A stretch of 32,000 nt of DNA from Candidatus Kuenenia stuttgartensis. Its GTDB lineage: Bacteria > Planctomycetota > Brocadiia > Brocadiales > Brocadiaceae. This document shows, in pieces, positions 1 to 32,000 of the stretch. The notes beneath the pieces are model-generated. The model was not told the DNA's origin and did not search any database. It saw only the letters and a program-made list of their open reading frames with translations. How positions within the stretch are numbered: the stretch's first letter is position 1; each line of letters starts with the position of its first letter. The stretch lies in NCBI RefSeq assembly GCF_900232105.1, contig NZ_LT934425.1, forward strand, positions 3,420,001 to 3,452,000, given 5' to 3'. Both the position numbers and the translations under genes were made by a program.

Positions 1-558
1 CCAGCAATATGCAGACGTAGAATTGTGCTGTGGATGAACTCCATCCATAAAAAGTATCTTATCTCCAGGGGCTTTCTCTTCTTTGAGTTGTTTGTAGTTT
101 TCGATAAATTCTTTTTGTTTTTCAGGGTTTGCTTTGCCTGGAACTATTGTAGTTTTCTTGTAAGTAAAGCCTAATCTATCGAGGGTATGTACCATTCCTT
201 CGGGTGTATAGATTTTATTGAATGTCTGTTTTACATATTCAACAATTTCTTTTGCCGCACTATAGTTGTTTTTCCTGATATGATCTTTTAATTGTTCTTC
301 TTGTTCGCAGGTGAGTTTTGGCACACAGCCAATATAATTGTCAGATAAAAGCCCGTCAAAACCTTTATCTTTGTATAGTTTTTCGTAATTCCTGATTGTT
401 TGATCGTCTAACAAGAGCGCCTCTGCTACTTCTTCATAACTCCATCCTGAATCAAGAAGAAGTATAGCTTTGATTTGGTCGGCATGACGTCTATGAGGCT
501 CTTTCTTATGTGCTTTTTTAAATTCTATTCGGGTTTTTTCACTGAGAAATGGATTCAT
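1..558 (-). CDS. IS630-family transposase, N-terminal part (gene continues past the left window edge)
   Basis: Absent from the ORF track because it is open to the edge. The reverse complement of 1..558 starts at ATG (556-558) and reads MNPFLSEKTRIEFKKAHKKEPHRRHADQIKAILLLDSGWSYEEVAEALLLDDQTIRNYEKLYKDKGFDGLL...GDKILFMDGVHPQHNSTSAYCW. An HTH/winged-helix region followed by the first acidic motif (FMDGVH) is the IS630/Tc1-mariner layout. Confidence 0.8.
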   Translation of the reverse strand, partial: MNPFLSEKTRIEFKKAHKKEPHRRHADQIKAILLLDSGWSYEEVAEALLLDDQTIRNYEKLYKDKGFDGLLSDNYIGCVPKLTCEQEEQLKDHIRKNNYSAAKEIVEYVKQTFNKIYTPEGMVHTLDRLGFTYKKTTIVPGKANPEKQKEFIENYKQLKEEKAPGDKILFMDGVHPQHNSTSAYCW

Positions 559-640
559 GCAGAATTTAATACTCTAGAAACAATTCAAATGCAAGAAAAA
601 AACAGGTTCTTCTAAAAATAAATGCTTTTTACTATAATTC
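1..640 (-). mobile_element. IS630-family insertion sequence, right-hand end (boundary approximate)
   Basis: Contains the transposase 5' part plus ~80 nt of AT-rich terminal sequence. Recognisable methyltransferase coding sequence starts abruptly at ~640 (..[22 protein letters not shown]). The other IS end is outside the window, so inverted repeats and the TA duplication cannot be confirmed. Confidence 0.55.
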
Positions 641-1019
641 TCAAGCCCTTGAAGATACGAAGTACGCGACCCAAAAGCCCGAAGCCCTGCTCGAACGTAT
701 TATAAAGGCATCCTCCAACGAAAACGACATCGTTGCGGATTTTTTCTGCGGTTCCGGCACCACGCCGGCTGTGGCCGAAAAACTGGGGCGTAAGTGGATC
801 GGCGCAGACCTAGGCAAGTTTGCTATCCATACCACCCGCAAGCGCATGATTGGCGTTCAGCGTCAGCTTAAAGAAGATGGCAAGGACTTCCGCGCCTTTG
901 AGATACTCAACCTCGGTAAGTACGAGCGGGCGCATTACATCGGCGTTTCCTCATTTATTGAACCGCGAATAGACGCTAATGGACGCAAATCAAAACAAAA
1001 AGACATTAGCGTTAATTCG
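641..1019 (+). pseudogene. mod: Type III-like DNA methyltransferase (Mod) fragment, upstream of the intron; N-terminal part missing
   Basis: The frame of ORF 771..1073 extended upstream reads [62 protein letters not shown]. This is the TQKP...FxGSGTT...GRxWIGxD block of N6/N4 methylases. No DPPY motif or target-recognition region lies upstream; the sequence changes to the IS630 end instead. The ORF tail after 1019 is intron read-through. Confidence 0.75.
960..1019. repeat. Hairpin repeat with 10-nt periodic units (NNNCGCNAAT): left arm, loop and first 1.5 right-arm units, interrupted by the intron
   Basis: Left-arm units are AACCGCGAAT AGACGCTAAT GGACGCAAAT (961-990). The loop is caaaacaaaaagac. 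The right arm begins ATTAGCGTTA ATTCG (1005-1019). The same unit family occurs at 6619..6648 and 7032..7104. Confidence 0.75.
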
Positions 1020-1520
1020 GTACGCCAAGAAGCGTATATATATCAGTTGGTGCAAATCCAACCCGCCAATTGACCGTTCGGGCGGTAGTGAAAGAGGCAG
1101 AAAACCTCACGGGAGAACGTAAACAGCGATGAATACGTTCGAGTCCCCTGTAGCGAGCAGTCAGACCGTAGCGCAAGCGAACACGCAGGCTTCGTTACGC
1201 TAAAAATACGATAGATGAGCCTCCCGGATTGGGCGAAATCTGTAATCGCATAGGTAGAAAGAGACAAACGGTAGAACTATGCGGTGTCGTCGGAGTTGAG
1301 AGTGACGGTATGACTGTAAAAGGTATATATATGAACTTGGGAGGTCTCATTGTTCAGGTTGATGACCGTAACGCATACTATAAGGGAAGCCGAAGGGTAT
1401 AGCGGGATAATGAGAAGTCGGAGATGCCCATAGTAGTGAAGATGGTGAAGACAACATAACTTCACCGTAGCGAAGGGGCATTACTTCAGTTAACGTTTAC
1501 AAAGAAAGGAGGAAATTGTA

Positions 1521-2819
1521 TTGGGAGACCTACAAGCAATACCGAAATCGCAAATGAGCGATGATGAAAGAGTCCGAGACTTTCAGCGTAAACTATATCG
1601 AAAAGCCAAACAGGAAGAAGGATTTCGCTTTTATGTATTGTATGACAAGGTGAGAATGTTGCATTTTTTGAGAGAGGCGTACAAGCGCTGCAAAGCCAAT
1701 GGAGGAAGCGCCGGGGCAGACGGGATTACATTTGAAGATGTGGAGTCATACGGGGTGGAGAAGTTTCTTGGAGAGATAATAGAGGAACTTGAAAACAAAA
1801 CCTACGAACCACAGCCGGTACTGAGAGTGTACATACCTAAAACCAACGGTAAGACACGACCATTGGGAATCCCTGTGATAAAAGACAGGGTAGTGCAGAT
1901 GAGTGTAAAGCTTGTAATAGAGCCGATATTCGAAGCAGACTTTGAAGATAGCTCCTACGGATTCCGACCGGGACGTTCAGCGGGCGATGCTGTGAGGAAA
2001 ATCAAAGAAAAACTGCGAGAAGGGAAAACAGAGGTATTTGACGCAGACCTGAGTTCTTATTTTGACACAATACCGCACAAGGAATTGTTACTGTTAATAG
2101 GGATGAGGATAAGCGACAAGAACGTACTGCACTTGATAAAAATGTGGTTAAAAGCACCGGTGATAGAGGAAGGCAAACCAGGAGGCGGGAGGAAAAATAA
2201 GATAGGAACACCGCAGGGAAGCGTAATATCACCATTATTAGCAAACATATATCTGCACATGCTCGACAAAGCAGTCAATAGAGAGAATGGGGTTTTCTAT
2301 AAGTATGGGATAACAATCATACGTTATGCGGATGATTGGGTATTGATGGCAAAGCGAATACCTCGTGAAGCATTAGACTATCTCAACAGGTTGTTAAAGA
2401 AGTTAAAGCTGAGTCTTAACGAGGATAAGAGTAAAATAGTAAAAGCTGAAGAAGAGAGCTTTGACTTTCTCGGACATACCATATCCTTCTCAGAAGATTT
2501 GTTTGGTAGGAAACACAAGAAATACTGGAACATAGAACCAAGCAGGAAATCACAGAAGAAGGTTAGGGAAAAGATAGGAAACTACCTAAAGAGCAATGGG
2601 CATAAAGCGGCGGAAAAAGTAGCTAATGAACTGAATGCAATAACAAGAGGATGGATAAATTACTTCACAATAAAGGGAGTAACGTATCCAAACAAGGCGA
2701 AAAGAGACCTACGATATTATCTTTTCAGGAGATTAACGAGATATTATAAGAGGAAAAGTCAGCGCAGGAGCAAGCTCTATAATCGAGGAGCGTTTAAGGA
2801 ATTAGTCAATAGATATTGA
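1521..2819 (+). CDS. Group II intron reverse transcriptase/maturase (no D/En domain)
   Basis: 432 aa. Has RT motifs including RPLGIPVIKDRVVQ, FDADLSSYFDTIPH, GTPQGSVISPLLANIYL and IRYADDWV (YADD), plus the maturase X-domain motif AITRGWINYF. The protein ends soon after X. An AGGAGG RBS lies 6 nt upstream of the TTG start. Confidence 0.92.
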   Translation: MGDLQAIPKSQMSDDERVRDFQRKLYRKAKQEEGFRFYVLYDKVRMLHFLREAYKRCKANGGSAGADGITFEDVESYGVEKFLGEIIEELENKTYEPQPVLRVYIPKTNGKTRPLGIPVIKDRVVQMSVKLVIEPIFEADFEDSSYGFRPGRSAGDAVRKIKEKLREGKTEVFDADLSSYFDTIPHKELLLLIGMRISDKNVLHLIKMWLKAPVIEEGKPGGGRKNKIGTPQGSVISPLLANIYLHMLDKAVNRENGVFYKYGITIIRYADDWVLMAKRIPREALDYLNRLLKKLKLSLNEDKSKIVKAEEESFDFLGHTISFSEDLFGRKHKKYWNIEPSRKSQKKVREKIGNYLKSNGHKAAEKVANELNAITRGWINYFTIKGVTYPNKAKRDLRYYLFRRLTRYYKRKSQRRSKLYNRGAFKELVNRY

Positions 2820-2886
2820 CTAATAGACCCGACAAAATATGTTCCTGCCAGACAACCTGTGAAAGCTTAAGAAGAAGACTGTCGGA

Positions 2887-2919
2887 AAGCCGTGTGCGGG
2901 AAAATTGCATGCACGGTTT
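2887..2919 (+). other. Group II intron domain V (catalytic hairpin)
   Basis: AAGCCGUGUGCGGGAAAAUUGCAUGCACGGUUU. The basal helix AAGCCGUG/CACGGUUU contains the AGC triad, with a 3'-strand bulge and a GAAA-type loop. It lies 68 nt after the RT stop codon. Confidence 0.8.
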
Positions 2920-3037
2920 GACGAGGGGGGCAGATGATAAGTATATGGCGGAGATATGGTGGCACTGGCGGGAAACCAGCCAGCAAACAGAGAAAACAAA
3001 CTTCTGCCTAAGTTCTAGTCGTCTGTTTCTACTCTAC

Positions 3038-3052
3038 CGTTCATTAGCGGTT
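3038..3052. repeat. Remainder of the right arm of the hairpin repeat split by the intron
   Basis: CGTTC ATTAGCGGTT. The reverse complement AACCGCTAAT equals the first unit of the 7032..7104 copy. Together with 960..1019 this gives a 75-nt (25-codon) in-frame element inside mod. Confidence 0.7.
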
Positions 3053-3958
3053 ACTGATCTTTCCCGCGAAGAAATGAAGCGTCGAATCATTGAGCAGAAG
3101 GAAAAGGACTTTATCGCCCTGATTCTCAAAGCCTACAAGGCCGAGACGGTGGATAACTTCAGGTGCTTCCACGGCAAGAAGGCAGGGCGTATTGTCGCAG
3201 TGGGTCCGGTCAATCTGCCTGTCACCCGTTTGTTTGTGGAAGAAATCATCCTCGAATGCCGCGAAAAGCGCATCAGCCGTGTGGACATCCTTGCCTTTGA
3301 GTTTGAGATGGGTCTTTTCCCCAACATTCAGGAAGAAGCCAAGTCCAAGGGCATCGACCTTGCACTCAAATACATTCCCCGCGAGGTCTTTGATAAACGC
3401 GCCATCGAAAAAAATCAAATCGTCTTCCATGATGTTTCATATATCGAAGTCAAGCCTCATGTGAAAAAGAACAGCATCGCAGTTGAACTAACCGATTTTT
3501 CCGTATTCTACAATCAGGATACGGTGAACAACGCCGCTGCTTCACTCGGCAACGGCAAGAACAAGATCGTTGTGGAATGCGGCAAGATCATTAAGGTTTC
3601 AAAAGACAAGGATGGCATCGTTACCCGCGATGTCCTCACTAAAAAATGGATGGACTGGATTGACTACTGGAGCGTGGATTTTAACTTCGAATCCAAGCGT
3701 GAGATTGTCCGCACAAAAAATGAAGCTACCGGAGAAATGGAGGAGGTGTGGACGGGCGACTTTATATTTGAAAACGAATGGCAATCGTTCCGCACAAAGA
3801 AAGACCGGTCGCTGGAACTAAAAACATCATTTCACGACTGCCAGCCCGGACGGTATAAAATTGCCGTCAAGGTGGTGGATATTTTCGGGAACGACACCAT
3901 GAAGATTATTGATGTCAGCGTGGGGGGGGAAATAATAGGGAAGATCGAAATTAATTAG
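3038..3958 (+). pseudogene. mod: Type III-like DNA methyltransferase (Mod), part downstream of the intron (C-terminal region)
   Basis: This is the 3' part of ORF 2816..3958, from ..RSLAVTDLSREEMKRRIIEQKEKDFIALILKAYKAE... to ..KIAVKVVDIFGNDTMKIIDVSV. It is higher in GC than the flanks and is in frame with 641..1019 after intron removal. The ORF residues encoded by 2816..3037 are intron RNA, not protein. Confidence 0.7.
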
Positions 3959-3998
3959 GGCGAATTTGCCATAATTAAAAGGCATGAAGGATATTAAC

Positions 3999-4220
3999 AT
4001 GACAAAAATCAATGTTTTAGACAAAGACAGCACAATTTATGTATAAAATGATGAGGATTATATCTGCCTGACGGATATGGCCAGGTACAAAGACCCTGAT
4101 CCTACAGATTACATTATCCAGAATTGGCTTGCAGCCGTACAACGATTGAGTTTTTGGGAATTTGGGAAAAATTGAATAACCCGGAGTTTAAAACCCGTCG
4201 AATTCAACGGGTTTAGAAAG
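3999..4220 (+). pseudogene. KilA-N domain gene remnant (degenerate N-terminal part)
   Basis: Reads MTKINVLDKDSTIYV*NDEDYICLTDMARYKDPDPTDYIIQNWL..FWEFGKN*..PEFKTRRIQRV. This parallels the neighbouring copy (EDYISLTDIAKYRNKQEPFAIINNWMRNRSTIEFLGLWEKLSNLDFKPLEFERF) but carries an in-frame stop and frame breaks. Confidence 0.6.
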
Positions 4221-4252
4221 TTTGATCATAATTCCACAAACAGGAGATTGCA

Positions 4253-4573
4253 ATGGCAGAGAAAATATCTGTACAGGGCAATGAAATTAGCATCATCTCA
4301 AGGGAGCAAGAGGATTATATTTCATTGACCGATATCGCCAAATATCGAAACAAACAAGAACCATTTGCGATTATCAATAATTGGATGCGAAATAGAAGCA
4401 CGATTGAGTTCCTGGGTTTGTGGGAAAAGTTAAGCAATCTCGATTTTAAACCTCTCGAATTCGAGAGGTTTAAAAGTGAAGCCGGAAGTAATTACTTTGT
4501 TCTGTCGCCTCAAAGCAGGGCGAACGGCTCGTAAATCTGAATAAAATCGCCATTCAACAGATGAAACTCCTAG
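4253..4573 (+). pseudogene. KilA-N domain protein gene with an internal deletion, then split near its 3' end by the IS1634-family element (tail at 6581..6637)
   Basis: ORF 4253..4534 gives the KilA-N N-terminal region up to FVLSPQ. A different frame then reads GERLVNLNKIAIQQMKLL up to the IS. Typical family members (~270 aa, recalled from memory) have ~170 aa between these two parts. Across the IS the frame continues as ADDRGIKKLKDIGTANGR*. Confidence 0.6.
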
Positions 4574-6581
4574 CGTGAGTTTATCACAAAATAAGGCATG
4601 AAGCAACGTAACATAAATACAGTCAATGCGTTAAGCACAACATCAATTGTATACACTGAGTCCTTGAAGTTTCAGCCGATGTTTGTGGAAATCCATAATG
4701 CCTAACGCATTCATCAACAGAGATTCCTTGTCGGACATTTCTTCCAATTTGTAGGTAGCCTTAACTCTCCCTCTGGCCTTTGTTTCTTCAAGCATAGCAG
4801 AAAGCCTTATATTATTAAGGGTGTCTAACAGGGTATCTAACGTTCCACTAAATTGTGCGTGCGCTTTTGCCTGATACCACACAATCGCCGCCATTAGGTA
4901 TCCGAGGACGCAAATAAAAAAATGCACCCTGATTTTCTGATCCGTCCAGTGAAATTGCGGTTTTAAAGCAAGGTGATAGGGGTTCTTGAGATTTCTAAAG
5001 GCATGTTCAATTTTTGATTGCCCATAGTAGGCTTTTATAATGTCCGCGGTATCCCAATCGTGATGGTCTGTCATAAGAATCCTGAACCCCAGTTCCCCTT
5101 CTATTTCTTCGAGCTTTTTCTGGTCGATTGAAAAATTCAATTGAAACTTGCCTTCAGATACCTCTTTTAACGACCAATCGATAACATCCTTCGCAAATTG
5201 ACATTTCACTACACTTCTTATCGTATCCTCCAGACCCTCTTTGTCCCGCATCTTTCCCTTTGGATTACACAGATGCTGCTGTAAGAGCTTTAACTGATGT
5301 TCTGCCTTTTCCAGAGACTGAGACATTCCCCTTAATTGCCCAACCTTTAATTTCTCGGAAATAAATACGACAACGGTTCTTTCCTGCCCCCAAATAACCC
5401 GTTTGTCATGGTACACCTGTATCTTACTGCCGTCAACGTCATATTCCCTGAAATTACACATGGCATCCCCTACCAACTGCTTGTGATGATACGGTGTAAG
5501 CGCTCCAACGTAATGCAATGCCAATCTCTCTACAATAGCCATATTGTCCATGGAATTGTTTCCACGATCAAAAACAATAGTGTGCTTTTTGCTGTCGAAA
5601 CCTAATCCGGTCATCCTGTCTTTTATCGTCTCAAGAACCGCGCTGAACACCTTTGCATCCGCCATGTTCCCCTGATAGGTATGGTGAAACAACGGTATCA
5701 TGTCGTTACGTGTAACGACCATCGCCAACCCGACCTGCCTGAGATCGTATCGCTTTTGTTTGTTTTTCCCCCGCCGGGCAATAGTGCATCGCAGATTAGT
5801 TGTGTCGATATACGTGAAAAAATTGGTTGTATCAAAAAACAGTGTGTCGCTTTGAAGGTTGTATGTTTTAAATGTCTTTTCAATTAATTCGCGCTCGATT
5901 TCTGCAATGGATTCTTCAGGAAGTGCATCCATCAAATCCCAGAAATGCTGACTGTCTATTTTACTCAAGCTGTGTCTGAGTAAGTATTCGGCAGTAGTCG
6001 TCTTTGCCCAATCCCACCATCCTCTTTTGCTGGTAGGCACACACACTCTCCCCACGGCACCCAACAAGAGGGTACTTCCGGCGGTCAGATTATTTCGAAC
6101 AGGTTTTTTAGCACAATACTGCCGTGGCGACTTTATATATTTATTAATCACGGAAGGGACGTCCAGGGCATTGGCCACACTTAGCAATGCGGCTACCGCG
6201 CCATGTGAATAAGATTTGAGCCGTAATTTTTCGGTAAGACCTTGCAGTTGTTTTAATAAATCGTCTGCCTTGCCAAGATAGGCCAGGACGATGGGCCTGG
6301 GCTTGCCGTTAACGCGCCGCGATTCGACAATATACCAATATTTATAACCTCTGGAGTTTTTAGATTGAATGGTAGCCATGGCTATTAGTTGTTAGTGTAT
6401 ACGTAATAGATTAATACTCCGTGTATAATAGTATATACAGGCATATAATGCAATATAAATATAGTATTATTCAGTGTATACATAATTTTTTAGACAAAAA
6501 AAGTCGCAACCCGATACAAATCATTGGATTGCAACTTGATGTCTTTGTCTTACACCTTATTTCGTGATAAACTCACGCTAG
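4570..6581 (-). mobile_element. IS1634-family (IS4-superfamily) insertion sequence, complete
   Basis: A 578-aa transposase is bounded by 27-bp terminal inverted repeats matching at 26/27: 4570..4596 ctagcgtgagtttatcacaaaataagg and 6555..6581 ccttatttcgtgataaactcacgctag. The outermost CTAG may be part of the repeats or a 4-bp target duplication. Confidence 0.85.
4643..6379 (-). CDS. IS1634-family transposase (DDE)
   Basis: 578 aa. The N-terminus MATIQSKNSRGYKYWYIVESRRVNGKPRPIVLAYLGK is the characteristic IS1634-type start. The body has a DDE_Tnp_1-like region (TLFFDTTNFFTY, IVFDRGNNS, YGQSKIEHAFRNLK). Confidence 0.85.
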   Translation of the reverse strand: MATIQSKNSRGYKYWYIVESRRVNGKPRPIVLAYLGKADDLLKQLQGLTEKLRLKSYSHGAVAALLSVANALDVPSVINKYIKSPRQYCAKKPVRNNLTAGSTLLLGAVGRVCVPTSKRGWWDWAKTTTAEYLLRHSLSKIDSQHFWDLMDALPEESIAEIERELIEKTFKTYNLQSDTLFFDTTNFFTYIDTTNLRCTIARRGKNKQKRYDLRQVGLAMVVTRNDMIPLFHHTYQGNMADAKVFSAVLETIKDRMTGLGFDSKKHTIVFDRGNNSMDNMAIVERLALHYVGALTPYHHKQLVGDAMCNFREYDVDGSKIQVYHDKRVIWGQERTVVVFISEKLKVGQLRGMSQSLEKAEHQLKLLQQHLCNPKGKMRDKEGLEDTIRSVVKCQFAKDVIDWSLKEVSEGKFQLNFSIDQKKLEEIEGELGFRILMTDHHDWDTADIIKAYYGQSKIEHAFRNLKNPYHLALKPQFHWTDQKIRVHFFICVLGYLMAAIVWYQAKAHAQFSGTLDTLLDTLNNIRLSAMLEETKARGRVKATYKLEEMSDKESLLMNALGIMDFHKHRLKLQGLSVYN

Positions 6582-6618
6582 CCGATGACAGGGGTATTAA
6601 AAAACTCAAAGATATAGG

Positions 6619-6648
6619 AACCGCCAATGGACGCTAATGAACGCGAAT
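6619..6648. repeat. Three 10-nt units of the hairpin-repeat family (left-arm type), overlapping the GxxExxY start codon
   Basis: AACCGCCAAT GGACGCTAAT GAACGCGAAT. This is a near-duplicate of 7032..7061 (AACCGCTAAT GAACGCTAAT GAACGCGAAT). Confidence 0.75.
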
Positions 6649-7050
6649 GGAATAATGAATTACTTTTTAAAAATGAGGTTTTCAAGATAATTGGAGCGGG
6701 AATGGCTGTCTCGAATACGCTTGGATGCGGTTTTCTTGAGGCGGTATATCAAGAAGTTATGGAAATAGAATTGGAAGAAAATGGAATTCCTTTTGAACCG
6801 CAAAAAAGAATACAAATTTCATATAAAGACAGAATTTTAAAAAAAGAATATGTAGCTGATTTTTTATGTTTTGAGAAGATAATCGTTGAAATCAAGGCTA
6901 TAAAAAAAATAACTGAAAATTGAAGAAGCTCAACTGCTTAACTATCTAAATGCAACAAAATTGCCGCTGGGACTAATTGTAAACTTCGGCGGTAAAAAAC
7001 TTGAATGGAAAAGATATGCAAATACAAAAGGAACCGCTAATGAACGCTAA
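6627..7050 (+). pseudogene. GxxExxY protein (PD-(D/E)XK-like family) with an apparent +1 frameshift near 6916-6921 (or a sequencing error)
   Basis: ORF 6627..6923 contains GFLEAVY (GxxExxY) and EIKA. After the stop at 6921, the next frame continues IEEAQLLNYLNATKLPLGLIVNFGGKKLEWKRYANTKGTANER*, the usual C-terminus of this family. Removing one A from the A4 run at 6916-6919 restores a ~140-aa protein. Confidence 0.75.
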
Positions 7051-7104
7051 TGAACGCGAATACGAATATTTTTTATTAGCGTCCATTCGCGTGTATTCGC
7101 GGTT
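7032..7104. repeat. Complete hairpin repeat (3.6 left units, AT loop, 3 right units) between the GxxExxY gene and res
   Basis: AACCGCTAAT GAACGCTAAT GAACGCGAAT ACGAAT atttttt ATTAGCGTCC ATTCGCGTGT ATTCGCGGTT. The arms form an imperfect inverted repeat. The right arm translates as ISVHSRVFAV. Confidence 0.8.
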
Positions 7105-7122
7105 AACCCGGAGAGATGATTA

Positions 7123-9830
7123 ATGGCAATTCATCCTTCTTTCCCCACATCCCCATACGAAATACTCAATCCGGAATATCGCTGGTTTCCGGCGGATGAA
7201 ACCTTGCGAGAGACAAGCTACGAAAAGCTGCTGCCGCCTCTCGTTTCCAAAATTCGCAAAGAAGTTAAAGCATGGCGAGACAATTATTATGAAGGGGCTT
7301 CTGCAACATCTAAAGCCCTGCTTTCGTGGTGGTTTCACACGGAGCATATACTTCCCGGGGCTGACGGGATGATGGTTGAATTCCGGTATTACTTTGCCCA
7401 GCGGGAAGCCATCGAGACCGTCATTTACCTCTACGAAGTCGCCAAGGTCAAAGATAAGTATGACCTGATCCGCTATGACTCCTCCGGTGCGGTATCGACC
7501 GGCATGTTCGATGAGGAATGGCTCCGCCTTGTGATAAAAATGGCGACCGGAAGCGGGAAGACCAAGGTTATGAGTCTCATAATAACATGGTGCTATTTCC
7601 ATAAACTCTACGAAGCATATTCAAAACTTTCCACCAACTTTCTTGTCATTGCCCCAAACATCATTGTCCTTGACCGCCTGCGTGCCGACTTTGACGGCTT
7701 AAAAATCTTCTGGAATGATCCTCTGTTGCCCGACAACGGCTACGAAGGGCAGAACTGGCAGGATGATTTCCAGATGACCCTGCATATCCAGGATGATGTT
7801 TCTATTATTCGTAAATCAGGCAACCTCTTTCTGACCAACATTCACCGCGTCTATGCCGGAAATGATATTGAACCGAGTTTTGAAGACGAAAATCTTGAGG
7901 ATTATTTTCTCGGCAAGCGTCCGTCCGGTAAAACTACCGATTCAAAGGTTGATCTTGGCGTGATTGTCCGCGAGATTGATGAGATTGTCGTTATTAATGA
8001 TGAAGCTCATCATATACATGACTCGTCCATGACTCGCGGCTGGCGTGGTTTAAATCCATTGAAGATATCCATAACCGGCTCAAACAGAAAGGACATTTTC
8101 TTTCTCTGCAAATCGACGTCACCGCGACGCCGAAGCACAATAACGGCGCAATCTTCGTTCAAACCGTATGCGATTATCCGCTGGTTGAAGCGATTACCCA
8201 AAACGTGGTGAAACGTCCCGTACTTCCTGATTTGGCAAGCAGGACAAAGCTTGCCGAAGTGAAAAGCTCCCGTTACACGGAAAAATACGCCGATTATATT
8301 GCCCTCGGTGTTGAAGAATGGCGCAAGGTTTATTGTGAACATGAAAAGCTTGGCAAGAAGACTGTGCTGTTCGTCATGACCGACGACACTAAGAACTGCG
8401 ACGATGTTGGCGAATACCTCGAAAGTACCTACCCGGAATTCAAGGATGCGGTACTGGTCATTCATACCAACAACAACGGTGAAGTGTCTGAATCCGATGC
8501 AAAGAAGAGTAAAGATGAGTTGGAGAAACTACGCAAGGCATCCAATCAGATAGACAGTTGGGAAAGTCCGTATAAAGTGATCGTTTCTGTTCTTATGCTC
8601 AAAGAAGGATGGGACGTCCGCAATGTGACAACCATCGTCGGGCTTCGTGCCTATGCCGCAAAAAGCAATATCCTCCCGGAACAGATTCTCGGCAGGGGTA
8701 TTCGCCGGATGTATCCGGGCGAGGATACGATCGAATACGTCAGCGTGGTCGGCATCGAAGCGTTTATGGACTTCGTGGAATCTATCCGGAGTGAAGGCGT
8801 TGAACTGGAACGTAAACCGATGGGAAGCGGAACAGCCCCCAAAGCACCTATCATCATTGAGGTTGATAACGAAAATACCAAAAAAGACATTGACAAGCTG
8901 GATATTGAAATCCCTATCCTTTCACCGCGCATCTATCGTGAATACAAATGCCTTGAGGCCCTGGAGCCTTCTTCCTTCTGGGCTAAGAAAATCGTTTACC
9001 GGCAGTTTTCAGAGGAAGAAAAACGGGAAATAGTGTTCAAGGATATCACCACCGGGGAAATCAACCATACGACATTATTGGACTCCAGTGCGGTAACGGA
9101 CTATCGGAGTGTCATCGGATATTTTACGCAAATCATCATGAAAGACCTGCGGCTTATTAGCGGATACGACGTTCTTTATGGCAAGGTAAAGGATTTTGTA
9201 TCTCTGCACCTGTTCGATTCTATGGTTGATATTGACGACCTGAATACCCTCCGCAACCTTTCTGAACTTTCGGCAACCAAGACCATCATTGAGACCTTCA
9301 CTAAGAAAATCAATGAATTGACAGTTCAGGACAAAGGAAGCGCGGAAATCCGGGATCATATAAAGCTCAGGCAGACTCGTCCGTTTGTTGTCAGGGAGCA
9401 GGGCTTTCTTGTTCCGCAGAAAAGTCTGTTCAACAAGATTATCGGAGATAGTCACCTTGAACTGCTTTTTGCTTCATTTCTCGAAAAATGTACCGACGTT
9501 ATTTCCTATGCAAAGAATTATCTGGCAGTGCATTTCACAATTGACTATGTGAACGCGGGCGGCAACATTTCCAATTATTATCCTGATTTTATAGTGAAGG
9601 TGAGCGATAAGGACTTATTCATTGTTGAAACAAAAGGCATTGAAGACCCGGATGTTCCCCTGAAAATGGCTCGTTTGAAAAAATGGTGCGAAGATATCAA
9701 CGCCTCACAAAATAAAGCACGCTTTGATTATGTATTCGTTGATGAGGAGGATTTCAAGAAATATAAACCGGATTCATTTTCAAGTCTTATAAAGAATTTC
9801 AGGAAATATAAAGATGACAAGGCCGGCTAA
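7123..9830 (+). pseudogene. res: Type III restriction enzyme Res subunit (SF2 helicase plus C-terminal PD-(D/E)XK nuclease), frameshifted at ~8026
   Basis: ORF 7123..8211 carries Walker A MATGSGKTKV and DEAH (VINDEAHHI). ORF 8205..9830, extended upstream in its frame, reads AWFKSIEDIHNRLKQKGHFLSLQIDVTATPKH...DYPLVEAITQNVVKRPVLPD, then helicase motif VI (QILGRGIRR) and a nuclease-like YYPDF...FIVETKG. The two halves are in different frames. A GGAGAG RBS precedes 7123. Confidence 0.85.
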
Positions 9831-9957
9831 TACCTACAATGTCCCCTTTTGTCATGGAAAAAGAATTTCCATTGAGGACGGCTGTATGATTGGAGAAAAA
9901 GGAACGGCAATTATTTATTGCAGTAACACTTTAGTATTTTGAAAAAATACCATGAAA

Positions 9958-9985
9958 AGCTCCGTTAGGAGCGGTATATTTGTAG
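9958..9985 (-). repeat. Short hairpin repeat, family 2 (CTACAAA..CGCTCCTAnGGAGCT), inverted copy
   Basis: The reverse complement reads CTACAAATATACCGCTCCTAACGGAGCT. It matches 30166..30192 (CTACAAACAGATCGCTCCTATGGAGCT) and 30115..30141. The core is a 5-bp GCTCC/GGAGC stem. Confidence 0.65.
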
Positions 9986-10008
9986 ATAAGCTTATTGCAT
10001 AATGGTGT

Positions 10009-10563
10009 TCACTTCTGCAAATCATGAGGTACTATGGAAAATAGGACGGAGTCGTATATCGTGTCACGCACTACATGGCGATTTCGCAGAATGCCTTCCC
10101 TGACGGCGCCTGCCTTCTCCGCAACCCGCTGACTTGCCTTGTTTGGCACTGCCACGACTATTTCCAGGCGCGTGAATCCTATCGTTTCAAGTCCAAACCG
10201 GCTGAGGAGTTTTACGGTAGCGGTAGCTATGCCTTGTCCTGTACGGCTTGAACGAATCCAGTAACCAAGATTGGCAAAGTTGTGCTTCCGGTTTATTTGG
10301 TCAAGCACGCAACCACCAAGAAAGGTATTGTCTTTCGTATCAAATATGACAAAATCATATTCAATACCATCCGACCACATTTGGGCTCTGGTACTAAGCC
10401 ATGATGTACAGTCAGACATTGAGTAGTCGGGATGGCACCATGGCGCCCACTTTATCATTTCCTCTATTGAATCTCTCACACCTTCGTAGATTACGGCAGC
10501 GTCTTTCAACTGGCAGGGGCGTATGATAATATTACCGTCGGTAAGTTCGAATTTCGATTTCAT
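10009..10563 (-). CDS. GNAT-family N-acetyltransferase (RimJ/RimL-like)
   Basis: 184 aa. Layout is IIRPCQLKDA..., GYWIRSSRTGQGIATATVKLL (the Q/RxxGxG/A acetyl-CoA loop), then RLEIVVAVPNKASQRVAEKAGAVREGILR, typical of the Acetyltransf_3 subgroup. Confidence 0.8.
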   Translation of the reverse strand: MKSKFELTDGNIIIRPCQLKDAAVIYEGVRDSIEEMIKWAPWCHPDYSMSDCTSWLSTRAQMWSDGIEYDFVIFDTKDNTFLGGCVLDQINRKHNFANLGYWIRSSRTGQGIATATVKLLSRFGLETIGFTRLEIVVAVPNKASQRVAEKAGAVREGILRNRHVVRDTIYDSVLFSIVPHDLQK

Positions 10564-10963
10564 GTTATTTTGGCGTTGTTTATCAAAAGATTTTTTTGCT
10601 AAAGAGTCGCTAAGGGTGCAAGGAAATTGCCTTACGTTCAGTGTTTCACGGTAAACTCTTTGGTTGCGGTTCTACAGTTCTTAATGACGATTGTCAGTGT
10701 TTGAATAATTACAAAAAAACAGAAAATATTCAACTTAAATTGGAGTTAAGGCAACATCGGTTCTTTTCGGGGAATTCTTACAACATTTTGTATTATAATA
10801 AGATAAGTATAGATAATATTTGGGAAAATGGTTGAATATTTCTCAGCATTCCTTATAATAAAGTGCTCTTATGAAATGAGAAAATTAATGTTTTGTTTGC
10901 CGAGTATACTCTGCGAACATTGTGTATTAGTGCAATTTTGGCCTTGTCAAAAAGGAGTTTAAA

Positions 10964-12364
10964 ATGGTTATGTTGGATTACAAAAAAGCCGACGTTAGTT
11001 CTAAGCAGGATTACAAAGTGGCGGATATCGGTCTTGCAGACTGGGGATATCGCGAGATTGCCCTGGCGGAAGCTGAGATGCCCGCCTTGATGAATCTCAG
11101 GAAAAAATATGAGAAAGAGCAGCCGCTTAAGGGTGCTAAAATCATCGGCTGTATCCACATGACAATCCAAACAGCCGTATTGATCAAAACGCTTCGCGCT
11201 CTCGGTGCTGAAGTTCGCTGGTCATCGTGTAATATTTTTTCCACACAAGACCATGCGGCCGCAGCTATTGCGGATTCCGGTATTGCCGTTTACGCATGGA
11301 AGGGTCAGACGGAAAAAGAGTATGAGTGGTGTATTGAGCAGACTATTCTGAAAGAAGGCAAGCCCTGGGATGCTAATATGTTGCTAGATGACGGCGGAGA
11401 TCTTACTGCAATGGTTCATGAGAAATATCCTGAGATGCTTGAAAAAATACATGGCATTACAGAAGAGACGACTACCGGCGTTCACCGTTTGCACGAAATG
11501 TTAATAAAAGGGGAGCTTAAGGTTCCCGCGGTAAATGTCAATGACGCTGTAACCAAATCTAAAAATGATAATAAATATGGATGCCGCCACAGTTTAAATG
11601 ATGCTATTAAACGTGGCACCGATATTCTTCTTTCCGGTAAAAAGGCGCTTGTTATTGGTTATGGTGATGTTGGCAAGGGTTCCGCCCAGAGTTTGCGGCA
11701 GGAAGGCATGATTGTGAGCATTTCTGAAATAGACCCCATATGTGGTATGCAGGCATGTATGGACGGATATGAGGTGGTTTCTCCTTACAAAGACGGAATA
11801 AATAATGGTTCTGCGGAAGGTATAAACAAACAATTGTTGGCCAAGACCGATCTGATTGTAACGACGACAGGCAATGTAAATGTATGCGACCGTCATATGC
11901 TGTCTGCTATTAAACGCGGGGCAGTCGTTTGTAATATTGGACATTTTGACCTGGAGATTGACACTAAATTTATGCGTGAAAACTGGAGGTGGGAAGAGGT
12001 GAAACCGCAGGTTCACCAGATATACAGATCCGATGACCCTGAAGATTATATTATTCTTCTTTCTGAAGGACGGCTTGTAAACCTTGGCAATGCTACAGGT
12101 CATCCCTCACGTGTTATGGATGGGTCATTCTCAAATCAAGTGCTTGCACAGATGTACCTCTATCGTGAGGCATGGGCAAGCAAACCCAAATCAGAGCGTA
12201 GCCCGGTGTATATTAAGGTTCTTCCAAAAAAACTGGATGAGGAGGTTGCCGCTGAAATGGTGAAAGGCTTTGGAGGAGTGATTACCCGTATGACCAAACA
12301 GCAGTCTGAATATATCAACACCCCTGTAGAAGGGCCGTTCAAACCGGATACGTACCGGTACTAA
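10964..12364 (+). CDS. ahcY: Adenosylhomocysteinase (S-adenosyl-L-homocysteine hydrolase)
   Basis: 466 aa. Reads [81 protein letters not shown], and the NAD site [15 protein letters not shown]. An AAGGAG RBS lies 8 nt upstream. Confidence 0.95.
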
Positions 12365-12702
12365 CTTTTTTGATCTTAGCATCTTTGTGTGGATATTTTC
12401 AAAAAGCCAAATTACCGCTAAATTTCTAATTTGTTTGTAATATAAGCGGTTTTCCGCGTGGTGCAAATTATAAATTAATAAAAGAGAAATCACAGATTTT
12501 CCAGATTAGAAAAATCGTAAATCGTAAATCTGTGTGGATTTGTCCTGTGGGATAAACTCATTCCACAGGGCAGGCTTTGTTTATCAGACGGTCTGCGTTC
12601 CTCTTCATATCCAAGAGCCGAAAAACAAACAACGTGAACGAGTGAGCGATATTTTGGTGGGCGCCGCCCACCTTACCAGGGTTAATTTAAAGGAGCAAAA
12701 TT

Positions 12703-12987
12703 ATGTCGGTAACTGTGCGCATACCAACGCCTTTGAGAACCTTTACGGATGGAGTTGAGGAGGTAAAGGTAGAGGGAAAGAATATTGGCGAGATTATTAG
12801 CAATCTGGAAGCAAATTACAAAGGTATTAAAGAAAGGATTTGCGATGATTCCGGCCAGATAAGAAGGTTTATCAACTTTTATCTCAATGATGAGGATATC
12901 AGATTTCTCAATAATCTGGAAACACCGGTAAAAGACGGAGATTATATATCTGTAGTGCCAGCCATTGCCGGTGGCTGTCAGCTATAG
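12703..12987 (+). CDS. MoaD/ThiS-family ubiquitin-like sulfur-carrier protein with a C-terminal extension after the Gly-Gly
   Basis: 94 aa. Begins MSVTVRIPTPLRTFTDGVEEVKVEG and ends ..GDYISVVPAIAGG-CQL. It has the size and C-terminal xxxGG of the family followed by 3 extra residues. An AAGGAG RBS lies upstream. Confidence 0.8.
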   Translation: MSVTVRIPTPLRTFTDGVEEVKVEGKNIGEIISNLEANYKGIKERICDDSGQIRRFINFYLNDEDIRFLNNLETPVKDGDYISVVPAIAGGCQL

Positions 12988-13281
12988 CAATATTAGTGCA
13001 GGAACAGGGTAAAAGAGGCTGAGAATATTAATAATAGTTCAGCATATGCAGAATACATAAAGAATTATAATCTCATGCCCCTTTTTTAAGGATGATTTAG
13101 GGGGGTTACCATAAACACATATCCCTCTGTGTAAACCAGAATCAAACAAGGACGAAAAGGAGAAACCGGATTAAAATCAGTAATCGGCAGTCGCACAAGA
13201 TTGCAGATATGAGATTGAGGATTTAGGATTTCACCATTAAATATTTTGCCAAAATTAGGGAATTAAAAGTGGTCGCTCAGT

Positions 13282-14751
13282 TCAGCATTGAATTTTTGGC
13301 TTCACATCAGAACCTCTTAGCAAATATTTTAAAAACGTCCTTGCTGATTTTAACGTCCTCTTTATTTCTCTTGGGTGTGTAATCATTTGTTTTAATTTGT
13401 AAAGAAGATAGCCAGGCCTTAGATAAAAAGACCGTCTTGCACCATCGCAGAACCTTACAAGATCATAGGATGATAATTCTTCCGTACTGATAACAGTATT
13501 ATGCAAGCCTTCCGGCGTAAGCCACTCTGAGAAATTATCGGTAGTTATCAATCTTTTTTCCTTATACCATGTGTATGCTTCCGTTCCCGGATATACCATG
13601 ACGGGATAAAATTGGGCAGTATCCGGATTCAGCCTTTTTGCAAGCTGTAGTGTTTCCTGAAGTGTTTCTTTTGTCTCGCCGGGAAGCCCTGCCATAAAGC
13701 AGCCATGTATTAACATCCCGGCTTTTTTTGCATTTGCCATGAAAGCCTCCATTTCCGCAAGACTCAGCTTTTTCTTCATGTTGTCAAGTACTTGCTGGCT
13801 TCCGCTTTCAAATCCGACGCAAAGTGACCGGCAGCCTGCCGTCTTCATTGTCCGCATTGTTTCGTAATCCAGACCAACCCTTGCATTTGCTGTCCATGAA
13901 ATGTTCACTTTCTTTTGAATTATGCATTCTGCAAGTTCTTTACACCGTTTTTTATTAACAGTTAATGTATCATCCTCAAAAAAAACCGCCTTTGCCTGCG
14001 GGAAATTTTTTGTAATATATTCCATTTCCTCCACTACATTATTAATACTCCTTTGCCGAAAACCTCTGCCCATTAACGTTTGAGGATAAACACAAAAGGT
14101 ACATGGGAAAGGGCATCCTCTGGAAGTGGTAATTGTGACCATTGGGTAGAGGGCGTTAGGATTAAAATAATTTTCTATACGGAGAAATTCTTTGTAAACC
14201 TTGCTTACGAAAGGCAATTCGTTGAGATTTTCAATATATGGCCTTCCCGGGTTGTGGATGATTTCATTGCCATTCCTATAGCTTATGCCACGAACGGTTT
14301 TCAGGTCGCCTTTTTCAGATAAAATTTTAGCGAGGTCATGCAGTGTGTAATCATATTCATTTCTGGCAACTGCATCAACGCTATTTTCTTTGTTAAGGAC
14401 TTCCTCCGGAAGCGCTGATACGTGCGTTCCTACCAGTATTATGAAAGAAGACGGACAGGTTTCTTTTAATCTGCGGGCAACGGCAACGTCATTATCAATA
14501 CTTGGCGTACTTGTATCAAGAACAATAAGGTTTGGCTGGAATGTGAGGGTTTTTTCAATAATGTCATCAATGGATAAACTATCTGCAGGCGCGTCCACGA
14601 GGTTAACTTCAAACCCTTTTTCTTCCAAAACGCCTGTTGCATATGCCAGCCACAGGGGAAAATAGAGCGTGCCGCTTTTGGTCACTGCAGGACTCCGCTG
14701 TGGACGGGAAAATTTTTTTAAATATGGGGGATTGATAAGTAAGACTTTCAC
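13282..14751 (-). CDS. B12-binding-domain radical SAM protein (class B; HpnJ-like architecture)
   Basis: 489 aa. The N-terminus is a Rossmann-like B12-binding region (VLLINPP...LVDAP...LIVLDTSTPS). The radical SAM cluster motif is TSRGCPFPCTFCVYP, followed by CVGFESGS. Confidence 0.85.
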   Translation of the reverse strand: MKVLLINPPYLKKFSRPQRSPAVTKSGTLYFPLWLAYATGVLEEKGFEVNLVDAPADSLSIDDIIEKTLTFQPNLIVLDTSTPSIDNDVAVARRLKETCPSSFIILVGTHVSALPEEVLNKENSVDAVARNEYDYTLHDLAKILSEKGDLKTVRGISYRNGNEIIHNPGRPYIENLNELPFVSKVYKEFLRIENYFNPNALYPMVTITTSRGCPFPCTFCVYPQTLMGRGFRQRSINNVVEEMEYITKNFPQAKAVFFEDDTLTVNKKRCKELAECIIQKKVNISWTANARVGLDYETMRTMKTAGCRSLCVGFESGSQQVLDNMKKKLSLAEMEAFMANAKKAGMLIHGCFMAGLPGETKETLQETLQLAKRLNPDTAQFYPVMVYPGTEAYTWYKEKRLITTDNFSEWLTPEGLHNTVISTEELSSYDLVRFCDGARRSFYLRPGYLLYKLKQMITHPREIKRTLKSARTFLKYLLRGSDVKPKIQC

Positions 14752-14771
14752 TGCATCTGCCTTTCTAAAAA

Positions 14772-15866
14772 TTAAATTCTTTGTTGTTGTGTACCAACGA
14801 AACGAATAACATTTTCATAATTAAAGTTTTTACTTAATAGCGATTTACATTCTTTGTAAACATCATTTGCAGAAATGTTTTCCATGCAAATAGGATTTGC
14901 ACACCCGATAAAAATATCATTTCCATAACACGGACTGCATTCTACACGGCTTTGAATATATCTGCAAAATGGCAATTGGGGTGAAAGTAATTTTGAATTG
15001 CTGGGACCAAAAATACACACTGTCGGGATAGTGAGTGCGTAAGAAATGTGGAAGGGAGCAGAGTCATTTGTAACAAAAAGCCGGCACAATTTCATTAAAT
15101 ATCCCGTTTCATTAAAAGAATATTGGCCGCTTAAATCAAAAATAGCATCATTAAGTTCATCTTTTAGTGTCGTGTTTATTTTACGATCATCCATCGATCC
15201 AAAAAGCAGAAATCCATAACCGTCTGCAGAAAGCAATTTTGCCAGTTCAATAAATTTTTTAGCACCCCATTGTTTTATCAATACCGTATCGCGGGGATTT
15301 TTCCCGCCGCCGCAAAAAAGTCCAATTACATTAGATTTGTATTTTTCGAGAAAAGTACTCAGATTTTCAGGAATGCATACTTCTTTTATCTGAAAATCAA
15401 GCTTAGTTCCATTGCATGGTATGCACAATGGCTCTAACAATGTATTATATGCTCTGGCGGCATAATCGTTTTGTAGCACTGAAGGACAGATTTTGTGGGT
15501 AATAAAACTGCTATTGCCGAATCCGACCCTCGTTGTCGCCCCTATTAACCATGAAAGAAAATGTATATATTTTGATGCGCTGAAAATAATGATAGCTTCA
15601 AATTTGTATTTTCTTAATTCTAGTATTAAAGGGATAATTTTATATAATTTTTTTCCAAAAAGTGCATCGTCGTCTAATCGAAAAGTTTTTGTAAGGTAAG
15701 GATTATTGTACAGTGCTTCTGACGACCACCTACCGGTAAGATAATAAATCTTATTTGCCGGGTTATTTTTGTAAATTGCATGTATTGCCGGAGTCGTAAG
15801 CAATACATCACCGAAAGCATGGGTCTTGATTAATAAAATATTACTACTCATCTGCTTTGCTGCCAT
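14772..15866 (-). CDS. Glycosyltransferase family 9 (ADP-heptose:acceptor heptosyltransferase-like)
   Basis: 364 aa. Reads NILLIKTHAFGDVLLTTPAIHAIYKNNP (the GT9 N-terminal signature), then FCGGGKNP..KQW and TNDSAPFHISYAL (the GT9 C-terminal motif). Confidence 0.8.
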   Translation of the reverse strand: MAAKQMSSNILLIKTHAFGDVLLTTPAIHAIYKNNPANKIYYLTGRWSSEALYNNPYLTKTFRLDDDALFGKKLYKIIPLILELRKYKFEAIIIFSASKYIHFLSWLIGATTRVGFGNSSFITHKICPSVLQNDYAARAYNTLLEPLCIPCNGTKLDFQIKEVCIPENLSTFLEKYKSNVIGLFCGGGKNPRDTVLIKQWGAKKFIELAKLLSADGYGFLLFGSMDDRKINTTLKDELNDAIFDLSGQYSFNETGYLMKLCRLFVTNDSAPFHISYALTIPTVCIFGPSNSKLLSPQLPFCRYIQSRVECSPCYGNDIFIGCANPICMENISANDVYKECKSLLSKNFNYENVIRFVGTQQQRI

Positions 15867-15948
15867 TCATCATAACGTTTAATGGCAGCATCCCTAGCCA
15901 CTCGTCCTAAAACTATTCCTGCAGGTTTCCGGAGAAAACAGGAAAATA

Positions 15949-17391
15949 TTATTCTATCGCCCACGTATCAGCCTTTCTCTTTAACAGTCTTTTTATTGAA
16001 TCACTCATGAAGTATAAAAAATTGACTATGTATTTGTGCTTCATTGTTTTTAGCATTGGTTTGGATACGAGTATCCACATGATCCGTCGTGGAATGGTAC
16101 GGCAATAGAGATAAAAAAGAAAGTTAATATAACTCTTTTTTCGGGATTCAAATTGCCGGGTCGAGTCAATGATAAGTCCTTTTTCCTGAGCCTTTTTTTG
16201 TAATTCAGTGCCAGGAAGAAAAATAAGGGAAAATACGTTCAGGTGATATGGTCTGGGAAATTTCTGAATCATATGCAGGGTTTCAATTAGGTCTTCTTCC
16301 TCTTCGAATGGATTATCAATAATAAAATCGTAGAAAGGCATTAATCTTCCCTTAAATTGGTGAATCAGTCCTACAGCATCCAAAACTTTGTCGGTAGAAG
16401 GGCCTCTTTTATACAGTTTTCTGGTTTTTTCACTACCTGTTTGTATGCCAATTTGCAATTCATTCATGCCTGCATTAACAAGGATTTCCAGCTTCTTTTT
16501 ATTGACATCATGTGCATGGGCAAGACAGCGGAAAGGCAAACCGATTTCATTTCTATATAAAGCGGCATATTTTTCTAACTGGTCTTCTTTCAAAGCAAAA
16601 AAATTGTCGTCGCAAAACGTTATTGCCTGCATCCGTGGAAAGCGGAATTTCATTTCTTTCAGCTCACCAATTACGTTTTCTGCAGTGCGAAATCTCAAAT
16701 ATCCGCTGTCCGAATAAAGGGCTTTAAATGTGGAACAATAAGTACAGCTATAAGGGCATCCTCGTGAAGAAAGGGTTTGATAAACGGTTTTCTCCGCTAT
16801 TTTTAAATGCGCCTGCAATAATTCCCCGGTCATTTTGTGCATGGTTTTTCCATCCCACAGGTAATGCCCCTCCAAAGAATAATCGGGGTATGGCAATGAA
16901 TCAAGATCTTCAATAATAGGGGCAAGCCTGTTTTTTTTGAAATTTCCGTCTTTGAAAAACCAAAATCCGTTCAAGTCGTAATAATTATCGTTTTTTGCCA
17001 TGGCGTTTAAAAGGTTTTTTATTGCGATTTCTGCTTCACCTATGCAGACAATATCGGCAAAGCCTGCCGCATCTTCCGGCCTGGCAGAGATATGCTTTCC
17101 TCCCCACATTATAGGCGCCCTTATTTTGTTTCGTATTGCTTCGGTAAGCGCCTTAACCGCATTGAAATGACAAGAGAAAAATGATATTCCCACAAAGAAT
17201 GAATCATGGGTCATCTCTTTTATAGCATCCGATAATAAGCTTATAGAATGGGTATCCATCTGTTTTAAGATATGGGGCGTAAAAATAATTTCGGTGGAAA
17301 ACCCTTCTTTTCTCAAAGATGATGAAAGGATTCTAATGCCATATGCCATTAAATCATCGTATGGTGCGATAAAGGTGACTTTTTTGTTCAT
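15949..17391 (-). CDS. B12-binding-domain radical SAM protein (second copy, divergent)
   Basis: 480 aa. Has an N-terminal B12-like domain and the cluster motif SSRGCPYSCTYCS, with IGIQTGS downstream. Confidence 0.8.
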   Translation of the reverse strand: MNKKVTFIAPYDDLMAYGIRILSSSLRKEGFSTEIIFTPHILKQMDTHSISLLSDAIKEMTHDSFFVGISFFSCHFNAVKALTEAIRNKIRAPIMWGGKHISARPEDAAGFADIVCIGEAEIAIKNLLNAMAKNDNYYDLNGFWFFKDGNFKKNRLAPIIEDLDSLPYPDYSLEGHYLWDGKTMHKMTGELLQAHLKIAEKTVYQTLSSRGCPYSCTYCSTFKALYSDSGYLRFRTAENVIGELKEMKFRFPRMQAITFCDDNFFALKEDQLEKYAALYRNEIGLPFRCLAHAHDVNKKKLEILVNAGMNELQIGIQTGSEKTRKLYKRGPSTDKVLDAVGLIHQFKGRLMPFYDFIIDNPFEEEEDLIETLHMIQKFPRPYHLNVFSLIFLPGTELQKKAQEKGLIIDSTRQFESRKKSYINFLFYLYCRTIPRRIMWILVSKPMLKTMKHKYIVNFLYFMSDSIKRLLKRKADTWAIE

Positions 17392-17618
17392 GGTGAGAAA
17401 ATACCTCCCGGTATATAGATATTAATCATAGTCAGACAATTAAGGTTTTCGAAAAATGAATAGTTGTAAATTTTAAATAAAATTCATTGTTTTTATAGAG
17501 TAAGGAGTTTTTTCTAATTTAACCCCCCCAAATCCACTCCTAATAAATGGGGCTTCTTACTGTTAGATTTGTTATTTCTAACAATTTTTTATTTTACCAG
17601 GGCTTTGTCCTGATTGAT

Positions 17619-17648
17619 AATCAATCAATCAATCAATCAATCAATCAA
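17619..17648. repeat. Tetranucleotide microsatellite (AATC)7.5, i.e. (TTGA)n on the minus strand, covering the stop codon of the acyltransferase gene
   Basis: 17619-17648 is aatc x7 plus aa. It is preceded by tgattgat (17611-17618), which forms an inverted repeat with the tract. The last codons of ORF 17641..18588 (GTT GAT TGA) lie inside the tract. Confidence 0.9.
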
Positions 17649-18588
17649 CAATAATACTACCGATGTGGGGTGGCTCGGTTTTGTTTTTATATAAATACCA
17701 GAGGTAGTGACTGGGATGTTCTTTGACGAACTGTTCCATTAAACTGCCAAACTTTAAGACGACAAGTTTTTCCGGTGTACCTTTATCATTGCCATCGTCG
17801 GGGATGATTTCATTGCCTATAATAATGCGGTGTTTACCGTTTTTTCCCCTTACCGTAAAAACAGGCAATATTGGGGACTTTGTTCTTTCTGCTATTTTTA
17901 TAAGGGAGGGGGATAGACGTATCTTCCTTCCTAAAAAAGGTACTGAAATTCTATTAGGGTCCAAAATTCCATCAAGTGACATAACAAGTATTTCGTTATT
18001 TTGTAACACACGGTATATTTGCCTTGGAGTGCTTCCTATGTAAAAAAAATTGGCGGGCAGGCTTTTTTCACATTGATATTCAATTTGCATGGTTTTATTC
18101 TTTACCATCGACTTGTCTTTGCCGGTCAGATCGATAGGATTTGCGGCAACCTGCGTTATTTTATATCCTTTATACCCCAGGCAGGGGAGTATCATTTTAT
18201 ATGACCCAAAATGGCAAAGCGCAATTATCACGCCCTTACCTTTTTTCAAGGCGTTCTCTAAATGTTCCATACCGGTAATGGTGCAAAGTTCTTCGGCCTT
18301 CTTTTTATTTAATCTTGGGAATGACCATATTTCAAAGAGATCTTTTCTGAAATTACGAAGGGTTTCCAGGATGATTTCTTTCATTTCCGGGCTGGTAAAT
18401 GTTCCTTTGCCAAATAACAATTCCAGCTCACCCTTCATGACTACAGCTTTTTCTCCATGTGACGTCAGCGCTGCAAGGCAGTTGGCAAGGCTATGTTTTA
18501 ATTTTAAAGGCAAGTAAGGTATTGTGTATCGAAGGGTATATAAAAAAAACACCTTTGCCGCTTCAGAAAAATGAATAGTTCCTTTCAT
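17641..18588 (-). CDS. LpxL/HtrB-family (lipid A biosynthesis-type) acyltransferase-like protein
   Basis: 315 aa. Size and layout fit the family: an N-terminal hydrophobic segment, KGKGVIIALCHFGSYKM at the position of the HX4D/E motif, then MSLDGILDP...VPFLGR. Motif recognition only. Confidence 0.6.
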   Translation of the reverse strand: MKGTIHFSEAAKVFFLYTLRYTIPYLPLKLKHSLANCLAALTSHGEKAVVMKGELELLFGKGTFTSPEMKEIILETLRNFRKDLFEIWSFPRLNKKKAEELCTITGMEHLENALKKGKGVIIALCHFGSYKMILPCLGYKGYKITQVAANPIDLTGKDKSMVKNKTMQIEYQCEKSLPANFFYIGSTPRQIYRVLQNNEILVMSLDGILDPNRISVPFLGRKIRLSPSLIKIAERTKSPILPVFTVRGKNGKHRIIIGNEIIPDDGNDKGTPEKLVVLKFGSLMEQFVKEHPSHYLWYLYKNKTEPPHIGSIIVD

Positions 18589-18645
18589 AAATATTTTATG
18601 ATTAAAAGTTATTTTGAATAGGAGAGAATATATTTCTGTTAATAA

Positions 18646-20751
18646 CTAAATTTGGTTAATTATTATTACTGTTTTAGATGTTTTTAGATGTTTGAATCTG
18701 CCGAAAGCCTCCTCGATTGTTTCTTTAGAAGTTTTATGTAGTTTTGCTGTTAAAAGGACAACATTTGCCGTTGCAGAGAGAAACAGGGTGTCGTTACAGG
18801 CAATAACAGGGTCGGCATCAATAATAATATGTTCATAGTCAAGATTGTTTAACTGTTCTGGCAGTCCATCGATCATGGCAATAGCCGGGATATCGGTAAT
18901 TTCTTTCATAAGTAAAACATCAATGCCATAGATATCATTGCTTCTTATAAGGTCTTTAAGGGTTATTTTTTTATCCACCGGAAGAATATCTTTTCCCTGC
19001 AAATGCCAATCATCTGTTGAAGAAATATCAAGGAAGAGGGTTTTTTTGCCGGAAACGGCTAATTCTCTTGCCACCAGAAGAGCGAGTGTAGAGGTTCCTA
19101 CTTCCTCCTCCGCTCCGGTGAAAAGAATTGACCGTGCAATGGTATCGCCTGAAACGACCTTTATGCCGGAAATAATGTTCCAGACGGAACGTCTGATGGT
19201 GTTGTTTTTCAATACTTTTCTGACAAAATTTCGCTGTTTAAGCAATAACAGTTCATCTCTTAATGTAGGGAAATAACGAAGCAGTCTTTTCGGGATAATG
19301 TTGAAGCCAAATATCTTTTTATACCTTGGCAAACCATAGAGCAGATTTCCCTGAAAGGCCTTTTGTGCTTCTGCAAGCGTTTTTATAGATTTGTCGACAG
19401 ATTCTTCCAGAAGGATTATTGAAAATGCTATGATAGTACTAAGAAACATGGAGATAGCTAAAAATTTTACCCTGTTCGGAAAATAAGGAGAAGAAATTGT
19501 TGATGCATCTGCGTAATTAAGGACGGCCAAGTTTGAAGGGCTCATGTTTAGCAATATTTCGGCGTCTGAAATGCCCTTTGTCAAGTTTGTGTACTCGGTA
19601 TTTAAAGAAGATTGCTGACGTTCTATTTTATTAAACAATAGTTCTATTTTCTTTACATTGAGCATTTTTTTGTAAATGATATCGGTTATATTAAGCAGTA
19701 TCGCGTCAGTTATTTTATAAATTTCCAGGTTTATTTTTGTATCATAATAACGTTTTTCCAATTCAGCATAATACGAGTTTCTGGAAAAATTTTCGTCTCC
19801 CAAAATTCGTTCTATTTCTTTATGTATTGCCTTTTTATATTCTGCTATTTGCATTCTGGACGCAACAATATCGGGGTGTGCTTCGGTAAAGTCAACCTTC
19901 AGTTTAGCAATAGTCGTTTCAAGTGTTACGATTTCCTGTTTATATGTTTCTAATGTAGGATTTCTTTCGATAGCCTTGCTGGATAAATATAGTTCCGGAA
20001 TTAATGTAATAGTTTTGGTTACCTCTTCTAACACCTTTTTCTCTTCTTCCATTGTTTTAGTATTTTGATGAACCAGGTCAAGATAGCTGTAATATTGCTT
20101 GAGTCCCTCTTCTATTTCCATGGTGACATCAATAATTCCGTATTTTTTCCTGTATCTGTACAACCTTCTTTCCAGTTTTCTTAATTCTTTATTTACGTAC
20201 GCTAGCCGCACTTTCATTGCTTTTTGTGCCAATCTTGCCTCGTCTTTGAAAATATCCGCATAAAGTATCATAAACGCGTCAACCGCAGCATTCGCAACAT
20301 TCCCTGCCCGTTCAGGAGTGGAGGAGTATCCAGATACTTCTATAACGTCACCGCTTTCTACTACGTCAACACTAATCCCTTCCCTGCTGAAAAAAAGATT
20401 AAATTCACTTCCGATGATAAATTTATCAGGATCAACCAACCGTTCCTTTTCATCGGTAATATGCAAGGTTGAAATAATCCTTTTCATGGATTTAGGATTT
20501 TTTAGCATTGCAAAGAATGTGTTATCCAGTTTATTTTTGTCAGAATATTCGAACTTGCTAATGTTTGTTGGTAATGCAAGATATTGCGTTTGTGTTGCAT
20601 TTGTATGCATCCAGAGCTGCGAAGAGGCCTTGTATACCGATCGGAAAGAAAGGGATAACAATAGTGGCAGTAATGTGAAGGCGAGCACAATAACGATAAT
20701 AATTTTCTTTCTTCTGGAGATAACATCAAGAAATTGTTTTAAGAGCGACAT
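18646..20751 (-). CDS. Polysaccharide co-polymerase (Wzc/GumC/EpsG-like) with a degenerate C-terminal P-loop domain
   Basis: 701 aa. Has an N-terminal TM segment (IIIVIVLAFTLLPLLLSL), a long coiled-coil periplasmic region and a second TM (FLAISMFLSTIIAFSIILL). The CpsD/BY-kinase-like domain has Walker A GAEEEVGTST (no Lys), FLDISSTDD, and Walker B-like HIIIDADP. There is no Tyr-rich tail. Confidence 0.75.
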   Translation of the reverse strand: MSLLKQFLDVISRRKKIIIVIVLAFTLLPLLLSLSFRSVYKASSQLWMHTNATQTQYLALPTNISKFEYSDKNKLDNTFFAMLKNPKSMKRIISTLHITDEKERLVDPDKFIIGSEFNLFFSREGISVDVVESGDVIEVSGYSSTPERAGNVANAAVDAFMILYADIFKDEARLAQKAMKVRLAYVNKELRKLERRLYRYRKKYGIIDVTMEIEEGLKQYYSYLDLVHQNTKTMEEEKKVLEEVTKTITLIPELYLSSKAIERNPTLETYKQEIVTLETTIAKLKVDFTEAHPDIVASRMQIAEYKKAIHKEIERILGDENFSRNSYYAELEKRYYDTKINLEIYKITDAILLNITDIIYKKMLNVKKIELLFNKIERQQSSLNTEYTNLTKGISDAEILLNMSPSNLAVLNYADASTISSPYFPNRVKFLAISMFLSTIIAFSIILLEESVDKSIKTLAEAQKAFQGNLLYGLPRYKKIFGFNIIPKRLLRYFPTLRDELLLLKQRNFVRKVLKNNTIRRSVWNIISGIKVVSGDTIARSILFTGAEEEVGTSTLALLVARELAVSGKKTLFLDISSTDDWHLQGKDILPVDKKITLKDLIRSNDIYGIDVLLMKEITDIPAIAMIDGLPEQLNNLDYEHIIIDADPVIACNDTLFLSATANVVLLTAKLHKTSKETIEEAFGRFKHLKTSKTVIIINQI

Positions 20752-22181
20752 TTTAGGGTATCCAATCTTTCGTTTTCTAATCTTTTATTGTTTTCACGGT
20801 CAATTACAATTGCCATGGCATGTCCGATTCCTAAATAAAACCATAAGGGCAAAAAGGTATGGGAAAAAGAGGTGACTGCATTAAGCAGTAATGTTGCTAA
20901 GCCTGAAATGTAAATTTGCATCCATTTTTTGTATTCGGATGAAATACAGGCAAGGTATGCATGGATAAACCTCTTGCAAGAGAGTACCAAAAACCAAAGC
21001 CACAATAACACGCCAGGTAATCCATACTCTGCAAATATATGAACATAGAGATTGTCAAAGCTGATTTCCGGGTCGAGATACGAAAAAAATCCGCCAGCCC
21101 CATCACCTAAACCATAATGGTCCTTTATAGAAAGAATACCTTTCTTCCAGCGTTTTATCCTCGAACCGAGAGATGATGATTCATCGGTAGTTTCCGTCGA
21201 TGTTTTAGAGGTGTAATCCAATGCCTTCGCAAAATCATTGGTAGGGATTCTTGATAGAAAAAATCCAATTATGATAAGAGAAAAAATAAGCGTCCATACA
21301 ATGATAATACGCTTGTTGACCGAGGCATTTAAAAGGGAAAAGATATAAAGTCCGCATAGTAATGAAAGTAACGGCCCTTTGCTAAGTGTCGTTAATAGCG
21401 CTACAAACATAGAGAGTACTGCGATTGACAGGAATACCCTGGTGATTTTGTTTCCCGTGTAAATAAATCCGAGCAACAACATGAGCGATAATGAAAGGTA
21501 GTATGCGGTGGCAAGTGGATGCATGAATCCTTGTCCGCGTAACATTTGCTCAGGATTGAATACAAAACGAACCAGATGTTCATTATGATGATACAATATA
21601 TCTTCTATTGTTTTATTCGATAGGAGAGAATAGTAACAAACAATGCTGCTGACAAAACCCATACCAACAAAAAAGGCGATTGCTATTTTGATTTTTAGAA
21701 AACTGTTTAATGTTACTATGGTCAGGAAAAAGAAGCATATGGCGATAAAAAACATTGCCATATAGTATATTCCCATTGTTTTTTCAGTGCTCCAGAGAAT
21801 GGAAATTATTCCCCATAGATATAATAATATCAGCGGGAGATATCTTTTGATCTGAAAGTCTTCAGTTGAAATCCTTAAACCGCGCGATATAAACCAACAG
21901 AGTAAGCAATAAAGTATGAACGGTTCTGAAATAGTGAAAAATGTTCGATAATCGCCCCAGAGCCTGATTTCAATGCTGATATAAGAAGTAAGGAGTATCG
22001 CAAAAAGATACGGAATATGCGGCTTCAAAATAGAAATGGTTGCCACGGAAGTAATGCCGAGCAGGATGAGGGTTACCAGGGGGTTGATAAATGCTGTGGA
22101 AGATATTGCCATGCCAAAAGGGATAACAATAATCCATCGGTAGATGTTTAGTTTTTTATTGTGCGTAAGAGAATAGTTCAT
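20739..22181 (-). CDS. Wzy_C-domain polytopic membrane protein (O-antigen polymerase / ligase / O-oligosaccharyltransferase family)
   Basis: 480 aa with ~10-12 hydrophobic segments. A periplasmic loop is followed by DNLYVHIFAEYGLPGVLLWLWFL, the characteristic Wzy_C/O-antigen-ligase motif. Confidence 0.7.
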   Translation of the reverse strand: MNYSLTHNKKLNIYRWIIVIPFGMAISSTAFINPLVTLILLGITSVATISILKPHIPYLFAILLTSYISIEIRLWGDYRTFFTISEPFILYCLLCWFISRGLRISTEDFQIKRYLPLILLYLWGIISILWSTEKTMGIYYMAMFFIAICFFFLTIVTLNSFLKIKIAIAFFVGMGFVSSIVCYYSLLSNKTIEDILYHHNEHLVRFVFNPEQMLRGQGFMHPLATAYYLSLSLMLLLGFIYTGNKITRVFLSIAVLSMFVALLTTLSKGPLLSLLCGLYIFSLLNASVNKRIIIVWTLIFSLIIIGFFLSRIPTNDFAKALDYTSKTSTETTDESSSLGSRIKRWKKGILSIKDHYGLGDGAGGFFSYLDPEISFDNLYVHIFAEYGLPGVLLWLWFLVLSCKRFIHAYLACISSEYKKWMQIYISGLATLLLNAVTSFSHTFLPLWFYLGIGHAMAIVIDRENNKRLENERLDTLKCRS

Positions 22182-22209
22182 CTATGGTTTATGGTGCAGG
22201 ATACATCAT

Positions 22210-22237
22210 CCCGGCCGTTTTTTTGAAAACGGCCAGG
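22210..22237 (-). other. Strong intercistronic stem-loop between the GH-fusion gene and the Wzy_C gene
   Basis: GGCCGTTTT (22213-22221) pairs with AAAACGGCC (22226-22234): a 9-bp perfect stem with a 4-nt loop, extendable by 2 more pairs. On the minus strand the stem is not followed by a U-tract, so it is not a canonical intrinsic terminator. Confidence 0.5.
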
Positions 22238-22260
22238 ACTATTGTATTTCACAAAGTGGT

Positions 22261-24534
22261 TCAATGTTGTGTTTTATCTGCAAAAGGTTTTTGTAAACGA
22301 CTGATTGAGGCTGCAATTGTTTCAGCTTTTTGCTTAATCTGCTTTATACTGTCAGAATCGATATAATCCAGCCGTTCGGCAACTTGAAGATACGTTTCCA
22401 GTTCTGCAATGGAGCCGTTTGCAATGGAAAGATGATTGAAAAACTCTTTGGGATTTTGCATTGCCTGTCCCTTTGCAATAGTTGCCGGGATTGATGCAGC
22501 AGTGCGTTGTAACTGTCCAGCCAGCGCATCATTTTTCCCCTGCGGAATCTCTTTTGTAAGATTATAGCATTCTACTGCTAAGTCCATTGAGCTTTGCCAC
22601 ACTTCCAAATCGCGATAAGATTTACCGCTAATTGTCGTTGGAAGATTATCAGAGGATTGTCCGCGTTGCGGCGGCATTTGTCCTCCAGGTATAGGCTGTC
22701 CACGATGCGGGCCGTTTCCGGGTTGTCCTCCCATGGCAGGGCCTTTAGGCTGCATCGGACGTCCGCCCGTTGGCGACTGTCCATATCCACCTGGCATTTG
22801 TGGGGTTTTTCCTGTCGGTGGTTGTTCTTTGCTATCCACAATCTCAGAGACGGATGATTCATCGTCATCATCTATTTCATCTGATACATATTCCGTATCG
22901 CCACTCTTTTTGCCCTCGACGAACACGGGGGTGGAAGATATTTCCACCGGAAGGGTTTTTCCTGAAGATATCAGAGTCTTTGTGTTAAAAATATTTTTTG
23001 ATGCAGAGTGTAGCTGTTTTCCTTCAGAGACATTTGGTATCGCTTCCGTTACTGTATATTTGCTGTTTTCTGCGACTTTCAAGTCTATTGTCGTTTTCCC
23101 GTTTTCTTTTTCGTACCATAGCACATAAACGTCTTTCTCTGCCTGTGGGAATTTATATGCGTATATGCCGTTTTTGCCATTAGAGATTGCCGCTACATTG
23201 TTCCAATCTGAATTTTTAAGTTTTTCCGTCATTAGCCTGTAGGTATAGAATCCGAGTTTTTTCACTCCATATCCAGGATCGCCGGCGCAATTGCCGTCAT
23301 ATATCAAACCGGTGTATTCAAACATTGATTCACAATCAAATGGTGGCCAGCCTTCCACAAGCGCCCATGCCCAGAATACTTTTTTAATGCCATAACTGAG
23401 TGGATAGACATACCGTTTTATCACCTGAATTGCCTGACCCTTTTCTCCCTCTTTACTGCTGGCGCCCGTTTCGGTCATCCATACGTCAACATTAGTCAAG
23501 CCGCTTTCATCGAGGGCATTGCGTAATATTTTATAGGTGGTATAAGAATCTATAATGCTGTCGTCAAACCAGTGGAAATCAAATATATCGATAGAATCCT
23601 TGTCAAGCGCTCTAATTACCGGAAGCCAAAACTCATTTAATATTTCAGTCCTCATTTTTGGCGGTGGACTTACTATTCCACCACTAAGTACCTTTGCGTT
23701 TTTGTCTGCGCTTTTTATTGCGCTTGAAGTGATATTGATGAGTTCCACATATCCCTTCCATTCACTTCCTTTTTGGGTTTGACCGCCCATCCTGTCAGAG
23801 CCAGGTGGTTGCCCCCTTTGTCCGCCCATAAAGCCGGGTCCCTGTGGTCCGCCTCTTTGACCCATTCCAGGCGGTGGTCCACCTTGTCTTCCGGCGCCTG
23901 CCCCTTGTCCGCCAGCTCCAGGTCCACCACCTTGCTTCTTTTTAACCTGAATAACGGGTTCATTTTCAACCTGCCAGTATTTTACAGGATTTTTGAGCCC
24001 CGGCATATCGTCTTTGCCGTCTCCATCATATCGTTCTACAGCTTTTTTTACGAATTCTATGTAAGCCTCTTTTGCCTGTGGAACAATAAACTCCCATGTG
24101 CCAGGCCGTAACAGCTTTGTGTTAACATTAATGGTAACAACAATGTTCATTTCTTCAGGAATTCTCTTTAAAAAATTATCAGGGATCGTCCAGTTGTATT
24201 TTCCCTGTTGAATAGATTCTTTATCCCTCTGCACAAAAGACCAGTCTAAAACGGGGTTTGACTGACGTTCCCATTTAACACCAAGTTCTATTGCGGTTGA
24301 ATAAGGCGGATTATCTCCCGTGATGCCGTCAAATTCGAAATTCTTTCTTTTTGCCAGCATTTCCTCATTGCTTTTTCTTTTTGGTGGATAAAAGGAGGTG
24401 GTAAATCCAAAAGGAGAATCGAGAGCCGCCTCGTCCCATGCATGAACAATTGATCCCTCGAAAAAACCGAAAGAGAATATCAGCAGAAGTGTCGTTATAC
24501 TGCAAATAAATCGCTGTGTTTTTTGCAACATCAT
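22261..24534 (-). CDS. Secreted clan GH-A-like glycoside hydrolase with two G/P/Q/M-rich low-complexity inserts, fused to a C-terminal four-helix-bundle (23S rRNA IVS / Avd-like) domain
   Basis: 757 aa. Has a signal peptide (FICSITTLLLIFSFGFFEGSIVHA), the acid/base motif YWQVENEP (res 187-193) and the nucleophile motif VWMTETG (res 351-357). Low-complexity runs cover res ~198-256 and ~570-629, with an acidic run DEIDDDDE. Residues ~638-745 read SYRDLEVWQSSMDLAVECYNLTKEIP...QLQRTAASIPATIAKG...KEFFNHLSIANGSIAELETYLQVAERLDYI, matching the four-helix-bundle family pattern. Confidence 0.75.
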   Translation of the reverse strand: MMLQKTQRFICSITTLLLIFSFGFFEGSIVHAWDEAALDSPFGFTTSFYPPKRKSNEEMLAKRKNFEFDGITGDNPPYSTAIELGVKWERQSNPVLDWSFVQRDKESIQQGKYNWTIPDNFLKRIPEEMNIVVTINVNTKLLRPGTWEFIVPQAKEAYIEFVKKAVERYDGDGKDDMPGLKNPVKYWQVENEPVIQVKKKQGGGPGAGGQGAGAGRQGGPPPGMGQRGGPQGPGFMGGQRGQPPGSDRMGGQTQKGSEWKGYVELINITSSAIKSADKNAKVLSGGIVSPPPKMRTEILNEFWLPVIRALDKDSIDIFDFHWFDDSIIDSYTTYKILRNALDESGLTNVDVWMTETGASSKEGEKGQAIQVIKRYVYPLSYGIKKVFWAWALVEGWPPFDCESMFEYTGLIYDGNCAGDPGYGVKKLGFYTYRLMTEKLKNSDWNNVAAISNGKNGIYAYKFPQAEKDVYVLWYEKENGKTTIDLKVAENSKYTVTEAIPNVSEGKQLHSASKNIFNTKTLISSGKTLPVEISSTPVFVEGKKSGDTEYVSDEIDDDDESSVSEIVDSKEQPPTGKTPQMPGGYGQSPTGGRPMQPKGPAMGGQPGNGPHRGQPIPGGQMPPQRGQSSDNLPTTISGKSYRDLEVWQSSMDLAVECYNLTKEIPQGKNDALAGQLQRTAASIPATIAKGQAMQNPKEFFNHLSIANGSIAELETYLQVAERLDYIDSDSIKQIKQKAETIAASISRLQKPFADKTQH

Positions 24535-25907
24535 AATGCCCTCCTAATTAATGTATGTTTTATTTTACCTTTAATAGATTCAGTTACAGATGCCATAGCC
24601 AGTACAATCCTGTCTAAAAACTGTAAAGACGGATTTAAATAAAATAAAGTTTTGACGTCATTGGCATTTGCAGGAAGAAGTGACTTTCCAGGCGATATAA
24701 TGCCCTGTTTCATCGCAACACGGTATATTTCTGTGTCCGGTTCTAACCGTATCCATCCAATTTGGACGTTAACGTTTCTTTTTAAGATTTTCTTAGCCGC
24801 AAGAGAAAGGAATTTGTAAAAAAGCATTTTTATCATTCCAAAATAGGTTTCTCCGGGTGAGTTTATAAACATGGTGATAATAAATTTGGTATCCTTAATT
24901 ACGGGATCAGTGGTAATGATTTTCAATATGTTCCAAACATCTCTTTCCTTTATGCCTTTTCTCAGAGAAATTAATGAAGATGTCGATAATCCGTCAGGTG
25001 AAAAAGAAATTCCGCTGCAGCCGGCGTTTTTTAATAAGTGTAAAAAATCTTTCGTAACGCCCCTTACATCTAGCCAGCACATCCACTTGATTTCATCCTG
25101 AAGATTCCGTTTCATTATTTCTTTACATATGCCGATGGCATGTTCCAGCGGTTTGTTGAAAAGGGAGTCGGCAAACATAAACTGCTGTATTCCGTACGAA
25201 TGAAGTAGGTTTTCTATCTCGTCAACTACATTTGCAGGAGGTCGCGACCTCAAAAGGTTGCCGTTTAATGCCGGGTAGTTGCAATATGCGCATTTTAACG
25301 GACAACCCCTCTGGGTTTGAATTCCGATTGCAGCTTCTCCGTTTATATAGGGGATTGGATTAACAATATCTCTTCCCGGCGCCGGGAATTTTTCAAATTG
25401 GGGAAGTGTCCTTGTGCCTGTGTAATAAACAACCCCGTTTTTGCGGTAATATACGCCTTTCACTTTATCCGGATGGTCAAGATTGTCTGTAAGCTCAGAT
25501 AATGTTTCCTCTCCTTCCAGATATACGCCATAATCTATTTCTGGATTGGTATTCATTATTTCCTGTGCAAACATTGAAAATCCGGTACCGCCGGCAACAA
25601 TGTGGGTGGATGGGCATCTTTTTTTTATAGTGCGCAAAAGATGTTGAAAATCCCCGTAATAGTTTAGAGGGTTTTTCCTCGATTGATTGTCGATATTTCT
25701 TAGTGAAATACCAATTATCTGCGGACTAAACCCATTGATTTCTTTTATTAAATCATCGATTGGGTTCAAAGAAAGATTCGGGTCGTAAATCCGTACTTCA
25801 TGTTTGGTGAGAAAGCTTGCGATATATGAAATTCCCAATGGATATACCGGAGGGAAAACATCTCCTTTAAGATATGATTGTACTAATAAAATTTTCATAT
25901 TGAGCAA
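24531..25907 (-). CDS. B12-binding-domain radical SAM protein (third copy)
   Basis: 458 aa. Has an N-terminal B12-like domain (ILLVQSYL...YDPNL...IIGISLRN) and the cluster motif TQRGCPLKCAYCNYP. Its stop overlaps the start of the downstream GH gene (ATGA at 24531-24534). Confidence 0.8.
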   Translation of the reverse strand: MLNMKILLVQSYLKGDVFPPVYPLGISYIASFLTKHEVRIYDPNLSLNPIDDLIKEINGFSPQIIGISLRNIDNQSRKNPLNYYGDFQHLLRTIKKRCPSTHIVAGGTGFSMFAQEIMNTNPEIDYGVYLEGEETLSELTDNLDHPDKVKGVYYRKNGVVYYTGTRTLPQFEKFPAPGRDIVNPIPYINGEAAIGIQTQRGCPLKCAYCNYPALNGNLLRSRPPANVVDEIENLLHSYGIQQFMFADSLFNKPLEHAIGICKEIMKRNLQDEIKWMCWLDVRGVTKDFLHLLKNAGCSGISFSPDGLSTSSLISLRKGIKERDVWNILKIITTDPVIKDTKFIITMFINSPGETYFGMIKMLFYKFLSLAAKKILKRNVNVQIGWIRLEPDTEIYRVAMKQGIISPGKSLLPANANDVKTLFYLNPSLQFLDRIVLAMASVTESIKGKIKHTLIRRAL

Positions 25908-25953
25908 AAAAGGAATTTTTTTATATTATTCAAGTGATAGTTAACAGGGAAAT

Positions 25954-27555
25954 TTAATCGAAATAGCCAAGGTCCGTAAGCCGTTCTGCGATCTTTTGGC
26001 TGTCTTCATCGGAATAAACATCTTCATCTTCCGCTGCAAATGCACACGCTTTATCATCGTATTTCGCTGATTTTTCAGCAAGGAACTCTTCGGTAAATAT
26101 CTCATTTAAAATTCTTCCGTCTATAGAATTTGGCACAGTAACATCCATTGTGTAAAGTACGGTAGGCAAAAGATCGATGATTTCAGCCTTCATGTTTGTA
26201 ATGCCCTTTTTTACATGGGGAGATTTGTATACGAATATTCCATTCGGCGCATGATCTCCACACAATTGTTTGTAAGGTTGAATGACGCCGTGTCTCCCTC
26301 CGGATCTCAGTTTTTCGTAAAGAGTTTTTATGCTGTTATATTTCTCATTCCACATGATGATGAGATCCGGCGCCTTATCTAAATATTCACCGTAAAAAAC
26401 CTCCTCTTTCCTGAAAATAGTTTTAATTACAGGTTTTCCATTTTCAGGATCGGCAAGAAGACTCAGCTTACGTATGATTTCTTCCCTTATTGATTCATAC
26501 TCTTCCCCAAGGCTTACAATGCCATAGGGTTCTTTTCCTTTTACATTGATAAAAATGTTTCCCCATGTACCGAGGAAATAGGCGCGTGTTTTTGACCAGT
26601 CAATATAGTGGTCAAACAGGATTTTATCCGCTTTTTTCAGATACCTTCTTTTTAACCTCTTATAGAAATCTTTTATTTTTAAAACAGGAGATTCTTTCTT
26701 TAAAACAAGGAACCCGTTTTCAAGCAACCATCGGTTTACATCAACGCTTTTATATATTCCATGCATGCCGTGATCGGACATGGCAATAATGCTCGTTGAT
26801 TCGTCTACCTTATCCAGGAGCCTGCCAATAGCATCGTCAACCCTTTTGTAAATAGTATATATAGCATTCTCCGTCCCTGGGGAATATCCAGGGTGTTTTT
26901 TGTCGTAATATCTCCAAAAAGAATGCTGCACCCTGTCTGTTGCAGTAAATACAACCATAAAAAAATCAACCGGGTATTTTTCCATCATGTAGAGGGCCGT
27001 CTTTTCCCGCGCCTCTATCATGTCAATCATATGAGCAATATATTTTCCAGGGTTGTTCATTAAAGCCGGGTTGTGCTCCATATCAACAATATAATTACCT
27101 ATTGCCGCCTTTAATTCGTTTTTTAATGCTCCGGGATAGGTAAATTCGCTGTTTGTATCCGGTGTATCTAAACCGGAAATCATAAACCCGTTAACCTTAT
27201 CAGGCGGGTATGTGCCTGGAATATTTATTATTGTTGTTGTATAGCCTTCCTGATTAAGATACCGCCAGATAGGCTGCGCTTTGCAATGGGTTCTGTTCAT
27301 GAAATGAATACTTTGGTCTGTTTTCGATTTTTCTATAAAATCAAATATCCCATGTTTCCCTGGATTTACGCCGGTAAAGAAAGAAGGCCATGCTACAGGA
27401 CTTACCGGCGGTACAGAAGATTCCAGGACGCCGGAACACCCATTGTCTATCAATGATTTTAAATGCGGCAACCTTCCCTGTTCCAGCCATGGGGCAACAA
27501 TATCAAAAGTTGCGCCGTCAATGCCTATTACAAAAACCTTTTCATTATTCTTCAT
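25954..27555 (-). CDS. Alkaline-phosphatase-superfamily protein (type I phosphodiesterase / nucleotide pyrophosphatase family)
   Basis: 533 aa. Reads VFVIGIDGATFDIVAPWLEQGRLPHLKSL, VPPVSPVAWPSFFTGVNPGKHGIFDF (metal/nucleophile region) and MSDHGM. No signal peptide is evident. Confidence 0.75.
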   Translation of the reverse strand: MKNNEKVFVIGIDGATFDIVAPWLEQGRLPHLKSLIDNGCSGVLESSVPPVSPVAWPSFFTGVNPGKHGIFDFIEKSKTDQSIHFMNRTHCKAQPIWRYLNQEGYTTTIINIPGTYPPDKVNGFMISGLDTPDTNSEFTYPGALKNELKAAIGNYIVDMEHNPALMNNPGKYIAHMIDMIEAREKTALYMMEKYPVDFFMVVFTATDRVQHSFWRYYDKKHPGYSPGTENAIYTIYKRVDDAIGRLLDKVDESTSIIAMSDHGMHGIYKSVDVNRWLLENGFLVLKKESPVLKIKDFYKRLKRRYLKKADKILFDHYIDWSKTRAYFLGTWGNIFINVKGKEPYGIVSLGEEYESIREEIIRKLSLLADPENGKPVIKTIFRKEEVFYGEYLDKAPDLIIMWNEKYNSIKTLYEKLRSGGRHGVIQPYKQLCGDHAPNGIFVYKSPHVKKGITNMKAEIIDLLPTVLYTMDVTVPNSIDGRILNEIFTEEFLAEKSAKYDDKACAFAAEDEDVYSDEDSQKIAERLTDLGYFD

Positions 27556-27598
27556 AAAATACCTTTACGAGTTTGAAACTGCATAAAATACTTTTGCG

Positions 27599-27627
27599 TT
27601 GCATGGTAAATAAATAATTGCTATAAA
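27599..27627 (+). promoter_or_regulatory. Candidate sigma70-type promoter for the flippase gene (weak call)
   Basis: TTGCAT (27599-27604), a 17-nt spacer, then TATAAA (27622-27627), ~160 nt upstream of the 27789 ATG in the divergent intergenic region. Such matches arise easily by chance in AT-rich DNA. Confidence 0.2.
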
Positions 27628-27788
27628 GCTTAAAAGTCAAACGGCAATCCGTAACAGATACTGTTTTTAGCAGATATTTTTTTACTTTTGGAGATGTACT
27701 GTATCTGGATTGTATGAAGCGGCGAATATAACACAATTCCCAAAGACATTCCATTTTATATTTACATTTTCAGAATTATAACCAGAAT

Positions 27789-29159
27789 ATGTATCCTGCG
27801 CATATAACTCCCTCCAAAATAATCCATAAATTTATTGCTAAATTAAGCGATATCAATCTGCGTGAACTTCTTAAAAGCGGTTTTGTTTCTTTTGTTTTCA
27901 AGATCTCGGGAATACTGGCTTCTTATTTATTAATGTTGTTAATTACGAGGAAATATGGCGCTCATACCGCAGGGATATTCACCCTTTTTATTACATTTTT
28001 GAATATTTGCACCGTATTGGGCAGGCTTGGAATAGAGACTACATTATTAAGATTTATCGCCGAATATTCTTCTCAAAACAAAAATGCTCTTATTGCCGAT
28101 ATTTATGTGAAAGCGCTGAAAATAATTATTCCCGTTAGTGTTTTTATCAGTATCCTTTTATATTTCCTTTCTCCCTATATTGCCAGAAACCTGTTTAACA
28201 AAACATACCTGTCTGCATATTTTCAGATAGTATCATTCATGATACTTCCAATGGTTATTATCTTTATAAATTCAGAAAGTTTGCGGGCGCTGAAGAAGAT
28301 TAAAGAATACGCATTTTTACAGGACCTGGCCATACCACTTTTTTCAGTGTTCCTACTGGTGATATTTCTCTTTTTCAGCAGAGGGAAATATATGCCGTTT
28401 GCTGCATATGCTGTAAGTATTTCTATGGTATTTTTTCTGTCGGTATTCCTATGGCTGAAGAAATTAAACGTTACTCGTGTGTTACCTGAAGCAGGCATGA
28501 AATACACAACTCTCTTTACTATATCATTGCCTATTTTAATATCGAACTCGTTATGTTTATTTATGGGATGGACGGATAAAATACTGCTTGGCGCTTTTAA
28601 AACGGAAAGTGATGTGGGAATTTACAATGTCGCTTTCAGATTATCAATGCTGGCAAGCATTCCCCTTTTCGCATTTAATAGTATTGCCGCGCCTAAGTTT
28701 GCCCAATTTTATGGGAATGGCGATATTGCATCCCTTGCAAAACTAGCCCGGCAGGTAACAAAACTTATTTTCTGGGTAACAACCCCAATACTGATTATGT
28801 TTTTTGTATTTCCATCATTTTTTCTCAAAATCTTTGGTGAAGAATTTGGGGCAGGGAAAAACGCCTTAATAATGATGACTGCCGGGCAGATGGTAAATAT
28901 CATGTCGGGTCCCGTTGCATATATTTTAAACATGACGGGAAAACAAAAAATTTTCCGTAATATAATGTTTCTGGTAGCAATAATAAATATCACACTCAAT
29001 GTATGGCTTATTCCTAAATATGGTATAAGCGGCACTGCATTTACAAATATGGTGAGTGTTATGCTGTTAAATATCTTGCTCTTTATTGCTGTCAGGTATT
29101 ATTATAAATTCTCTACCTTTTCAATTACCAACGTTTTTAATATAAAGAGAGGGGCATGA
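27789..29159 (+). CDS. Wzx-type polysaccharide flippase (MOP/MATE-like superfamily)
   Basis: 456 aa with ~12 hydrophobic segments, and the size and pattern of the polysaccharide biosynthesis protein family (..GIYNVAFRLS.., ..GISGTAFTNMVS..). Confidence 0.75.
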   Translation: MYPAHITPSKIIHKFIAKLSDINLRELLKSGFVSFVFKISGILASYLLMLLITRKYGAHTAGIFTLFITFLNICTVLGRLGIETTLLRFIAEYSSQNKNALIADIYVKALKIIIPVSVFISILLYFLSPYIARNLFNKTYLSAYFQIVSFMILPMVIIFINSESLRALKKIKEYAFLQDLAIPLFSVFLLVIFLFFSRGKYMPFAAYAVSISMVFFLSVFLWLKKLNVTRVLPEAGMKYTTLFTISLPILISNSLCLFMGWTDKILLGAFKTESDVGIYNVAFRLSMLASIPLFAFNSIAAPKFAQFYGNGDIASLAKLARQVTKLIFWVTTPILIMFFVFPSFFLKIFGEEFGAGKNALIMMTAGQMVNIMSGPVAYILNMTGKQKIFRNIMFLVAIINITLNVWLIPKYGISGTAFTNMVSVMLLNILLFIAVRYYYKFSTFSITNVFNIKRGA

Positions 29160-29201
29160 GTTTCAGAGCAAAAGCTGACAGATTCTGCCACACCCCATAT
29201 T

Positions 29202-30047
29202 TTAGTTCACAGGGATGTTAATTGTGGTTCCGCCGCCAGCATCTGTTTTGCCATGTGTCAATACGTCCTTTACCTGCGGATATAAAATTATACCGCTTTC
29301 AAAACCAATGATAGTGCTGATTATTTGCTGAAAATAAGAAAAATACCTTGCGACGTTTGCGATAACCATTGTTGGCACAAATATTATATCCCCGTGTTCC
29401 AGCATCATATTTTGAGAAAAATCCCCCTTCTTCCACACATCTTTTGTATTTAAGGCGTAAATCGTTGGTTTGCCTTCACCCCGTCTCATTAAAATTACAT
29501 TTTCCAGTTTTGCGTTGCTTGTTGCTCCGCCTGCCCTGGAAATCGCTTCTATAACACTGATGTCCGTATCAAGCACAAAAAATCCAGGAGAATTAACCTC
29601 TCCGATCACGATGGTCTTTTTACTTTGTATGCTGGTAACATTAACCAGTACCTGCGGATCGACAATATAATGGGATAGCCTTTTTTCCAATTGTTCTCTG
29701 AGGTCAAAGGCGCCGACACCGGCAACCTGCACGTCTCCGATTAACGGGAACATGATTTTTCCCGAATTGTTTACCCTTACGGATCTTTGAAGATCGTCAT
29801 GCCGGTAAACGGAGATTTCCACTGAATCGCCTACTCCCAGTATAAACTGGGATATCTTTATCGTATTTAACCGTTCGAATTCTTCACCTTGATCTACAGG
29901 CGCTGCAGGATTTTCGACGACAGGCTTTACCCCTGTGGAGGCGCAACCGTTTAAAAAAACTAAAAGCAAGATGAATGCTGTCAACAGCATCGGAGTGGTG
30001 CATTTTTCTTTGTCATACGTAACTGCACAAGTATTTACCGTTTTCAT
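29202..30047 (-). CDS. Polysaccharide export lipoprotein (Wza-family; Poly_export + SLBB domains)
   Basis: 281 aa. Has a lipobox (LVFLNGCAS), FILGVGDSVEISVY (Poly_export motif), GKIMFPLIGDVQVAG and VIGEVNSPG (SLBB). Confidence 0.8.
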   Translation of the reverse strand: MKTVNTCAVTYDKEKCTTPMLLTAFILLLVFLNGCASTGVKPVVENPAAPVDQGEEFERLNTIKISQFILGVGDSVEISVYRHDDLQRSVRVNNSGKIMFPLIGDVQVAGVGAFDLREQLEKRLSHYIVDPQVLVNVTSIQSKKTIVIGEVNSPGFFVLDTDISVIEAISRAGGATSNAKLENVILMRRGEGKPTIYALNTKDVWKKGDFSQNMMLEHGDIIFVPTMVIANVARYFSYFQQIISTIIGFESGIILYPQVKDVLTHGKTDAGGGTTINIPVN

Positions 30048-30114
30048 TTGAGTGTAACCTTTTTGTTAATTGTAATAGTTCACTTTGAATGTAAATTTAC
30101 GAATATGTATTCGG

Positions 30115-30141
30115 CATAATACAGGTCGCTCCTACGGAGCT
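30115..30141 (+). repeat. Short hairpin repeat, family 2, copy A
   Basis: CATAATACAGGTCGCTCCTACGGAGCT, with a GCTCC-TAC-GGAGC hairpin core. It lies 24 nt upstream of copy B in the same orientation. Confidence 0.6.
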
Positions 30142-30165
30142 TTCTTTCTATTTTTGCACTAATCT

Positions 30166-30192
30166 CTACAAACAGATCGCTCCTATGGAGCT
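30166..30192 (+). repeat. Short hairpin repeat, family 2, copy B
   Basis: CTACAAACAGATCGCTCCTATGGAGCT. It matches the reverse complement of 9958..9985 in the CTACAAA prefix and the CGCTCCTA.GGAGCT core. Confidence 0.65.
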
Positions 30193-30332
30193 AATAGATA
30201 ATATGTTTTTCAAAAACTAAATTGATACTTGGATTTTAACTTTAAATATTTTGCCAGAAAATGCAAAGAAATTACTTATAAGATATTAAATCTTACTTTA
30301 TTAACCAGGGAAACTTAGCATGACGTCATCGA

Positions 30333-31493
30333 TTATATATGTATTAAAATCTTTCCATCTGTCCTTTCGGAAGAAGCCTTGATTGCCTCCATTATTCCTG
30401 CAAAAGGGTATCTTGCAGTGATCATTTTGTCCAGCTTAAGCCGCCCGGTTGCGATAAGTTTAATAATGGAAGGAAAGATTGCGTATCCTGAATGCCCTCT
30501 TGCCCCAACAATTTTATTTGCGCCGGATACAAGATGATCCAGATGCATCGATGTTGTTGTCGCCGCGCGTCCAAGGTATATTATTTTACCGTTAATCGCC
30601 ATGGATTTTTCCATTTCGGGAATGGTGGCAGGTGCTGCACCGGCTGCTTCTATTTGTATATCAGCGCCCCAGCCTTTTGTTATCTCCATTACCTTTTCTC
30701 CGGAAAGACAATCGCGCATTTTATTTGTGTTAAAAGCGTAGTCTGCCCCCATCTCTAATGCAATATTCGCCCTTTCATCTATTATGTCAAAGGCAATAAT
30801 CTGGCTTGCGCCTGCAATCTTTGCTAATGCAATAGCGCCTAATCCAATAGGGCCTGTGCCATATACGACTACCGTGGCACCAGGCTGAAATCCGCCCCCA
30901 ACAATAAACAGCCCATTGTATGCGCAGCCCACAGGTTCAATAAGGGCGCCAATATCAAATGCCTCGTCTTCTGAATATATTTCCCGAAAATCATTAATTT
31001 CCCAGCAATATCTTTCATTTATTGCAATATATTCCGCAAAAGCGCCGTCTGCGCTTAATCCCATTAATTTGATATATTTGCATTGATTGGGCGAACCACT
31101 CCTGCATGCATGGCACATGCCGCACCACATAATGCTTTCAGCGGCGATCCAATCGCCTTTACTGACGTTTCGCACATTTTTACCTGTCTGTTCCACTATT
31201 CCAGACAACTCATGTCCGATGATGCGGGGGAGTTCCGTCACGCCTGAGAATATGATATATCCGTCTTTATCAGTTTCGTAAAGATGGGTATCTGATCCGC
31301 AGATTCCGCAGCTTTTTATTCGCACAAGAATTTCGTCGTCTTGCAGGTTAGGTACCGAAACGTCTTTTACTTCAAATTGCGTATGCTGCCATACCTGGCT
31401 ACCCACATTTGCCCGTTTTTTGGCCTGTTCTTCATTGCTTAACGGGTAGTTCTTTCTGGGATTCCATTCTCCATCCACAATCAGCGCTTTCAT
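30333..31493 (-). CDS. Zinc-dependent medium-chain dehydrogenase/reductase (polyol/threonine-dehydrogenase-like)
   Basis: 386 aa. Reads CGICGSDTH, GHELSGIV, structural-zinc cysteines CGMCHACRSGSPNQC, and the NAD(P) fold VVVYGTGPIGLGAI. Confidence 0.85.
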   Translation of the reverse strand: MKALIVDGEWNPRKNYPLSNEEQAKKRANVGSQVWQHTQFEVKDVSVPNLQDDEILVRIKSCGICGSDTHLYETDKDGYIIFSGVTELPRIIGHELSGIVEQTGKNVRNVSKGDWIAAESIMWCGMCHACRSGSPNQCKYIKLMGLSADGAFAEYIAINERYCWEINDFREIYSEDEAFDIGALIEPVGCAYNGLFIVGGGFQPGATVVVYGTGPIGLGAIALAKIAGASQIIAFDIIDERANIALEMGADYAFNTNKMRDCLSGEKVMEITKGWGADIQIEAAGAAPATIPEMEKSMAINGKIIYLGRAATTTSMHLDHLVSGANKIVGARGHSGYAIFPSIIKLIATGRLKLDKMITARYPFAGIMEAIKASSERTDGKILIHI

Positions 31494-32000
31494 ACATGCT
31501 CCAGGATTAAACTGTTTTTATTTATTTTACCGCTGCCGCTTTTGGGGATATCTTTCCTGATTTCGATTATTCTTGGGAGTTTATAATGAGGCAACCGGTC
31601 TTTACAAAAATTCAGGATTTCGTGTTCTTTTACATTCTCCCCCGGCTGAAGCACGGCAACTGCCTTTGGTATTTCTCCCCTCAATCTGTCTTTTACAGAA
31701 ATAACCGCTATTTCTTTTATAGAAGGATGTTCCAGCAAAACGCGCTCAATTTCCTGCGGATACACCTTTAATCCGGCGACCTTCATCATCCCCGATTTTC
31801 TCTCTATAAAATAAAAATAGCCGTTTTCGTCCTTCATTCCAAGGTCGCCGCTGTGGTACCATCCGTCTTGAGAACAGGTATTGCCGGCATTGCCATAATA
31901 ATTTTGCACAACTGCCGGTCCTTTGAAGATCATCTCTCCGATTTCTCCATGAGTAAGTTCATTATTATTTTCGTCAACAATTTTTATCTCATATGTTGGA
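31490..32000 (-). CDS. Acyl-CoA synthetase / AMP-binding enzyme, C-terminal part (5' end outside the window)
   Basis: The frame of ORF 31490..31933 stays open to the window edge (..PTYEIKIVDENNNELTHGEIGEMIFKGP..). Motifs are DGWYHSGDLG, YFYFIERKSGMMKVAGLKVYPQEIE and IPKSGSGKINK. The stop overlaps the dehydrogenase start (ATGA, 31490-31493). Confidence 0.85.
   Translation of the reverse strand, partial: PTYEIKIVDENNNELTHGEIGEMIFKGPAVVQNYYGNAGNTCSQDGWYHSGDLGMKDENGYFYFIERKSGMMKVAGLKVYPQEIERVLLEHPSIKEIAVISVKDRLRGEIPKAVAVLQPGENVKEHEILNFCKDRLPHYKLPRIIEIRKDIPKSGSGKINKNSLILEHV

Follow-up and report, generated by a model that had tools for sequence, protein, structure and literature searches.

The targets of group II introns of classes E and F are so far poorly described. 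The core class F (IIF) introns Ge.ur.I1-1, So.us.I2, and Pe.th.I2 lack an endonuclease and combine a IIB-like ribozyme with a domain V loop of 5 nt, a loop described for class F introns in the sole biochemical study of the class (PMC3753933). In that study, Ge.ur.I1-1 used alternative 5′ sites for splicing, lying 9 and 19 nt upstream and each following an AUUCG motif, with CGUGU as its IBS2; the repeated IBS motifs were treated as a peculiarity of one construct and not as the target offered by a repeat family, leaving the alternative sites unexplained. The intron c-Ku.st.I1 of Kuenenia stuttgartiensis has been catalogued as “unclassified, possible bacterial F” and grouped with So.us.I2, Ge.ur.I1, and Pe.th.I2, the supplement listing it as a 2018-nt element that encodes a 432-aa RT-X protein and resides in a DNA methylase (N-4/N-6) gene (PMC3552965). 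The published entry gives class and coordinates only, and the repeat context, the nesting, and the target preference of the intron go unmentioned.

Several other mobile elements offer comparisons. Class C introns are also endonuclease-less and colonise multi-copy, dispensable, and often palindromic DNA, including terminators and attC sites; they read a stem-loop together with an IBS1 of 3–4 nt and possess no EBS2. Insertion into a dispersed palindromic repeat family is likewise known for the elements that target REP sequences, among them ISPpu9/10, IS1397, and a group II intron of P. putida present at 2 of 9 copies (PMC1525189), although the targets there are REP/BIME elements rather than arrays of tandem units and the association of the P. 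putida intron is weak. The intervening sequences of 23S rRNA, with their S23p/IVP gene, and the GxxExxY cassettes similarly carry either a gene or nothing between inverted arms. Targeting of tandem-unit arrays by group II introns was not found described in the literature searched.

The window analysed here is a 32,000-nt stretch of the K. stuttgartiensis genome (strain MBR1), and all coordinates refer to it; the mod exons, the insert within them, the intron with its parts and pairing elements, and the neighbouring cassette all lie on the plus strand. The gene mod encodes an N6/N4 DNA methyltransferase, with a 5′ exon at 635–1019 (Pfam N6_N4_Mtase, E = 1.5e-23), along which orthologues align throughout, and a 3′ exon at 3038–3958, ending in a stop codon at 3956–3958. 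Between the two lies a 2018-nt group II intron (1020–3037; 5′ GUACG, 3′ CUAC), which is the same element as the catalogued c-Ku.st.I1. The intron itself is thus not new; what appears to be new is the targeting of arrays of short tandem units by its lineage, related introns in many phyla included. The arrangement at mod is best explained, with considerable though not complete confidence, by the insertion of a hairpin repeat into the gene followed by reverse splicing of the intron into that repeat, guided by RNA–DNA pairing to the units of the array.

The ends of the intron are fixed by a second genomic copy (99.75% identical, at genome positions 3385685–3387702, aligning over exactly intron positions 1–2018), by the Rfam Intron_gpII match to domains V and VI (RF00029, at 2885–3037 and ending at 3037; 46.3 bits, gathering score 40), and by empty sites in relatives, together with the covariation of EBS1 and IBS1 set out below. 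The length, protein, and host gene published for c-Ku.st.I1 agree with these ends as a fourth independent line, and the splice sites proposed at 1020 and 3037 in the preliminary description are upheld. The predicted spliced junction 1019/3038 joins ...AATTCG to CGTTCATT... and, as that description had it, removal of the intron keeps mod in frame. Within the intron, RF02003 (5′ part of domains I–IV) matches 1044–1176 with 39.9 bits (E = 1.8e-7), short of the gathering score of 49, a threshold that is passed by relatives. The 5′ end reads GUACG, not GUGYG; GUACG is kept in the closest relatives, and more distant ones have GUGCG. Domain V (2887–2919) has an AGC triad, a 2-nt bulge, and a 5-nt GAAAA loop, and is followed by an unusually long domain VI (2926–3037) in which the A at 3031, 7 nt away from the 3′ splice site, is bulged; the fold of 2880–3037 has an energy of −55.7 kcal/mol (z = −3.6). 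The intron-encoded protein (1521–2819; 432 aa) comprises a reverse transcriptase (Pfam RVT_1, 2.5e-37; YADD at residue 269) and a maturase or X domain (GIIM, 9.2e-11). Only 14 aa follow GIIM, leaving no endonuclease domain, as had been noticed earlier, and the reading frame is intact in both full copies.

Taking the literature with three features tested on the sequence, the intron is assigned to a class F-like lineage with a predicted IIB-type ribozyme. It shows the absence of a D/En domain and the 5-nt domain V loop, in place of a tetraloop, that belong to class F; without its open reading frame, the ribozyme measures 719 nt against 450–700 nt for the class, an excess attributable to domain VI, which is about 110 nt long. 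That domain and the GUACG start set c-Ku.st.I1 apart from the core class F introns. More distant matches to the protein come from Acidobacteriota, Desulfuromonas, and other Thermodesulfobacteriota, and the Acidobacteriota and Thermodesulfobacteriota matches are presumed to be near the hosts of So.us.I2 and Ge.ur.I1. An assignment to class C, suggested by the analogy with stem-loop insertion that the preliminary description drew, was rejected: EBS1 comprises 6 covarying nucleotides and the ribozyme 719 nt, where IIC introns have 3–4 nt and about 400 nt, respectively.

Deleting exactly 1020–3037 rebuilds a regular repeat, and the coordinates and sequences first given for it proved correct in every respect. 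The left arm occupies 961–990, the 14-nt loop 991–1004, and the right arm 1005–1019 plus 3038–3052, each arm consisting of three units of 10 nt. In reverse complement, the middle unit restored by the deletion, ATTCGCGTTC, reads GAACGCGAAT, a sequence that recurs exactly at 6639 and 7052 as previously reported. For the inner stem, the 8 of 10 pairs first given are reached only by counting one G-T wobble, and the hairpin pairs better in a register shifted by one unit (16 nt, 88%); the rebuilt 75-mer folds as DNA with −15.7 kcal/mol. The figure of 75 nt, or 25 codons, holds for the hairpin itself, whereas the net insertion relative to repeat-less orthologues is 87 nt (29 codons), about 12 nt more. 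Its 5′ part (948–1019) contains the left arm, the loop, and 15 nt from the start of the right arm (1005–1019), and its 3′ part (3038–3064) contains the final 15 nt of that arm (3038–3052) plus 12 nt.

Orthologues of mod exist in three states, which bears out the three nested layers of gene, repeat, and intron originally proposed. Seven orthologues lack the 29 codons; in two sister species of the same genus (G002 and G003), mod carries the repeat uninterrupted and without an intron, as an empty site; and here both repeat and intron are present. The repeat entered mod first and the intron entered the repeat later. This natural series of alleles is a ready system for studying both insertion steps.

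The mod repeat is a member of a family of tandem-unit arrays that bracket GxxExxY genes and genes for 23S-IVS proteins. Its arms are nearly identical to those at 6619–7104, where an arm is followed by a GxxExxY (PDDEXK_3) gene and then by a complete hairpin at 7032–7104. In this genome, genes of PF13366 and of PF05635 are flanked by such arrays, whose arms are defined by 2–7 tandem units of 8–11 nt each, and other cassette genes are bracketed by arrays of other, unrelated flavours. The arms of the GxxExxY/IVP cassettes are tandem-unit arrays of the kind targeted by the intron. The mod copy differs from these cassettes, and from 23S intervening sequences, in having no cargo gene and in lying within a protein-coding gene, where it is translated. 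The window shows no excess of the 10-mer as such (24 matches with up to 2 mismatches against about 30 expected); the repeat signal is the arrangement of the units, not their abundance. Full hairpins with outer AACC...GGTT are rare genome-wide, that at 7032–7104 being the only intact one.

The pairing between intron and target can be followed base by base. IBS1 AATTCG (1014–1019), within the ...AATTCG where it had been anticipated, forms 6 of 6 pairs, one of them G-U, with EBS1 CGGAUU (1225–1230), which sits in a loop that a 3-bp stem closes. In a set of 34 related introns, 180 of the 204 EBS1–IBS1 positions are paired, compared with 118 ± 6 after permutation (0 of 2000 permutations as high), and EBS1 covaries with the sequence of the local unit. 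Candidate EBS2 and IBS2 elements (AACACG, 1180–1185, and AGCGTT, 1008–1013) are homologous to the published pairing of Ge.ur.I1-1 with its IBS2 CGUGU. The candidate EBS2 forms 6 of 6 pairs with TGTGTT at two other sites in the genome and 4 of 6 at the window site, and its covariation across relatives (89 pairs, with a permutation mean of 93.6) lends no support. Given the incomplete match and the lack of covariation, EBS2 is no more than a possible source of the restriction to arrays. The genome contains 6658 occurrences of AAT[CT][CT]G[CT], and insertions nevertheless lie in arrays; some feature of the array beyond IBS1 is probably also read by the intron.

All copies and fragments in this genome with a preserved end adjoin ...ATCTGTGnnAATCYG| or |YG(nnn)ATCYGTGGTT. 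The expectation that other copies would follow the repeat is accordingly borne out as regards tandem arrays, but the other full-length copy has no partner arm. Most copies lie in the ATCTGTG flavour of unit, the window site representing a minority ATTCGCG (GCG) flavour that EBS1 reaches through G-U wobble. Among related introns, arrays of 9–10-nt units were found at 20 of 31 sites across about 10 phyla, an array being defined by a further copy of the 7-nt junction core at a distance of 7–11 nt or a multiple thereof (about 10% expected by chance). Periodicity of 8–11 nt exceeded the 95th percentile of control windows at 13 of 29 sites. The position of the cut within the unit is constant (NNNNG|YG), and the same position is cut in local flavours of the unit in Scalindua, Kiritimatiellota, Bacteroidota, Lentisphaerota, Cloacimonadota, Spirochaetota, Ignavibacteriota, and others; in a Victivallales relative, for instance, an ATTAGCG/ATAAG|CG flavour is matched by EBS1 CTTATT. 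Array sites occur in all subclades but one of a 27-member protein clade. In a Bacillota subclade, presumably Pe.th.I2-like, array context was not seen in the sample analysed. By the same definition, 11 of the 31 sites have no array, including that of a 97–98% identical intron in a related MAG (L062). More distant relatives from Acidobacteriota and Bradyrhizobium (45–48% protein identity), whose 5′ ends were guessed, mostly seem to have none.

Under the favoured explanation, a gene-less 87-nt hairpin repeat would first have entered mod in the Kuenenia lineage, in frame and without a stop codon, in a linker past the catalytic domain of the Mod-type methyltransferase, to be translated there as 29 extra residues. 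Later, in K. stuttgartiensis, the endonuclease-less c-Ku.st.I1 would have entered the right arm by reverse splicing into its middle unit, the target being chosen by pairing of EBS1 CGGAUU with the unit AAT(C/U)(C/U)G and possibly also of EBS2 AACACG with YGUGUU of the preceding unit. Because the two G residues of EBS1 accept either C or U, both ATCTGTG and ATTCGCG units can be hit. Arrays may serve as safe landing sites, since the site is present several times in each and the DNA is multi-copy and dispensable, and splicing is predicted to restore the mod frame, the intron lying in sense orientation.

A one-off retrotransposition into an IBS1-like sequence, with the true homing site elsewhere, is an improbable account, if the least improbable of the alternatives. 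The minority GCG flavour of the window site and its poor match to the candidate EBS2 fit such a chance event, as does the near-identical L062 intron, which sits at a non-array site where EBS1 forms only 3 of 6 pairs. The GCG-flavour unit nevertheless pairs with EBS1 at 6 of 6 positions, with one G-U; the other insertions in the genome, and most of those in other phyla, lie in arrays and at the same position within the unit; and the Victivallales relative occupies the same flavour with a matching EBS1.

A mode of insertion like that of class C, in which the DNA hairpin itself is recognised and the intron enters at a fixed distance past the stem, is more doubtful still. The window insertion does lie 5 nt past the inner stem, five related sites have an upstream partner arm, and among solved structures the protein matches IIC reverse transcriptases best, if only slightly ahead of a IIB enzyme (179.9 and 178.8 bits as opposed to 166.2). 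However, an inverted partner arm (at least 15 of 20 nt) was found at only 6 of 28 sites, the window and those five; the remaining 22, like the other full-length copy, whose upstream stem-loop ends about 37 nt before the insertion site, have none above background, and insertion just past a stem-loop, which in IIC introns replaces IBS2, was rejected on this count. At one site (L071), the intron occupies the upstream arm. The 6-nt covarying EBS1, the 719-nt ribozyme, the 5-nt domain V loop typical of IIE/IIF, and the placement of c-Ku.st.I1 with So.us.I2, Ge.ur.I1, and Pe.th.I2 in the literature also oppose it. The hairpin was likewise rejected as a required feature, given the 6 of 28 sites and the single intact AACC...GGTT hairpin in the genome. 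The repeat family is a homing site, as first suggested, but what the intron targets is the unit and not the hairpin; in this c-Ku.st.I1 departs from IIC introns.

That the arrays result from intron activity, as through repeated insertion and loss duplicating units, is very remote: arrays and intron remnants do occur together, as at 984–994 kb, but the mod repeat is already complete in the intron-less G002 and G003, at least 58 arrays compare with about 12 insertion events, the arrays that bracket GxxExxY and IVP genes are of unrelated flavours, and retrohoming does not duplicate its target.

With reverse splicing into array units as the preferred reading, a broader proposal becomes plausible and is somewhat favoured: that a class F-like clade spanning at least 10 phyla has specialised on the tandem-unit arms of GxxExxY/23S-IVS-protein cassettes, its EBS1 co-evolving with the flavour of the host. 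If so, one selfish family, of arrays and cassettes, would be the dedicated habitat of another, the introns, and the mod locus of Kuenenia would preserve all three stages of nesting in living genomes. The introns would thereby be linked to a widespread, almost undescribed family of cassettes with repeat arms, which can lie within genes and be translated there. The repeated AUUCG motifs in the 5′ exon of Ge.ur.I1-1 have the same unit architecture as the arrays in the window, and a tandem-unit target would account for its alternative 5′ splice sites. A wobble-tolerant EBS1 reading a short repeated unit offers a testable rule for the spread of the lineage, and targeting of units helps in annotating intron ends such as GUACG, which gene finders misplace.

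Some further observations concern the surroundings. GC skew places the origin near 1.88 Mb and the terminus near 3.98 Mb; of 12 independent insertions, 9 run in the direction of the replication fork, a weak bias that is not significant (one-sided p ~0.07), and the arrays themselves have no strand bias (25 of 58). The 3-bp stem closing the EBS1 loop appears to covary, as read by eye from the alignment and unscored. Finally, mod has since been broken in strain MBR1 by an IS630-type insertion sequence, which extends from 491 nt before the window to position 634; its right part occupies 1–634, with the transposase on the minus strand and helix-turn-helix transposase domains in the ORF at 1–558. 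When this element and one TA are removed, ...ITDIWLDINEV runs on into the downstream part as a single open frame of about 790 aa.

The group II intron within mod, an N6/N4 DNA methyltransferase gene, occupies window positions 1020–3037 on the forward strand (2018 nt), and its ends, 1019|1020 and 3037|3038, are fixed by four independent lines of evidence, all of which agree with the preliminary description. A second full copy in the same genome (G000, strain MBR1; 3385685–3387702, minus strand) matches over exactly positions 1–2018, with five substitutions and an intact ORF. The Rfam domain V/VI model hits 2885–3037 with a score over its gathering threshold, and the hit stops precisely at 3037. 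In two same-genus genomes (G002 and G003), the site is empty, and the mod repeat runs uninterrupted as ...GTT(A/G)ATTCG CGTTCATTA.... Finally, the loop CGGAUU (1225–1230, EBS1) pairs with the six nucleotides that end the exon, AATTCG (1014–1019), where IBS1 had been expected, and the two covary: among 34 related introns, 180 of 204 positions are paired, as against 118 ± 6 with exons permuted, and none of 2000 permutations reached the observed value. A 3-bp stem closing this loop, read by eye from the alignment, appears to covary also. The alternative of a 5′ end at GUGCA (1050) is excluded. Against RF02003, the 5′ part of the intron scores 39.9 bits (E = 1.8e-7), short of the threshold.

The product of the intron ORF (1521–2819, forward strand) is 432 aa long, carries RVT_1 and GIIM domains, and has YADD at residue 269; there is nothing beyond the X domain, confirming that an endonuclease domain is lacking. 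Domain V (2887–2919, forward strand) contains the AGC triad and a 2-nt bulge and is capped by a 5-nt loop, GAAAA. Domain VI folds as an unusually long helix, in which a bulged A at 3031 lies 7 nt from the intron's 3′ end. At around 110 nt (2926–3037), as opposed to the usual 40 or so, this helix carries an extension common to three related loci (L052, L055, and L082, from Scalindua, Marinimicrobia, and a Bacteroidetes MAG) and absent from most other relatives. The intact motifs suggest that the intron splices and is mobile at present.

The intron itself is already known, being catalogued in the supplement of Toro and Martinez-Abarca 2013 (PMC3552965) as c-Ku.st.I1 of Ca. K. stuttgartiensis (RT-X, 432 aa, 2018 nt), hosted by a "DNA methylase N-4/N-6 domain-containing protein" and assigned as "Unclassified, possible Bacterial F". 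The trees of that study group it with So.us.I2, Ge.ur.I1, and Pe.th.I2. The intron is not of class C, against the analogy drawn in the preliminary description. The features tested fit the account of IIE/IIF introns given by Nagy et al. (PMC3753933): the endonuclease domain is absent, the domain V loop has 5 nt, and the ribozyme is IIB-like and small, its 719 nt lying slightly above the 450–700 nt of class F. The class F placement itself is that of the published trees.

Within the source genome (4,406,153 bp, 41.1% G+C), every other copy with a preserved 5′ end adjoins ...ATCTGTG(nn)AATCYG| and every one with a preserved 3′ end adjoins |YG(nnn)ATCYGTGGTT. These flanks are arrays of 9-nt ATCTGTGnn units with GGTT at the end, related to the mod repeat and differing from it in sequence. 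At least 58 arrays are present by a strict pattern, 36 of the GTG type (ATCTGTG) and 22 of the GCG type (ATTCGCG, as in mod). Both G residues of EBS1 accept either C or U as a partner, so that AATCTG, AATCCG, and AATTCG each pair 6/6 with it. By itself, the IBS1+IBS3 motif is found 6658 times, close to chance frequency, and insertion in arrays despite this abundance indicates that something beyond IBS1+IBS3 is probably read. A candidate EBS2, AACACG (1180–1185), pairs 6/6 with TGTGTT at two sites and 4/6 at the window site; it matches the pairing published for Ge.ur.I1-1, whose IBS2 is CGUGU, and shows no covariation across relatives. Nine of 12 insertion events are co-oriented with replication, a trend only.

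The same kind of target recurs among 29 related introns with both ends fixed (5′ by profile alignment, 3′ by Rfam), two of them from one sister-order genome; the proteins of these introns are 54%–97% identical to that of c-Ku.st.I1. Their hosts include Scalindua, Kiritimatiellota, Bacteroidota, Lentisphaerota, Cloacimonadota, Spirochaetota, Ignavibacteriota, Fidelibacterota, Thermodesulfobacteriota, and Bacillota. With the two full Kuenenia copies added, 20 of 31 sites carry a second copy of the 7-nt junction core at 7–11 nt or a multiple thereof, compared with around 10% by chance; 8–11-nt periodicity exceeds the 95th percentile of control windows at 13 of 29 sites. The cut always falls within the unit, at NNNNG|YG, while unit sequences vary (TTAG, TAAG, TCTG, TTTG, TCAG) and EBS1 follows the local one. 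A Victivallales intron, with EBS1 CTTATT, lies in the flavour of the window site, ATTAGCGTTAATAAG|CGATCATTAGCGGTT. The protein tree has array sites in all subclades of a 27-member clade but one; the exception, from Bacillota, targets ...CCATGG|CG.

The hairpin repeat had been proposed as the homing site. Repeated insertion into tandem-unit arrays upholds part of this proposal, but just 6 of 28 sites have an inverted partner arm within 110 nt, such an arm is missing at the second Kuenenia copy, and one related intron occupies the upstream arm. What the sites have in common is therefore the tandem unit, and the hairpin is incidental. No description of group II introns targeting tandem-unit arrays was found in the literature searched. 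Nagy et al. (PMC3753933) reported alternative 5′ splice sites for Ge.ur.I1-1 lying 9 and 19 nt upstream, with AUUCG in front of each; these are exactly the sites to be expected from a tandem-unit target, a reading that those authors did not draw.

In mod, the rebuilt repeat (960–1019 plus 3038–3052) is as first described, with a 14-nt loop between two arms of three 10-nt units each. In G005 and in six Planctomycetota of greater distance, the orthologues read ...HYIGVN(x)NL-REEE... and lack 29 Kuenenia codons, giving a net insertion of 87 nt, made up of the 75-nt hairpin and around 12 nt more. G002 and G003 carry this insertion without the intron and MBR1 carries both, and thus the order of gene, repeat, and intron is documented by living intermediates. 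The MBR1 gene is also broken by an IS630-type element, removal of which together with one TA restores a frame of around 790 aa.

Further insertions and arrays were noted. A sister-genus intron copy (G019:C44; L019, L048), 93%–96% identical, is interrupted near intron position 1206–1210 by around 1.6 kb of foreign DNA, and the sequences on either side of the copy, ...TCAGTGTATCACTG| and |TGATGATTTGCATGG, resemble coding DNA more than an array. A segmentally duplicated region of G000 (984,600–994,400) holds six ATCAGTGTTCATCxGTGTTCATCCGTGGTT arrays, one GxxExxY gene, and two internally deleted intron copies with the same flanks. Elsewhere in G000 (499439–499502), seven perfect or near-perfect tandem TTAAGCGGT units make up the genome's longest array of the tandem-unit kind. 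At many G000 sites (e.g., 238629, 433251, 1420008, and 3802532), AACCACAGATT arrays contain two recurrent nested inserts, CTTCGTCGTGAGCTCAGTCGAACGATT (around 10 copies) and TTCCTGGCGCGGCCTTTGGCCGCAACCAAA (around 6 copies), which suggests that further small elements also land inside arrays.

Arrays of many flavours in G000 bracket GxxExxY (PF13366) and 23S-rRNA-IVS-protein (PF05635) genes, and the mod repeat resembles a member of this cassette family without cargo. One of the bracketed set is the GxxExxY (PDDEXK_3) gene at window 6619–7104, which starts within a repeat-arm copy (MDANEREW...), and contains an internal TGA in its family match; after it comes a complete 73-nt hairpin of the mod-repeat family. 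On the minus strand, a 757-aa ORF (22261–24534) has no Pfam match in its first 640 residues and ends in a complete 23S_rRNA_IVP four-helix-bundle domain (residues 641–745, the last 105 or so); this arrangement suggests that an IVP cassette has been joined in frame to a host gene at its 3′ end.

Follow-up and report, generated by a model that had tools for sequence, protein, structure and literature searches.

Several described systems share parts with the locus analysed here. In hopanoid synthesis, HpnJ is needed to convert bacteriohopanetetrol (BHT) glucosamine to the cyclitol ether, through a ring contraction inferred from genetics only, and the pathway runs from glycosyltransferase through deacylase to radical ring contraction (review PMC13459092). 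The Sulfolobus calditol synthase Cds is also a radical SAM enzyme, proposed to contract the hexose head group of a lipid to a cyclopentitol (PMC13459092). Aminoglycoside tailoring employs AprD4 and GenK-type class B C-methylases, which use soluble pseudo-oligosaccharides and belong to actinomycete antibiotic clusters. Export and envelope assembly are represented by Wzx/Wzy capsule and exopolysaccharide systems with Wza (OPX) and Wzc (PCP-2a), and by the late steps of lipopolysaccharide (LPS) synthesis (WaaC/WaaF, LpxL/LpxM, WaaL).

The locus of the anammox bacterium Candidatus Kuenenia stuttgartiensis, genes kustb0202-0211, comprises 11 ORFs in the window, that is, the whole 32,000-nucleotide stretch analysed. 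Domain calls are Pfam profile matches above gathering score, and functional assignments of the proteins all fall below the curated NCBIfam equivalog cut-offs.

13282..14751, minus strand: radical SAM family A, HpnJ-like/AprD4-like B12-domain radical SAM protein (B12-binding and Radical_SAM)
14772..15866, minus strand: GT9 glycosyltransferase of a rare subfamily (Glyco_transf_9 PF01075, 75.5 bits)
15949..17391, minus strand: radical SAM family B, B12-binding, with a Radical_SAM_N2-like N-terminus (Radical_SAM 76 bits, B12-binding 43 bits)
17641..18588, minus strand: LpxL/PatA-like acyltransferase (Lip_A_acyltrans PF03279, 80.5 bits)
18646..20751, minus strand: PCP/GumC/Wzc-like co-polymerase (Wzz 26.2 bits, marginal against a gathering score of 25.5)
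20739..22181, minus strand: Wzy_C-family polytopic membrane protein (Wzy_C 49.4 bits)
22261..24534, minus strand: secreted clan GH-A-like glycoside hydrolase, 757 aa (signal peptide, invariant glutamates, homologue matches)
24531..25907, minus strand: radical SAM family C, BzaD/TsrM-like and B12-binding, kustb0209 (B12-binding 57.9 bits, Radical_SAM 47.3 bits)
25954..27555, minus strand: cytoplasmic alkaline-phosphatase-superfamily (AlkP) enzyme, first gene of the nine-gene operon (Phosphodiest PF01663, 154.3 bits)
27789..29159, plus strand: Wzx-type (MOP/Polysacc_synt) flippase, 456 aa, divergent from the operon (Polysacc_synt 70 bits, MatE 51 bits)
29202..30047, minus strand: Wza-like outer-membrane polysaccharide export lipoprotein (OPX), 281 aa (Poly_export 75 bits, SLBB_2 60.7 bits)

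Nine co-directional minus-strand genes run from 27555 to 13282, with the flippase and Wza-like genes alongside. The ATGA overlap at 24531-24534, with AGGAGG just before it, and the 13-nt overlap at 20739-20751 were read directly in the sequence. The remaining intergenic gaps are 20-82 nt, with the single exception of 249 nt at 17392-17640, which opens with a strain-variable (TTGA)n repeat. The ORFs and both overlaps agree with a preliminary description of the locus, and the translations contain the three radical SAM motifs that it gave (CPFPCTFC, CPYSCTYC and CPLKCAYC); profile-HMM assignment of each protein bore out its domain claims except GH-A, which has no direct Pfam match. It had also seen no initiating transferase, GT2 or GT4 enzyme or nucleotide-sugar gene, which holds for the window and the 10 kb past its end. 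Neither the window nor 10 kb of flank yielded an initiating phosphoglycosyltransferase, and no glycosyltransferase lies in the 10 kb past the window end, where the genes include AMP-ligase, Crp, GlyS and UDP-Glc dehydrogenase; the missing genes are thus not immediately outside the window.

We read the locus as the form that a widespread but uncharacterised cassette of anaerobic diderms takes in Kuenenia. The cassette would make a surface glycoconjugate, either a glycolipid or a glycan with a lipid anchor, with sugar or acyl parts remodelled by three B12-type radical SAM families; we give this reading about an even chance. The product is probably a cell-surface glycan or glycolipid of unusual chemistry, and the glycan or glycolipid assembly and export role first proposed is supported. 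Neighbours were counted within 10-kb flanks of family A outside Kuenenia, each count being conditional on that anchor gene. GT9 lies within this distance at 43 of 52 loci, DUF362 at 49/56, GT2 at 45/56, a Mo-enzyme at 22/40, LpxL-like genes at 19/39, family C at 14/34, AlkP at 11/34, family B at 9/34 and Wzy_C at no fewer than 9/34 (at least). GH-A-like, Wzx, Wza and PCP genes recur as well, and other recurrent neighbours are GT4, Polysacc_synt flippase, GDP-mannose dehydratase/epimerase, SGNH/AlgX, carbamoyltransferase and PAPS-pathway genes. All three radical SAM families recur together (for example at loci L071, L064, L015 and L013). Family B, used as an independent anchor in a metagenome scan, led back to this cassette, with Wza and Wzc among its genes, for relatives at about 35% identity or more. 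In a Thermodesulfovibrionales (Nitrospirota) MAG, L166, eight genes are collinear with the Kuenenia locus at 47-63% identity; the arrangement is far beyond chance. Past the collinear genes L166 has a hydrolase and a GT2, with the Mo-enzyme (a molybdopterin oxidoreductase) at a greater distance; L167 has the same five-gene block. The preliminary description had said that its idea would weaken if the radical SAM genes were not co-conserved with glycan genes; the three subfamilies are co-conserved with GT9, LpxL-like, AlkP, Wzy_C and GH genes across phyla, so the idea withstands its own test. A literature search found no published study naming these genes and no orthologous locus with a characterised product, the latter another outcome that the preliminary description had named as adverse.

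In relatives, the HpnJ-like radical SAM gene precedes a hydrolase gene, a GT2 that is strongly conserved and the molybdopterin oxidoreductase. The Kuenenia locus is without this hydrolase, GT2, DUF362 and Mo-enzyme tail in the window, and tblastn detected no GT2, DUF362 or Mo-enzyme remnants there. The GT2 orthologue and the Mo-enzyme are about 0.8 Mb away, at 4.24 Mb of CP049055.1, beside a UDP-sugar pyrophosphorylase (UDPGP) gene. The single GT9 without GT2, noted initially, is therefore an accident of genome rearrangement in the genus. Since the tail genes are absent from the locus, the pathway may be altered or partly defunct in Kuenenia.

Family A is the best-conserved cassette gene, with 60-78% identity across at least six phyla and a range that takes in Brocadiaceae, Nitrospirota, Deltaproteobacteria/Thermodesulfobacteriota, Schekmanbacteria, Eisenbacteria and others; an Aenigmatarchaeota (archaeal) homologue adjoins a GT2. 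Its GTG start is supported by the conserved N-terminus. The best curated match is HpnJ (TIGR03471), full length at 428.2 bits where the cut-off is 577.6; the closest representatives at the 50%-cluster level likewise score below that cut-off. The AF2 model (pLDDT 78) comes nearest to AprD4, a sugar 1,2-diol dehydratase (TM 0.70), which is the closest solved structure by sequence as well as fold and shares the class B architecture, although identity is about 22%. Both characterised relatives act on sugars (AprD4 on paromamine), and by analogy family A may contract a sugar ring. Cds resembles it in its described chemistry; the lipid and organisms differ from Kuenenia's. Family B has its best NCBIfam match in TIGR04013 (107 bits, below cut-off) and orthologues of 34-52% identity at L166, L167, L065, L071, L013, L015 and L011. 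Family C scores 263.7 bits against BzaD and 225.2 bits against rSAM_ladder_B12, both below cut-off; the nearest solved structure is TsrM (6wte), and with these methylases closest it is probably a C-methyltransferase. Its orthologues (40-51% identity) are at L024, L064, L071, L166 and L015, and other gene callers give it a slightly shorter start (455 aa). Treating all three proteins as generic methylases or rearrangers, as was first done, fails for family A, which is specifically HpnJ-like and AprD4-like, of a sugar-rearranging and not a methylating kind.

As we infer the pathway, in its steps and their order, GT2 (encoded by the distant gene in Kuenenia) would put a hexose or HexNAc on a lipid-linked acceptor in the cytoplasm. 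Family A would then rearrange this sugar, most likely contracting its ring to a carbocycle, the reaction put forward for HpnJ and calditol synthase. GT9 would attach another sugar, possibly heptose, the LpxL/PatA-like enzyme would acylate the intermediate, families C and B would C-methylate or otherwise alter unactivated carbons, and the AlkP-family enzyme would carry out a phospho-ester step. Wzx would flip the product and the Wzy_C protein would polymerise or ligate it. Finally, the PCP-like and Wza-like proteins would export it and the secreted GH-A enzyme would trim it.

The assembly and export genes resemble a Wzx/Wzy system in having a flippase, a Wzy_C protein, a two-TM coiled-coil PCP-like protein, a Wza-like lipoprotein and a secreted GH. 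The flippase has about 11 hydrophobic (TM) segments, and Polysacc_synt flippases occur in nine related loci. The Wza-like protein carries the lipobox LNGC behind an N-terminal hydrophobic stretch and has homologues (41-55% identity) within the related cassettes L020, L089 and L125. With a long coiled-coil region between its two TM segments, the PCP-like protein matches pepcterm_ChnLen at 68.8 bits, below cut-off, and is 47% identical to its L166 orthologue. The Wzy_C protein has about 12-13 hydrophobic segments, is 53% identical to its L166 orthologue and recurs in at least 13 related loci; a PDB search by sequence gave no match. The family also includes PglL-type O-oligosaccharyltransferases, and this member could share their activity or else be a polymerase or a ligase. 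Unlike Wzx/Wzy systems, the Kuenenia locus has no initiating phosphoglycosyltransferase and one glycosyltransferase, and three radical SAM proteins, an LpxL-like protein and AlkP replace the usual glycosyltransferase array. The C-terminal ATPase domain of the PCP-like protein is also degenerate, with a Walker A (GAEEEVGTST) that lacks the lysine, and without the C-terminal tyrosine cluster.

Three Pfam families, GT9, Lip_A_acyltrans and Wzy_C (O-antigen ligase), are shared with the classic late steps of LPS synthesis. The locus might thus remodel LPS inner core or lipid A, with GT9 as a core heptosyltransferase, the LpxL-like protein adding a late acyl chain, Wzy_C ligating in the manner of WaaL, AlkP acting on phospho groups and the radical SAM enzymes on lipid A acyl chains or core sugars. 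The GT9 AF2 model (pLDDT 92) is closest to GT9 3tov, WaaF and WaaC (TM 0.68-0.80), and the structures nearest the acyltransferase are LpxM (5kn7) and PatA. LpxL-like genes are often duplicated beside families B and C in related loci, hinting at acyl-chain chemistry, and some loci have a PMT_2/ArnT-like gene. However, GT9 (94-99 bits for the Heptosyltransferase II/III equivalogs) is under every heptosyltransferase cut-off, the LpxL-like protein is far under all NCBIfam lipid A acyltransferase cut-offs, and Wzy_C is also far under its LPS cut-offs. The GT9 scores do not bear out the heptose content first proposed for the product, although the fold is like that of WaaF/WaaC. The LpxL-like subfamily has invariant H126-F-G, D206 and E285 but lacks the acidic residue at H+5 of the HX4D/E motif, and the GT9 subfamily, with just 53 relatives at E<=1e-10, has an extra motif of four invariant C-terminal cysteines (C310, C313, C322, C327). 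Wzx, Wza, PCP-like and secreted GH genes indicate a separate exported polymer, and ordinary LPS genes are elsewhere in Kuenenia, according to the literature. An LPS role is accordingly unlikely. Other gene callers give GT9 a slightly shorter start (359 aa). The AlkP-family enzyme has neither a TM segment nor a signal peptide; its homologues (30-47% identity) are at L028, L035, L049, L052, L073, L081 and L066.

It is improbable, too, that family A and the distant GT2 form an anaerobic/anammox route to BHT cyclitol ether (BHT-CE), with the glycan genes as mere neighbours or acting on the same lipid. BHT-CE, BHT and squalene were detected in Kuenenia, Brocadia and Scalindua enrichments (bioRxiv 10.1101/2019.12.15.873869), but other community members are a possible source. 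Planctomycetota are not listed in a genome survey among the phyla in which C35 hopanoid modification (HpnGHIJK) occurs most often (PMC12324291), a gap that such a route could fill. The full-length HpnJ match and the tight, translationally coupled block of family A, hydrolase and GT2 in relatives (L166, L167) mirror hpnJ/hpnK/hpnI logic. Against this, family A and its nearest cluster representatives stay below the HpnJ cut-off, and the cassette GT2 has no HpnI match. Whereas HpnK is of the YdjC-like type, the cassette hydrolase is alpha/beta or NodB-like. Among about 80 cassette loci, shc, hpnH and hpnG are absent from the recurrent neighbours; family A, the hydrolase and GT2 sit instead amid GT9, as counted above, LpxL, Wzy_C, Wzx and Wza, together with a DUF362 Fe-S protein and a Mo-bisPGD enzyme.

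We regard as very unlikely that the locus makes the O-type oligo-heptose of the S-layer protein by iterative GT9 action, Wzx flipping and a PglL-like Wzy_C, for which the single GT9 of rare subtype and the breadth of the Wzy_C family speak. The Kuenenia S-layer protein bears homogeneous O-linked heptose chains, and the cells have pools of ADP- and GDP-heptose; the study left the heptosyltransferase unidentified (bioRxiv 10.1101/2020.12.03.409086). Three radical SAM enzymes, an acyltransferase and AlkP would, however, be superfluous for unmodified heptose chains; the nearest GT9 relatives are in the same cassette of Thermodesulfovibrionales, not in Brocadia sinica or Ignavibacteria, and the GT9 fold is nearer LPS GT9s than the protein heptosyltransferase TibC (TM 0.55). 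Radical SAM action on acyl chains of ladderanes, which Kuenenia makes, or of other core membrane lipids is barely credible and close to refuted by the presence of the cassette, with its glycan-gene neighbours, in many non-anammox phyla: family C matches the ladderane-associated 'lipid biosynthesis B12-binding/radical SAM' model at 225 bits, but its cut-off is 360, and the published candidates (Kuste2803, Kuste3335-3352) are other genes.

Within the surface glycoconjugate cassette, the putative trimming enzyme owes its GH-A assignment to two glutamates, E192 (NEP) and E355 (TET), invariant over 12 homologues, and to homologues matching GH42, GH5, GH53, GH39 and Glyco_hydro_cc. The preliminary description had left out two further features of the protein: a pair of G/P/Q low-complexity inserts and, at aa 641-745 (102.8 bits), a C-terminal four-helix bundle of the 23S_rRNA_IVP family, whose fusion to the hydrolase is limited to the genus Kuenenia.

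The locus is a glycan locus with probable radical SAM (rSAM) tailoring and is part of a cassette of genes conserved across phyla. All of the open reading frames in the preliminary description were found where it had placed them, its three CxxxCxxC motifs were confirmed in the translations, and its ATGA overlap and 13-nt overlap were both confirmed by direct reading of the sequence. Profile searches gave the domains that it had named, with B12-binding + Radical_SAM, GT9, Lip_A_acyltrans, Wzz (marginally), Wzy_C and Phosphodiest all scoring above Pfam thresholds.

Domains of the locus, all above Pfam gathering thresholds
13282-14751: B12-binding + Radical_SAM, rSAM family A (HpnJ-like, kustb0202)
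14772-15866: Glyco_transf_9 (GT9)
15949-17391: B12-binding + Radical_SAM, rSAM family B
17641-18588: Lip_A_acyltrans (LpxL-like)
18646-20751: Wzz, marginal (PCP-like)
20739-22181: Wzy_C
24531-25907: B12-binding + Radical_SAM, rSAM family C (kustb0209)
25954-27555: Phosphodiest (AlkP enzyme)
27789-29159, plus strand: Polysacc_synt/MatE (Wzx)
29202-30047: Poly_export + SLBB (Wza-like)

Simple hydropathy places the rSAMs, GT9, the acyltransferase and the AlkP enzyme in the cytoplasm; the Wza-like protein has a lipobox and the GH-like secreted protein a signal peptide. A terminator scan revealed no informative minus-strand terminator inside the operon, and promoter-like sites were at background level (65 versus 55.7 ± 8.6). 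A (TTGA)n microsatellite at about 17615-17645 (minus strand), at the 249-nt gap 17392-17640, overlaps the stop codon of the LpxL-like gene. The copy number, 7 in the window and 6-8 among Kuenenia assemblies L001-L006, varies by strain in this spacer, which lies upstream of the family B gene. The encoded proteins match those of Ca. Kuenenia stuttgartiensis with full identity: the GT9 is CAJ70948.1 and kustb0209 is CAJ70954.1 (locus tags KSMBR1_321x and KsCSTR_3887-3895). In the literature searched we found no mention of kustb0202-0209, no paper on a gene cluster with B12-binding, radical SAM and heptosyltransferase genes, and no published description of the cassette; the supplements of the MBR1 genome paper hold no entries for KSMBR1_3210, KSMBR1_3211 or KSMBR1_3216.

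Conservation was followed from three anchors: family A, a family B alignment used in a metagenome scan, and the GT9. For family A, three neighbourhoods and then 63 genome loci were compared with the window proteins by BLAST. This family has thousands of relatives, and its top matches (69-78% identity) are in Planctomycetota, Nitrospirota, Deltaproteobacteria and Schekmanbacteria. The proposed association of rSAM and glycan genes was borne out in other genomes, where GT9, LpxL-like, AlkP and Wzy_C genes recur beside family A.

Genes beside family A, as loci outside Kuenenia with the gene/loci with enough flank, conditional on family A
DUF362/4Fe-4S protein: 49/56
GT2: 45/56
GT9: 43/52
Cytoplasmic Fdh-alpha-like Mo-bisPGD enzyme: 22/40
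LpxL-like: 19/39
Family C rSAM: 14/34
AlkP or sulfatase: 11/34
Family B rSAM: 9/34
Wzy_C: at least 9/34

Family A is 60-78% identical across phyla and its GT2, Fe-S and Mo partners 56-81%, and all three rSAM families occur together in several loci, such as L071 and L064. Clustering the unassigned neighbours recovered GT4, Polysacc_synt flippases, GDP-mannose dehydratase/epimerases, SGNH/AlgX, methyltransferases, carbamoyltransferases and PAPS-pathway genes, with no hopanoid genes among them. The family B scan found the same cassette around relatives of about 35% identity or more, among them two loci with Wza (55% identity) and PCP genes (L089 and L125), and unrelated contexts around more distant relatives. 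The closest non-Kuenenia members of the GT9 subfamily are in a Thermodesulfovibrionales MAG (L166) and another MAG (L167). L166 has the Kuenenia order (family C, GH-like, Wzy_C, PCP-like, LpxL-like, family B, GT9, family A) at 47-63% identity, and past family A it continues with an alpha/beta-hydrolase, a GT2 and, further on, a Mo-enzyme. Most simply, the set reads as a cassette for a surface glycoconjugate in which the radical core is highly conserved and the shell of glycan-assembly genes varies; in Kuenenia the cassette is wired to the Wzx, Wzy_C, PCP and Wza export genes. Tentatively, it may furnish a bacterial surface glycoconjugate with a sugar unit that is carbocyclic (cyclitol-type) or has undergone some other radical rearrangement. 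Other Brocadiaceae have two genes inserted between DUF362 and the HpnJ-like rSAM, one for an FAD amine-oxidase-like protein and one for an rSAM/SPASM protein (L024, 7480-9982; L064, 7565-9980), and the Brocadiaceae cassette therefore has extra redox enzymes.

Throughout the genus Kuenenia the operon ends at family A, followed by ThiS and AdoHcyase genes. The cassette GT2 of K. stuttgartiensis is QII14236.1 (CP049055.1, 4,236,780-4,237,754) and lies about 0.8 Mb away from the locus in the window; upstream of it are a UDP-sugar pyrophosphorylase and Memo, and downstream is the Mo-enzyme. By tblastn the window holds no remnants of the GT2, DUF362, Mo-enzyme or hydrolase genes, and the 249-nt gap holds no sulfatase remnant. 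The preliminary count of one GT9 and no GT2 is therefore right for the window, where the GT9 is the sole glycosyltransferase of the locus, and wrong for the pathway. Its remark that an initiating phosphoglycosyltransferase is missing extends further, as neither this enzyme nor a glycosyltransferase array was found in the 10 kb past the window end, and the window has no such initiating enzyme; beyond that end lie AMP-ligase, Crp, GlyS, UDP-glucose dehydrogenase and other genes. Overall, the observations of that description stand and its interpretation is partly supported.

K. hertensis and a lake Kuenenia-like lineage show the same separation of GT2 from family A. Two 100% identical 518-aa ORFs with no Pfam match (L165, CP049055.1, 4878-6434 and 11163-12719, both minus strand) flank the relocated UDPGP-Memo-GT2 block; they resemble a composite transposon and may explain the split. 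The window transposase was compared with this flanking element and is not the same element. In the lake lineage, a diversity-generating retroelement lies between the cassette GT2 and the Mo-enzyme (L162, 5378-8939; also L163 and L164). Its parts are bAvd, a reverse transcriptase and a target protein of the FGE-sulfatase type, and a peptidase_C14 gene lies next to it.

The GT9 matches PF01075 at 75.5 bits and was modeled with a GT-B fold (pLDDT 92) that resembles 3tov, WaaF and WaaC (TM 0.68-0.80), TibC being further off. It falls short of the HepI/HepII/HepIII equivalog level, with best scores of 98.6 bits (cut-off 170.2) and 93.9 (cut-off 134.6). Its subfamily is rare (53 matches at E≤1e-10) and has four invariant cysteines. 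Direct protein heptosylation of the BAHT/TibC type was down-weighted, the modeled fold appearing closer to WaaF and WaaC. The acyltransferase matches Lip_A_acyltrans at 80.5 bits (cut-off 22.3) and likewise stays below the LpxL/LpxM equivalog level (best 69 bits versus 248); LpxM and PatA are its nearest structures. The histidine of its HX4(D/E) motif is invariant, while position H+5 is K, L, F, Q or H among 14 homologues, with no acidic residue. Remodeling of the LPS core or lipid A as the role of the locus is rather unlikely, given such sub-threshold scores and the presence of export genes.

The export set comprises Polysacc_synt (70 bits), Poly_export (75 bits) and a marginal Wzz match (26.2 bits). 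Wzc-type tyrosine autokinases (PCP-2a) have a Walker A motif and a tyrosine cluster, and both are wanting in the Kuenenia PCP-like protein. It has two TM segments, a degenerate GAEEEVGTST in place of Walker A GxxxxGK[ST], and no C-terminal tyrosine cluster, the last 40 residues being free of tyrosine. The Wzy_C domain scores 49.4 bits; this family also includes WaaL ligases and O-OTases. PDB sequence searches with the Wzy_C and AlkP proteins gave no match.

The GH-like protein (757 aa) is encoded at 22261-24534 on the minus strand. Clan GH-A enzymes are marked by an NEP acid/base and a TE nucleophile glutamate on a (beta/alpha)8 domain. E192 (NEP) and E355 (TET) are invariant across 12 GH-like homologues, the homologues match the clan GH-A families GH42, GH5, GH53 and GH39, and the domain recurs in at least 12 loci. 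Searched directly, the Kuenenia protein matches no Pfam GH family and no PDB entry, and by BLASTP it shows no similarity to the GH39 of L013. Absent from the preliminary description were a C-terminal 23S_rRNA_IVP four-helix bundle and two G/P/Q-rich inserts. One low-complexity insert directly follows the NEP motif (aa 194-257), and the second (aa 560-640) links the enzyme to the bAvd-like bundle (aa 641-745); Tandem Repeats Finder reported nothing in the G/P/Q region. The fusion is kept in three Kuenenia species, is absent from all homologues elsewhere, and accounts for the local GC rise to 0.44.

All-against-all BLAST delimits the three rSAM families. The proteins carry the cluster motifs CPFPCTFC, CPYSCTYC and CPLKCAYC, score 47-80 bits for Radical_SAM (Pfam cut-off 29.5), and score 57.0, 43.0 and 57.9 bits for B12-binding PF02310 (cut-off 32.1). 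These class B enzymes probably act on carbohydrates. Family C is nearest to the methylases BzaD and TsrM; family B yielded no informative relative. Among solved structures, family A comes closest, both in sequence and in its AF2 model (pLDDT 78), to the sugar 1,2-diol dehydratase AprD4, followed by TsrM, MgmA, CysS, TokK and OxsB; the model superposes on AprD4, TsrM, TokK and OxsB. Because AprD4 has a B12-binding domain and is not known to use cobalamin, family A should not be presumed to bind cobalamin.

Along its full length, family A matches the HpnJ model TIGR03471 (428.2 bits; 1-477 to 1-467/472), but it scores below the equivalog cut-off (577.6) and lacks linkage to hopanoid genes: shc, hpnH, hpnI and hpnK are absent from the window and from the recurrent neighbours of about 80 cassette loci. 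Among its 10 nearest 50%-cluster representatives, eight match HpnJ at 352-450 bits, also below cut-off, and the remaining two do not match it at E≤1e-100. The tight rSAM_A-hydrolase-GT2 block of L166 and L167 parallels the hpnJ/K/I system, and a sequence of glycosylation, deacylation and radical rearrangement is therefore plausible. Conversion of BHT glucosamine to the cyclitol ether needs HpnJ, for which a ring contraction is proposed, and a similar contraction has been proposed for calditol synthase (PMC13459092).

One alternative role is synthesis of bacteriohopanetetrol cyclitol ether (BHT-CE). The compound was detected in anammox enrichments (bioRxiv 10.1101/2019.12.15.873869), and a genome survey does not list Planctomycetota among the phyla with the commonest C35 hopanoid modification (PMC12324291). 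The neighbourhoods are, however, rich in glycan genes, leaving this role for the cassette unlikely. An S-layer 'O-type' oligo-heptose glycan is very unlikely: no heptosyltransferase has been assigned to it (bioRxiv 10.1101/2020.12.03.409086) and papers on the S-layer glycan do not name a gene cluster, but the rSAMs would be superfluous and the relatives of the GT9 speak against it. A ladderane link was rejected, since the literature puts forward other genes as candidates (Kuste2803 and Kuste3335-3352) and the cassette also occurs outside anammox bacteria.

In the carbocycle reading, the installing core would consist of the HpnJ-like rSAM, the GT2, a hydrolase or DUF362 Fe-S protein, and the cytoplasmic Mo-bisPGD enzyme. 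If correct, this core would be a new anaerobic sugar-remodeling pathway of anammox bacteria, Nitrospirota, Desulfobacterota and candidate phyla, and the HpnJ-like enzyme could also account for BHT-CE in anammox bacteria. In anammox bacteria, as in other strict anaerobes, surface glycans and glycolipids influence how cells aggregate, form granules and gain access to substrate. An odd Kuenenia locus now becomes a defined cross-phylum cassette with a very strongly conserved radical enzyme core, offering enzymologists a new, tractable class B rSAM set and candidates for two anammox chemistries, BHT-CE and unusual S-layer or EPS sugars. The compact five-gene Thermodesulfovibrionales block (rSAM_B, GT9, rSAM_A, hydrolase, GT2) suggests itself for heterologous expression.

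Several features surround the locus. S-adenosylhomocysteine hydrolase and ThiS-like genes (10964-12987, plus strand) adjoin the end of the SAM-consuming operon. This pairing occurs in K. stuttgartiensis assemblies, Kuenenia sp. L017 and the lake lineage (L019); it was not seen outside the genus and so may be coincidental. Directly upstream of the Wza-like gene, at 30333-31933 (minus strand), a Zn-dependent alcohol dehydrogenase gene, for which related cassettes yielded no homologue, overlaps by 4 nt the end of an AMP-binding (acyl-AMP ligase-type) gene. The glycan locus is flanked by what looks like an island of mobile or restriction type, made up of a DDE transposase (4643-6379, minus strand), a ResIII helicase (7123-8211) and an endonuclease-like ORF (8205-9830). 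A group II intron occupies 1521-3037 (plus strand), with an RT/maturase ORF at 1521-2819 (RVT_1 + GIIM) and an Rfam Intron_gpII domain at 2885-3037 (46.3 bits). The ORF at 2816-3958, which has no Pfam match, overlaps this intron and may be an interrupted host gene.
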